A stretch of DNA of 64,000 nucleotides from Yuukianura sp. NJ FZ-2021 (lineage: Eukaryota), in NCBI GenBank assembly GCA_046563655.1, contig CM102283.1, positions 2,604,001-2,668,000 on the forward strand. The letters are read 5' to 3'. The position numbers were made by a program, and so were the translations under genes. How positions within the stretch are numbered: the stretch's first letter is position 1; each line of letters opens with the position of its first letter. Below the pieces are notes generated by a model that worked only from the letters and a program-made list of their open reading frames with translations, was not told where the DNA came from and searched no databases. This document shows, piece by piece, positions 1 through 64,000 of the stretch.

Positions 1-1008
1 ATGTCACTGGTGCAAAACCGGTAACACATCCAAGTCCTTTTTGTGAATTTGAATATGCCGCGTCAATTTTCCATTTGTCTACGAAAACCGGTTGTATTCC
101 AATCGTTGCCACAAAGTCAGCTATAAGCAAACAGCGTTTCCCGCCTTTTCTATTTTAGAAAACAACTTTTCAAAATTTCAAAAAAAAAAAATTTCTTTTG
201 ACTTTTTTTTCACCTTCTACAATGTGATCCAATTTTATGAACGTCCTGAAAGACACCAGTTGACGATTCGCCGTTAATAATAAAAACGACGTCTGGAGAG
301 TGCTCATCAATGGCGTTTCGGATTTCGTGATTCGTAAACGCAACGCCCAAAGGTTTGTAGATGTTGATCACTTTTACGCCTGCGCAGAGTTAAAAAAAGT
401 TGAATTTTTGACAAAATTTGTTAAACTTTTCAAAAATTTACCTAATCTTCTTGCCATTTCCGAAAATCGTTCTCCCCACAAACCGCTACTTGGAATCAAT
501 ACAGTTTCGCCAGGGTACATTAAATTTTCCAAAACAGTTTGAGCCCCCAAGTGACCAGTTCCGATGATTGGCCACGTCCAGGAATTCTTCGTTTGAAAAG
601 CATAACGCAGCCCAGCTTTGATTTCATCCATAACGTATAACGAAATAATTAAAATGTTTTTTTAACTGCACTTTTCAAAATCTTGTTGTTTTTTCAAAAA
701 TTCGAAATTCGACCTTGATCACTTTTTCATCGAACATAGCCATAAGCGGAGACGTGAAAGCGTTGGCTACGCGCGGATACAAGTTTGTAGGTCCACCGCT
801 CATCAAAATTTGTTTTTCAGTTGCGTAGGGGCCTTTCAGCGATTCTGGTGCAGCGATTAGTTCTCGTTTCCCATCTTTATTAGAACAAAATTTTTATATT
901 GACACTTGACAGAGACTAATTTTCATCAAATTCTAAAATTTTGTTAAACTTACTGCAAAAATGAGAGATTAAAAGAATGGCTGCTGCCCAAGCCAGGTAT
1001 AGATTCAT
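1..1008 (-). CDS. AGXT: Alanine--glyoxylate / serine--pyruvate aminotransferase-like (class V PLP enzyme); 3' end outside the window
   Basis: Spliced by eye: exons 1008-954, 874-714, 634-442, 379-214, 149-<1. Motifs LMSGGPTN, VMDEIKAGLRYAFQTKN, GTGH..A, GLWGERFSEMARRLG, NGESSTGV, D.VATIG..PV..DKW.ID..YSNSQK (PLP lysine). Intron 2 acceptor reads TAC rather than YAG. Confidence 0.88.
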
Positions 1009-1473
1009 TTCCAATTCTTTTTCCCAAAATTTTCAAGATTTTTGGGCCATAAAAAGCTTTGTTTTTAAACCAAGTATTAACTGAAACTAAATGAAAAAAT
1101 TGTAGGAAATGGTCACATTGACATATAGGGGTTATGCGCATGCCTTTTCATAAGAATATTTTAATTTTGAATTGTTTCAACACCTAAAAAGTTAAACTTA
1201 AAAGTGGAATTACAAGTATAACTGCCAAAATTGGAACGTTTTTTATTTATATATATTTTATTTTAAATATACAATAACTAATAATACAAATAACTTATTA
1301 TTAATTATTACTATAAATTACTTATGTTACGTTTGTTATGTGTGAGGAGCTCTTGCCCCAATTTAGTAATACTAATTTGTGTTCACGAGGAATACCAACT
1401 ATGTATGTGTGAAGCAACATGAACCTCGGTTTTCAGAATTTCAAACTTTTGTTAGGCGGGAAATTGAAATCAG

Positions 1474-3773
1474 TCAACTCTGAGGCCAGAGACGCCCCAG
1501 TCCAAGTTTTCCGGTATACGCAACATGTGATGGAATGCGCGGGTGTTGTGGAATTGGCGGTTGATTTGAAAAAATTCGAAATTTCGTGTCTGGAGCCGCT
1601 GACATGTCAAGGTCACTCTGATTTGAATTTCCCTCCGAAGGACTTTTGATCTGCAGTGGAGACGGAATTTGGAGGTAGCGAAACCTTGGAGGGATTTCAA
1701 TTTCCCGAGGAGCTTTTAGTGAAACCGAATCCGCTTGGTTCGCTATTCGAACCGGTATAAACCTCAACCTCCCTTTTTCTAGAGGCGCCTCTGTCGTAGT
1801 TGGTGATTTCAGCATTTGAATGTCATTTGAATCCAAACTTCTTGCAGAATCGGATGTATCTTCAGTGGGGTTTGCCGGTTCGAATCCGATCGGAATCACA
1901 ATGTGATCAACTACTGGAAACCGAAATGGTGGTGGGGCAAGTGGGCCGGAGTGTTTAAGTGGGGCAGCGGGTGGGACCGGAGTTGTCGTACCGAGTATTG
2001 ATGGTGGGCTGCCTGTAGAAGGTTGTAAGTCTGCGTTGTTCTCCACTTGCGACCCTTGACCTGCGTCAGGTTGGACTTGCAGCGACTGATCTGCGTTATT
2101 TTGTAGTTGTGCTCCTACAGGAATGAATTGAACCGGAATTATCATTGGCGCTTGTGTCGGTTCACTTTGAACCAATGGCTGAGCAGTTGCAGTTAATATT
2201 GATGCTTCTGGTGGCGGTGATCCTGGAGTAGGATTTGAATCTTGTGCGGTTTGTTCTGTTATGGTCGGTTCAAATTGAACCGGAATTATTACCGGAGTGT
2301 TGTCCGGCACAGCGTTGTCCTGTATTTGAGCTGTAGTTGTCGTTGGCACAGAAATTTCTGGTGGCGGACTGCCAGGAGACATATCTGCGTTTAAGTCGTG
2401 CTGTATTACCGGTACAAACTGAACCGGTATAATTACCGGAGCTTCTGTGCTCGGTTCGACTACTGTTGTGGAAGGCATAACTACTGTAGTAGATCCCGGT
2501 GAAGCACCGGGAACCGCAGCGTCATCAGATGGAGTCAAAGCTGGGACAAACTGAACCGGTATAATTACCGGTTTTGGTGTCGGAGTTGGTACCGCCGTGG
2601 TCGGTTCAGGAGCTACCTCTGTCGGAGTTGCTTCAGTTGATGAGTAAAACGGCCACCAAGATGGCGGCCATTTAAAATAGTCGGCAATTCCTGACCTGCG
2701 ATTTTTCGAAGGTTGAGACGGATAATGCACAACTCTGTCAATAGATGGCGCGTAAATTTGTGCCGCTGGTATTTCTTCAGCTGAAACTGAAACCGGTTCA
2801 GCCGTCGTCGTTTCAAATCCAGTCGGCATCACTGGAACACTTTCAATTCTGGTTATTTTCGGCAAACTTTGTTCAGTCGAAGGCAGTAAAATATCTGTAA
2901 CATGTTTGCGTTTTGTCGGTACTTTTTCGGGAACCGGCTCGTCGTTAACTGGTGATTTCGGTTCTGAAACTTCAGATTTTGAAAATCTCTCCAATAACGG
3001 TTGAGACGAAATTTTAAATGGATAGGTTTTAGTTTCAGCATTTTCATCAGAGGTCACGGAGGTCACGCCTGCGTGATTTGGCGAAATAATAACTTCATGT
3101 GCTTTTGTGGCATCGTAGCTGACGTCACGTTGTGCTTTTGCTTTTTTCTAAATTTGAGGTGTTTTAAAAAAGTTAGTATTTAAAAGTATTGTTCAAGTTT
3201 TTTAAAAACTGAATTGCATTATAAACTTTTTCTTTTTTTTACTTTTTTTGTCTAAATTTTATAAAAAATTTTAATGTGACTTACAAGTAAATCAAGTCTG
3301 TTCTGCACGATCGCTCGTCGTTTGACATCGTTTCGTATTCTGAGCCTCGCAGTTTGCAGGTCAACTTTTCGTCGGTTGGGTTGACCTCGCGACTTCACAT
3401 AACCAGCAGGAACCAGCACTATTGCTTCTTCCGGTACTTTTATATGAAAAATGTAATATAAATAATACAATTTAAGTTAATGCAATTAGTACAACATATT
3501 TTTTGGCTCTTTCATCTCACCTGAGTTCATTTTATCCAAAAGAGACTTCAATTCATGATTCATGCGTCTCCTGTCAATTGTTAATTGGGTGCCACTTTCT
3601 CCTGGATTAACTCCCATATCAATTCCATTGTTCTTTGAAGTTTCACTTTTGACCTGCACAGGTTGACCTGTTGACCTGAGGTCATTCGCTTTTCCTGCCA
3701 CTGTCTCTCCTCCTACACACGCAATAGCAACAAAAACACAAGAAATTATAACGGTTTTCAATTTCTCGGCCAT
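1474..3773 (-). CDS. Secreted Pro/Thr/Ser-rich repeat protein (~692 aa), function unknown
   Basis: Exons 3773-3521, 3436-3285, 3147-1474 join in frame at GT/AG sites. Hydrophobic N-terminus (TVIISCVFVAIACVGG) and repeated P[VM]IIPVQF.P motif. Confidence 0.75.
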
Positions 3774-4616
3774 GAGAACAAAATTTTTATTTAATTTTTA
3801 AAAAGTTAAAATTGAAGAGCTAAAAATGCAATGCAAAAAGCCAAAACGTTGTCAAATTTTTTTTTCAAAAATTTTGTGGTGATTTACAAACAAGGTGAAA
3901 ATTGGTACTAAACGAAACGGGACAACGAGGGCCCTTGAAGTGTTCTCGAAGGGACCCTTAGGATGACCTTGGCCTTTTAGCCCTACTGAACTCCGTTACT
4001 CAAGGAAAAAATTTCTATTGTCAGAACATTTTCGAAATGAGGGGACAAGGTCAAGCAATTTTGACGAGGTCATTGGCTAAATATTTCAAAATTTCAAAAA
4101 GAAAAAAAAGTTGTGATTTTTTTGTGACGACGGCAGAAAAGAGTTGCAATTAATCATAAAAACTTCAATCATTTTTTGACCTTCTATTGCTAGAAAATGT
4201 TTGGTCATGGTTGATTAATTCATACACTTGCATAATTACATAAGTTACATAAGTTACAAAACTTAAATAACTTGCATAAGGTCATACTTAATAACTTTCA
4301 ACAGCTTATGATTAACTTAATTGTCAAGCATTAACTTTTTCCTATCATTTGTGGTTATGGTTATGGCCTCGAAATTAGTTCATAAAAAATTTAATTGGAT
4401 TTAAAGCACGCAAAATCGAATGAACTTTTTGTGTCGCGTGGTCGTGTGGAGTCAAACCATTAAAAACGCCCATCACTTTAAATCTCTTTCCACTTTCAGT
4501 TTTGTGTCTGTCCTAACCAGCACAAATTCAAAATTTGAAATTCGCTTCAAAAAAAAATTTAGGTCCATATTTTGTACTTTTGGTGTGCACAGAGTTTTGG
4601 TTTTGAATTTTGAAAA

Positions 4617-7600
4617 ATGGCAACAGAGGGAAAAACATACGGCCCAACGGAAATCGCCGGCAGTGCTCTGGATTTGATTGGCCACACGCCACTTTTGGCC
4701 TTGGACAGAATTTGGCCAGGGCCTGGCCGAATCCTGGCCAAATGTGAGTTTATGAATCCCGGAGGAAGCATCAAGGACAGGTCGTCACTCGGTATGATCC
4801 AACAAGCTTTGAAGTCTGGAGCTCTTGCCCCGGGGGGACCGATACTGGAGGTCACCAGTGGAAATCAGGGGTGTGGGTTGGCTATGGTGGCGGCAGTGCT
4901 TGGCCATCCAATGACCGCCGTCATGTCCAAAGGCAACAGTCCACAGAGAGCTACCATGGTCAGTTTGTTGAACTTTGACTTTTTGACTTTTCCGGTCTTT
5001 TTGGAGTTTTTGACTTTTTGACGCTTTTGAAGTTCTTACATTTTTGACGTTTCCTACCCTCTCTTGACTTTTTTCTTGTTTTTGACCTTTTCCTGACTTT
5101 TTTACGGTTTTGGCTTTTCATGTTTTTTTTGGACTTGCTTGGCATTTTTTAACAGAAAATACAAGGTAAAAAAAATTGTCAAATTTCGAGATCAAAGTAA
5201 TTGTGTAAAAATTAAAAAAAAAATGATACGGTCTGTGCCTCCAATCGCTTGGGTCGAATCGTGGGATTCGAACCCAAGGACTCTGCAATGTACAAGTTTC
5301 GCCATACGAGATAGAGAGGTTTGTTTTCAAGTGAGCTAACAGACCATTTCGTACTAGTCCTACAAAATTTGCAAAGTCTAGTTTTGGCAAATCGCAGCGA
5401 AAACGAATTTGTGCAACAATTTCTCTCACCCTCCACTACTACTCCACACAAGAGAAAAGCAGATGTAAAAGTATGACTCCATAAAAGATGACGTCGGTTG
5501 CTTACAAACTGCATCAAAAGAATTTAAAAAAAAATTAAAGAAGCCAAATTAAAAACGAAATGAAAATTAGTCATATCAGTAAAATCCAACAAAAGTAAAA
5601 TTTTACGAAAAATCGGATCGTGCATGGCGTTCCTCGTATTTGAACTCGCGACTGACGTCTAACGATTTTTCTTAAGGGGGGATGGGAGCCAGCGTTTGTT
5701 TACGATTTGGTGTCAGCCATTGCCATTAGTAACAAAGCAAAATCACTATGAGGAGGTAGGCTCCTCACGGGCCGCCACAAAGGGCACCCGGAATGAGAGG
5801 TCAAGGAACGGGTCACGAGAGTGACCCGGAACAATAAATCAGACGTGGAATGGGCAGATAAGGGGGAAAACTAATGTTTATTTAAATAAATAATGAAAGA
5901 ACGAAAGAACCAATATGTTGTGGGTATGTCCGGTGCTTGGTGGGTCTTGTCCAGTGGCGGTTGGGGTCACGGCGTGGTCCACTGACCAAAAAGAAGTATG
6001 GCTGCCGGTGGAGTGACGAGAGACGAGGACTGGACTGCTTTGCGGTTGGAAGTCGACTGCCAGGAGGAAGTGGGGATTGGGCTTCTGCCTGTGAACAGGC
6101 AGAAGTTCTAGAATCTTCTAGAAGGTGGTTTGGGGGAATCGGCTATGGGGGAAAACACACGGCGGAGTGGGGAAAACACCTTGTCATGTTCCTTTGCAGG
6201 AACATGGCAAGGGCTAGTGGGGGAAAATACTGGACTTGGGGAGGAGTCTTGGTTTCATTGGAAACCAAGACTAAAATAATGACGATAGGTGACACCGGAG
6301 GTCAGCACTCTCACAGGTCCCCAACGACCGCTAGCCGACCCGGCGACATGAACCGCGGGTGACCGACGGGTGGAGCCTGGAAATTGGGATTGGGGAGGGA
6401 ACGGAGCTACAAAACTCCGCTAACGCGATACTGGAGGGAAGCTACGTAATGTCAACGGACAACGTTTGGCGTTCTTTGTAGATTTCCGGCGGCGATTAAA
6501 CGAAGATGTGAGTGCACGGAAATAGCCAGTATGCTTCTTGCGTTTTCGGGGATGTCCAGTATCACGGGGTGGAACGGGGGCAGAACCATGATGGCTAGGG
6601 AGAGGGATACTTCCCGTGTGCTGTGGGGGACTGGGGGAACGAGAGTCACTCGCTGCGGGGGAGGAGTCATCAACCGAGCTGAAGTACTGGTCAGAGTCGT
6701 CGGAACAAATGTCTTCATCAGAATCCCATGACAAGTTGTAGTCGCCAAACTGCTCTCGAGGGGGACAAGGGAGACATTCCATTGACATGAGGGACTTCCA
6801 AGTGTCGTATGGCGGGGAGAATCCGGAAATTGGTTAAGGATGAGGAGACGTCGACGAACCGAGTCTTCTGTTTCTGCGTCTCTCGTGAAGTAGGGAATGA
6901 GTGGTATGTCGAGCCAGGAGACAATGTTTGCTGCGTATTCCGCTTCCGTGAGATTGGGGTGATCCGCTTCGGCCATCAAACGTGCATGTGTGATGAAGGG
7001 GTTAGGGTCATCGCCAAGGGACCATTCGGGAAATCCAGAAAAGTCGATGTTGAGGGGGACTGGTTTAGAGATGGGACTGGGAGCTGCGACTGAAGTTTTG
7101 GGAGGGGAAGCGACAAGTTCAAGGCGGGAAACGTTAACCCATTCATAAAATGAAGGGTTACCAGGCAGGTTGACAATGGCAACACTGTCGCTGGTGAGAA
7201 CGCTGTCGACGACATAGGGACCTTGCCAAGGGGAAGAGCCGTTGCCACTCTTTCCATTGCTGGGAAGGTGACAAATGACTTGGGAAGCTGGAGGGAACTT
7301 GTCGGAGGGGCATTTTCTTGAACGTTGGGAACGGGGCTTCTGGGGCTTCTTCTTTGTTGTTTTGGGCTTGGAAGCTGCAGAATCGCAACTGGAGGGAACG
7401 GTAGGGGGATCTGGAATGGTCACTGGCGGACTCTCGGCCGGAACAACACTAGAAGGTGCTACAGGGACGGGGGAACACTCTTGCTCAAGGACAAGTCCAC
7501 CTAAAGTATGAGCAGGGGCAATTGGGACAAACGATTCAGAACTGGTGGGATCAACAGCTTCGGGACTGGAGAAAACAAGAGCGACAGAAGAACCAGAGGG

Positions 7601-10600
7601 ACAACAAACGACAGACAGATCGCTAGTGCTGGAGGATCTGGAAACGATTTTAACTCCGCTAAGGGAAATACGGGAGGAATCGGAAATACTGGTAAGATCG
7701 GATACGCTTGAGACTGGGGAAATACGTGGGGACTCGGAAACACTGTAATTCTCGGAAATTCGGGGAGATGCGGAGAGAGCCGGCGTTACGGAAAGACTTG
7801 GAGATTCGGAGGGGGGAAATACGGAGATACTTCGAGTTTCGGAAAGACTGGCAGTTTCGGAGATACACGGAGATGCGGAAAGACTGGAAACTTCGGATTT
7901 ACTCTTTGGATCGGCGAAACCTGTGGGATCGGCTGTGCTCATGGGTTCGGGCGGAACGGAGAATCGGGAAAGAGCAATTGGACTTGGTACTGGGTCTCTA
8001 TTTGTTATGGCTAGAGGAGTGGGACTGGTTGGGGCATGAGAGGGGGAACCCTTAACGCTATTTCTAGCTTCGGGGCTACTAGGGGCAATGGATCCACTCT
8101 GATCTGGAAGTACATTCAGGGCATTAGGGTCACTCACGTCGATTGGATCAACCGCAACATTTGACTTCAACACAACATCAGAATCGGAAACAGCTTCTGC
8201 AGCTGCTCGTCTGCGAGGGACTGCGACTGGGAGGGACTGGTTTACGGAAACTTCATTTCTACGCAACAGGGAGAGTCTCGGCTTTGGTTGAGGTATCGTT
8301 TCCCCAACGACCAATTTTGAAGTACGAGCATCATCTGAATGGGAGCAGGGGCTTGGACATATCCGGTTATTTTGGGCAAAGAGCTCAAAGAACTTGAGTA
8401 ACTCTTGTGTGGGAGGGGGACATTGACTGGGCTTACGAGTAGCAACTCGCTTTCTCCGTCGTTTTGGGACAGGGGTGGGAATGTACCTTAAGACAAAATC
8501 GGATGGGGGTGGGGCAGGATTTGCAACTGGGGCAGGAGGCTGTTGCACCTGCATCAACAGCCGGTGGAGTTTTCCGCTTGCAGCATAACTGCATCGGCCA
8601 TTGTTGTTAGGACTTCCTTGATTTGCTGGAGGGAGGACATAATCATGGGACCCCAATGGGTATCCATGGTGTTCGGGACACTCTGGGTAAATGTCGGGGG
8701 TGGGGGAGCTACAGGGGAAACTCCAAGGGAACCGGCTGCTTGGGTCATGATGGGAGGGACGGAACTTCGTTGGGGTTGGGACCTGGTGTAAACCATGGGG
8801 AACTGGCGGGGACGAGGGGGAAGAGGTCGACATCCCGCAGCTATGGGGTCAATGCCTTGGGAACGCCAATATGCGTGGCAATACTTGCGGATGTGACCAC
8901 CACGGCCACAATAATGACAGATAGGGCGACCATCTTCTGTTCGGTGGTCCGAAGGAGAAGGCTGATAAGCCAAGGGCATACGGCGCTGCGGGGTGGAAGT
9001 AACTCCAGAGGCTTCTGAACCGTGGATGGAGCTGGTTGGACTGGAGTGATATGACATTCTGGACAATGATCTGAAACTAGACAAATAATTAGTAGGAACC
9101 AATATTTTTAGTTAGGGTGTTATAAAGCTATGAGTTATAAACTCAAATTCCACTAAAACACCAAAACTAGGGTATACGAGCCAAGCCACAGAGCCACACA
9201 AACCACAAGAATTAATCAAGGGCTAGGGATAACCAACCGCATAACACACCGATTTTTGGAATTGTGGGGTAGGTAGGGCATTCAGATTCAAAAATCTGAA
9301 AAATCCGACGAATTCTGACGATTAGGTAGGGTATTGCGTCGTGGGGATATGCGAAATCGCTGTTGGGGAATTATCCGACGAGTCTGGGGAAAAGTCGCAC
9401 CTGGTTGCGTCAAACTCGCAAGTGGTTGCGATCGGGGCAGACTGTGTAGTTGGATGTTGCAGTTGGGGGGATAACCAGTGGGACTTGGGAGAAAAACCGC
9501 TAAGTGTTTTAATTCTGGGGAAAATCGGGCAGCGTTTTGGTGCGAAGTGAGGGAATTCCAAATTGGGTTATGTTTCAATAGGGGGGGGCGAAGGGGCGGA
9601 TAAACAAATTGAAAAAAATTTGCTAAGTTGTGGGAAATTTGAAAAATTTGGGCAGCGTTTCGTTACTGAGTAAGGGAAATTCGAATTGGGTTATGCTTCA
9701 ATGGGGGGGGATACTAACTTTTGAAAAATCGGTTAAGGGTTTGGAATTTTTGAAAATTTTGGACAGGGTTTTGTTTAGGGATTCGAAATTTCAATTTAAG
9801 GTAAGGTTCAGGGAAGGGAAGGTCACTTGGAGGAGAGTCAATGACTTTATGTGGTAGTGGGACTACTTTTGGACTTTGGTGGGGCTGGTGGGGACGAAAA
9901 ATCGCTATGTTTTTAACTTTTGAAAAAATTTTGCGCGGGGAGGTTTAGGGAAAGCGATTTAGCGCAAAAAACGGGGTCACTTTTAAGGGACTGGGGGGAT
10001 AAACGCCGGGGGGTGGGGCGCTACAACGCAATAAACAACAACCTGACCTTTGATTTGACCTTGGTGGCTCTTCGGTGGCTCAGTAGTCGCTCGGAGGGCG
10101 GTTGTTCAGAAGAAAGTCGGTGGCTCAGAAGAGATACGGTGGCTCAGGAGAAAAATCGGTGGCTCTCGCTTCTTTGGCTCAATTGGGAGCTGAAAAAAAT
10201 CGATACAAAATTTAACAAAAATGAACAAAAAATGATCTAGAAAAGGAATTAATGTTAGGTAGGGATGTGGGAGTGAGGCTAAATGGGGTCAAATTGGGGT
10301 CAAAGGTCAAATATAGCCCGTCTGAGGCCCCACATATGAGGAGGTAGGCTCCTCACGGGCCGCCACAAAGGGCACCCGGAATGAGAGGTCAAGGAACGGG
10401 TCACGAGAGTGACCCGGAACAATAAATCAGACGTGGAATGGGCAGATAAGGGGGAAAACTAATGTTTATTTAAATAAATAATAAAAGAACGAAAGAACCA
10501 ATATGTTGTGGGTATGTCCGGTGCTTGGTGGGTCTTGTCCAGTGCTTGGTGGGTCTTGTCCAGTGGCGGTTGGGGTCACGGCGTGGTCCACTGACCAAAA

Positions 10601-12852
10601 AGAAGTATGGCTGCCGGTGGAGTGACGAGAGACGAGGACTGGACTGCTTTGAGGTTGGAAGTCGACTGCCAGGAGGAAGTGGGGATTGGGCTTCTGCCTG
10701 TGAACAGGCAGAAGTTCTAGAATCTTCTAGAAGGTGGTTTGGAGGAATCGGCTATGGGGGAAAACACACGGCGGAGTGGGAAAAACGCCTTGTCATGTTC
10801 CTTCGCAGGAACATGGCAAGGGCTAGTGGGGGAAAATACTGGACTTGGGGAGGAGTCTTGGTTTCATTGGAAACCAAGACTAAAATAATGACGATAGGTG
10901 ACACCGGAGGTCAGCACTCTCACATCACTGCTCAAACTTGCAAAAGTCGGCACTGTTTCCAATGGTTGACTAATCAAAGTTTTTCGCAGTATAGCAATTC
11001 AAACAAACTGGGACTCAACAATCAACTTGTATCCATGGAGACGGCTGATTTCAGTGCCGACATTTGCGAGTTGCTAAATAATGTCAGAATTACATCTACT
11101 TTTTCTTATAAGTGTCTTATTATAAAACCTAAAAATGCGTTTAAGGTGTCTAAAAATCCGGAAGACCATGGCGGACAATGATCAGGGACCAATTTCCCAA
11201 ATTTTGGTGTCATACAATACTTAGACAAAATTGGACTTTGTATCGTATTTTTAGCATCGTTTAGCAGCAAAATATCAAATTCTGACCCCTGATAATTCTT
11301 CCTCGTGTTTCAACGAATTTTTAGAGGTATTGTACAAATTTCTACGTCATTCCTGTGAGGACTTATAAGGCCTGGAAGTTAACCAATTTGAGCTGAAACG
11401 AGACCCCCCGTTGCTAAGGGATATGGGTCCTTAAGTCGAACGCGCTAACAGACCAATTCAAATAGAACTTCAACAAACTACTTTGATTTTACAACATTAC
11501 AACACTTACAACCAAGGTTTCTATAGCAACGAAACAGTTATCTTTAACAGGTTAGGCAATAAGTTCCGTTTTCTAAAAATGTCACTGCAAACATTTTTCT
11601 ACTCTGAACTTGTTTCTTTATTTGAGATAAAAATTTGCATCCAACTTATGCAAATAAAAATAAATTTATAAAAAATAAATAAAAAATAAATTTTTGTGGG
11701 GAAAACCAGCCCCCTGCAAATGGCGCCCATAGCAACCAACGCAATTTTTGTTTGTGACGTCACCCGCTGAAAAAATACCGTAATCGTCAAATTGCAACCC
11801 GCTGGCATTTATGTAAACAAGATGTGTCTTACGGGTTTCTATAGGACACCACCAATAATTGGCAGAATTTCGGTATTTTCAGCGGGTGACGTCATTTTTT
11901 TTCCACATGGCAACCAAACAAACTTTCCATTCGCACTACCTAGTAGTATTCTATTTACCTTAAGGGAAAACAATAAAAATATTGCCCGACATATTGCCTA
12001 ACCTGTGAAAGAAAAATCTATTTTCTTGTTTACGAACCTTGCTTCCAACTCTTTTTGACGTTGTGCGTCTTCCATGATCTTCGATCATCACTTTTTTTCA
12101 CGTTATTGGTCCGTAGATGCGAGCACTTGGAGCCAACGCTGTTCTGGTGGACCAAGTAGAGGGCAAACCAGGGAACGTGACATTTGCTGATGTTTCGGCA
12201 GCGGAACAACGTGGCCTTGACCTCGTCGCTTCAACTGGAGCCTACTATGTGGACCAATTCAACAATCAAAACAACATTTACTCACATGAAGTCACTACTG
12301 GACCGGAAATCTGGGCTCAAACGGGCGGTCACATTGATGCGTTCCTGGCCACGGTGGGAACGGCCGGAACGTTCATGGGCGTTTCCCGTTTCCTCAAATC
12401 CAAAAATCCAGAGATTTTGTGCTGCGCAGTGGAACCGAAAGGAGCTGAAGTGATCAGCGGTTGCGAAGTGGTGAAACCTTTGCATCTATTGCAGGGCAGC
12501 GGTTACGGAGAAGTACCGCGACTTTTCAAATTTGACACCGTGGACCACACCCTCGCAGTGACAGATCGTGAAGCAGTCGAGTATAAAAAGCTACTTGGAT
12601 CCAAGGAAGGACTCTACTTGGGATACACGAGTGGAGCCAATGTCGTAAGTTTCAAAATTTTTTGAAAAATTCTTAAGTTTTTGACTTATTTTTCAAAATC
12701 CTGAAATCCTTGAAAAACTTTTTTAGGCGGCTGCTGTGAAACTTTTGAAATCAGGAAAACTTCCGGCCGATGCCTGGGTCGTAACGGTTTTGAACGACAC
12801 TGGACTCAAATACCCGGAAATTGAAAATTACGAATTTCATGATGTGGAATAA
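4617..12852 (+). CDS. Cysteine synthase / beta-cyanoalanine synthase-like (CAS1), 331 aa, intact
   Basis: Exons 4617-4958, 12117-12644, 12727-12852 (phase-0 GT/AG introns). Fold-type II PLP motifs IGHTPL, KCEFMNPGGSIKDR (PLP Lys), EVTSGNQG, DQFNN, TTGPEIW, GTAGT, LQGSG, DTGLKY. Closely resembles the Tetranychus urticae CAS as I recall it. Confidence 0.92.
5258..5345 (-). mobile_element. tRNA-derived SINE-like head
   Basis: Minus strand has A-box-like TAGCTCACTTGA and B-box GGTTCGAATCC; no complete cloverleaf. Confidence 0.45.
5747..6315 (-). repeat. 3' LTR (569 bp)
   Basis: Near-identical to 10335-10924. Confidence 0.95.
6452..8833 (-). CDS. LTR-element ORF2 (793 aa): Ser/Pro-rich, with an integrase C-terminal GPY/F-like motif and no catalytic Pol domains
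   Basis: Uninterrupted ORF. PWQGPYVVDSVLTSDSVAIVNL...WVNVSRLE resembles the GPY/F module. No YxDD, D[ST]G protease, HHCC or DDE context seen. Basic NLS-like PKRRRKR. Confidence 0.75.
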   Translation of the reverse strand: MSTSSPSSPPVPHGLHQVPTPTKFRPSHHDPSSRFPWSFPCSSPTPDIYPECPEHHGYPLGSHDYVLPPANQGSPNNNGRCSYAASGKLHRLLMQVQQPPAPVANPAPPPSDFVLRYIPTPVPKRRRKRVATRKPSQCPPPTQELLKFFELFAQNNRICPSPCSHSDDARTSKLVVGETIPQPKPRLSLLRRNEVSVNQSLPVAVPRRRAAAEAVSDSDVVLKSNVAVDPIDVSDPNALNVLPDQSGSIAPSSPEARNSVKGSPSHAPTSPTPLAITNRDPVPSPIALSRFSVPPEPMSTADPTGFADPKSKSEVSSLSASPCISETASLSETRSISVFPPSESPSLSVTPALSASPRISENYSVSESPRISPVSSVSDLTSISDSSRISLSGVKIVSRSSSTSDLSVVCCPSGSSVALVFSSPEAVDPTSSESFVPIAPAHTLGGLVLEQECSPVPVAPSSVVPAESPPVTIPDPPTVPSSCDSAASKPKTTKKKPQKPRSQRSRKCPSDKFPPASQVICHLPSNGKSGNGSSPWQGPYVVDSVLTSDSVAIVNLPGNPSFYEWVNVSRLELVASPPKTSVAAPSPISKPVPLNIDFSGFPEWSLGDDPNPFITHARLMAEADHPNLTEAEYAANIVSWLDIPLIPYFTRDAETEDSVRRRLLILNQFPDSPRHTTLGSPSCQWNVSLVPLESSLATTTCHGILMKTFVPTTLTSTSARLMTPPPQRVTLVPPVPHSTREVSLSLAIMVLPPFHPVILDIPENARSILAISVHSHLRLIAAGNLQRTPNVVR
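7680..7900 (-). repeat. Degenerate 18-bp (6-aa) coding tandem repeat in ORF2
   Basis: ISETAS/LSETRS/ISVFPP/../LSVTPA/LSASPR/ISENYS/VSESPR/ISPVSS/VSDLTS/ISDSSR; CGGA recurs about every 18 nt on the + strand. Confidence 0.75.
8538..8575 (-). promoter_or_regulatory. Putative -1 programmed ribosomal frameshift signal
   Basis: G_GAA_AAC in the ORF1 frame (8575-8569), 6-nt spacer, perfect 8-bp stem GGCUGUUG/CAACAGCC overlapping the ORF1 stop. ORF2 is in the -1 frame. Confidence 0.7.
8554..9057 (-). CDS. gag: Mini-Gag ORF1 with CCHC zinc knuckle (167 aa from ATG 9057)
   Basis: RTEDGRPICHYCGRGGHIRKYC fits CX2CX4HX4C. No recognisable capsid domain upstream. Confidence 0.8.
   Translation of the reverse strand: MSYHSSPTSSIHGSEASGVTSTPQRRMPLAYQPSPSDHRTEDGRPICHYCGRGGHIRKYCHAYWRSQGIDPIAAGCRPLPPRPRQFPMVYTRSQPQRSSVPPIMTQAAGSLGVSPVAPPPPTFTQSVPNTMDTHWGPMIMSSLQQIKEVLTTMADAVMLQAENSTGC
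10317..10332 (-). promoter_or_regulatory. Degenerate primer-binding site (tRNA-Pro-like)
   Basis: TGGGGCCTCAGACGGG starts 2 nt after the 5' LTR; the canonical tRNA-Pro PBS is TGGGGGCTCGTCCGGG (12/16 match). Confidence 0.55.
10335..10924 (-). repeat. 5' LTR (590 bp)
   Basis: Near-identical to 5747-6315, with an extra tandem copy of GTGCTTGGTGGGTCTTGTCCA. Confidence 0.95.
11512..12041. mobile_element. MITE family M1 copy
   Basis: Terminal CCAAGGTT...AACCTTG plus subterminal AACAGGTTAGGCAATA / TATTGCCTAACCTGT inverted repeats, shared with other copies in the window. Confidence 0.7.
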
Positions 12853-13384
12853 ACCAAGAAATTGATTCTCAAAATTCATTAAAAAATGTTGTTGTTTTGG
12901 ATTACTTTTTGAAAATTAGTATAGTAGTGTGATCGCTAGTATCAGCCAAGAAGGTTGAAGATATGCAATTGGCCCGCCGGTCTTCGAAATGTTCAGGTTT
13001 TCCTAATTTTTATTTATTTTTTTTACTATATTTTACTGAAGTTTTTAAGAATTAAAGTTTTCAATGTGTCATTCTATTAACTACCAAACTATTACTCACC
13101 ACGAGACGCAATTTAAAAATGATGTATGATGTATTTTTAAAAGAGCGCGAAAACTATGTGCAGAACTAGAACAGTTTGAAAGGAATGTCTAACTTCGATA
13201 GAGTTTTAAGCATAAACTACTACATAAACTACTAAGCATAAAAGCATTGGCTAAATTCTACACTTTCTAAAATATTTTATAAATGATTTAAAACGCAAAC
13301 TCCCTATTATTAAATGAGCTTACAATATTTGTGTAAGTCGACAGTGGAACAGGATTTAAAAAAAATGGAACGACGCAGTTTGCC

Positions 13385-16013
13385 TTATCGAAATGCAAGA
13401 AGCAATGTAGTAACATTATCAGTTATAACTACCCCAAATATTGTTAGAACAAATTCGTTAGTGTCAAGCACAAAATGTTCTCCTACGCGGATAACGAGTG
13501 GCTTCTTTGACTTCCAAAATCGTCGACTGTAGCCCATTTGTCCGTGAATTTGAAACTGCCCAGCTCTGCAACACTCAAGTGAATTGGTAGAACAGAGTAC
13601 TGCCAGATTTATTATTGCTTTAAGTCCAACTGAAATTAGAAAGATGACAAGGACCATCACTTGTTGGAGCGCAATGTAGTCTCCACCCCCAAATTTTACG
13701 CACGCGAAGATGCCGAGGATGATTAAACCCTGACTCGCATAAACAGCAAATTCCATAATATTCGCAAAGATATCATTCACGAAGGCAGTCAGGACTTGAT
13801 GACCTGTGTATACCTTTTCATTGACCTTTCGCCGTGGTGAGTTTTGAATGTCAATGCATACACTGCAAACACAAAATATTCCAACCTCTTCTGCTTCATA
13901 TTCTCCTTTAGCTATAAGTGAAATACAGTAGTTTCTTCAACTTATTCCATGTGCAAAATACAAAACAAATGCAATTGACAAATGCAAAACTTGCAGCGCT
14001 AAATGGCAGTAAACCGACAAAATGAAACATGGAATGGCAAAGGGGGTATTTTGTAATGACAATTTGACCTCAGATTCATTAATTTTTTCACCCCAATGTA
14101 GTGCAATTGCAATTTGCTTTGTATTTTGCACATGGAATAAGTTGGAGAGACTACTGTACGAAAAGTATCCAACTTATGAAATGTGCAAAATACAAAACAA
14201 ACGACAATTGCACAAACCAGTATTAGAAAATTTCCTTACTCTGAGGTTCTGTTGTCATTATCAAATCTATCCAAATTGGATGATCCAATTGCAAATAGGT
14301 GGATTTTGCAATGGCAATTGGACCTCGAGGTCCTATTGCAAAATCCACCTACATGTATTTGCCTCAGAGTAATGAAATTTTCTAACCGCAGTTTGTGCAA
14401 TTGCCAATTGTTTTGTATTTTATAGATTTCATAAGTTGGAGACTATTCTGTAGCGTGAATTCGAAAAGAAATGTTCTTCAAACCTTAAGTGTTTGATCCA
14501 GTGGCGCAGGGAATTAGCGTATATGAGTAACAGATTAGCATACAGGTATAGTATGGATCCTGCGTGCACTGAGCACAAGCACATAGCGAATACCGCCAAG
14601 GAAACGGATGATGTCAACACATACTTGTTAATATCCTCAGCTCCGGTGAGAGCTTTTAAAATATGAGCAGCGAAAAGGTAGATAGAATTTGTAATTTGAT
14701 TGTCAGTGAGCGTAACGAACCCTAGTATTGCAGGAGTCCCACACATTTGTAAATAGAAATATGCCCAATACATAAGTTTGAAGTATGCCTCGAATTCATC
14801 TCCTTGGGAAGAATGTTGTAGCACGCCATACAGTTTGTCTGTAAATTACAAAATTGCAATGCAACTTGTCTAAATCCTGATTTTTTGAACCGGATTTATC
14901 CACGGATTTTTGCGGATTCGGATTATCCGAAATCCGGAGTTCAAAATTTTGAATCCGATTCTCTATTTCAGGCAATTGGCGGCAGTGGAAAATTGGATTT
15001 TCAGAAAAAAAGACAATTCAAATAAAAATTAAAAAAAATTCTTGTAAAAAATGAATAATTTGCAACTTCCGTAATGAATATTTATGCATTGGTGTAAAAC
15101 TCCTTAATCCTATTTATGCATTAATGTCAAAACTCCTTAATCCCATTATAAAATTCAAAAATTTGCTTATGGAAGTTACCATGTACTCCCGAAAATCCGA
15201 AACCGGATTTGGTCACGAGAAATCCGGATAAATCCGAAATCCGGATTTCTGAAAATCTTACAGATTTGAGTCTCAAATTGAGACCTAGATAGTGCAAAAC
15301 AAAAAATGTGAAAAGCATACGCAGGAATCTAAACCCAAGTTTCGTTGACAACAAAAAATTAATTTTCTTTAACAGGTTGGGTACTACCTCGCTTGTTGAC
15401 AAGAAAACGAAAAAAATCAAAGATTGGGACCAATTCTAGTACCAATCCAAAAAATTGGTACCAATTCGTATGCAAAATTTAAAAAATTCGGCTGTATTGT
15501 TATGACTACGATGCACTGAAATCGAAATACATTTTTGTCTTGCATAATCAAAAAAACGTTAGGTATTACCCAACCTGTTAAATAAAATCCAAGTCAACAA
15601 ACCTTGTCTAAGCCTAACTTGAAATTCACTTGAAGTAAATCGTTAATATTTTACTTACCAAGGTGATCATAAAATCGTAAGATGGACGAAACTAATTTGG
15701 ACACTTCTTTTGCATAGTGACAGTACCAGAGTTGAAATCCACACAACAAGGCAGAGTAAACAGGAAGTGCAACGCAGGAAACACATATTGGTGGAATGTG
15801 TCGAAAGAAAAACGCTGCATAGGCTTCAAATACAATCGCTTGAAGGTTGAAAGCTAAAGTCAGCGTCATAAACAACTTAATAACAAACAAGTTTTTGGAA
15901 CTGATCACTTTATATCCACTTTTTGTTGAAACTATTTTGAACGAATACACTTTCCATTTGAATCCTAAATCAATTGTCTTCAAAGCATAATCCCACGTTG
16001 CTTTAGACAGCAT
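13385..16013 (-). CDS. Multi-pass membrane protein, divergent gustatory/chemoreceptor-like family A, copy 1 (~395 aa)
   Basis: Exons 16013-15659, 14838-14484, 13862-13385 join in frame. Many hydrophobic helices. C-terminus KPLVIRVGEHFVLD...VITDNVTTLLL resembles the hexapod GR/OR-superfamily tail. Confidence 0.7.
13926..14156. mobile_element. Tc1/mariner-type MITE
   Basis: ~50-bp imperfect TIRs CAGTAGT..CAACTTATTCCATGTGCAAAATACAAA, flanked by TA on both sides. A related foldback element follows at ~14165-14451. Confidence 0.75.
14870..15270. repeat. Intronic element rich in ATCCG/CGGAT motifs (probable non-autonomous DNA transposon remnant)
   Basis: CCGGAT/ATCCG clusters at both ends; internal ~32-bp tandem duplication at 15080-15143. 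Confidence 0.5.
15334..15608. mobile_element. MITE family M1 copy
   Basis: M1 terminal and subterminal inverted repeats; similar to 44513-44782 and, inverted, to 17461-17720. Confidence 0.7.
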
Positions 16014-16649
16014 TTCTGTGCTGCTTGAAACTTGAAATGTGGCGTGGGCAAGAGTGTTACGACTTTTTAAAAGAAACTAAAATCCAAGCGAGGTGATAGC
16101 ATAAGTCAAATTTGTGTTATTTGTTTTGGTAACGTATTTTTATGAAGGTGTTTCAGAAAAATGAAATTCTACAAAATTATATGTTCAACACCTCTCCAAT
16201 TTTTAATACACAGAAAAAAATTCATTTACAATTGTGGTTATGACATGACGAAATTGTTAGGTTAGATTTGTCCAAAAGAAATTGTATCCGTTTTGGTCAA
16301 ATTTTAGTATTTTGACATTAAATTGCATCCGGAGGAAGTAGTATCTAAATATTTTTTAAAAACATAAAATTATGCCTACAAATAGTTGGTTTGAAACTGA
16401 TCCAACCTTGTGATAGATCATATGCGTATAATTTAAGCATAATTTTCATATTTTTTTTCTAAAAATATATTTTGAGCTTTCAGAAAAATGTCAGGAAATT
16501 GTAAATTAACTTTAAATTGGCAAGCGAAATTTTGAACATGAATTTACACTAATTTTCAACAATTTTTCGCATATTCGCGCAATTTGGAATACGGAATTGT
16601 GTATTCATGCAAACTTTACCGGTCTTAAACCTTTGAATTACGCACATAA

Positions 16650-16889
16650 TACTTGGGATGCACGAGTGGAGCCAATGTCGTAAGTTTCAAAATTTTTTGA
16701 AAAATTCTTAAATTCTGACTTAGTTTTTATAATCCTGAAATCCTAATACAAATTCTTTAGGCGGCTGCTGTGAAACTTTTGAAATCAGGAAAACTTCCCG
16801 CCGATGCCTGGGTCGTCACGGTTTTGAACGATACTGGACTAAAATACCCGGATATTGAAAATTACGAATTTCATGATGATGTGGAATAA
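16650..16889 (+). pseudogene. CAS 3' remnant (end of exon 2, intron 2, exon 3)
   Basis: Near-copy of 12615-12852 that starts abruptly at a duplication junction. Confidence 0.9.
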
Positions 16890-17460
16890 AAACAAAAAAA
16901 ATGATTTTTCTAAATTTTCTAAAAAACAAATTGATTTTCAAAATTCATAAAAAAAATGTTGGTTTGGTTTACTTTTTAAAAATTAGTATAGTTTGATAGG
17001 ATGAGGCAAGAACGTTGATGAAATGCAACTGATCTTCGGTGCTCGAAATGCTTAGCTTTTCCTATTTTTTATTTGAGCTTTTACTACGTTTTACTTTAGT
17101 TTTTAACAATAAATTGAAGCTTACAATGTGTCATTCCATTAACTATACAAACTATTACGCCATTAGATCAGAAGAACAGAGTAAGAAGAAATTAAGTATG
17201 CGCAAAATACGTAAAGCATAATAATGTAAGCAGTACAATTAGGTAAGCAAGATTTTTGTAAATTTTAGGTTAACTTGTGCTTAACTTTGACGGTCAACTA
17301 TTTGTGCGATGTAATGCAATGCGGGAAAGCATACATTTGAAATACATTAATTTCTTTTAATTAATTATTCTATTTAAATTAAAACAGAAACAGATATTAT
17401 ATAATACTGTATAATACGGTCAACGAATCCAACTGCCGTTTCTTTAAAAAAAGTCACAAC

Positions 17461-17720
17461 GACAAGGTTTGTTGATTTTGATTTTCTTTAACAGGTTGGG
17501 TAATACCTCACGTTTTTTTGATTTTGCAAAAAAAGGTGTCTTTCCATTGCAGGGCATCGTAGTCATAACAATAGAGCCAAATTTTTTAAATTTTGCATAC
17601 GAATTGGTAGTAGTTTTTCGGATTGCTACTAAAATTGCTGCTAATTTTTTTCCTGTCAACAACCGAGGTAGCACCAAACCTGTTAAAAAAAATTAAATTT
17701 TGGTTGCTAAGGAACCTTGG
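17461..17720. mobile_element. MITE family M1 copy
   Basis: CAAGGTT...AACAGGTTGGGTAATACCTC ... AACCTGTTAAA...AACCTTGG. Confidence 0.7.
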
Positions 17721-18761
17721 CCAACGACGCAGTTTGACTTATGGAAATGAAAGTAGCAATGTAGTCACATTGTCAGTTATAACTATGCCAAATAGTGTTA
17801 GAACAAATTCGTTGGTGTCAAATACAAAATGTTCTCCTACGCGGATAACGAGTGGCTTTTTTGACTTCCAAAATCTTCGACTCTTGCTCATTTGTCCGTG
17901 AATTTGAAATTGCCCAGCTCTGCAACATGCAAGTGAATTGGTAGAACAGAGTACTGCCAAATTCACTATTGCTTTAAGTCCAACTGAAATTACAATGCTG
18001 AGCAGGATCATCAATTGTTGGAGCGCAATGTAGTCTCCACCCCGAAATTTTATGCACCCGAAGATGCAGAGGATTATCATACCCTCACAGAAATAAAAAG
18101 CAAATTCTGTAATATTCGCAAAGATGTCATTCACAAAGGCAGTCAAGACTTGATGCCCTGTGTATACCGTTTCATTGACCTTTCGTCGTTGTGAGTTTTG
18201 AATATCAATGCATACACTGTAAACACAAATTATTCCAACTTTTTTTTATATCATATTCTCCTTTTAGTACAAATGAAATACAGTAGTGTCCAACTTATGA
18301 AATGTACAAAATACAAAACTAATGGCAATTGGAAAAACTGGGGTTAGAAAATTTCTCTACCCTGCGGTCCTAGATTGTCATTCTGGGGCTAAAACTTTTT
18401 CTACCGAAGTTGAAATGCACAAATTTTTCACTTTTATCATGTTTCAAACGTTTTTGGAATTTGGAGCAAAAAAACCCAAGGGTCCAACTCTCGAAACGCT
18501 CTTCCTACGAGCTCCTCGGGTCACCCCTGACAATCAAACGACCCTTACGGAAGTTGTTCATGTCTTAATTTTGTCCAATGAAAATGACGACCTCGGAGTA
18601 CTATTCCGCTCATTTAACAAATGTCAAAAAAAAATTACGACAATAGCTAGTCAGGGAGTGGTCGCAGGGTCATATAGCATAGGACAAAAAAATGTCTCAA
18701 AAAAGATTCCAACAACTTTCGTAAGGGAACTTTGAGGTTTCAGGGGTGACCACTTCTGGTA

Positions 18762-19294
18762 CTTTAAAAGCAGACCTCCGAAATTAGAGGGGGACCCTTT
18801 GCGCGGCAAGTAAAATTTTTGCTCCAAACGATTCCAAAACGTTGGTAGACGCACAATTAAATCAACGCTGAAAAAAAGTAATTTTAAAAAGTATGTTACT
18901 ATTTTCGATGTAATTTATACAGAATAGATTTACCGTAGTGTTTTCTTATTATTTTAATAATTTGTCGAATAATTTAACGAAGTTAACATGTGCTTGCCGC
19001 GGAAACCGTAATTTCGGAGGGTTCTTGGAAAGACCAGGGTCAAGGCCTTTAAAAGCAACCTCCGAAATTAGAGTTTCAATTTTTGCGACGATTAAATTGG
19101 TAGACGCACAATTAAATCAACGCTAAAAGTAATTTTAAAAAGTATGTTACTATTTTGATGTAATTTATACAGAATAGATTTACTGTAGTGTTTTCTTATT
19201 ATTTTAATAATTTGTCGAATAATTTAACGAAGTTAACATGTGCTTGCCGCGGAAACCGCAATTTCGGAGGTTTCTTGGAAAGACCAGGTCAAGG
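18762..19294. repeat. Two-copy tandem repeat (~250-285 bp units) in an intron
   Basis: Units start TTTAAAAGCA(G)ACCTCCGAAATTAGAG at 18762 and 19048 and share ~200 bp of near-identical sequence. Confidence 0.85.
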
Positions 19295-19535
19295 TTTGTA
19301 AACAAGAAAATAATTTTTCTTCAACAGGTTAGGCAATAACTCAAGCGTTTTAGATTTTGTTTAAAAATTATCAAAAATTGGTTCACCCTGCATTCCTATG
19401 GTAATGATTTATGCAATCAAACGGGATTGGGGGAAAATCGGGTGAAAAAATTGGTTGGAGCGAATTTTTTGCGTAAACAGGACTTATTGCCAAACCTCTT
19501 AAAGCAAAGCAATTTCGTTGCTATAGCAACCTTGG
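19289..19535. mobile_element. MITE family M1 copy
   Basis: CAAGGTTTG...AACAGGTTAGGCAATAA ... TTATTGCCAAACCT...AACCTTGG. Confidence 0.65.
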
Positions 19536-20247
19536 ACCAGGTGTCAGGAAAAAAATTTGCTCTTTACTCAATGACGGAGGGAGGGAACGATCTTTTTTTG
19601 AGACACCTTTTCTTATGGGAGTAAAGCCTTTGTCGCAATTTGGCTTTTCTTTATATTTGTTAAATGAACGGAACAGTAATGAAATTTTCTAACCCAATTT
19701 GCGCAATCGCCCTTTGTTTTTATTTTGAACATTTCCTAAGTCGCAGACTTTTCTGCAGCGTGTATTCAAAAATATGTTTTTCAAACCTTAAGTGTTTGAT
19801 CCAGTGGCGCAGCGAATTAACGTATATGAGTAACAGATTAGCGTAAAGATAGAATATGGATCCTGCGTGCATTGCGCACAAGCATATAGCGAATACCGCC
19901 AAGGAAACGGATGCTGTCAACACATACTTGTTAATATCCTCAGCTCCAGTAACGGATTTTAAAATATGAGCAGCGAAAAGATAGGCAGAATTTGTAATTT
20001 GATTGTCAGTGAACGTAAAGAATCCTACCATTGCAGGAGTTAGAAACATTTGTAAATAAAAATATGCGAAATACAAAAATTTGAAGGATGCCTCGAATTC
20101 ATCTCCCTGAGAAGAATGTTGTTGCACGCCGTAGAGTTTGCCTGTAAATTACAAAATTGTTATGCAGCATGGCCCAAAAGAAACACACAATATGTCAAAA
20201 CCATACGAAGGCATAAACCTAACTTCAACGCTAGCATTTGACGTAAT

Positions 20248-20549
20248 CAGTATTGCTGGATATCCACTTTTTCGACAGTTCATCCACGGCTGGCTAACCA
20301 GTGGAAGAAATGAACGAAATCCAAAGGGGCGGAGCGTTGCCCACGGGGTATGAATAATTTGAAAATAAAAAGCGGAAATTAAACTACTTCTTCGTGATGT
20401 GTAATTTAAATTTCATTGAACTTCGCGCTGAGTTTTTAAACCCAACTGATTTCTTCCATCCACCGTCCAGTAAGACCCCATTTTGTCCACTGGATATCTA
20501 GTGGAAGTGGCAATTAAGCCACTGGACGTTTAAGCATACAGCAACACTG
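20248..20549. mobile_element. hAT-type MITE (family H1)
   Basis: TIRs CAGTATTGCTG / CAGCAACACTG with an exact 8-bp TSD GACGTAAT. Confidence 0.85.
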
Positions 20550-21166
20550 GACGTAATCCTTAACGTTTTACTTACGAAGGTGATCATAAAATTGCACGAT
20601 GGACGAAGTTATTGCGGATACTTCTTTCATATAGAGACAGTACCACAGTTGAAATCCACACCACAAGGCGGAGGCAATAGGAAGTACAGCACAGGAAACG
20701 GATATTGGTGGAATGTGTCGAAAGAAAAATACTGCATAGCATGCAACTACAATCTCTTGTAGATGGAAAGTTAGTGCCAGCGTCAGGAACAATTTATTAG
20801 TAAACAAGGTTTTGGAACTGATCACCTTATATCCACTTTTTCGTTAAAACTATTCTGAATGAATATACTTTCCATTTGAATCCTAAGTCGATTGCCTTCA
20901 CAGCATAATCCCACGTTGCTTTAGACAACATTCAAATGCTTCTTTTTTGAAATGTGGCTTCCACAACTAGTTCTTACTTTTTTTTAAAAGCAACTACAAT
21001 CCAAGCGAGCTGATAGCCTGAGTCAAACTTGTGTTATTTTTGTCGTAACGTATTTTTGTGAAGGTGTTTCAGAAAAATGAAATTGTAGAAAATTATATGT
21101 TCAATACCTGTCCAATTTTCAATACACAGAAAAAAACTCATGTATAATTGTGGTTATAACATGACT

Positions 21167-22185
21167 TCCGATTTTCTGAAATACTTTTGGCAATGGCAAA
21201 CGACAGACACGAATTAAGCTCAAAAATATTCAACTTTTGGATTCACTCGTTTTATTAAACCTCTCACTGCATACGATAAGTAAATAAGAAATATTGACAA
21301 CGAAAATGTTTTTGGAATATTGGTTCGATTTTCGAAGCTTAGCTTTTAAATGTTTAAATTTTTAAGGAACTTTTAACCTGCTGAAAATCCAAGGTGGATA
21401 AACAAACAAATACTTTTTCTTTAACAGGTTCCGCAATACCTCGAGTTTTAAGTTTTTCGCGAAAAATTTTCAATGCTGAATTCAACTAGTTTCAATCGCG
21501 TTGGTATGGTAAACGAAATTAAAAAATTCGGAGAGATGGCTTTTTGAATTGGCAAATTCAAATTAGAAAAAGAGTAAAAAGGTAGAACAAAAAATTGTTT
21601 GACTCAAAATTATTCGAAAAAAAAAACAGGACGTATTGCCTAACCTGTTAAAGGAAAACTATTTCGTTGTTATAAAAACCTTGGCAATATCTCCACTTTG
21701 GTAAATATGCAATATGAATGAATTTAATTTCCTGGAAATGATCGGAGCTGACCTTTTCCATCAAGCAGTAAAAGCTAATGTCATTAAGTAAATAAATTAG
21801 TAAACTATCTAAGCCTTCTCGAATTAAACCAGAATCGGGCAAATCAGATAAAATGGATTAAAAACGAACTAGGGTTTGGCATTTGATGAATTTAAGGTTA
21901 AATATAACATGTATATTGAATATAATTAAACCGACCTCATTTTGTTAATTTTCAAAGGAATCACACAAATGTGTTTGTGTTTATTTCCGATTTAAAATTT
22001 CGTCTTTCAAGTTTCTGATTGAAAACTGAAACTAAATGTACAAAAATCACAGAACGAACACAATGCGAAAATATATTTTTTTTGGGAATTGTGGCGAACC
22101 AAAGACTTTTTCCTGTAAACAAACTGAGAGTTTTAAAATCGGTCCAGGGATTACTACATTTTGAAGTTTTGAGCTTAACTATTAA
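21167..22185 (-). pseudogene. Displaced copy of the family B receptor 5' end and upstream region
   Basis: Similar to 26403-27460, including the M1 MITE at ~21389-21684. The base triplet matching the family B start codon reads TTG here. Confidence 0.75.
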
Positions 22186-23467
22186 GAACATTCAAATGCT
22201 TTTTTTAAATGTGGCTTCTACAACTTATTAAGTGCTTACTCCTTTTTAAAAACAACTACAATCCAAGCGAGCTGTTAGCCTGAGTCAAACTTGTGCTATT
22301 TATTGTCGTACCGTATTTTTATGAAGGTGTTTCAGAAAAATGAAATTGTAGAAAATTATATGTTCGATACATGTTCAATTTTTAATACACAGAAAAAAAT
22401 ACATGTACAATTGTGGTTTATAATATAACAAAAGTGTTAGGTTAGATTTGTCCCAAAGAATTTGTATCCGTTTTGGTCAAATTTTAGTATTTTGACTTTG
22501 AATTGCATCCGGTGGAAGTACCCAATTATTTTCTAAAAATATAAAATTCTGCCAACAAAATACTTGGTTTGAAACTGATCCAACTTTGTGATAAATCATG
22601 TAAGTAATAATTTTGATATTTTTTCTTGAAATATATTTGAGCTTTTAGAAGAATGTACTCAGGAAATTGTAAATTAAGCTTAAATTGGCAATCAAAATTT
22701 TAAATATAAACTAATTTTAAACACTTTTTGCCATATTCGCGCAATTTAGAGTTGTATAACCATTATTCCAAAATTTACCGGTGCTAACCTTTGAAATACG
22801 CACATAAGCATAAAATGTTCAAACTGTACCATAGTAGTGTATGCTTATGGTAACTCCCTTTTCGTACAACAGTTCAATCCTTTTAGTGCCGTTTTGTGAA
22901 TATTTGCGGATTTTTTTTTGTACTAAATATTTATTGCCCTTAATGCTAAAGTAAATATTTGCTCAGTTTTTAAAACCATATTTTTCGTCATATTTCGGGG
23001 TACTTCGGACATATTTTTGACAACGCTGGTGATAGGCCAACAATTAGGTTTTATGTGCTGTATTAATATGTGTCCATCGTAACTTTAAACAGCAAGTAAA
23101 ATTAAACTTTCCATAATCTAATTTTTCCATGGGCTGTTTGTGGTTGATGTGGTGTGTGCCGCTTTTACACTTATATTATGCTCAGGCTTTGATTTAAGTT
23201 TTTAAATTTTCCAGCCTCGTTCTGCGGTTTTTTTTTGAAAAGCATTCCACTATCCAAAATTTCCCGCGTCCCATTAGCAACTTATTATGATACAATTTAT
23301 TTGTCTAGACTAGTTTAAATCAACTGGGCTTTTCCATCCGATCATTCATTTCAACTTTTGTTTTGAAAAGGAACACTCTAACCAAGATTTCCAAAATCCA
23401 AAGTTTTTAAATTCGACAAATTTTGTAAAAACTTTGCATTTTTTGCAAAACTTTTCAAAGTTTCAGA

Positions 23468-24984
23468 ATGCCTTCAGGTGACGGTTCAGGAAAAAGCTAC
23501 GGCCCGACTAAAATTGCAGCCAGTGCTCTTGACCTCGTAGGAAACACACCGCTTGTAGCCCTCGACCGAATTTGGCCCGGTCCTGGTCGAATTTTGGGAA
23601 AATGTGAGTTTTTGAATCCCTGTGGAAGTGTGAAGGACAGATCTTCACTGGGCATGATCCAGAGGGCAATGACCTCCGGAGAGGTCAAACCTGGACAGCC
23701 GATTCTGGTGGCAACCAGTGGCAACCAAGGGTCCGGACTTGCCATGGCTGCAGCAGTTCTTGGAAATCCTTTGACCGCTTGCATGTCAAAGGGCAACAGT
23801 CCCCAGAGAGCCACAATGGTAAGCAATGTGAGCAGTGATGCTGGACATCCACTTTTTGACGTTTCGTCCAGTGGATAATATATTTCATCCGGAAGAAATG
23901 GCTGGATAAAATGGATAATAATATAGAATACTTCCACCTAATTTGATGTAGGTGGAAGAAATATTATATCCATCCAGCTACATTGAATGTGAGGTTTAAG
24001 GGGATTCACATATGTCTTAAGACAAAGAATGACAGCGCAGAAAAAATAAACAACCGAATGGGGCTCGAACGCACAACTTACTCCGAAGAATCTATCTACC
24101 ACTTGAGCTATCAGGTGTAGGACTGTGGTACAATATTGCCAAACGCTAAAGCAATGCTTTAAAATCTTTTGAAAAATCTTATAGCATAAAAATTTTAAGT
24201 TCTAAAAATTTTGATTATGGAAAACTTTCAAACATCCTAAAAAAACAAATCGCTGAAATTTTAGATGAGAGCTCTTGGTGCCAAAGTTGAGTTGGTGGAT
24301 CAAGTTGAAGGAAAACCTGGAAGCGTGACTGCTGCCGACGTCGAAGCTGCGCAGAAGCATGCGCAGGAACTCGTGGCTTCCACTGGTGGCTTCTACTTGG
24401 ACCAATTCAACCATGTCAACAACATTCACTCACATGAAGTCACTACTGGACCAGAAATCTGGACTCAAACGGGCGGTCACGTTGATGCGTTCCTGGCCAC
24501 GGTGGGAACGGCGGGAACGTTCATGGGCGTTTCCCGTTTCCTCAAATCCAAAAATCCTGATGTGATGTGCTGCGTAGTTGAACCGAAAGGGGCCGAAGTG
24601 ATTGCTGGATGCGCAGTCGTGAAACCGTTGCATCTATTGCAGGGCAGCGGCTACGGAAGAATACCGGGACTTTTCAAATTTGACATTCTGGACCACACTC
24701 TTGCTGTAACGGACCGTGAAATTGTTGAATACAAAAACCTACTTGGAACTAAAGAAGGACTTTACGTTGGATACACAAGTGCAGCCAATGTCGTAAGTTT
24801 CAAAATTTAAAAAGAATTGAAATTTTGATTTTTCAGTGTGTTCTAAATTAACTTGTAGGCTGCCGCTGTCAAAGTTTTGAAATCTGGGCAACTTGGTGAA
24901 GACGCTTGGGTGGTGACGATGCTGAACGATACTGGACTCAAATATTCAGAACTGGAAAACTATGAATTTCAGGACATTGAATGA
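23468..24984 (+). CDS. Cysteine synthase / beta-cyanoalanine synthase-like (CAS2), 334 aa, intact
   Basis: Exons 23468-23818, 24265-24792, 24859-24984. Same intron positions as CAS1; NPCGSVKDR, TSGNQG, GTAGT motifs. Confidence 0.92.
23833..23985. mobile_element. hAT-type MITE (family H1) in CAS2 intron 1
   Basis: CAGTGATGCTGGA...TCCAGCTACATTG with exact 8-bp TSD AATGTGAG. Duplicated copy at 29149-29309. Confidence 0.8.
24053..24117 (-). mobile_element. tRNA-like / SINE head in CAS2 intron 1 (paralogous copy at 29373-29441)
   Basis: A-box TAGCTCAAGTGG and B-box GTTCGAGCC on the minus strand; anticodon arm does not pair. Confidence 0.55.
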
Positions 24985-25118
24985 ATTTTTGTAAACTTTA
25001 TTTTCGAAATTTCTGCCTTTTTTCTTCCAATTTTCAAAATTTTCCAAAACGCTTGTCAGTTCCAACATCAGTGCAGATATTTATTAAGACAATTATTAGG
25101 TATATCAGTGTATTTTAA

Positions 25119-26430
25119 TTAAGCTCCATGTAGTGTCAATGTTAAACTTATGATATAATTTATCATATTTTCATTTACACTGATCACAATACCTCTGTCA
25201 CAATAGTTAAATCCCCACACCTGAATGCACATTTCCTAAGTGATTTGACTACCATAACATTATGTGTAATACCATTTGCACTTCTTCCCAATTGGTCTAT
25301 ATACTCACATGACCTGACATAAATCATTGCTCCTCCTATAATACATATATTTAAAAATGTGAAAATGAGTGCAGCGCAACTGAAAAAAGTAAAAGACGCA
25401 AGAGACAAGCCAAATCGAAAGCTAACACTAAAGAAAACTACACAAAATGATGTACCAAAGAGCAAAATAGAAGCAAGTGGGAGCGAAATTAAACAGTTGA
25501 ATTGTGTTAAATATAAATAAATAATCTTGTGGTAAAGTGCTTCTGAAACTGCTGAGTGACGGAATTGAGATTTCAACATTGATATTGACATCTCTAGCGA
25601 CAAAATTCCAATGATTGCATACTGAATGTACTTGTGCAACAGGAAGTAACCATGTATCCATATAAGTAGTAACAGCACAATAGTAGCAAAATATGCAACG
25701 TAAATCCTTGTATTTGAGTAGTCGTCGTACATCAAAACCCAGCCAAAGATTGTTTCAAGAAAGAGTTCAGTAGATTCAAATACTACAATCGCAAATACCA
25801 GCACGAAAGCTGGTATCACATATTTAGTCACAGTGCAGTAAGTCTTCAGAAATAGAAAATGAACATCTTTGTCCGCTACAAAAAGTATTTCATCTAAAAT
25901 AAAAATTAAAACGCTTAAATTAACACCAAGTTTAAGTCGAATTAATGACTGAAAAATCAGTAATTTCTTTAATTTCGCAGCAATGGAAAGAAAACGAGCA
26001 AAATAGCACGATTAAGAAAAAATCCATCATAATATTATGTTATTTTCCAATTACCTTTTTTTGCTGTTAGAACATGGTACAATATGTTCGTGTATTGTTG
26101 CCAATGTTGTTTGCCCCAAATCGCCATTACGTCTACGCTGATGTTGTGCATACCAAGCAACAAGAGTCCACCAAATCCTGCCGTGAAAATCGGATTCAAC
26201 CCAGCAGCATGATTTATACATACCAGCGTAGTTACCAGAATCACCGTACTGCCGTCGAAAATCAAGAGCAGGAAAGCCATTCTACGATACCACACGGACT
26301 CGTCCAATATAAATTTATTTTGTCGCTTGCTAAAAATAAGCGGATTTTGATAAGTGCGATGAGCATTTTGTATAGCAAGAAGCAACAAGGCTACCACTTG
26401 ATTCCGAGTTTCTGTGATACTTTTGGCCAT
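25119..26430 (-). pseudogene. Chemoreceptor-like family B, copy 1; 1-nt deletion near the 3' end truncates the last helix
   Basis: Exons 26430-26055 and 25893-25119. GTTAAATCCCC here vs GTTAAATTCCCC in paralogs at ~25212. Confidence 0.7.
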
Positions 26431-26630
26431 GGCAAACGACAGACACGAATTAAGCTCAGAAATATTCAACGTTTAGATCCACGCGTCTTATTAAACCTCG
26501 CATCATTAAATACGATAAATAACTAACAATATTGACAAAGAAAATGTTTCTGGAATATTATTTCGTTTTTCGAAGCTTTAGCCTTTTAGAAATGTTTAAA
26601 TTTTTAAGGAATTTTTAACATTCTGAAAAT

Positions 26631-26941
26631 CCAAGGTGGATAAACAAGCAAATACTTTTTCTTTAACAGGTTACGCAATACCTCGAGTTTTAAGTTTTTC
26701 GCATAAAATTTTCAATCCTGAGTTCACCTAGTTTCATTCGCGGTTAGTATGACGAAATTAAAAATTCGGAGAGATGGCTTTTGCTTTTTGAATTGGCAAA
26801 TTCAAAGTAGAAAAGGAGTAAAAAGTAGAAAAAACAAAAAAGGTGGAAAAAATTGTTTGACTCAGGATTATTAAAAAAAACTGGACTTATTGCCTAAGCT
26901 GTTAAAGGAAAGCCATTTCGTTGTTATAGCAACAACCTTGG
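26631..26941. mobile_element. MITE family M1 copy
   Basis: CCAAGG...AACAGGTTACGCAATACCTC ... TATTGCCTAAGCTGTT...AACCTTGG; absent at the equivalent position upstream of copy B2 (~31920). Confidence 0.7.
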
Positions 26942-27475
26942 TAGCATCTCCACTTCCTTTGGTAAATACGCAGTATGAACGAATTTAATTTCCTGAAATT
27001 GATCGTAGCTCACCTTTTCCATCAAGCAATAGAACTTAATGCCAAAGCAAATAAATCAGTAAACTATCGTACCGCCTTTCCGAATTAAACCGGAATTGGA
27101 CAAATCAGATAAAATGGATTAAAAACGGACTAGGGCTTGGGATTTGAATAATTTAAGGTTAAATATACATGAAATATTGAATATAATTACACCGACCTCA
27201 TTCTGATAATTTTCAAAAGAAACACACACAAATGTGTTTGCGTTTATTTCCGATTCAAAATTTCGTTTTTCAAGTTTCTGGTTGAAAACTGAAATTAAAT
27301 GTACAAAAATCACAGAACGAACACATTGTGAAAAACATTTTTTTGGTATTCAGGCGAAACGGAGAATTCTTTCTGTAAATATACTGAGACTGAGCAGCAG
27401 TGGTTCAAAATTTAGTTTTAAAATGGGACCAGGGATTACTACATTTTGAAATTTCGCGCTTAATTATCAACTAAG

Positions 27476-28844
27476 TTAATCGTGATGACTGCTGCGATGG
27501 TTGGCACCCTGAGGGACCCACCTTTAGGGTACCCTTAAACAAAAAACTAGCATTAAATGGTTGCTGCGTCACTACAACTTGTTTAAACGTTGTTTGGGAG
27601 CATATAGGAAAAAATTCAGGGGGCCCTTAATATCATAAAGAGGCCCTTAAGGGTCCGTTTTGTCGAGTTTCGCTATTTTCACGTTATCGTACCGAAAAGA
27701 TTAAAATTCTAAGTTGGAAACCCCAAGGTTCCTTGATTTAAAAAAAATAAGGGTCCATGGGCCCTTGACAAAATTTTTGAAAAAAACTCAATCTGGAGCA
27801 TGTCAAGGGCTTTCATTTGACACCAAGATGACCTCAATCGGTTAAGAACCTCCGGAGATACACGCGGGTGAACATTTCCAAAATGGCGACCTTGACCTCT
27901 CACAACTCAGCAACGGGTTGCGTTAGGGTCAAATTTTTTTCGCCAAAATTTTTCTTTCGAAAGGTATTTCATTCCCCCAAAATTTGGAAACGATCAAAAA
28001 ATACATGTAACACAACTTATTTAATTATTTTACACATTTCACAAATACTTACTGCAATTTTAAAATAACCTGTTTGAAAATTTTAAAATTCAAAACTTCA
28101 GTTTTCAGAAAAACTTGAAGAATGTTAAAATTTACTTCCGAGAAATTTTACTATCGTGGTCCATTTTTCAAAATCCTGAAAATTCTTCACCGAAGGCCCT
28201 ATGCACCACTGATTCATAAAAATAAAAAAACTTTTTTTGGAAATCAAGAAAAAAAATCAAAAATGGACGACTACACTTTTACCTTTACTTCAAGATAATA
28301 CTGCAACATTATTAAACTGCCACCTCCGAGATTCGTTGGCGGGACGGCGGGAATTTTTAGACCTTGACATTGACCTTGACCTCCGCTCCAGGTCATTGAA
28401 CTCTTGGAATTTACTAATGGTCCAGTACTTTCCGCAACTACTTTCCTTTCGTCTATGGTGTGTCTACCAGTTGAGTCCTTGTAGGTGACAACCTTCAAAA
28501 AGTTAACAAAAAAACAATTTCTTCAAAAATTTCAATTTTTTCAAAAATTTCAATTTTTTCAAAAATTTGAGCCATCTGACTTGAACTAGTTGTAGGACAA
28601 TGGTTGAAACGGGGCGTGGACTGTGATTGTGAACAGTCAGGTTGAATCGAGCGGTGTCTCCTGGCACAAATCCGGATTTTTCCAAGGTCAACTGATACTC
28701 TACTTCAGTTGGACAGAAACAGAGACATGTTAAGAGACTAAACGTGTCCACGTGATGTCGCTTGTTGATTGTAACTGGTTTCTGCGCATGTCCAAACAAG
28801 TTGAGGTCAAGGAATCCGTTGACAGTGAAGTACGAACTCACTTT
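27476..28844 (-). pseudogene. Truncated alpha-arrestin duplicate
   Basis: 28055-28844 matches 32933-33714 and 27476-27508 matches the last codons. The sequence between is replaced by ~550 bp of unrelated DNA; 5' exons are absent. Confidence 0.88.
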
Positions 28845-30308
28845 CTTGACCTCGTAGGGAACACACCGCTTGTAGCCCTTGACCGAATTTGGCCCGGTCT
28901 GGGTCGCATTTTGGGAAAATGTGAGTTTATGAATCCCTGTGGAAGTGTGAAGGACAGATCTTCACTGGGCATGATCCAGAGGGCAACGACCTCCGGAGAG
29001 GTCAAGCCTAGACAGCAGATTCTGGTTGCCACAAGTGGCAACCAAGGGTCCGGACTTGCCATGGCGGCAGCAGTTCTTGGAAATCCTTGACCGCTTGCAT
29101 GTCAAAGGGCAACAGTCCGCAGAGAGCCACAATGGTAAGCAATGTGAGCAGTGATGCTGGATAGCCACTTTTTTGACGTTTCGTCCAGTGGTCATATATT
29201 TCATCCGGTTTTATCCGGAAGAAATGGCTGAATAAAATGGATAGCAATGGATCCTTCCACCAAATTTGATGTAGGTGGAAGAAATATTATAATTCATCCA
29301 ACTACACTGTATGTGAAGTTCAAGGGGATTCACATGCCTTGAGACAAAGAGTGACAGTGTAGAAAAAATAAACCACCGAATGGGTCTCGAACCCACATCT
29401 CTTTACTCCGAAGATGCTGTCTACCGCTTGAGCTAGCAGGTGTAGGACTGAACTACACTATTGCCAAACGCTAAAGCAATGTTCTAAAATCTTTTGAAAA
29501 TCTTATAGCATGAAAATTTTAAGTTCTAAAAATTTTGATTCTACGAAACTTTCAAACATCTTGACAAAACAAATCGCTGAAATTTTAGATGAGAGCTCTT
29601 GGTGCCAAAGTTGAGTTGGTGGATCAAGTTGAAGGAAAACCTGGAAGCGTGACTGCTGCCGACGTTGAAGCTGCACAGAAGCATGCGCAGGAACTTGTGG
29701 CTTCCACTGGTGGCTTCTACTTGGACCAATTCAATCATGTCAACAACATTCACTCACATGAGGTCACTACTGGACCAGAAATCTGGACTCAAACGGGCGG
29801 TCACGTTGATGCGTTCCTGGCCACGGTGGGAACGGCCGGAACGTTCATGGGCGTTTCCCGTTTCCTCAAATCCAAAAATCCTGATGTGATGTGCTGCGTA
29901 GTTGAACCGAAAGGGGCCGAAGTGATTGCTGGTTGCGCAGTCGTGAAACCTTTGCATTTATTGCAGGGCAGCGGCTACGGAAGAATCCCGGGACTTTTCA
30001 AATTTGACATTCTGGACCACACTCTGGCTGTAACAGACCGTGAAATAGTTGAATACAAAAACTTACTTGGAACTAAGGAAGGACTTTACGTCGGATACAC
30101 AAGTGCAGCCAATGTCGTAAGTTTCAAAATTTAAAAAGAATTGAAATTTTGATTTTTCAGTGTGTTCGAAATTAACTTGTAGGCTGCTGCTGTCAAACTT
30201 TTGAAATCTGGAAAACTTGGTGCTGATGCTTGGGTGGTGACGATGCTGAACGATACTGGACTCAAATATTCAGAACTGGAAAACTATGAATTTGAGGACA
30301 TCGAATGA
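28788..30308 (+). pseudogene. CAS3: 5'-truncated duplicate with a chimeric N-terminus and a 1-nt deletion at 29087
   Basis: CAS homology starts at 28844; exons to 29134, 29589-30116, 30183-30308. CCTTGA vs CCTTTGA in CAS2 gives a stop at 29088-29090. Confidence 0.8.
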
Positions 30309-30501
30309 ATTTTTGTAAACTTTATTTTCGAAATTTGGGTCTTTTTTCTTCCACTTTTCAAAATTTTCCAAAATTGAATCGAGAATTCGATTAATACAAA
30401 CTTTACCGTCTTAATTGCACCAAAATCAAGTTGTACTTGTAAGGCCCGACATCAGTGCATATATTTATTAACACATTATTTTGTATATCAGTGTGTTTTA
30501 A

Positions 30502-31751
30502 TTAGGGTCCATTAAGTGTCAATGTTAAACTTATGATATAGTTTATCATATTTTGATTTACAGTGATCACAATACCTTTGTCACAATAGTTAAATTCCCC
30601 GCACTTAAATACACATTTCCTAAGTGATTTGACTACCATGACATTATGTGTAATACCATTTGCACTTCTTCCCAATTGATCTATATACTCACATGACCTG
30701 ACATAAATCATTGCTCCTCCTATAATACATATATTTAAAACAACGAAAATAAGTGCAGCGCAACTGAAGAAACTGAAAAAGGCAAGGGACATACCAAACC
30801 GAAAGCTAACACTAAAGAAAACTACACAAAATGATGTACCAAATAGCACAAAAGAAGCAATTGGCAACGAACATAAGCAGTTAAATTGTGTTAAATATAA
30901 ATAAACAATCTTGTGGTAAAGTGCTTCTGAAACTGAGTGACCGAATTGAGATTTTAACAATGATAGTGCAATATCTAAGGATAAAATTCCACAAATTGCA
31001 TACTGAAGGTACTTGTGCAACAGCAAGTAACCATGTATCCATATAAGTAGTAACAACACAATTGTAGCACAATATGCAACGTAAATCTTTGTATTTGAAT
31101 AGTCGTCGTACGTCCAAATCCAGCCAAGGATTGTTTCAAAAAGAAGTTCCGTACCTTCAAATACTACCACCGTAAAAACCAGCACGAAAGCCGGTATCAC
31201 ATATTTAGTTACTATGTAGTAAGTCTTCAGAAATAGAACATGAAGGTCTTTGTCCAATACAAAAAGTATTTCGTCTACAGCACAAATTAAAAGGTTTAAG
31301 TTAATACCAATTTGAGTAAAGTGATTTTTTTTATATTTTTTTTTATATATATAGTTATTTTATATTTACAATTACCTCTGCTTGATGTCGAAACGTGATA
31401 CAATACGTTCATATATTGTTGCCAGTGTTGTCTTCCCCAAATCGCCATTACATCTAAGCTAATGTTGTGCATACCAAGCAACAACAGTCCACCAAAGCCT
31501 GCAGTAAAAATCGGGTCCAATCCAGCGACATAATTTATACAGTCCAGCGTGATCAATACAATCACCGTAATGCAGTCGAAAATTAAAAGCAGGAAAGCAT
31601 TTCTACGATACGCCACGGACTCGTCCAATATAAATTTACTCTGGCGCTTGTTATAAATAAGCGGATTTTGATAAGTGTGATGAGCATTGTGTATACAAAG
31701 TAGCAACAAAGCTATAACCTGCTTCCGAGTTTCAGAAATACTTTTAGCCAT
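30502..31751 (-). CDS. Chemoreceptor-like multi-TM protein, family B copy 2 (~382 aa), intact
   Basis: Exons 31751-31376 and 31274-30502 in frame. Hydrophobic helices; C-terminus KSLRKC.F.CGEFNYCDKGIVITVNQNMINYIISLTL. Confidence 0.75.
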
Positions 31752-32437
31752 GGCAAAAGATAGACACGAATTAAGTTCAGAAATATTTAGCTTTTGAATC
31801 CACTTGTTTTATTAAACCGCTCACTACTTAGAAATATTGGCAAAGAAAGTGCTTTTGGAATATTGTTTGGATTTTCGAAGGAATGTTCAAATTTTTAATG
31901 AATTTTTAACATGGTAAAATCCCCAATTCCTTTGATAAATATGCAATATGAATTTAATTTCCTGGAATTCATCGGAGCTCATCTTTTCCACCAAAGAGTA
32001 AAACCTAATGTCCATTAAGGAAATAAATGAGTAATTGAGTTTTCCAACTAAACTGGAATTGGGTAAATCAGATAAAATTGAATGGAAATGGAATTTACAT
32101 GTTTATAGAACATAATTAAACCGACCTCATTCAGTTAATTTTCAAAAGAAACACACAAATGTAGTTGCGTTTATTTCCGATTTAAAATTTCCTTTTTTCA
32201 AGTTTCTTGGCCAAAACTTAAATTTTCTTTAAAACCTAAAATTAAATGTACAAAAATCACAGAAGGAACACATTGTGAAAAGCATTTTTTTTGGTATTCT
32301 GGCGAAACAAAGAATTTTTTCTGTAAGTAAACTTTGAGACTGAGCAGTGAGCAGCAGTGGTTCACCATTCAAAGTTTTAAATTCGGACCAGGGATATATA
32401 CTACATTTCGAAATTTCGCGCTTAACTACAAACTACG

Positions 32438-34257
32438 TTAATCATGATGACTGTTGCGATGGTTGGCACGATCCCACTCATAGGTGGCGTACCTTGGGTG
32501 AAATGGGCGTCCAAAGCCAGCTTCGTCTTCTTCCCAAACCAGCTGATTCTCAGGACTCTCTCTGATTGGCGCAGAGGGAGATGGTAGGGTAGTTCCGTAG
32601 CGACTATACAGTTCCATTGCTTCAGCATACGAAGGCGGCGCTAAAATTTAAAATTTGGAAAATATTAAGTTAGGCGGGAAAACTTCAGAAAACTGGAAAT
32701 TCTCAAAAAAAAAAATTACGAGAATTGAAGTCCATTGGAGTAATGGTGATTTGCTGAGTCGCAGTGAAGCAAGTTGCGGGTGTTGGAACCTGGGGGTCAT
32801 TGACCTCTGTGAGTTGGCGATTTTGAGCAACGACGGTAGATGGCATGAGTGCCTCAAATAGGTTTCTGTACGGTACCGTTCCGAGGATCAGCTGTATTCT
32901 ACCGTTTATCGTAGTTTCAACAAAAGTTGACATTTTTAAAATAACCTGTTTGAAAATTTTAATATTCAAAATTTCAGTTTTCAGATAAACTTAAAAAATA
33001 TTAAAATTCACTTCCGAAAATACTATCGTGGTCCATTTTTGAAAATCCTGAAAATTCTTCTCTGAGGGCCCTATGGACCCCTGATTTATAAAAATAAAAA
33101 AAAAACTTTTTTCCGGAAATCAAGAAAAAATTTCAAAAATGGACGACGATAGTACACTTTTACCTTTACTTCAAGATAATACTGCAACATTATTAAACTG
33201 CCACCTCCGAGATTAGTTGGCGGAACGGCGGGAATTTTTAAACCTTGACCTTGACCTTGACCTTGACCTCCGCTCCAGGTCATTGAACTCTTGGAATTTA
33301 CTGATGGTCCAGTACTTTCCGCAACTACTTTCTTTTCGTCTATGGTGTGTCTACCAGTTGAGTCCTTGTAGGTGGCAACCTTCAAAAAGTTAAAAAAAAA
33401 CAATTTTTTTCAAAAATTTCAATTTTTTTAAAAACTTTGAGCCATCTGACCTGAACTAGTTGTAGGACAATGGTTGAAACGGGGCGTGAACTGTGATTGT
33501 GAACAGACAGATTGAATCGAGCGGTGTCTCCTGGAACAAATCCAGATTTTTCCAGAGTCAGCTGATACTCTACTTCAGTTGGACAGAAACAGAGACATGT
33601 TAAGAGACTAAACGTGTCCATGTGATGTCGCTTGTTGATTGTGACTGGTTTCTGCGCATGTCCAAACAAGTTGAGGTCCAGGAACCCGTTGACGGTGAAG
33701 TACGAACTCACTTTTTGTGCAAAGTTCCAAGGGCGCGTAATGGTCGCTTTTAAAAAATACTGAATGTTTCCATGAGCTCCTTGGAAAGACGATGGAATTC
33801 CTGGAGGAAGTTGAATCACAAACGGAAACGAATTTTCACCAGTTGGCAGTACAGTGACAGCATCTTGGGCTTCTAAAAAGTTTTTAAAAATTTCAAATTT
33901 CGAAATTTCGAAATTGACCTTGGAGAGGTCACATGACCCTTACTTACCGTCTCCGACTAAAGTTGTTTCAAAAGTAAAATAATTTTCTTTTCCAATAGCA
34001 TAACTGTGTGATTTTGAAGGTGATTTGGGTGTCCAACGTAAATCGGCGCGTCCTATACATGTTAGCTTCAGTGCTAAAATTATTTTCATTTATAAAATTA
34101 AAAAAAAAAAATTTTTTTTTTTTTTTGAATTTATATTTTGTAGTCTACCTTTAATTTTTTTTGGTTTGGCCAGATAAACCAAAACTTTGCCTTCAACGAC
34201 TTGACCCGCAAAGTACGAAGCGTTTGGGTCATCGAAAACTATTTTAAATAGCCTCAT
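32438..34257 (-). CDS. ARRDC: Alpha-arrestin / arrestin domain-containing protein
   Basis: Exons 34257-34149, 34073-33948, 33872-33451, 33379-~33170, 32945-32720, 32640-32438. Motifs YFAGQVVEGKV, LPTGENSFPFVIQLPPGIPSSFQGAHGNIQY, KSGFVPGD, LKIPAVPPTNL, LILGTVP, C-terminal PPSY (PPxY). Confidence 0.92.
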
Positions 34258-34903
34258 GTTTCCGAAATACAAAAAGTCAAAAGTCAATTTTCAAAAAGTT
34301 AGGTCAAAGGTCAACTTTCTTCTTCGTTGACCTTTCGGTTATGTCAGATTTTGACGAACTTTGTTTTACAACCTAGTATTGCACTGTACACCATCACAGC
34401 TTACCACCAGTGTCACTAACTAAGATGTGTAATAGTTTGGAACAAAGTTTTTATTGGCACTTGACACACTTTGTGACTCATGATTTTAGTTGGAATTAAT
34501 CTAAGAATGAAGAAAAAGACTGTAAAATAACATTGTGTAGACACTGTGATGTAACTTTTGGTGTAAAACAGTTTGAAGTTGAACTGAATCATCTACAATA
34601 GGCTTTTACTGTCTCATGTCTTTAGTCTTTGTTCTTTACAACTCAAGTTGCAAAATTTTGCAGAATAAAAATAGAATTCAATCTGCATGTTTTTGACGTA
34701 CAAAAACTAAAACAAGAATCCAAGAAACCAGCAATGAGAAAAGGCAGGGCAAAATTCTTTGGAATCGATAACACGCACACGCGCTTTTTCTTCTGTATAC
34801 TTTTCATAGTTCTCAAAAGAAGTTTAAATTGTTTCCCAAAACTTAAACTTAACCTAAAACTACCTGTAATGTTATTATCTGAGAGTCTGTATATTGTAAT
34901 TAG

Positions 34904-35100
34904 CAGACCTATCAAAAATATTTACTAAAAACCTGCGAGATATTTAAATAAATACAATATTTACTGAAAAAGGTCAAAATATTTACGAACTTAACATTAC
35001 GGGCATGGACAAATAAATAAATATTTACTAACCAAAAGACCCGAAATATTGATTTTGTTAACATTACAGGCATGGGAACTAAATATTTTTGACAGGTCTG
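34904..35100. mobile_element. MITE (hAT-like CAG terminus)
   Basis: 21-bp TIR CAGACCT(A/G)TCAAAAATATTTA; flanks share AATTAG (degenerate TSD). Confidence 0.65.
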
Positions 35101-35712
35101 GAATTAGTCTTACTACTTGGTCCCTTGTTTTGAGATCGATGAGGAGTTAATTTTCAAAAAAAAAATAAAAATAAAAATAAAACCCAATGCAGTTAGAAAA
35201 TAAGCTTTCACTCAACCTTGTCCTAATTCTGAGAATAGGTAAAGACACTCTAAAGAAGAACAATCTAAAAACCCGTTACAACGGTAAACCAGAACTCAAA
35301 ATAGTATAAAGTATCTACCAAAATTTCTGGATAAAAGAGACTGAACCCCAGAAAAGATGGATTCATTCCTGTTTAAATTGTTTTTTCAGTCTAATTTCAA
35401 ACCTGTTCATCGCTACTCTATTCTACCCCAACTTCTAAACAAGAACTTCTTCAAAACATGGGGAAAAGAAGTGGAAAAAGGGGGAAAAATAGTGCTGCAA
35501 AACAAAAAGAAAAAAAAGAACAAACTAAATTACGTAGTGTAATTAGACAACAAATAATACAACAAACTGAAACTGGTGTCGTCGGTTTAGGACGTGTTAG
35601 GTCCGAAGAGGAAACTAAACGTTTAAACGAATTAACAAAAATAGCGCTAAAACAATTCAAACTAGGTTCAAGTTGTAATAAGGCAACTGACTTAGGGGTA
35701 AGATGATAAATA

Positions 35713-36576
35713 CCCTATTTCACGGCGTATTGGGCGCACTCGCGTATACCCCGCACCCAAAAATAATGTGTAGGGTATAAAATAAGTGAAATTGGTCCAA
35801 ATCTGGAACAAAGCGAATAGCGGTTGTGTCTTAACCTTTGCACTAGCTTTTTTTAAAATACGACACAAACAGAATCATTCTTCATTATCCCTCCATTTTT
35901 TTCAATATTGATGATCCAGTAAGTGATCGCTGAAAGCCAGAGTATCCACACCAATACTGAGATTTTAAGCTAAAGCCACCACTCGCTCCGCAAATATTCC
36001 GGGATTCTATGAAACCACTCTTCGGTATGGGAAATTTCTGAAACGATCGGGGATCTCTGAAAGCTAACCACTCCCTTCCCATTCGTCAAACAGTTCACTT
36101 TTTAGAGATTATCTTGCAGAAAAAAAACACAGGCAGTGTTTCTGGATTAGCTGAATGGATATAATATTTCTTCCACTCTCCTCGAAATGGTGGATGCATC
36201 CGGATTTGTTTTGGTTTCTTCCGAATATCCATTTTTTTTAGCATTTTGTCTAGGTTAGGACTGGATAAATTGACAAAACCTGATAAAATTCAATTTCTGA
36301 ACACAAAATTCAGTTTTGTCCGGAAGAAACCAGTTAAATCTGGATATATCCACCAGTTCGAGGAGAATGGAAGAAATATTTTTTCGATCCAGCAACACTG
36401 ATTTGGAGGATTAAGGCAATTTTTGTCAGTATTTAGCAGATCGGTTGAAGAAATCAACGAAGAACTAACTTTTTAGAACTCTTTTTAGAGTTTATTTTAG
36501 AACTAATTTTTTTTTCGTTTTGGGTTGGGTTCGAAAAACATCAGATTACCCGCGGGGTATACGCCGTGAAATTGGG
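35713..36576. mobile_element. Non-autonomous Tc1/mariner(pogo)-like element with a nested H1 MITE (36134-36400)
   Basis: TIR CCC(T/A)ATTTCACGGCGTAT flanked by TA. The inner element CAGTGTTTCTGGAT...ATCCAGCAACACTG is a long imperfect palindrome. Confidence 0.7.
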
Positions 36577-37131
36577 TACTTTTCATAACTATACGTCTGG
36601 AGACGATATGGACAAGTTAATCCCCGACATTTCAAAAATTGTTATCCTAAAAACCGAAACTACGGCCGGAGCCACGACAATGCCACCCAGAAACTATTCT
36701 TGCGTTTGATAACATCATACAGCAATGGACGAATAAACACAGCGATACTTTTCCTCTACAAACACTCAAAAATGCTCATGATTAATTACAATCAAGTTTG
36801 CAATTTTTCAAAGTTCCTATACCATTGTGCACCATATTAAAGAAAAAAAATGTTTTGCAAAATTCCATCTAAAATTATAAGTTGTCTGTCACTGCAAAGT
36901 GCAAAGAGAAAATATTAGTGATCGCTATTGCTTTAACTTTTTTGAGTTGTTTCAAGTCGCTCGCTTCAGTTACTGGAAATACAGAGCCCGCGAAATTCAA
37001 ACAGAAGTTCCGTTACTTTGTGATTTTTTTTTATAATCAGCTGATCACTTCGTCCAATTCAATTGATTTGATTGATTGATTGTTTTCATTCGTCGTTTTA
37101 AATTCGTTTTCAGATTTTTGAAATTTTGAAA

Positions 37132-38354
37132 ATGGCGGCTGGATTGGAAATTGTATCGAGTGTCAAATGCTTCCGTGGATTCCAGAAGGTGTATCGACAT
37201 GTCAGTGAAGAAGTGGGCTGTTCCATGAGATTTTCTGTATATGAACCAGAAGGAATTGCAACTGGTGAAAAATTTAACGTCCTTTTCTACTTGTCTGGTC
37301 TAACTTGTACTGAAGAAAACTTCATAATCAAGTCAGGGTTCCAGAAATATGCTAACGAATTCAAGTTTATCGTCGTTGGACCGGATACGAGTCCACGTAA
37401 GATATGTAGATTTCTAAAGATAAATCTTAGCCACTTTTCGTTTAACCTCAAATTGTGGTTTAAAACTTGGATTTTGATTTTTTGGTTAGGTGGCCTCAAT
37501 CTTCCGGGAGAGAAAGACATGTGGAACTTTGGAGAAGGAGCTGGAGCTTACGTCGGTACGCTGAGGATTCTATCAGTTTGAGTCTAATTTGTTAATTACT
37601 TGTTATGTATAATGATTTTCATGATTAATCTGTTCTTAGATGCATTGGAAGAACCATGGTCAAAACACTACAGAATGTACTCCTACATAACAAAAGAACT
37701 TTATCAACTGATCATTAACCACTTTCCGACGACTGGGAAAGTCGGCATCTTTGGTCACAGGTTAGACCGGGACTGTATAACATAAAATAACCTTCTTTCG
37801 ACGTCACAATTCACAAATAACATGAGCCGTTGATTTTCTCGATTTTTAGCATGGGTGGACATGGTGCAATCACAATGGGACTCCGGAATCCAGATTTATT
37901 CCAGTCCATCTCTGCCTTTGCTCCGATAACAAATCCAGCCAGCAACAGTTGGGGGAAATATGTCGCCTTTAAGAAATACTTGGGAGATGAAAATCAAGAT
38001 ATGTGGTGCCTTTACGACTCTTGCGCCGTGGCAGAATCCTACAGTGGACCACCACGCGAAATATTAGTTGACCAGGTATGCGACTAGTTCGAAACTAACT
38101 TATACTTAACTAATTTTTAGCTCTCTGATAACATTTATATTTGAAACCAACTTTAATTTTAGGGTTTGAGTGATGAATTTCTGGAGGAAATTCTTCAACC
38201 GGAGAAATTGGAAGCGGCGGTGTCCAAGAACCCGGATAGGCTGAGATTGAATCTGAGATTACACGAAGGTTACAATCACTCGTACTACTTTGTGTCCACT
38301 TTCATTGGTGACCACTTTCTACATCATTCCAAAATACTCAATGAAAATGTCTAA
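37132..38354 (+). CDS. ESD: S-formylglutathione hydrolase (esterase D)
   Basis: Exons 37132-37396, 37490-37555, 37640-37760, 37850-38075, 38163-38354. Motifs YLSGLTCTEENF, PDTSPRG, GHSMGGHGA (split by an intron), SAFAPI, DQG..DEFL, GYNHSYYFVSTFIGDH. Confidence 0.96.
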
Positions 38355-38739
38355 ACATGCACTCTGTACAGTCAAATTCCCTGACGATGGACAAGATCAA
38401 TCAATGATTAGCAATCATTCAATAAATGCAGCTTGCAATGTAAAAATCAAACGGTTTCATGGAATCAAATTTTATAAGATAAAACTATTATGAATCTACT
38501 GGTAAGTTAATCTAAACGTTACTTGGCGGAATCACAAGTGATAGAAGTCAGGGAAGAATCGAACTTCCTAGATATTAGTCTGCGCGTGATTGCCGATCAC
38601 TCCGATCGCCGATCCGGATCGACCGACTTCACATCGCTCCATATGCTTATATATACTAATTTCCATTAAGGTTAACTACTTGCATTAATTATCCAAAATG
38701 CTTATCAAGTAATCAAATATCAAAATCAAACGTACAAAT

Positions 38740-40091
38740 CTACCCGAGTAATCGGTACGGTTCAGGGTAGGGGTCATGACATAACTCAATGTGAGGGAAA
38801 TGGTCTTTGAATGTTTCCAGTGACGCAATTACTGGAGTTGTCACGTAGATAATCAGTTTCTGGAGTTTGCTACACCTATGGGCAATATAGTCCAAGAATA
38901 GAACTGGAAATCCTGCGCGTACCACAATAATCCCACTCAAATCCAAGATCTAATTAACAATTATTGTCAATACTTTGAGTAAAGCAAAGTAAAACACAAT
39001 GTTCTATTATGTTCAATACTTACGCGTAAGTTGGGAAATCTCTCTGAAAAAATGGCGATTGTTCTGGACACAATCTTTCTACTGTCGTCGACTGGATGAT
39101 ACTTGCCAATATACAGTTCTTCCAGAGTGGAAATGTTGTGGATCGACTCGAAATCGCTGTCTCGGAGATCAGTGTTAGTAAAATTCAAATTCTGTAAAAC
39201 CAAAACGTTTTTATTTTATAGAAAGTCGTTTTTGAACATGGGATGGGATTTTATAACATTTACCTTAAGTTTTGAAAATCCGTTTCGAGCAGCCATGGCA
39301 AAGTAAGGAATGGAATCTCCAACATGTCCGCAACCTTCTAGGTTTAGTACCAACAGCTCCGGACATTTGCTGATTGCCAGCAGCGCATGTGTGGTGACCC
39401 AGGAGCAGTATTTGAGAATAAGTTCTTCTAATTTCTGAAAATGTTCAGCCATGCCCTGTAAAGATAACTATTCGTTAATTTTGTTAATTGATTTGCTGTA
39501 AGAATGAATTGGTTGATGATGTGTTACCCGGAACCATTGAGTTTCCTCCATGACATGCGAAATATGCGTTCCAGTCAACTCCAAAACTTTGAGAGTACTT
39601 GGAAACATTGTGATTTTGTTAAAAAGTCTTCCGTCTAGACTCTGTCGGATGATATGGAGATTTGTGAGTGCTTGTGGAGTTCGATCTGGACGTAAATAGG
39701 AGTATCGAGGATCTATCCCAAGAAGAAGAGATGGACAGAGACTAGATCTGTTGCCACGATTGGGATAGTTTTGAGATACAAGTGATAGAACGGTAGTGGA
39801 CGGATTGATGTAACGCCGGAAAATTAGTTTCATAGTTTCATAGTCATCTGGTGGGTCAACTATTCTGATCATCAGTATTTTATCGAAGGATAGCCGTTTT
39901 AGTCGTCCACAAGTCCTAAAAATGACCAAATCTCATATAAATCACTAAGCACAAACAAAATTTTCAAGCATCCCATGCAAGAATAATAACCTGGAAGTAG
40001 AAATAATATCTGTTGTCGATAGAGACTGCAGAATCATCAACAAAACTTCGTCCGACAGCTTCAACAGATGACATCCATTTTTTCCGAACAT
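38740..40091 (-). CDS. F-box/LRR-repeat protein (~352 aa)
   Basis: Exons 40091-39991, 39915-39528, 39455-39264, 39191-39024, 38949-38740. The F-box LLKLSDEVLLMILQSLSTTDIISTSRTCGRLKRLSFDK is in a frame the ORF track did not list. LRRs LEELILKYC and LLVLNLEGC. Confidence 0.85.
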
Positions 40092-42383
40092 GATTGAGCG
40101 CGATGACCTTCGGTCGCCTTTCGTGACTTTCTTCGTTCTTTCTTTCTAATGTCGTCGACGACAACTTGTCGTTAGCTTCTAAACGTTAAGAAACGAGGTT
40201 TAAACATTACAATGTTTTAAATGAATAGCGTTCAACCCACCTTATCCCGCTAGAGGAGAGTGAGTTATTGCAAATTGTTAGCGGCACAGATTAAGAATCA
40301 ATTGCCAAAGAGTTTTCTTTTGGTCACGAAAACAACGAAACGGAAGTCAGGTCTGACAGATGACAACAGCAATAAGCCGACCGGTGGTCCTACTTCTTAA
40401 ATCGAATTTCCATTCTCCGTTCTTGTTTGTTCGGTCGTTGCCCTCGCCCTAATGTAAAAAGCAGAACTTAAGATTCCAAGAACACCAAATGTCAATTAGT
40501 AATTAGTTTACACTTTACCGTACAGCTGATGAAGGAGGAGCTACTCGTGACAGAGACAGGGAGCATAACAATAGGTCGGCACTTTCCGACCCTGCAATAT
40601 TTTCATATCTTGAACGGGCCGAAATTTCACCCCCGCTCTAAATTCCCGGTCAACTTCAAAGAATGATATCCCTTTTGCATGTTTTTTGGGACTTTGGCCT
40701 TTTGCAGTTTTCGGAAATATAGGGAAAATGGAACCTTAGCATTAAACTATTTTTGGTCTATTTTGGCATTAAATTCACTTAAAACGTATTTTTCTGTTAT
40801 AAAACGTAAACCATTGCTCGGCACGTTTGCTCCACTCCCGTTCCCGAAATCTCTATTTGTTTAACCTTTACCCTTCCACTTCCGTTCCTCCAGGGCACGT
40901 AGTCCGTGTAATTCGTTTACATTTGCGTATAATTCGTGGTATGATGGCGTCTTCTTCATGATGCCCTAGTGCTATGCTAAATACATTGAGTATGTATAAT
41001 ACGTATTATACAGCGTATAATACGATATAATATCCGAAAGATGGTATTTTGCGTGCCTTGCGCTCCTCCGATGTTCGAATGAACATTGAACAGATTTGAA
41101 TTGAACATCGAACAATCCTCTTTCGTTAGAGCGCGTAATCGACGATTGCAAAGAGTGAGGAGCATGGATTGGAAAGTGCCGAGCTTTGAACATGATACAT
41201 TGTGTAGAGTTTTGCACAAAGTGGTTGTGCGCAAGTGCAATCGGAGGAGATTGAGAGAAGAAGAGAAAGAAGAAGGGATTTCCTTTCACTCACTTACCAA
41301 AGTGAAGTGGACGAGAAGAGGAGGGGTGATAGTGATTGTGGATGTGGACGTCAATTAACAACAAAAAATCATCATCAAAACAAAGTTCATCAATCAATTG
41401 CTCAACATCATCGAGTAAATGAAGTGTCAAGTGTAATCAAGCACTCTCGGAGGCGACAATAGCAAGGAAAAGACAGGTTACACTTTTACTCACTTTTACT
41501 TTATGTTTTTTACCCAGTTAGCGCACAGTATTTGTTTAGGGTGGTTTTTAACTTGTATAAATTTCTTATTGAAGATCATTTTTACGAAGTAATTAATAAT
41601 TGTCAGTGTCAATTACTTTTTGAACTACTCAGTGGATGACTCAAAGAAGCCTGCTACAGAAGGAGTTTAAAAGAAAATCGACGTATGTCTTGCGTCATTT
41701 GAGTTGTTTTGTTTGTCACAGCACACCCTTCATTCCATTGACCTTGAACGGAGCAACTGGAATTTTAATACACCATACCACCTAAACTTAATTACAATTG
41801 AACTACAACAAAGCTTATTAGTGAGTTACGTAATGACTAACAGAGACTAACAGTTGTTTGTCATTGGCATAGTAAGTTCAATTGATTTCAACAACGACCT
41901 TTGTACTGTTTGTTAACTTTTATTAGTAAGTACCTTAGCTGATGGTACTTTTTAAGCACAGTACTGTTTACTGGGAGAATCCAAAATCGATAACTCCAAA
42001 TATCCTGCTGCTGCTGATGACTAAAGTAAAGTTCATTAGAAAAAGAGCTTTAGATTTTTGGAAGTCATCTTGTCACTGTGACAAGGAAACTGGGACACTG
42101 TGAATTGATAAATCCTAATCTTTCCGTCCGACTAAAATTTGACGTTAACGTGTCGACGTGTAGTGCGTTGTAGTGGAACAGTATCTAATTACTTACTATG
42201 GTTCTGTGTTAGCTCCAATTACAATTTGTGGCGAGGAAGTTAAAAGGTTTTGTTTTTAATTTTAGGTTTTCCGTGTCAACGTGTTTAAAGAGGACTCATC
42301 ACACTTAGCAGTGTTAAAAGTTAACAACTCTCCTCAAACGTCAAGGATCGAACGTTATATTTGAAGCAGAGTTTTGACCAATC

Positions 42384-45300
42384 ATGGGTCAGTTTGACCC
42401 GAAAGACATGGACGGAAACCACCAACCTCCGAACTTAACTGGACACAGTGTCATTGGTTCTCCTACGGCAGACACAATCGCAACTGGACCTGGAACGACT
42501 CCAGTCAAATACGGAGAACTCATTGTCCTTGGGTAAGGTTGTGTTTTTCAATTAGTAATTGATAAATCAATGTGGTAAAAGTGTCTTTGTGTAGAATTGT
42601 AATTAGAAAAGCCATAAAGCCGCATCCGTCCCACCGGATTTACACACCTTGAGCCCATCCAAGTCAAAATGAAAGTCACCATTAACCAAAAACTTTCGTT
42701 TTTATCATTTGCTGCACTGGCACAATGTTGCACTGGTTACTTAATACATTCACTGGCACTACCGAATTACTAATTGGCAAAATTAGTAACAAATTTTATA
42801 AGTTAGGTTTACTTTAGGTTAGTGCACTTGCCTAACGTAAGCCTAACTTACTTTTACTTGATCGTTTGTTGCAATTGTGAATTTGTTGCGTAAATACTGC
42901 CGTGATTGAATTTCATTTCGTCACACAGAAGTGTGAAGTCTTTCGGAAGCGGCAATCACAATCGCAGTTTCGCAGTTTCAAAACTTTCAAAATGTCGCAA
43001 CACCAATACCCAAAACCTTGGGAAATACCGGGATTTTCATAAGTCTTCTACTAATGAGGAATTAGAAAACTTTTTAAATACGCTACTAGTAAAATCTTAT
43101 GCGAAAAAGCATGTCACATGATAGGGAGATGTGCCTGCGCAGCTTAGCTGACTAAAAAAGGACGATGACGATTAGCATTTGACGATGACAAAAGACAAAG
43201 ATCCGTTTCAAGAATTCTGAAGAAGATCCGTTTCAATTTAGGCTCTTTTAGTCCTTTTACTGATGCGTACAATATTTTTTAGTAAAAAAAAGTGATAGTA
43301 ATCTACTTACGGCCCAGTTACATTTGTTTTCATCATCATTTTTGATCATTTTGAGTATACTAAAAAGTATAAAAAGTTAAACTTTTGTGCCGTTTTGTAC
43401 AGCTTTCTGCTTCTCCAAATATGAAAGTTTGGAGATGATAAAAAGTTTTTGCTAATTTCTTTTTCTTGCCGTTGCGCTCTACGGCCCTTTATGAACATTT
43501 TGGAATAATTGCATCCTAAAAAGCGCCAAAAGGCATGACACGATGCGACAATTTATCTGTGCATTAACGTTATTATTTCCTTTTAAAATGTCGTCTTCTC
43601 CCAACATTATGATAAAAGCACAAAGCCATTACTACCGCAGTTTTTTACTTTTTCGCAAAAGTTTTTTTCAATGCCGGCGGCAAAACTGTGAGTCAATTCC
43701 TGAATTCGGAGTTCATTTTTAGCGTGTTTTTGTCACTTTTTGACGTTTTTTCTTCGTTTGGCGTTTTTGTCTCTTTTTTTTTTTTGGCGTTTTTCTCCTT
43801 TTGGTGTTTTTTTTTCTCGAGACGACCTTGGCTGATTTTTTTTTTGCATAGTCTCGAAAACTGTGCCAAAAATTTGTTCCGAGGTTAGGTTTTACGGAAA
43901 TTGCAAATGGTGGGAACAAAGTGGGCGTGACTCGGTGAAAAAACGGGATTTTTCCATTAAGGTTAGTCCTCAATGGATTGAACATTGAACTTGAACTTGT
44001 TTGAAAGTTGAAAAAAAAGTGAAGAAATGAAGTTTTGTTTTGTTTTTTTTTGAGTGAGGATGAAAAAGAAAAAAAAAGTTTTTACAAAAAGTTAGTATTC
44101 CGTTACTACTAAAATTGTTCATGTGAAACGACGAGAACAATTGGATGGTTCAACGGTTCATGTCATGTGTCTGTACAGTTCCCCAGAGGGGAATAGAGAC
44201 TAGGTTAGGTTAGCCTAATCTGGTTAGGCTAACGTAACCTAACGAAGACGAAGAAATTGAAATTTGAAACTTATAAAGGGCTTTGTTTTGAGGGAGTATT
44301 GGGTTTTGTATCATTTGGTTGCAATTTTTCTGAAGCTTGCATTTTTTTTGTTGGTTTTAGTTTATTTATGTAAGTGGAACGGGGATAATTTCATTGTCAT
44401 TTGGCACGAGTAGTGCGGAGGAAGTGTAATAAGTAATAAGGTTAGGTTTTGCAACTTGTTAAGGTTATGTTGTTAGGTTGAAGCTTAAAGTTAGGTTTGA
44501 GCGTATGTTCCCTCAAGGTTCCTTGACAACGAAAAATTAATTTTCTGTAACAGGTTGGGTACTGCCACGCATGTGACAAAAAATGAAAAAAACGAAAATT
44601 GTTACCAATTTTGGTCGAAGCCAAAAAAAATTGTTACCAATTCGAATGTAAAATTTAAAACATTCGGCTGTATTGTTATAACTACGATGCCATGAAATGA
44701 AAGACACTCTTTTGTTTGAAAAATCGAAAAAACATGAGGTATTACTCGACCTGTTACAGAAAATCAACGTCAACAAACCTTGGGTTCCCTGTTGTAATTG
44801 GTTTTGTCATGCTCCAACAACTTTATCATGGTTACTTGTGTCTTATGTTTTATGAGTTTTTATTATGTTTGTAGGTATAATGGATTTTTGCCACAAGGTG
44901 ACAAAGGTCGACGAAGGTCAAAGTTCGTTTTGTCCAGACGAGAGAAACCAAATGGAATAAGAAGATACAAACACTACGTTGTGGACACTCCACACACTTC
45001 CAAAGCAGTACTGGACACAACGGTTCACTCCATTTCATATACGCTTTCCAGGAATCAGGCTGTTATTGTGGAGTATGTAGCAGATGAAGAGACTGACATG
45101 TTCCAGGTAAACTCAAAATGCAGTTTCGCAATTTGTTATTTTGAATTTGAATTGTAAAACGTTAGGGTAGGTTTTGTGAAGTGGTAATTTTTGTTTGTTT
45201 TTGTTGTTGACAGATTGGGCGGTCTTCAGAAGTGCCGATAGACTTTGTGGTGATGGACACTGTGGCGGGTGATAAGTCAGGCGGAGTGGACAAGTCAATG

Positions 45301-48300
45301 CAGTCGACCATATCTAGATTTGCATGTCGGATTCTCATCAACCGGAAGCCGCCGTATACTGCACGAGTGTTTGCTGCTGGATTTGATTCGTCGAGGAACA
45401 TTTTCCTAGGGGTGAGTACCAAAATTTTAGTTTTTGTTTGGAGAAGAGAGTGGTGGTCGGTTGGGAAATGATAAAAACCTAATTTAAAAGTTAGCCTAAT
45501 GCTAACCTAACCGGACACAGGTGATTTTTGAAATTACAATGAGGATAATGACGAGGGAAGTGGATTTTGGCAGGAGGCGAACAGACGGTGTGGATTACGA
45601 ATTAGAATTTTAGCACAGCTTTTTAGAGAAGCGGCTTGTGGCTTAAAGGTTTTCCTCTTAAAAAAACGATTCCATGAATTTTATGGACGGGGATTTATGG
45701 ACAGGTTTCCTTATGGACGGACACTTAAGGACAGAAAAGCGAAGATAAACTAAAATATTCAAAACTCACCGTCCGTAAGAAGCCGTCCATAAGTGACCGT
45801 CAATAAGAATGCTTGTAAATAAGTTGCCGTGGATAAAAATTTCGGTACACAAGTGTCCGTGCATAAGTGTCGGGTTACGATCAAAAAATGAGGAAAGAGA
45901 CGGCTTCGTTGTGGTTTGCCTTGGTCGTTAGTGGTTGGATCCACTCGCGGAAAGTTGAAAATTCGAAAATTCGATGCAGAATTTAGTGTTGGTTTTTGTA
46001 TGTGAACGGATCCTGGCGACAGTTTGTAAAAAAATGGATGACAGTTGACATTTTATAGAACGGAGGGAAATTGGGTCTCTTGGCGTTTCTTTCTGCTCTG
46101 AGTTTTTGAAACTTTGGCGGTTTTTGTGTCCCCTGGCAAAAACGTAACTTTTTTTTTCTCGGTTTTTTCTCTCTCTCCTAAAGTAAAATAAGATTTTGAG
46201 GCTTTGAAGTTGAAGTTAAAATATTTGCATAGATATTTGGAACAGTACTTCCGTTGAGCCGTTGAGAAAGGAGAGCGGAAAACGGATTTTCCTTGTCTTT
46301 TTTAAAGTAAGAAAATAATAAAAGTAGATTCTTATTTCGTTTTTTTTTAAAACGGATTTTTGTTTTTGGTGCTGTGAGAGGACTTGCTAAAAAGTCAATG
46401 TTTGTGGAAGAGATTTTTTGGAGAAGTGGATCATAAACGTCAGGTCTTCACGTTGTTTAGAAAAATTGAAATTGAATTTTTGCAGAGAGAAAATGTAAAG
46501 TTTAAATTCAGAATTTTGGAAGAGGAAAAGTTTAACTCGTTTAATTTTTCGAATTTTTTAATCTGAAATTGTTAGTGCTATAAATGTCAATGTATTTTTA
46601 GAATAGCATGCAGGCTGAAGCGAAAAAAATGCTATTCGAAAACTTTTTCTGAAAAGGAAAACAGGAAAAAACAACTTTTTCTGGAAGTTGTTTTTTTTTT
46701 TGTTGCCTATAAAAGTTGGAAATGACGTTGACTTGATTCACTTGGTGTCGTCAATCCAGTTATTTCTGTGTAGTTTGCCGAATTGAAAGGTTGAGTGTTA
46801 ATTAAAGGTTGAAAGTCTCCGGGTTAATTAATTAATTAATTAATTAATTAAGTTTTACTCTTTGGCAGAATTGATTTTGATTTAAATTCTAACGGCAACT
46901 TGTAAATGTTGAATTTGTTCCTGTTCTTTGAAGTTTTTCGTTTTTCGCCTTTGTTCGGTTTGTTTTGTGGGAAATTTTGAATCCTGTTTGTGAGTTTTTA
47001 AGGTCAATGCGTCCAAGCCTTTTGTTTTAATTTAAAAGAAATTGAAAAATTGTTTTTCAAAAAATCCTTTGTTTTGAAACAAAAGAGGTTTTTTTTTCAG
47101 TTTTTTTTTTGGAATGAGAAACAAAGCTGCTGATCTTGCGTGACGATTAGCTGCTTAGGGAGAAAATCTAATTGTTAGGTTTTGAGTGGAAGTTTTATGG
47201 AGTACATAAAACGTTTTGTGTGTTGTTTAGCTTTTTAGTTTTTAAATTTTGATGTTTTTGAAAATTTTGAAATTTGGGAAATGGGTGCAGGAGCCTTGAA
47301 AAGTGGGTGTGGGTGTCCTTGTGAGTCCTTGCAGAGTTGGGTTGGGCTCGGAGTGAAAGTGGTGAAAGTAGGCCAAAAACGGAATTAATCTATCGATCCC
47401 GCCTTACTTTCTGCTTTCCAAACTTTCTCCGGTCACTTTTGAAACAGAACAAGGTTTTGTTAAAATAAAAAAGTGAAAAAAAAGTTTTTCTGTCTCGAGG
47501 TCGCCATTAGTTTTCATTTTTCATTTGGAAAAGAAATAGTTTTTGGCCATTTTTGGCACAAGAAAGAGTTTTTGCTTTTATGCAAGTTGAAAAAAGTTTT
47601 AAGTGCAAGTTAACATGACATTTGGGGATAAATTTAAATTTTGGCGCAAATTGATGGAAAAGTAGCACCGTTTTCCGGAAGTATCTAAGAAGTGCTTAAA
47701 CTTAAGAAATGGACCGTGTTTTCCCTCATTTTTTACTTTTTGTTACTTTTTTTTTATTACTTTTTTAAAAGTAAAGATTTTTGGCGTGCTGGATTTGGAT
47801 TCCAAATAGTGGAAAGATGCCAATTGGCACAACGGAAAGGAAATGCGTGTTTTTCTTGCAACATTTTCGTAGGTTTGAAAAGTTTAACAAGCTTTTTTAA
47901 TTTTCTAAACATTTCTTGTTTTTCATTTTCACTTTTGAAGAGTTTTTAGAGTTGAGCTGAATAGGCAGATGAAAAATGAAGAATACGAAATTTTTCAACA
48001 CGTTGTTAATTTTTAATGAGAGTGTTGTTGAGTACGCTGCGTGTCCTTCAGACATAATTTCAAAATTTCATAGTTTCATAATTTCAATTTTATTTTCGAT
48101 TTTTTAGTTTTTATGAATTATGAATTTATTGTCATGAACTAACTGGAATTGAAATTCCTAATTCACTTTCCTTTTTTTTTTTTTTTTGCAAACATTTCGG
48201 TTCAGTGAATTTTATTTCTGCTGATGCGTGCATGCTAATGTGCGTTTTTGAAAAAAAAAGTAAAAGTCGAACATGCTGGAAGCATTTCAAAAATGAAAAT

Positions 48301-50910
48301 TTTCTCGAAGTATTTTTTTTTGGATGCTGAAAGTTGTGTTCCGGAACACTTTTTGGGAAGAAGTCTTTCAATTTTCAGAAAACAGAAAGAAAACTTGGTT
48401 AGAAATTTTTTTCGACGAGGTTCAATGGTTTCTTCATTTCGTAAAAAAAAGAAAGTGAGCTTTAACGTGATTTTTTTAATTTTTTTTTCGAAACGTTTTT
48501 TATGGAGGCTATTTACTAGAAGAAATTGCAATTTATTAGCAACAGACGTTGAAAAGGAAAGGATTAGTTTCAAATTTATTCTTGTCACGTAATATGTAGC
48601 AAATCAGGTTTCAATAGACTTGACGTTTAGACGTTTTTAAAAAAAAAAAGAATTCTTTTTTTGAAACTGTTTTTTGAAGTCATTATTACATGACTTGCTT
48701 TGAAATTTCGTTGGTGGTTTCATGTTTCTAAAAAAATGGTTTTTAGAAAGTAGGAAATTTTTATAAATTTTCTCTTTCAAGTTCTACAGTTTTTCTTCAT
48801 TGGATTTTTGTCATCTTGTTTAACTTTTTCTCTTTTATTTTTTTTTCTGTTGGTTGAAGTAATTGATTCTCACATTTTTTTTTCATGGTCGATTTAGTTT
48901 TTGTTGGAAGTTGAATGCTGAAATGAAGTAAAATGGAAATGGATGGAAGCTTATGGAGGATGGAAGGCAAAAGTAATCAGCGACAGCGGCTGTTTTTGAA
49001 TGGCTCTTTATGACAAGTTTCAATCTGAAAAAAAAAGTTCTAAAAAGCGATGCTGTAATGAGCTACTTTTGTGACTCTTTTTGAAAGCTGTAACTGGAGT
49101 AGAGATTTTGAAAAAAAAATTTTTGCCAAACTAATTTCATTTTGCAAAGCACAAGAGAGTCGTTTCGCACGTTCCAGGAAAAGATTTTGAGTTGTGATGA
49201 ATGTGGAATCTGTTGAGATGATGTAAGTTACATGATATCATGTAAGTTGAGATGAAATTAGGTTGAATTTGACTTGGTAAAAGAAGTGACAAGGACTATT
49301 AATAGAAGTTGTGAATAATGCAGTAGGCATTAAGTAGAAGTTTGGCACTGATGACACATGTGATGAGACTAAAAACCGATAGGCTTTTTTCATTTTCTGA
49401 GGTCGTTGACCCGTTGCGTGCAGTTTTTTGAATTTTTATAGTCGTTTTTTGTTATTCAAAAATGTTGGGGTATTGTAAGAATTTCAGGTTTTTGAACGAT
49501 GCGAGAATTTTAGGATTTTCGTTTTAACTATTCAAGGATTTCATGTTTTTGTTAGCTTTTCTTCAAGAGTTTTCGCCTTTTTGCTAAACTTGAGGGTTTT
49601 TGGTGATGTTTTTGAGAAAACTTTTGTTCAAAATTTTGATTTGTGTTTACTTTTTGATAAATTTCAGGAGAAAGCGAGTAAATGGGAGGAAGGAGGTGTG
49701 ATTGATGGCCTTACGACGAATGGGATTTTGTTGCTGCATTTGAAAGGGCCTTTTGTTGGCGGGAATTCCAAAGTACTGCCGTGGCGTGAAGTGTCCGTAA
49801 ATGGTGGCCTTTATACTATGAGAGAGTCACGGTCGGCTCCACAGAAGGGATCAAAAGTTGACATGGAAACGAATGTCCTAGAAGATGGATCTATGATTGA
49901 CCTGTGTGGTGAGGAAATTTCGAAAATGAAATTTTGAAATTTTAAAAGTTTTTGAAATATTTGTAACTTTTGATGTTGTAGGAGTGACGTTACTGTGGAG
50001 GTCGTCGCAAGGCCTTGAGAAGTCTCCGGTGAGTTAACTGCTAAAAATCCATGGATTTCCAGGAAAAAGGTTTTTGTGAATTTTAATTTTTGTGGTGTAA
50101 TTTTGTGGTGTAGATCAAGCGGGATTTGGAGATGATGCTGGATAAGCTGAATGCTGGGAGACCGCAGTGCCCTGTAGGTTTGAATACGCTTGTAGTTGGA
50201 CGGAAGACGAACAGTCTGGACAGAGAGCCATTCGTGTATCTCAAGTGGGTTAATCAAAATAATTGAGAGTTGGAGTATCAAAAAGTGAAAATGTAATTGA
50301 AGTATTAATGGCTTTTGGACATGAAACAGATGTGGACATGTCCATGGACTGGAGTGTCACAATTGGGGTCATAAGAAGGGGGCTGCAGAGTCAAAGGAAC
50401 GGATATGTCCACTATGTTCAACTGTCGGACCGTTCGTTGCACTGTCCATGTCATATGAACCAGGAGGTGAGCAGCAAAACATGAAACTAAAAAAAATTTT
50501 GATGAAGAAATGTCGAATTTTGAAAAAATTCAAAATGGTAACTTTGAAAAAATTGTTTGTTTTTGTGTTTGAAGTGTATACGGACTGTGGTCCACTGACA
50601 CACGCGTTCTTCCCGTGTGGACATATGGCCTCTGAGAAAACAGCTACGTAAGGAAATTATGAAAAAAATGGAAAATTGAAATTGGTTTTTTCTTCATTTT
50701 TACATTTTGGTTCGTTTTGTGTGTGTCTGTGTTTTGTGTTCGGAACAAAGAGATATGTGTTATGTATTCAATTTTTATGACAGGTTCTGGGCAAACATGC
50801 CAATTCCGCACGGAACGAAGGGACTCCAAGCCGAATGTCCATTTTGTGCCACGCCCCTAGAAGGACAGCTCGGCTACGTGCGACTCATTTTCCAAGACAA
50901 TGTTGACTAA
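42384..50910 (+). CDS. Pli: Pellino E3 ubiquitin ligase
   Basis: Exons 42384-42532, 44875-45106, 45214-45411, 49668-49908, 49982-50028, 50114-50244, 50330-50466, 50575-50647, 50784-50910. Motifs KYGELIVLGYNGFLPQGDKGRRRSKF, TDMFQIGRS, QSTISRFACRI, DGLTTNG, RPQCPVGLNTL, CPFCATPL...RLIFQD. Confidence 0.97.
44513..44782. mobile_element. MITE family M1 copy (pellino intron)
   Basis: CAAGGTT...AACAGGTTGGGTACT ... GGTATTACTCGACCTGTT...AACCTTGG. Confidence 0.7.
46824..46851. repeat. (TTAA)7 microsatellite
   Basis: Read directly from the sequence. Confidence 0.9.
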
Positions 50911-53692
50911 AAAGTTAGGCTAGGTTGTACAACCTAACCTATGTTGACTGAAACTCTCAACATTGGCCAAGTTACAACTGTATACTTTAGGCAGAGGGAT
51001 GAGAAATGACAAAAGAACAAATTGACACAATGGTTTTGTCATGTTCTGGAATTCGGACACAATGTTGGTCAAATGCTGGAATTTGAAGCGGTGGAGAGTA
51101 TTTGGAAGTCGTATTTGAGTGTATTAGCGGATGACACACTGTGATACTGATAACTGGCAAGCTACTTCCCTTAAACTAAATCGTAGAATTAAGTTAAATT
51201 TTAATTAATTACTTAATTAACTACTTAAGTTTGTTCTTTAACTTAGACTGTGAGTCACTTTCACAATGTTTTTGGAATTTCTGTCTTGTCGTTTAACTTG
51301 TAACTTCCACTTTTATGTTTAACTTGTACTAGGTTGTACGTTCAAGCTTACTACTTAACTATGCAAAGCGGGATTTTAGTTACAATAGTTAAAACTTAAG
51401 TTAGTTTAAGTTTAAGTTTAGTTGAATTTTTGCGAAAGCAGAAGTCGGTAATGTGCAATTTATTCCGTAAAATGCGTTTAACATTTACGTTTACATTATT
51501 ATGCTACTCTTTTTTTATATTACGTGTTACTTATTTTATGTTTACTATTACGTGTACTATATCATTCGTTGGGTCTAATGCATAACTTTTTGTTTAAGTT
51601 TTTGAGTGACATTCCTGCAGAGACAGAAGGGACCCTTGATTTTTTAGATTTTCTGTGTAGAAAAGTTAAGGTGAAAAGCGCATGTCAAAATTTACAAATT
51701 ACAAATGGAGTTGGTTTTTCTTGTGTTGATGGGTATTTGTAAAAGTTGGGAAAAATTCAAAATTTGGTACAAAATGAGTAACAAAGTTATCCGAGTTGTT
51801 GTGAATATTTGTGAAAGGATAAGAAGTCATAACCAGACAATGTTTAGTGTTTCAAAATTCAAACTATTAAAACTTTTTTTTTAAAAGTATTGTTGTTTTT
51901 TGAGAAGTTAGAAACGAAACGCAGAGCGAGTGGTAAGAAAAGATGTGTCGGGAGGTGTAAGTTATATTTTTGTGTGCAGTGGTTAACTATTAATTATGAC
52001 TAACAATTAATTAGTTAACTACTAACATTGTAGAGTTATGGATATTTGTGTTGGTTTTGGTTTGGACTTGAACTTACCGAAGATGTACAGCAGAGTGGAT
52101 TCGATTCCCTGACTCTCATGGACGGTTATTTGCGTTCCGGCATTGTTATTGACGGTCTCTTACGGAAGTCACAGTTATGGAGATTCAGAACTTAGCCTTT
52201 CATGAAAATATCAAGGTGACCGCCCATAGGAATGCTGGTACATAAGTGGCCGTCCATGAGTGTCCGGTTACGAGTGAAATCCTATGGAAGGACAAAGAAA
52301 ACTCAATTTTTGTAGAGTTGAAGTATTTTGTATCCAATCATTTATTCCTGTAAACTGGACTTTAAAAAGATTAATTTGAGTTTAATTGTTTCTAAGAAGA
52401 GGCTCCTTATACCTTACGTATTTAGTTAAATTAAGTTAAGCTAAAGTTAATTAAGCTAATTAAGTATAGGGAGTGTAGCATGTACGATTTTAGAGTGAAG
52501 AGTTTAACTGTTAAATTTAATCGCAGAGTTCCAAAACGAACGCTGGAATAAAACCGTGGGAAATGGTTACGCGTTAAACTTTCAGAAAAAAAATCATTTT
52601 GGTGTGCAACGGGAAAACGATTTTTTGTAATTTATTTAGTTTTTGGAATAAGAATGTCTTGGTGAACGTGAAAGTGTACGATTTTTTTTCTTTTCGAAAA
52701 ACATGATCTTCTTTTAATAAGTTTATGAGTGATGATGAAACGACGCATGCGTGGAAGATTTGAGTTAAAAAGTGACAAATGACAAAAGGTTTAAGAGTGA
52801 AAAGTTCAGTGTCATTTTCATTTTTTCACTTTTATTACTCAAATCTAAAATATATGTGGAGAATTATGATTTAATGTTTCGTACAAGATTTGGTTTTTCA
52901 TTTCTCATTCAAAATGAAAAACAAATCATGAAAAAAAAACGAAGTGAAAACATTTTGGTTTTGATTTCTTCTTTGGGATTTGCTTGTTAATTTAACAATG
53001 TCCAAATGCGGAGGATATGCGAAATGCGATGCCATGGTTAAAGTTAGGCTAACTTATGTTTAGCCTAACGCAAAACGACATTAGACTGTGCATAGCCTAA
53101 TCTAAACCAATATTAGATTTTGTATAGCCTAACATAGAAGGTGACAATTAACAAAGTGACATTGGTCTTCACTTTTTCTTTTCATTTTTGGAAGCCATAA
53201 TTCTAATATCCGTGTTCTCACCTTGCCTTTGTGTACACTGTGCATTTGCACAGTTCAAATGAATGAAATCTGGGTCGCACTTTAAACAATTTTCACTTTT
53301 ACTTTCAGTTTTCAATGGCGATTTTCAATTTCAATGCAACGTTTCGTTGACCTCTTGGTTTACGATGACCACAAGCAATTCCGTTGTAACAGCCAATCTG
53401 CCGTGTCATCTGCAATGACGGAACGTTTTCTTTTGTTTTGCAAAGTTGCAGAATGGAGCTCAATTAGCTTAACCTAGGATGATGATACTGCCAGCTGCCA
53501 GCATCGTACTGCCAACTGCCAGCATGATGCTGTGATGCTTGTGGCGACAGAGGGACAGACGGACGCTAATGGTCAATTTGAATTCTGAAGTCTAAGGGCT
53601 GAGGATTTAGCACTTAACAGGACTTTTTAGGTACTGAGAAGATGAACGTGATGCAACAAAGGAAAGTTGCGAAAAATTTGAGAGCTAAGAAA

Positions 53693-53730
53693 TATAAAAG
53701 CTTTTCGTTTCGTTTGGCGCAGGGCTCAGA
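53693..53730 (+). promoter_or_regulatory. TATA box with Inr-like motif
   Basis: TATAAAA at 53693 and TCAGA ~33 nt downstream, ~105 nt upstream of ATG 53830. Confidence 0.5.
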
Positions 53731-53829
53731 CGAGACTTGGACGACAGACAGAAATATCGAACCAATTTTAAGCTTTTTTGGTGACATTTGACATCGGTGA
53801 CCTTTGACCTCGGAATATTTGACCTCAAG

Positions 53830-55530
53830 ATGAAGTTAACTGCTGTTCTGGTTCTCACTGTTGTTTTAGTTCTCACTTTTCAAGAAACGGATGCCACTTT
53901 TAGTTTTCTGTCCAACATGCTCAATAGCATCCGAACGAGCCTGACACCCGTCAATCCGCAGGATACGAGTGACGGAAGATTTGCGAAATTTAACGGACCG
54001 GTTCGCGGACTACCGGCGGGTCACGGTGGAGGTCAATTCGGTAAGAATCTGTTCAAAATTTTGAAAAATGTGGGGAAAAAAAATCTGGCAAAGAGTTTTC
54101 GTTTTTAAAATTTTTTCATTCTGTGGGCAGTGTAGTTTTTAGAGAGAATTTTGATGGGTTTTTGTAAGGTTTCGGTGGATTTTGAAATTTTTTGAGCGGG
54201 TAGTTTTGAGATTGATCCAATTTTTTTTGCCAAGTCATGTTCGTTTGGTTAACCAATTTCAATTATTTCTCAAAAGACAGTGAGTGGCTCATGTGACATA
54301 ATTTGGTAATTGTGTAACTTCTTAGATGTTTTTGCAATTCATTGTTACGCCTCGAGCGGCGCCAAGTTGTAAAATTCGGACGTTTTATTTGTTGGCGTCC
54401 TGCCTGACCTTAATTTGCAGCTCTTCTGAGCAGAAAATTGCACGCAATTCCCACTGACACTTTTTGTGCTACACGCAAGTTTGCTCAACATCAACATAAT
54501 CTACAAAGCGTAACGAAATTTAAAAATAAAGTAGTTTGGTTGAGGCTTTTTAACAATCACATGGTTCAAGGTTGGCAAAAACACAATTCATAATGCAAAC
54601 CACAAAATGCAATCTCGATTACTTTAATTTTAGGTAGATTAACAATTATCAAATTTCATAATTTATAATTACATTGTTACCAAATCCTGAAATTTTCAGG
54701 GATATAATAATACTAAATGTTGGAGCAGTGACAAGACAAAGCAATTTTTAATTATACTGAAGAAAAAATTATAGCTGTAGGAGATTATGGCACAAAACTT
54801 AACACAATTTTTGAAGAAATTCACGGGAAAAATGATTCGACTCTAACTAAAGTTACTTAAGGGAACACAAATTGAGATAATTTGAAAAACTGGATAAATG
54901 TGGTACCCAGATTTCAAAAATTGTATCCTAAAATGTCATTTAGGACGAAAATTTTTGAAACAAAAGAAATTCAGGACGAAATTTTGAAACCTCGGGAGAT
55001 TCTGACAATTTCAAAAATTGAAATCCACCGCGCAATTGAATGGGAAAAGTAACTGACGGGAGAAAAAATTGACATGACTTGAAAACAATGGATGTCTCTT
55101 GTTGTCTAATTTTTCAATTTTGAACAAATTGGGAAGACGTTTGGCAATTGAATCTTTGAAAGTGATTTTGAGATGATAATTTTTTAAATTTTGAATTGCA
55201 AATCAATTGAAATTTTGACGTGGTCAAACGACGTAACAATGCTGTTAAGCTGTTGAGTTCGTGAGCAAATGTCAATTGATTAATGTTGTATTGTTATTGT
55301 TTGAAGCCTTTTTGTTTGGCAATCGTTGTCGTTGGGCTCATTTAGCAAAAGATGAAAGTTAACTTTCTAAGGTGGGAATTTCAAAACGTTGGTTTTAGTT
55401 ATTCATTAGGTTGAGACTATAACTCAGTATAGAGTGAAGACAAAGAAAAAACAAAGATGCTAATAATGTTTCCTTTGTTTGTCTATTTTTAGGTGCTGCA
55501 GATTGTCTTCTCTGTCCTGAGGGCCAGTAG
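53830..55530 (+). CDS. Small secreted peptide (~82 aa), function unknown
   Basis: Exon 53830-54040 (signal peptide MKLTAVLVLTVVLVLTFQETDA; GTAAGA donor) plus a phase-compatible exon 55493-55530 (GAADCLLCPEGQ*). The exon 2 assignment is tentative. Confidence 0.65.
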
Positions 55531-57340
55531 TCGAATTAACCAACAAATCAATCACTCCACGCTACTTTAACTTCCGTCTTTTTTCCAAATACTTCTTTTT
55601 TGAAATTTGAAACTTCTAATTTTGAAATTGAAACTTCAAATTTAAAGAGGGAAAGTTCCAATTACTACCGAAATGGTGATCGATAACATTCGCTAATTTA
55701 TAATCTGGAACAACTTCAGAAGGTATCACGACGCATGATGAGTAATCCATTTTAAAATTATTTTTTATTTGAGCGCATGACGACGTCGTCAATTTTTGTT
55801 TTCAAACTTTTTTTTCTACTTTTTTTTTACTTCTGCGCATGACTATGAATCGAAATTTTTTAATGCTGCGCATGACCACTATGAGTAAGGTCATAAAAAA
55901 TGATTTTTAAAGCGTCGTTTTCACTTTCCAAAGGAAAAAGTTTTCCTAGGTTTTCTCGGGTCGTAAATTATTGTCACAAGTATTGTATTTTATTATTTCA
56001 TTTTATTAAAATTACATATTGAATTTTTAAAAAAAAACTCAAAAAAAAGTTTAGTTAAGTTATGCTACTATTTTTAAATAGTAATGCACAAAAGTTGAGA
56101 AGTACTAAAAGACATAATAGGAATAAAAACTAACATTTTTGAAGAAGAAGAAAGAAGAGTTTTATGCTTTTTTTAAAGTTTGTGACTAAAACTTAATTCT
56201 TTATTTAAAAAAATATACAATAATTCTTGAAAATTGAAAACAGAACACGTAGTCGATGTTAAACAAAATTTTGTGTTTTCTGTGTGCAAAATTTATGACA
56301 GTGATGTCACTGACATGGTTTCATACACCACCCGCTCCTACTTGAAATTGATAGATCGTCTTATGGCCTTGGAATTTACCAATACAATTGAAAATTCAAT
56401 TGAATTGGACAGGATCTCATAACCTACGTAAGTCTCGTGATGATGACATTAACCCAATTGATTACAATATTTTCAACTAAACACGGGAAATTTACATTAC
56501 ACTTGTCACCAAACACTCGCCTGACACATGATGTCACACACACTTCCAGGACGTTTGTGGGTATTTGAGATGAGATGACTTTCAATAGAGGTCAAATGGG
56601 ACTACGTGACCCGGATCATAGCATGGCTAACGCAAGACAAATCGCCACTCGATGCTTAAAAATACTTGACAATAGTTTTGTTCACCAATCAAATTCACTT
56701 GTGGTAGAAAACAATACTTGGAAACTGCTAGGAAAAAATTTACTCAAATGGGAAATCCTATGCTTGTAGAAAAGTGGATCCAAAAACTTAGAAAATGGGA
56801 AATACTAAATGTATCACTTCAAATTACGTGTACGGATTATCAGTTTGCGCAATGTCTGATAAAACTTAAACTTAAAACTTCAGATAATCTGAAATTTTCA
56901 AAAATTACCGAATGTTGGCAAACTTTAATGAGCAGATTGTGAGCTGATACCAAAAATACGATAGTAGACGCATGTTAAGTTAACAATGGGAAAGTGAGCT
57001 AGCTAATTGTAAAATAAAATTAATTGGATTGTGGGACATCAAAAGTAAAAATTTTGCCAGCAATGTTCCAGTTGACGCAATTTCATAAGCCAAAAGCTAA
57101 AGCTTCAATTTTCTACAAATCTTGCATTAAATATACAAAACTGAAAACTTTCCGAGTGGTCCCAGGATGTATGCCTAAAATTTAAAAAAAAAACAGACTG
57201 TATGGTAGAATAAAATATGACGGTGCTCAAGGGTTGAGCACAAGCTTTCTGGAGAGGGTAGCCAATACATATGACTTAGAAGAACACAATTTAATAATTA
57301 TTTATTTTAGTTTATTAAATGTACTTTAATATTTTACATT
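55290..57340. repeat. ~2-kb segment duplicated at 59492-61660
   Basis: Colinear high similarity with small indels; each copy is followed by a family B gene. Confidence 0.9.
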
Positions 57341-57344
57341 TTAA

Positions 57345-58832
57345 TTAAGCTCCTTTAAGTGTCAATGTTAAACTTATGATATAATTTATCATATTTTGAT
57401 TTACAGTGATCACAATACCTTTGTCACAATAATTGAATTTTCCACACCAGATTACACATTTCCTAAGTGATTTGACTACCATAACATTATATGTAATACC
57501 ATTTGCACTTCTATCCAATTGCTTTATATACAAGCACGACCTGATATAAATCATTGCTCCTCTTATGATACAAAAATGTAAGAATACGCACATGAGTGTA
57601 GCGCTACTGAAAAAAGTAAAAGACGCAAAAGACAAACCAAATCGAAAGCTAACACTAAAGAAAACTACACAAAATGATGTACCCCATAGCACAAAGGAAG
57701 AAAGTGGGAACGAACAAAAACAGTTAAATTCTGTTAAATATAAATAAATAATCGTGTGGTAACGTGCTTGTGACACCAAAGTCGTTGTAACTGTTAGACA
57801 TGATTGACGGAATTGAGACATCAACATTGATAGTGCAATATCTGCGGTTAAACTTCCAATAATTGCATACTGAATGTACTTGTGCAACACCAAGTAACCA
57901 TGTATCCATACAAGTGGTAACAACACAATTGTAACACAGTATGCCGTATAAATCTTTGTGTTTAAGTAGTCGCTGTCCCTCCAAATCCAGCCGAGGATTG
58001 TTTCAAAAGAAGTTCCGTCCTTTCAAATACTACCACCGTAAAAACCAGCGCGAAAACTGGTATCACATATTTAGTCACGGTGCAGTAAGTCCTCATAAAC
58101 AGAAAATGAACATCATTGTCCGATACAAAAAGTATTTCGTCTAAAATACAAATTAAAATGGTTAAAATAACATGAAGTTTAACTAAAATTAGGGATGTTT
58201 TCCTAAAGGGTCGTAAACAAAGAAAATGTTGTTTCTACAACAGGTTGTCCAATAACTCCGGTGATTTTTTTATTCGTATGTGATCTAGCATTCAAAGGTT
58301 AAAAAAAATGGGGGAAAAAGAATAAACAAAATTGGTGCAGAAATTTGAAGATTTTTTGAAACCCTGAGTTATTGAACAACCTGTTGTAGGAAATACAATT
58401 CGGTTGTCAAGGAACCTTGGTTTTCCTAAACACTTTCTTATATATTTTAGAATTACCGTTTTTTGATGTCAACACACGATACAATATGTTCGTGTACTTT
58501 TGCCAGTTTTGTTTTCCCCAAATCGCCATTACATCTAAGACGATGTTGTGCATACCAAGCAACATGATTCCACTCAAGCCTGAAGTCAAAATGGGATCCA
58601 ATCCAGCGACATAATTTATACATATCAGAGTGATTAACAAAGTCAAACTACAGCCATCGAAAATGAAGAGCAAGAAAGCATTTCTACGATACTCCAAGGA
58701 CTCGTCCAACATAAATTTATTCTGGAGCTTGCTAAAAATAAGCGGATTTTGATAAGTGTGATGAGCGTTGTGAATTCCAAGTAGCAACAAAGCTACAACC
58801 TGCTTCCGAGTTTCTGAAATACTTTTGGCCAT
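57345..58832 (-). pseudogene. Chemoreceptor-like family B, copy 3; 1-nt deletion in an A-run at ~58005
   Basis: Exons 58832-58457 and 58140-57345. TTTCAAAAGAAG vs TTTCAAAAAGAAG in paralogs. M1 MITE in the intron (~58202-58420). Confidence 0.7.
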
Positions 58833-59397
58833 GAAAGCGTACAAACAAGAATTCAGTTCAGAAATACTCAACTTTTGGATTTACTCGTTTTATTAAACCG
58901 CTTAATGCTAGTGCTAAACCGAAAAGAATCTTGGCAAAAAAATGTTTTTTGGAATCGGTTCCACCTTGTGTTGGAGATGTTTAAATTTTTAAGTTTCAAT
59001 AAGGACACGTTTTCTCCATTTCTTTTGGTGATATTTAATAGGAATTTAATTTCCTTCAATTGATTCGCTCACTCTTTCCATCAGGCGGTAAAACTTAATG
59101 TTTTGCAAGTACTTAAATTAGTAAACTATCGTACCGCCTTTTAGAACCAAACAGGAATAGGGCAGAAAGGATAAAAACGGACAAAGGTTTATTGATTGAT
59201 TTTAATGTTGAGTCATTTCATTATGTTGGTGCCATTAATTCTCAAATTACAAAAGTCTGCATTCATATCATTTTCTTTTATTTTTTTGACCCAAGGTTTC
59301 CAAAGTTCCTACGATTGCAATTTAAGATAAAATTTAAGTAAAATAAATTCATTTAAGATTTTACTTGAATTAAATAAAATTTAAGTAAAAGTAAAAT

Positions 59398-59493
59398 ATT
59401 TAAGTAAAATTCAAAAGAACTTTTTCTTTATTAGAAAAAAAATCAGAATTTTTTTTCTAATAAAGAAAAAGTTCTTTTGAATTTCACTTAAAT
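59398..59493. repeat. Near-perfect palindrome (46-bp arms, 4-nt spacer, 1 mismatch)
   Basis: ATTTAAGTAAAATTCAAAAGAACTTTTTCTTTATTAGAAAAAAAAT, then CAGA, then the reverse complement. Confidence 0.92.
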
Positions 59494-61660
59494 TGTTTTT
59501 GTTTGAAGCGTTTTGTTTGGCAATCGGTGTCGTTGGGCTCATTTAGCAAAAGATGAAAGTTAACTTTCTAAGGTGGGAATTTCAAAATGTTGGTTTTAGT
59601 TATTCATTAGGTTGAGACTATAGCTCAATAGAGTGCAGACAAAGAAAAAACAAAGATGCTAATAGTGTTTCATTTGTTTGTCTATTTTAGGTGCTGCAGA
59701 TTGTCTTCTGTGTCCTGGAGGGCCAGTAGTCGAATTAACCAACAAATCAATCACTATGCGCTACTTTAACTTCTGTCTTCTTCCAATTAATTAATATTTA
59801 AAATTTTGAAACTTGAAACTTCTAATTTTGAAATTGAAACTTCAAATTTTAAAGAGGGAAAGTTCCAATTACTACAGAAATGGTGATTACTTTTATTTCA
59901 GCGCATGACGACGTCGTCGATTTTTTTTTCAAACTTTTTTTTCCACTTTTTGTTTTACTTCGGCGCATGACTATGAATCGAAAATTTTTAATGCGGCGCA
60001 TGACCACTATGAGTTTAAGGTCATAAAAAACTGATTTCTAAAGCGTCGTTTTCACTTTCCAAAGGAAAAAATTTCCTAGGTTTTCTCGGGTCGTAAATTA
60101 TTGTCACAAGTATTATATTTTATTATTTCATTTTTTCAAATTACATATTGAAATTAAAAAAAACTCAAAACAAAAAGTTTTTAGTTAAGTTATGCTATCA
60201 AGTAGTTAAGTATACTGTTTTTAAATAGTACTGTATGCCCAAAAGTTGAGAAGTACGAATGCATAGGAATAAAACTAACATTTTTGAAGACATATTGTAG
60301 GTACGACTAAAAGTTGACTTTTAAAATAAATAATTCTTGAAAATTGAAAACACAAGTTAAACAAAATTTTGTGTTTTCGTTGTGCAAAATTTTTGCACTG
60401 TGATGTCACTGACATGGTCTCATACACCACCCGCTCCTACTTGAAATTGATAGATCCGTCTTATGGCCTTGAAATTTACCAATACAATTGAAAATTCAAT
60501 TGAATTAGGATCTCATAACCTACGTAAGTCTCGTGATGATGACATTAACCCAATTGATTACAATATTTTTAACTAAACACGGGAAATTTACATTACACTT
60601 GTCACCAAACACTCGCCTGACACATGATGTCACACACACTTCCAGGACGTTTGTGGGTATTTGAGATGAGATGACTTTCAACAGAGGTCAAATGGGACTA
60701 CGTGACCCGGATCATAGAATCACTTTGCCTAACGCAAGGCAAATCGTCACCCGATGCTTCAAAATACTTGACAATACTTTCGTTCACTAATGAAATTCAC
60801 TTGTGACGTGAAGAACAATACTTGGATACTGCTAGGAAAAAATGTACTCAAATGGGAAATCCTATACTTGTGAATACTTGTGAAAAAGTGTGCCCAAAAA
60901 ACTTGCGAATTGGGAAATACTAAATGTGTCACCTCAAATTACGTGTACAGATTATCAGTTTGCGCTTTGTCTGATAAAATTTCAACTTAAAACTTCAGAT
61001 TAATCTGAAATTTTCAAAAATTACTGAAAGTTGGGAAACTTTGATGGACAGATTGTGAGTAATATCAAAAATATGATAGTAGACGCATGTTAAATTAACA
61101 ATGGAAAGTGAATTAGCTAAATGTAAAATAAAATTAGTTGAATTATGTCATGGTTTAATGTTGAGAGTAAATTTCTGTGACTGTCAAACATTTTGAATAC
61201 TAAATGTGTGTCACGTAATCCAGAATGTGTATCTGGTATGGCGTCATTTGAAATGGAAACAGTTACAACACATTGGTAATTCCCTCGTGACCTTGATGAC
61301 CCCCACCACTTTTAGCCAAAACTTCCCATCTGATTACTAGGTAATTTGGACATCAAAAGTAAAAATTTTGCCAGCAATGCGCCTGTTGACGCAATTCATA
61401 AGCCAAAAAACTAAAGCTTCAATTTTCCACAAATCATGAATTAAATATGCAAAACTGAAAACTTTTCGAGTGGCCGCAGCATGTATGACTCAAATTTCAA
61501 AAAAAAAAATAGGCTACGGTATAACAAAGATATGGCGGTGCTCAAGGGTTGAGCACAAAGTTTTCTTGCGAGGGTAGCCAATAGATATGACTTAGGACAA
61601 CACAATTTAATAACTACATATTTTAATTTAGTAAATATATTTTAATAATTTATATTTTAA

Positions 61661-62935
61661 TTAAGCTCCATTAAGTGTCAATGTTAAACTTATGATATAA
61701 TTTATCATATTTTGATTTACACTGATCACAATACCTTTGTCACAATAGTTAAATTCCCCACACCTGAATACACATTTCCTAAGTGATTTGACTACCATGA
61801 CATTATGTGTAATACCATTTGCACTTCTGTCCAATTGGTCTATATACTCACATGACCTGGCATAAATCATTGCTCCTCCTATAATACCAATGTTTAAAAA
61901 TACGAAAATGAGTGTAGCACAACTAAAGAAAGTAAAAAAGGCAAGAGACATTCCAAATCGAAAGCTAACACTAAAGAAAACTACACAAAATGATGTACCG
62001 AATAACAAAATAGAAGCAAGTGGGAGCGAAAATAAACAGTTGAATTGTGTTAAATATAAATAAATAATTTTGTGGTAATGTGCTTCTGAAACTGTCGAGT
62101 GAAGGAATTGAGATTTCAACAATGATAGTACAATATCTATGGTTAGAATGCCAATAATTGCATACTGAAGGTACTTGTGCATCAGCAAGTAACCATGTAT
62201 CCATATAAGTAGTAACAACACAATTGTAGCACAATATGCAATGTAAATCTTTCCATTTGAGTAGTCGCTGTATGTCCAAATCCAGTCAAGTATTGTTTCA
62301 AAAAGAAGTTCAGTACCTTCAATTACTACAACCGTAAAAACCAGCACGAAACCCGGTATCACATATTTAATCACAGTGCAGTAAGTCCTCAGAAACAGAA
62401 AATGAAGATTTTTGTCTGATACAAAAAGTAGTTCCTCTTCAGTGCAAAATAAAAGTTTTATTATTAGTATTAAAAAATTATAAGCAAAAGTTTAAGTTGA
62501 CACCAAATTAAAATTAGTGATTTTTTCTTAAAAAGTGTACTACGTTAGTTTACAATTACCTGGTTTCGATGTCAAAGCATGATACAATACGTTCATATAT
62601 TGTTGCCAGTGTTGTCTTCCCCAAATCGCCATTATATCTAAGCTGATGTTGTGCATACCAAGCAACAAGAGTCCACCAAATCCTGCAGTAAAAATCGGAT
62701 CCAATCCAGCGCCGTAATTTATACAATTCAACGTCATCACCAAAATGACACTACTGCAGTCGAAAATCAAAAGCAGCAACGCATTTTTACGATACTCCGT
62801 GGACTCGTCCAATATAAATTTATTGTGGCGCTTGCTAAAAATCAGCGGATTTTGATAAGTGTGATGAGCATTTTGTATACCAAGTAGCAACAAGGCTACA
62901 ACTTGCTTCCGATTTTCTGAAATACCTCTGACCAT
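61661..62935 (-). CDS. Chemoreceptor-like family B, copy 4 (~383 aa), intact
   Basis: Exons 62935-62560 and 62436-61661 in frame. Confidence 0.75.
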
Positions 62936-63534
62936 GGTAATAAAGGACAAGCAAGAATTAACTTTCGAAATGTTCAACTATTGGATCTACTCGTTTTATT
63001 CAACCGCTCACTTAATAACGATAGGCTATAAACGATAGAAAAAAATATTGGCAAACAACATGTTTGTGGAATACGGTTTCTAATCTTGGCTTTGTAATGT
63101 TTAAATTCTTAAAATTTTTTAGATAAAGATGTTTTACACAATTCCTTTGGTAATATGTGGTACAGAATATCTGTGTGAATGTCTAATATCTATTTGAATT
63201 CATTCCTAGCTCACTTTTTCCATGAAGCAGTAAACAAAATGTTTTCGAAGTACTTACATAAAAAACTAAAAACTTACTTCCTAACATAAAATGGGTAAAA
63301 ACGAACTAGGGTTTGACGTTTGATTACTTTTAAAATTGTAAAAGCCTAACCTAATTCATTTCATTTTTTTATCTTTATGATCCGAGGTTTCCACAATTTA
63401 GTGCTCAAAGGTTGCGCGCATTACTTTTGGAGAGGTTTACCAATAGATATGACTTTAGGAGAAGACAATTAAATAATCATATATTTTAAGTTATTAATTT
63501 ATTTACGTTTTATTTTTTATTATTTACATTTTAA

Positions 63535-64000
63535 TTAAGCTCCATTAAGCGTCAGTGTTAAACTTATGATATAGTTTATCATATTTTGATTTACAGTGAT
63601 CACAATACCTTTGTCACAATAGTTAAATTCCCCACACCTGAATCCACATTTCCTAAGTGATTTGACTACCATGACATTATATGCATTACCATTTGCACTT
63701 TTACCCAATTGGTCTATATACTCACATGACCTGACATAAATCATTGCTCCTCCTATAATACATATATTTAAAAATATGAAAACGAGTGCAGCGCCACTGA
63801 AAAAAGTAAAAGACGCAAGAGACAATCCAAATCGAAAGCTAACACTAAAGAAAACTACGGAAAATGCTGTACCGAATAGCACATAAGAAGCAATTGGGAA
63901 CGAACATAAACAATTCAATTGTGTTAAATATAAATAAATAAGCTTGTGGTAACTTGCTTGTGACAGCAAAGTCCTTGTAACTGTTGAACATGAGTGGCGG
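63535..64000 (-). CDS. Chemoreceptor-like family B, copy 5 (3' part; continues past the window edge)
   Basis: Paralogous to exon 2 of the other copies with the same C-terminus. Confidence 0.72.
   Translation of the reverse strand, partial: RHSCSTVTRTLLSQASYHKLIYLYLTQLNCLCSFPIASYVLFGTAFSVVFFSVSFRFGLSLASFTFFSGAALVFIFLNICIIGGAMIYVRSCEYIDQLGKSANGNAYNVMVVKSLRKCGFRCGEFNYCDKGIVITVNQNMINYIISLTLTLNGA

Follow-up and report, generated by a model that had tools for sequence, protein, structure and literature searches.

An LTR retrotransposon of Yuukianura sp. without detectable enzyme domains, with two overlapping reading frames and a candidate -1 frameshift signal

We have analyzed 64,000 nt of DNA from Yuukianura sp. 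NJ FZ-2021 (GCA_046563655.1 CM102283.1:2604001-2668000), a stretch which we call the window. It contains an LTR element, all parts of which lie on the minus strand. Its features are the following:

10924-5747, minus strand: the whole LTR element
10925..10928, minus strand: upstream copy of the target-site duplication, GTGA (AGTGA if the LTR end is set one base earlier)
10335..10924, minus strand: 5' LTR, starting with TGTGAG at 10924 and ending with CTCATA at 10335
10316..10334, minus strand: candidate PBS, the 19-mer TGTGGGGCCTCAGACGGGC, with a TGG which begins 2 nt past the 5' LTR
9058..10315, minus strand: leader, about 1.26 kb long, in which no ORF is convincing
8554..9057, minus strand: ORF1, 167 amino acids, with a single CCHC knuckle and otherwise proline-rich
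6452..8848, minus strand: ORF2 frame, 798 codons from stop to stop, -1 relative to ORF1
8569..8575, minus strand: candidate -1 slip site G_GAA_AAC, non-canonical
8538..8562, minus strand: hairpin with a perfect 8-bp stem and a 9-nt loop, 6 nt past the heptamer
8514..8518, minus strand: second CCUGC, 19 nt past the stem, the only sterically plausible partner of the hairpin loop
7762..7897, minus strand: serine-rich tandem repeats, in frame in ORF2, with periods of 18 and 51 nt
7094..7321, minus strand: integrase C-terminal SH3-like or GPY/F-like segment (weak leads), ORF2 residues 505-580
6420..6833, minus strand: additional open frame of 137 codons, -1 relative to ORF2, over the ORF2 tail
5747..6315, minus strand: 3' LTR, adjoined downstream by the other copy of the duplication, GTGA (5746-5743)

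The LTR starts with TG and ends with CATA, and an alignment of its two copies shows 6 mismatches over 572 aligned bases and 22 further bases in gaps (594 nt in all). The 5' LTR contains an AATAAA and a 21-bp tandem repeat (10508-10574), which has one unit more than in the 3' LTR. A target-site duplication of 4-5 bp, either GTGA or AGTGA, is found on either side of the element. Empty sites are present in other copies of the flanking repeat, where contigs join 5741-5747 to 10924-10939. The original prediction described a young LTR element, and these data bear it out: the duplication, the near-identical LTRs and the empty-site joints support a bounded, recently inserted LTR retrotransposon. No tRNA genes were found within the window. 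Upstream of the 3' LTR there is a weak purine stretch (..TTGGGGACC), with only a short GGGGA. In the leader, the internal repeats 9710-9643 and 9588-9521 are 81% identical, and a 19-bp tandem repeat occupies 10106-10165.

The knuckle of ORF1, C47-X2-C50-X4-H55-X4-C60, corresponds to residues 47-60 (8919-8878), and the final codons are GCG GAA AAC TCC ACC GGC TGT TGA. Pfam only gives zf-CCHC_4 for this protein (E 0.45), and none of the protein searches we have made found relatives of it. No capsid-like domain was detected in ORF1 upstream of the knuckle, and Pfam gave no gag family in ORF1 or in the leader. The zinc knuckle of the proposed mini-Gag is therefore present, but its identity as Gag is not upheld: since ORF1 has no capsid-like part, mini-Gag is only a label.

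ORF2 overlaps ORF1 by 98 codons. Its frame is open from 8848 to 6454, and the fact that it stays open through the overlap is unremarkable (P = 0.08). The other two frames over ORF2 have 23 and 32 stops in 706 codons. Past the slip site ORF2 contains 705 residues (16% S, 14% P), and a fusion with the 163 residues which precede them would have a predicted length of 868 amino acids. We have recomputed the -1 frame, its extension and the length of the fusion, and all of them coincide with the earlier values. ORF2 is mostly low-complexity, and stops are rare on the element strand because it is C-rich. The additional frame which covers the tail of ORF2 stops 32 nt beyond the ORF2 stop. In this tail, copies of the element differ by net 1 nt somewhere in 6518-7002 (net +1 in record 26 of run X4).

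Pfam searches of ORF2 (E up to 1, and up to 10 for its C-terminal parts), of the other minus-strand frames and of the leader gave no protease, RT, RNase H or integrase core in any frame, in agreement with the enzyme-less element originally described. No relatives of ORF2 were found among 1.84 billion representative proteins, and no homologue, from the host or from elsewhere, among 5.8 billion clusters at near lengths. Residues 505-580 are the only part of ORF2 with a retroelement-like signal. The motif W-Q-G-P-Y-V-V ... L-P ... V-N-V-S-R-L can be recognized there by eye, by reference to what we take to be the GPY/F consensus. The nearest clusters of language-model features (Atlas) are MLVIN_C (PF18697; score 0.91, 170 shared features), SH3_Tf2-1 (PF24626) and Integrase_p58_C (PF22938). 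The predicted structure of these residues is all-beta, with low confidence (pLDDT 48), and the first row given by Foldseek is the Ty3 intasome chain 7q5b_A (E-value 0.88), amid SH3, Tudor and KOW folds. On the other hand, Pfam HMMs did not match residues 505-580 at E up to 10, no PDB sequence matched the segment, and phmmer found no integrase. The GPY/F-like segment of the original prediction is thus accompanied by weak feature and fold leads, but not by HMM or sequence matches.

An ORF of this composition might have a chimeric origin, with its S/P-rich body captured from the host or from some other sequence and inserted between what is left of gag and the 3' part of pol. ORF2 would in that case represent neither a remnant of pol nor a protein built for a purpose. 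The confinement of the retroelement-like signal to a single segment and the in-frame tandem repeats are consistent with such a capture, and PMC5408684 describes LTR elements with captured extra ORFs in bdelloid rotifers. We consider this origin very improbable: neither set of proteins or clusters searched above gave a homologue which could represent the source.

The candidate slip site G_GAA_AAC is found 4 sense codons ahead of the ORF1 stop. A 6-nt spacer, TCCACC (8568-8563), separates it from the hairpin, whose arms, GGCUGUUG (8562-8555) and CAACAGCC (8545-8538), pair with about -12 kcal/mol. The ORF1 stop UGA (8556-8554) lies inside the 5' arm. The position of the heptamer, the spacer and the perfect stem are all as had been claimed. 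The 98-codon overlap lacks any canonical X_XXY_YYZ heptamer, and of its in-frame heptamers GGAAAAC alone has an AAA or UUU run in the A site. It is non-canonical because full re-pairing only takes place at the A-site codon; in the P site, the change from GAA to GGA leaves a mid-codon mismatch, so the heptamer does not correspond to X_XXY_YYZ.

Besides this hairpin, the 2606-nt coding part contains no perfect stem of at least 8 bp (loop 3-12). A fraction of 0.002 of the positions in the coding part has such a stem 5-9 nt downstream; the fraction is 0.006 for the window and 0.0004 for shuffles. A non-random placement of the hairpin is supported by these values, with criteria for hairpin and heptamer which were chosen after the site had been seen. 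For the 86-nt region the folding energy does not stand out from that of shuffles (z = -0.27), and the MFE structure employs a competing pairing. When only the downstream sequence is folded, the predicted stem and its competitor are nearly isoenergetic (-16.2 vs -15.8), and the hairpin is the MFE structure of 8562-8480 folded alone. A pseudoknot had also been suggested. The loop GCAGG (8552-8548) could pair with CCUGC at two places downstream, 8536-8532 and 8518-8514, but only the second one is feasible. The first is placed 1 nt past the stem, and a pseudoknot with it would leave a single nucleotide to span the 8-bp stem, which is sterically implausible in pseudoknot structures. The use of G_GAA_AAC for -1 frameshifting is plausible.

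The element belongs to a multi-copy, diverged family: contigs from 4 runs and 2 organisms have 80-100% identity to it. Our comparison rests on the 32 pieces listed; 1273 more exist. Among those listed, the three pieces which cross the shift site (records 5, 21 and 29) have no gaps in any case, and record 21 has 19 differences in 398 nt (8489-8886). Seven gapped pieces among those listed lie wholly inside ORF2 (7160-8151), and all their net length differences are multiples of three: -3, -21, +9, -3, -18, +9 and +9. Only 2/8 of the gapped non-coding pieces listed show this feature (Fisher p = 0.006, or p = 0.03 if only 4 ORF2 length events are independent, as overlapping pieces may share one event). 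Such differences are found partly within repeats whose units are also multiples of 3. The 20 best-supported ORF2 substitutions listed include 8 synonymous and 10 third-position changes. None of them gives a stop; an accumulation of stops, which had been named as evidence against the original prediction, does not appear in this set. The excess of synonymous changes does not reach significance (p = 0.09 for third positions).

These copies are relevant to a different reading of the locus, in which the layout is a fossil. The element would be a decaying internal-deletion derivative, its frames and hairpin a leftover or a coincidence, and ORF2 no longer translated or selected. Copies would spread only through a helper which recognizes the LTRs, PBS/PPT and packaging signal. 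Two proteins without relatives in our searches, a mostly low-complexity ORF2 on a strand where stops are rare, the poor fold of the 86-nt region, the non-significant synonymous excess and an ORF2 tail in different frames among copies all agree with decay. It does not account so well for a frame of 798 codons which stays open where the other two are full of stops, for length differences in multiples of three in all the ORF2 pieces listed, for the absence of new stops among the listed substitutions or for the position of the hairpin. We regard this reading as rather unlikely.

A contig variant which joins 8824 to 8575, skipping 248 nt, is found in two of the four runs, X1 and X4. Its depth (362 in X1 and 6 in X4) is comparable to that of the unjoined contigs (250 and 4.2). 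Position 8824 is the last of an ORF1 codon, and position 8575 is the first of an ORF2 codon. Unless other sequence intervenes, the joint may fuse ORF1 codon 78 in frame with ORF2. Frameshifting would be unneeded in such copies, because ORF1 and ORF2 would share one frame. Copies with both ORFs in one frame had been indicated as evidence against the original prediction, and this variant is one of them if the joint is clean.

ORF2 might accordingly be made without any frameshifting, either from a productive 8824/8575 fusion or from its own AUG at 8833 in a processed mRNA. The copy in the window would then need no recoding signal, and the hairpin would be incidental. Similar depths, the fit of the phase at the joint and the ATG in the ORF2 frame at 8833 argue for this route. 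Against it, the contig data define only the two sides of the joint, the shorter of which has just 36 nt. The skipped segment is not a canonical intron, because its ends are CT..GC on the element strand. The ATG at 8833 lies 3' of the ORF1 ATG and of internal ATGs, and the coincidence of heptamer and hairpin would be left unexplained. A route of this kind appears to us improbable.

As a whole, the observation from which we started is confirmed and its interpretation is partly supported. On balance we lean towards a non-autonomous, recently active family of the Ty3/gypsy-retrovirus type, which would have lost its enzymes, would reach ORF2 by -1 frameshifting and would be mobilized in trans. The arrangement of gag and pol in two ORFs would still be that of an autonomous ancestor, but protease, RT, RNase H and integrase core would be gone. 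ORF1 would be a short zinc-knuckle, nucleocapsid-like protein. In the pol position, ORF2 would combine S/P-rich sequence with a putative SH3/GPY-F-like domain from the integrase C-terminus, and its own C-terminal part would be specific to the family. It would most likely be reached by a -1 slip at G_GAA_AAC, where the A-site tRNA-Asn would move from AAC to AAA, stimulated by the 8-bp hairpin 6 nt downstream, with a possible pseudoknot extension to the second CCUGC. The predicted product is a minor 868-aa ORF1-ORF2 fusion alongside abundant ORF1. Reverse transcription and integration of the copies would depend on enzymes provided in trans.

A more ambitious proposal is that the family is under selection and that regulated -1 frameshifting yields a little of a non-catalytic fusion of knuckle and integrase C-terminal domain. 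This protein would act as an adaptor into the particles or intasome of a helper, biasing packaging or integration, and the 8824/8575 joint would be a sister route by in-frame deletion. If so, the fusion would favor the RNA or cDNA of the parasite itself. We put this forward tentatively and consider it unlikely.

The closest comparison is with Ty3/gypsy elements (Metaviridae) with a -1 gag-pol. Common features are LTRs which start with TG, a 4-5 bp target-site duplication, a PBS-like TGG and an ORF with a CCHC knuckle, followed by an overlapping -1 ORF with a similar arrangement of heptamer, spacer and stem. Another common feature may be a segment near the 3' end which resembles the GPY-F/SH3-like C-terminus of integrase (weak leads in our case). 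Integrase C-terminal SH3-like domains are its nearest feature clusters and agree with the all-beta model, without an HMM or PDB sequence match. In contrast with Ty3/gypsy, our element has no protease, RT, RNase H or integrase core, its ORF1 has no capsid-like part, and about 420 S/P-rich residues occupy the region expected for the enzymes.

Non-autonomous LTR retrotransposons such as TR-GAG, LARD, TRIM and BARE-2 are known in plants. We know of no non-autonomous LTR family in which a -1 recoding cassette gives access to an ORF which only keeps an integrase C-terminal domain. In Athila non-autonomous elements, intact ORFs are kept under purifying selection, according to PMC2410132. With Athila and other non-autonomous LTR elements which contain ORFs, our element shares the lack of pol functions, a multi-copy state and a presumed requirement for mobilization in trans; unlike it, Athila, TR-GAG, LARD, TRIM and BARE-2 are plant families.

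The heptamer also has a parallel in fusagraviruses. In PMC4881467, GGAAAAC is put forward, without experimental verification, as the -1 PRF site of FpV2, FpV3, MpRV2, PgV2 and PMeV, and the BcRV1 signal is the only one tested. The heptamer, its placement just 5' of the ORF1 stop and a proposed downstream structure coincide in both cases (same paper). Those viruses have dsRNA genomes and infect fungi or, in one case, a plant; their sequences are unrelated to our element. In summary, the element is an unusual variant of a known parasitic LTR element, not a new kind of system.

The element is a bounded LTR insertion of about 5.18 kb on the minus strand (10924-5747); coordinates run downward along the element strand. 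Its repeats and the nearest host exons are the following:

10924-10335 and 6315-5747, minus strand: LTR direct repeats, from the repeat alignment
4614-5021 and 12117-12665: PALP (cysteine-synthase-like) exons flanking the element, from Pfam

The LTR alignment covers 572/594 nt and contains 6 mismatches plus 22 gap bases, most of the gap being one additional unit of a 21-bp tandem repeat. They start with TGTGAG and end with CTCATA, and GTGA (or AGTGA) is duplicated at both outer edges. Contigs from four public DNA runs (two organisms) were compared with the window. Some of them link 5741-5747 directly to 10924-10939, so that the flanking sequence must also occur without the element. The insertion is fairly recent, and the few LTR mismatches, the target site duplication and the empty-site joins bear out the earlier description of the element as young.

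The element is placed in an intron of the first PALP copy of a tandemly duplicated gene array, made up of PALP exons, repeated multi-pass membrane-protein genes and arrestin-domain genes. PALP exons recur three times in the window (4614-5021, 12117-12665, 23429-24810 and 29589-30134), and PALP and arrestin domains are the only ones found by Pfam in the surrounding genes, too little to bear out the nematode host which the gene content had suggested. In all four runs the flanks (5597-5793 and 10916-11300) have contig depths about 10-100 times that of the element, and many contigs connect both flanks directly; the element therefore sits within a very high-copy repeat. A 557-codon open frame at 1474-3147 (minus strand) codes for a P/T/V-rich protein with repeated units similar to PVIIPVQFVP and no Pfam match. 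A strong GC skew of +0.24 to +0.31, similar to that of the element, extends across 44000-52000 of the window, where the plus-strand ORFs resemble host-gene exons. Neither repeats nor retroelement-like ORFs are found in the 44-54 kb stretch, which rules out a pol-bearing relative hidden there.

The coding part of the element contains two overlapping frames:

9057-8554, minus strand: ORF1, 167 aa
8848 to 6454, minus strand: -1 frame (ORF2), open for 798 codons

All items of the original prediction (ORFs, heptamer, spacer and stem) were recovered at their predicted positions. ORF1 ends with ...GCG GAA AAC TCC ACC GGC TGT TGA, and a slip at G_GAA_AAC is predicted to give a product of 163 + 705 = 868 residues. 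Over 706 codons of the ORF2 region, the other two frames present 23 and 32 stops. Codon and positional composition give no clear position for the frame switch. ORF1 has a single C-X2-C-X4-H-X4-C knuckle (residues 47-60), and its only Pfam result is a sub-threshold zinc-knuckle match. The knuckle of the proposed mini-Gag is thus present. A capsid-like part is absent, so that the term mini-Gag serves as a name only. From the slip site to the segment similar to the integrase C-terminal (GPY/F) module, about 420 residues are rich in S and P, with in-frame 18- and 51-nt repeats.

Pfam does not detect any match in ORF2, in its sub-segments (the C-terminal ones at E up to 10), in the other minus-strand frames or in the 1.26-kb leader; this copy of the element is therefore enzyme-less, as had been proposed. 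The leader itself (9058-10315, minus strand) is C-rich, lacks an ORF and, at about 1.26 kb, is of unusual length; it contains two 68-nt units 122 nt apart (81% identity) as well as 19-bp and 10-bp tandem repeats. No relative of ORF2 was found among 1.84 billion representatives in an exhaustive search at all lengths, or in a word-indexed search at near lengths, and protein searches at near or longer lengths gave none for ORF1. ORF2 and the 28-nt cassette pattern have no match in metagenome or prokaryote-genome contigs. Rfam gave no match and ARAGORN no tRNA. The element might also be a chimera with captured sequence: LTR elements which capture additional ORFs have been described, as in bdelloid rotifers (PMC5408684).

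The heptamer (8575-8569) does not follow the X_XXY_YYZ pattern, it is slippery in its A-site half (A_AAC) only, and by itself it is weak evidence. No other in-frame heptamer of the 98-codon overlap has an A-site run of AAA/UUU. Six nucleotides past it lies the hairpin GGCUGUUG-(9 nt)-CAACAGCC (8562-8538), with a perfect 8-bp stem of about -12 kcal/mol. The coding part (2606 nt) holds no other perfect stem of at least 8 bp (loop 3-12). Positions with such a stem 5-9 nt downstream make up a fraction of 0.002 in the coding part, of about 0.006 in the window (either strand) and of 0.0004 in shuffles, figures which are indicative only, since the stem criteria were fixed after the site was seen. Folding of the 86-nt stretch counts against the cassette: It is no better than that of dinucleotide shuffles (z = -0.27), and its minimum free energy structure is a rival pairing, GCAGGUGCAAC with GUUGC..CCUGC. 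Folding of downstream sequence only also counts against it, as the predicted stem is best over 8562-8480 (-16.2) but the competitor over 8562-8500 (-15.8).

An H-type pseudoknot had also been suggested, probably with the nearer CCUGC, which begins 1 nt past the stem. In pseudoknots of this type, an 8-bp helix cannot be spanned by a 1-nt loop, which rules out this partner and is a third point against the cassette. The other CCUGC, at 8518-8514 and 19 nt downstream, would be sterically able to pair in its place.

The GPY/F-like segment, W-Q-G-P-Y-V-V ... L-P ... V-N-V-S-R-L, occupies ORF2 residues 536-571 and fits the integrase C-terminal module. Sequence searches (Pfam, including E up to 10, and PDB) give it no confirmation, the PDB rows being at chance level, and an Atlas search with residues 520-700 found no match. 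In language-model features, the clusters nearest to residues 505-580 carry MLVIN_C (0.91, 170 shared features), SH3_Tf2-1 and Integrase_p58_C. AlphaFold without an alignment gave two low-confidence models (pLDDT 38 and 48). The second is all-beta, and its first Foldseek row is the integrase chain of the Ty3 intasome (E 0.88), beside SH3, Tudor and KOW folds; no row has E <= 0.001. The feature clusters and the first Foldseek row agree, weakly, with the proposed assignment, and an integrase C-terminal origin of the segment appears likely.

The same contigs give information about other copies. They align to the element at 80-100% identity, and several distinct contigs often share one interval, which shows a multi-copy family whose members have diverged. 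For example, records 3 and 4 of run X1 have 0 and 25 differences over 7922-8124. The counts below refer to 32 listed contig pieces, beside 1273 further ones. Among those listed, all three which cross the shift site are gap-free (record 5 of X1, record 29 of X4 and record 21 of X3, the last with 19 differences over 8489-8886), thus the -1 layout is not a private indel of the copy in the window.

Were ORF2 neutral, the element would be an ordinary deletion derivative. Against such a neutral fossil, the length change is a multiple of three in 7/7 of the gapped listed pieces wholly within ORF2 (7160-8151), which suggests frame preservation, and in 2/8 of the non-coding ones (Fisher p = 0.006, or 0.03 if there are just four independent events), a result weakened because part of the region consists of repeats with multiple-of-three units. 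The 20 best-supported ORF2 substitutions listed include 8 synonymous and 10 third-position changes (p = 0.09) but no new stop. These comparisons suggest that the ORF2 frame is preserved, perhaps with mild purifying selection.

The end of ORF2 is overlapped by an additional open frame of 137 codons (6833-6420, minus strand; P = 0.002 under codon shuffling). Two frames are simultaneously open across the last 126 or so ORF2 codons, and their ends are no more than 32 nt apart. One contig from organism B has a net 1-nt length difference inside 6518-7002; the last 100 or so ORF2 residues are therefore in different frames among copies.

ORF2 might also be made through an in-frame variant or a separate mRNA. 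One contig each in X1 (depth 362) and X4 (depth 6) links 8824 to 8575, leaving out 248 nt; unjoined contigs at the same place have comparable depths, 250 and 4.2. Position 8824 closes an ORF1 codon, and the heptamer's first G, at 8575, opens a codon in the ORF2 frame, a phase which would fuse ORF1 to ORF2. If the junction is clean, these copies would have the knuckle and ORF2 in a single frame, an arrangement which the original prediction had itself named as refuting it, but the shorter side of the joint comprises just 36 nt. The variant occurs in two organisms, with one end exactly at the first base of the heptamer. A canonical intron is ruled out as its cause, as the skipped segment ends in CT..GC on the element strand, and so is an alignment artefact from internal similarity, the flanking 36-mers being unlike by eye.

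The best account is that the element is a non-autonomous derivative of the Ty3/gypsy type. It would have inherited the ancestral gag/pol -1 layout, probably with its recoding signal, and then lost the enzymatic core of pol. ORF2 would have been retained as a frame-preserved, largely disordered protein, ending in an integrase C-terminal-like domain and a family-specific part, and copying would have to depend on a helper. Present-day frameshifting, like any role of the fusion protein, is something we infer.

Non-autonomous LTR elements are usually viewed as passive RNA templates, and several classes are known in plants (TR-GAG, LARD, TRIM, BARE-2). This family would retain both a signal for recoding and, in the pol position, a non-enzymatic protein whose frame is preserved. 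If true, it would be a tractable hyperparasite encoding its own adaptor. In a limited literature search, no pol-less element was found described in which a -1 cassette precedes an ORF with just the integrase C-terminal domain left. In a preprint on nematode exWAGO, non-autonomous LTRs appear as small-RNA sources only. Non-autonomous LTR elements which retain selected ORFs are already known: Athila is an example (PMC2410132). The slip site has its own counterpart in several fusagraviruses, where an identical GGAAAAC directly before the ORF1 stop is proposed as a putative -1 site (PMC4881467). If true, the element would provide a eukaryotic cellular case of this non-canonical site, hitherto proposed for dsRNA viruses only.

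Follow-up and report, generated by a model that had tools for sequence, protein, structure and literature searches.

Organization of the CAS genes

The stretch of DNA analysed here (64 kb, referred to as the window) carries on its plus strand four loci related to cysteine/beta-cyanoalanine synthases (CAS): two intact genes, CAS1 and CAS2, a chimeric gene truncated at its 5' end (copy 3), and a lone last exon (the remnant). Their coordinates are collected in Table 1. The spliced product of CAS1 is a single open frame of 331 aa and that of CAS2 has 334 aa. All introns run from GT to AG in phase 0, they interrupt the same two codon boundaries across the copies, and their GC content is 21-35%. In an alignment with uninterrupted homologues both exon junctions were colinear and free of gaps, and on the solved beta-cyanoalanine synthase chain the junction falls between residues 114 and 115. 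A preliminary description of this DNA had claimed four CAS loci that share phase-0 spliceosomal intron positions, and both parts of this claim were confirmed.

Table 1. Features of the CAS array, in window coordinates.
Feature	Position	Strand	Remarks
CAS1 exon 1	4617..4958	+	114 codons from ATG; donor GT 4959; PALP E 4e-22
CAS1 intron 1	4959..12116	+	7158 nt, phase 0
Retroelement-like insert in CAS1 intron 1	5744-10924		direct repeats 5744-6315 and 10331-10924
Insert ORFs	6452-8848 and 8554-9111	-	from ORF list
CAS1 exon 2	12117..12644	+	176 codons; acceptor AG 12115-12116, donor GT 12645; PALP E 3e-31
CAS1 exon 3	12727..12852	+	41 codons + TAA; after 82-nt intron 2
Remnant	16650..16889	+	final ~30 nt of exon 2, intron 2 and open exon 3 (16761-16889)
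CAS2 exon 1	23468..23818	+	117 codons; PALP E 3.5e-21
CAS2 exon 2	24265..24792	+	176 codons; after 446-nt intron 1
CAS2 exon 3	24859..24984	+	41 codons + TGA; after 66-nt intron 2
Second tandem duplication	23527..33717		unit about 5.3 kb: 23527-28848 and 28844-33717
Copy 3 chimeric exon 1	28755..29134	+	new ATG 28755; CAS junction about 28844-28848
Copy 3 exon 2	29589..30116	+	protein identical to CAS2 exon 2
Copy 3 exon 3	30183..30308	+	open

The first intron of CAS1 has been enlarged by a retroelement-like insert, in which a minus-strand ORF with a gag-like zinc knuckle is flanked by a pair of direct repeats (about 575-595 nt, 95% alike). A Pfam search of the insert ORFs returned no match.

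Family assignment and conserved sites

PALP is the sole Pfam domain in CAS1 and CAS2, and the CAS proteins have neither a haem-binding N-terminal extension nor a CBS domain, as the preliminary description had also stated. The best matches among solved structures were the chains 6pmu, 7mfj and 6xo2, named 'Beta-cyanoalanine synthase', which we take to be the enzyme of the mite Tetranychus urticae; they scored 215.5 bits with exon 2 and 141.9 bits with exon 1, against 107.8 and 72.8 bits for the next chain. The preliminary description had pointed to a likeness to spider-mite CAS on the basis of several sequence motifs. These motifs are all present and can be aligned gap-free with the solved chain, and the likeness is borne out both by the wide margin of 6pmu and by the arthropod-type clade described below.

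Among the best 120 of 695 relatives of exon 2, all those quoted here are from arthropods, the highest at 74% identity, followed by Orchesella (71-72%), sciarid flies (70-72%), oribatid mites (66-67%) and Lepidoptera (about 59-66%). The best bacterial loci reached 45-49% identity only, and each of the 80 loci found in a metagenome scan was of bacterial type and at most 48% identical.

We used a full-length homologue (P0001, 88% identical to CAS1) to apply the curated NCBIfam cut-offs. Its scores fell below those for cysK (TIGR01139; 261 bits, cut-off 351), cysM (TIGR01138; 229, cut-off 394) and cysKM (275, cut-off 344), and therefore the family is no ordinary CysK or CysM. Against ordinary cysteine synthases, residues 1-174 of exon 2 match 165 residues, and against 6pmu the alignment has no gaps; in our own alignment the extra residues are scattered over gap columns that number 7-13 according to the outgroup. 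PMC4011162 describes a 9-residue insertion common to the mite-type enzyme and its closest bacterial homologues.

The alignment shows that the lysine motif, the TSGNQG loop, the GTAGT loop and the TS(G/A)AN motif are kept in CAS1 and CAS2, with the PLP-lysine motif and the TSGNQG loop of CAS1 encoded by exon 1. Judging from established knowledge of O-acetylserine sulfhydrylases, these presumably provide the lysine that forms the Schiff base with PLP and the loops that bind substrate and cofactor. Conservation of the lysine in arthropods is reported in PMC4011162. Of 155 conserved columns, CAS1 deviates at one and CAS2 at nine, and the changes in CAS2 include G to C adjoining the PLP lysine and E to V adjoining the substrate loop. 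Because of the location of these two changes, the activity of CAS2 may differ.

CAS1, CAS2 and copy 3 show purifying selection: dN/dS between CAS1 and CAS2 is 0.17 over exons 2 and 3 and 0.07 over exon 1, and between CAS2 and copy 3 it is 0.06 over exons 2 and 3.

Tandem duplications

CAS1 and the faster-evolving CAS2 would derive from an older duplication. Tandem duplication would then have occurred twice more, each time breaking within a CAS gene, and would have left the lone last exon and the 5'-truncated copy, the latter joined to new upstream sequence. The remnant is 88% alike to the 3' end of CAS1 and lies at the left-hand end of the second of two tandem units, 12615-16649 and 16650-about 22807. 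Its exon 3 differs by four synonymous changes, one replacement and an in-frame 3-nt insert (counted by eye, and small numbers), and the divergence of its intron 2 is ~12%.

The two ~5.3-kb units of the second duplication align in six colinear blocks that are 78-93% alike, and each contains most of a CAS gene, a minus-strand membrane-protein gene and a piece of an arrestin-domain gene. Two co-duplicated membrane-protein genes, A and B, showed no detectable kinship to each other by blastp (E > 1).

The chimeric copy

In copy 3 the likeness to CAS starts within exon 1, at about 28844 (equivalent to 23527 in CAS2), and the new ATG belongs to a stretch that derives from the antisense strand of the arrestin-domain gene; the minus-strand arrestin fragment matches Arrestin_C. 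A 715-nt contig covers 28277-28960, the area of this junction. The assembled frame is broken at about 29086, where the deletion of one nucleotide from a run of T brings in a stop at 29088-29090.

The exon 2 protein is unchanged from that of CAS2 although the two exons differ at 16 nucleotides, of which 14 are third codon positions, and intron 1 differs by 9.8%. By our own arithmetic, neutral evolution since the duplication would have left exon 2 with some 20 amino-acid changes or more. Together with the dN/dS of 0.06 this is evidence that copy 3, although truncated, remained under purifying selection. In exon 3, copy 3 has the state shared with CAS1 at three of the four residues that differ from CAS2.

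Copy 3 might then be a working chimeric gene, now or until very recently, or its exons 2 and 3 might be used by transcripts started at CAS2, in which case the deletion would have arisen recently, be polymorphic or reflect a sequencing error in the T run. The chimeric frame, open from the new ATG up to the deletion, is in favor of such a reading, as are the silent differences in exon 2. However, the frame as assembled is broken, and exon 1 has three derived amino-acid changes, one of them inside the conserved WPGPGR motif. We hold this possibility tentatively, at somewhat less than even chances.

Host and genomic context

The genes flanking the array are animal genes with arrestin, esterase and Pellino domains. 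The Pellino protein is 72.6% identical to that of Orchesella, 69.0% to that of Folsomia and 55.8% to that of a thrips. The two nearest Pellino proteins both come from springtails, and so the host is most probably a springtail; this assignment follows from one gene, and agrees with the earlier proposal that the host was neither a mite nor a moth.

Bacterial contamination or an assembly artefact has next to no probability. The GT-AG introns of low GC content refute contamination, and the retroelement-like insert in intron 1 and the interleaving of the CAS genes with animal genes also speak against it; the preliminary description had likewise judged contamination unlikely. Against an artefact, short contigs from two studies span the 5' flank of CAS2 into its exon 1 and cross the remnant junction at 16649/16650, though no single contig reaches across the whole region.

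Phylogeny and origin

A careful tree of 56 rows, built without native CBS and nematode rows, placed the CAS genes with those of mites and Lepidoptera in a 43-row arthropod-type clade with 100/100 support, with the bacterial-type rows outside, and a FastTree analysis of 141 rows agrees on this clade. The nearest named relatives in the tree are sciarid flies (98/91), and the Orchesella homologues form a neighbouring subclade, the joining node being weak (85/37).

We consider that these are nuclear genes of a springtail-like animal, belonging to the arthropod beta-cyanoalanine synthase/cysteine synthase family, whose bacterial cysteine-synthase ancestor arrived by horizontal transfer and later acquired introns and duplications (probability about 0.85). 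The two phase-0 introns would have been gained after the transfer.

A native metazoan origin, from CBS or from an enzyme of nematode or plant type and without any bacterial transfer, is very improbable. Exon 1 does match CBS chains also, at about 66-73 bits, and introns and ordinary animal neighbours are what native genes would have. However, with P0001 the CBS model (TIGR01137) gave the lowest score among the cysteine-synthase-type models (209 bits, cut-off 510, versus the 275 bits of cysKM), and the haem and CBS domains are absent. In addition, exon 2 scored 100 bits with the plant beta-cyanoalanine synthase 3vc3 versus 215 with 6pmu, the clade is nested amid bacterial-type rows (in the tree without native CBS or nematode rows), and the distribution of the family in arthropods is patchy, 10 of 72 (PMC9128236).

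The enzyme is the textbook case of a bacterial gene that confers cyanide tolerance on arthropods. As of 2014 it had to our knowledge been recorded from spider mites and Lepidoptera alone, a pattern taken as two independent transfers tied to plant feeding. Database matches place the same clade also in springtails, sciarid flies, and oribatid, astigmatid and other trombidiform mites, mostly non-herbivores, so the link with herbivory is weakened and the count of transfers is reopened. The preliminary description had suggested that the genes bear on how often this gene entered arthropods; the placement in the clade is firm, but the tree does not settle the count, since AU tests did not reject simpler histories (p 0.12 and 0.09). 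Another reading, which we consider unlikely, would have a single entry into arthropods followed by movement of eukaryotic DNA among soil arthropods. The sciarid genes would then come from a springtail-like donor after both introns had been gained, and introns would be expected in them at those two phase-0 sites. The two introns provide a marker: if other lineages have them too, vertical descent or transfer between animals could be told apart from repeated transfers from bacteria.

Predicted function

Each intact gene would encode a PLP-dependent enzyme of about 36 kDa that swaps the thiol of cysteine for cyanide, yielding beta-cyanoalanine and H2S, and that could also build cysteine from O-acetylserine and sulfide, by analogy with the measured mite enzyme. 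CAS1 and CAS2 probably serve in cyanide detoxification; that they would prefer cyanide to sulfide is extrapolated from the mite enzyme, with which they share about 60% identity.

Perhaps the main role is instead in sulfur metabolism, the synthesis of cysteine from O-acetylserine and sulfide or the handling of sulfide in wet soil. Springtails eat detritus and fungi rather than cyanogenic plants, and the family sits amid the cysteine synthases in the tree and the NCBIfam models. The mite enzyme catalyses both reactions, but favours the cyanide reaction 33.7-fold (PMC4011162). In Orchesella cincta, moreover, the homologue appears in a list of transferred genes with the annotation 'cyanide metabolic process', alongside two NIT4-like nitrilases (PMC4987106, supplementary file 2), which would consume beta-cyanoalanine, and no serine acetyltransferase was seen within the 64-kb window. 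A main role in sulfur metabolism is unlikely on this evidence, although by no means negligible, and we favor cyanide detoxification.

Comparison with known systems

The family is already known, and its presence in springtails is already on record from the Orchesella annotation and the 2016 O. cincta list. In the literature, we found the enzyme reported from springtails, sciarid flies and oribatid mites only in a passing count (PMC9128236) and in the O. cincta supplement, and the term 'cysteine synthase' was absent from two Folsomia candida supplementary files. What is new here is modest: the two introns, the local array produced by two tandem duplications, and the evidence of selection on a truncated copy. 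Partial duplicates that still look selected offer a small case of tandem duplication making new gene forms from a foreign gene.

The closest characterized system is Tu-CAS of T. urticae (Wybouw et al. 2014, PMC4011162), which shares with the window genes the signature motifs, a gap-free alignment of exons 1 and 2 to the solved chains, a single PALP domain and, judged via other trombidiform mites, a common clade, at an identity of roughly 60%, estimated visually from the alignment. PMC4011162 describes the mite and lepidopteran genes as intronless, whereas the window genes have two phase-0 introns per intact copy and, unlike Tu-CAS, form a local array with partial copies.

The springtail homologues O. 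cincta Ocin01_09285 (P0006, annotated 'Cysteine synthase') and O. dallaii P0002 belong to the same clade, and the former appears on the 2016 list of transferred genes with a Methylobacterium best match (PMC4987106), but both stand in the subclade apart from the window genes. The sciarid genes of Bradysia odoriphaga (P0004) and Pseudolycoriella hygida (P0007) are the nearest named in the tree, yet their hosts are Diptera, and a springtail-only clade is still allowed (AU p 0.124). The lepidopteran BSAS/CAS genes (e.g. Pieris rapae PrBSAS1-3) fall in the same arthropod-type clade, and Lepidoptera are known to have duplicated BSAS paralogues with differing kinetics (PMC5492076). Bacterial CysK and CysM have the fold and catalytic motifs in common with the window genes, and cysKM and cysK were the best NCBIfam models even though all scores were under the cut-offs; the loop reads TSGNQG in the window genes but TSGNMG or T(S/A)GNTG in the bacterial rows.

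Gene structure

Four loci of the arthropod beta-cyanoalanine synthase / cysteine synthase (CAS) family were found on the plus strand of the window by reading frames from stop to stop, searching for motifs and inspecting splice sites. These are the two intact genes (CAS1 and CAS2), the chimeric copy (copy 3) and the 3' remnant of the preliminary description, whose observation and reading as a CAS gene cluster were both right. It had also proposed phase-0 spliceosomal introns, and all four introns of CAS1 and CAS2 are indeed GT...AG and lie between codons. Intron 1 comes after the motif MSKGNSPQRATM and intron 2 after ...ANV; in alignment to homologues with an uninterrupted frame both exon junctions are gap-free, and the junctions map to residues 114|115 in a solved chain. 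The GC content is 50-52% in CAS coding sequence versus 21-35% in the introns. Intron 1 measures 7158 nt in CAS1 versus 446 nt in CAS2, and the longer one holds a retroelement-like insert in which two direct repeats of about 575-595 nt, 95% alike, flank a gag-like zinc-knuckle frame on the minus strand. A Pfam search with the 798-aa minus-strand frame of this insert gave no match. GC skew across the insert is strongly positive (0.29-0.30).

Features of the window
Feature	Coordinates	Strand	Remarks
CAS1, exons	4617-4958, 12117-12644, 12727-12852	+	product 331 aa
CAS2, exons	23468-23818, 24265-24792, 24859-24984	+	product 334 aa
Retroelement-like insert, CAS1 intron 1	5744-10924	minus (reading frames)	
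Tandem unit	12615-16649		repeat starting at 16650
Tandem unit	23527-28848		second copy 28844-33717; six colinear blocks, 78-93% alike
Arrestin-domain gene	33382-33939	minus	Arrestin_N + Arrestin_C
Duplicated arrestin fragment	28503-28961	minus	gives copy 3 its new 5' end
Multi-pass membrane-protein genes	13385-16076, 17739-20843	minus	
Multi-pass membrane-protein genes	25184-26472, 30502-31808, 57345-58880, 61661-62977, 63535-63999	minus	
Dispersed repeat, about 270 nt	15335-15608, 17461-17720, 44514-44782		one pair inverted

Family assignment and host

The only Pfam domain in the CAS proteins is PALP, and with NCBIfam the full-length homologue P0001, which shares 88% identity with CAS1, was closest to the cysKM and cysK models, under all curated cut-offs, with cystathionine beta-synthase scoring lowest; the proteins lack the CBS domain of the animal enzyme, as previously stated. 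The likeness to the mite enzyme was also borne out: three solved chains entitled 'Beta-cyanoalanine synthase' (6pmu, 7mfj, 6xo2) scored about double the next chain, at 215.5 versus 107.8 bits for exon 2 and 141.9 versus 72.8 bits for exon 1. A search of 5.8 billion proteins (E 1e-5) passed 695, and among the best 120 of these the highest identity was 74%, to one database protein, followed by Orchesella dallaii (72%) and O. cincta (71%), the sciarid flies Bradysia odoriphaga (72%) and Pseudolycoriella hygida (70%), oribatid mites (66-67%), many Lepidoptera (about 59-66%) and other mites (58-62%). An exhaustive search of cluster representatives gave no outside relative above 52% identity among full-length rows, and the top bacterial loci, in Thermomicrobiales, Acetobacteraceae and Rhizomicrobium MAGs, were 45-49% identical.

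The cluster is flanked by animal genes, as had been described, with arrestin, esterase and Pellino domains confirmed by Pfam. One Pellino exon is 83% identical to both Orchesella cincta and Folsomia candida versus 65% to thrips; over all Pellino exons the values are 72.6%, 69.0% and 55.8% respectively, with mite and spider near 50%. From this one gene, nearest to two springtails, the host is most likely a springtail, in agreement with the earlier view that it is neither mite nor moth.

Tandem duplications and selection on the copies

Self-comparison of the window revealed two plain tandem duplications, and in each of them one breakpoint falls within a CAS gene. The unit at 12615-16649 starts 30 nt upstream of the end of CAS1 exon 2, which accounts for the remnant of intron 2 and exon 3 standing alone at 16650-16889. 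The unit at 23527-28848 comprises a CAS gene from about codon 20 on, a two-exon membrane-protein gene (minus strand) and a piece of the arrestin-domain gene, and consequently copy 3 has no start of its own. It is instead fused to arrestin-fragment sequence in antisense orientation. A frame starting there at a new ATG (28755) is shut by a 1-base deletion in a T run at about 29086. Short contigs of public runs, of which the best matching may be the source material of the assembly itself, crossed the 28844 junction in one sample and the 16650 junction and the CAS2 5' flank in two studies each; none of these contigs spanned the whole CAS region. The membrane-protein genes form two mutually unrelated families duplicated along with the CAS genes, one with at least five copies within the window, and neither family matched in a Pfam search.

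By the Nei-Gojobori method (own script), CAS1 and CAS2 differ with a dS of 0.73 over exons 2 and 3 and saturation over exon 1, and with dN/dS of 0.17 and 0.07 respectively; they are old paralogues. At 155 columns at least 90% conserved across 41 other clade members, CAS1 departs at one and CAS2 at nine, including the glycine adjoining the PLP lysine and the glutamate adjoining the substrate loop, and the IQ-TREE branch lengths are 0.047 for CAS1 versus 0.32 for CAS2.

Copy 3 encodes the same exon 2 protein as CAS2 with no residue changed, 14 of the 16 nucleotide differences being at third codon positions, while intron 1 has diverged by 9.8%; dN/dS over exons 2 and 3 is 0.06. Three derived replacements, besides the deletion, lie in its exon 1. 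Judged from these patterns, copy 3 does not resemble a pseudogene that lost its function long ago: either the frame was broken recently, or the break is an error, or else exons 2 and 3 are still used.

Phylogeny

From a FastTree of 141 rows we kept 56 for a careful IQ-TREE analysis (327 columns), the 85 left out being mostly distant representatives and distant bacterial loci, together with six of 27 arthropod rows that carry a name; the tree contains no sequence from Tetranychus, nematodes or plants and no CBS. An arthropod-type clade of 43 rows was recovered on a long stem (support 100/100), with cluster representatives, the Acetobacteraceae MAG and a Naegleria lovaniensis protein (P0125) outside. 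The last is among the closest outside relatives, so that at least one other eukaryote has this bacterial-type branch. CAS1 and CAS2 are sisters (100/86), joined by P0001 (98/94), the sciarid flies (98/91) and, weakly, the Orchesella group (85/37); Lepidoptera cluster with the mite Halotydeus (99/91). Neither a springtail-only clade (AU test, p 0.124) nor a hexapod-only clade (p 0.086) was rejected, and therefore the tree gives one clade and not its history. These tests do not decide the number of entries into arthropods, on which the preliminary description expected the genes to bear. Among named relatives the sciarid homologues (P0004, P0007, P0003; contigs of 1.6 and 64 Mb) stand nearest, closer than those of Orchesella, although the same springtail-only test leaves the alternative standing.

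Proposed function and relation to earlier work

By homology, each intact gene is predicted to encode a PLP enzyme that would form aminoacrylate on the cofactor, which could react with cyanide to give beta-cyanoalanine, H2S being released, or alternatively with sulfide to give cysteine. In the available text of the 2014 Tetranychus urticae paper (PMC4011162), both reactions were measured for the mite enzyme, with a 33.7-fold preference for cyanide. A list of transferred genes in O. cincta (PMC4987106, supplementary file 2) gives the homologue there the label 'cyanide metabolic process' and also includes two NIT4-like nitrilases, which would use up beta-cyanoalanine. Together these suggest a complete foreign route from cyanide to asparagine or aspartate in springtails, for which microbes, fungi, litter and cyanogenic arthropods could be soil sources of cyanide.

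The CAS genes of the window belong to a known, already catalogued family. The available text of PMC4011162 states that no further arthropod sampled by 2014 carried the gene and describes the genes of the mite and of Lepidoptera as intronless, whereas CAS1 and CAS2 have two introns each. Cysteine synthase was later counted in 10 of 72 arthropods, one a collembolan, in the accessible portion of PMC9128236 (2022). The enzyme is unmentioned in the main texts of the O. cincta and F. candida genome papers and absent from the F. candida supplementary text files; beyond the O. cincta supplement and the count in that portion of PMC9128236, our literature searches yielded nothing on this enzyme for springtails, sciarids or oribatids. 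What is new is modest: two introns probably gained after transfer, a local array made through a pair of tandem duplications, and a truncated copy still showing signs of selection.

Other features of the window

Across the 8 kb of the Pellino region (44000-52000; FHA and RING exons, plus strand) GC skew is positive and unusually strong, at 0.24-0.31. In each of the four runs, contig word depth in bins with the dispersed repeat was 30-100 times that of adjacent bins, which identifies the repeat as a high-copy element.
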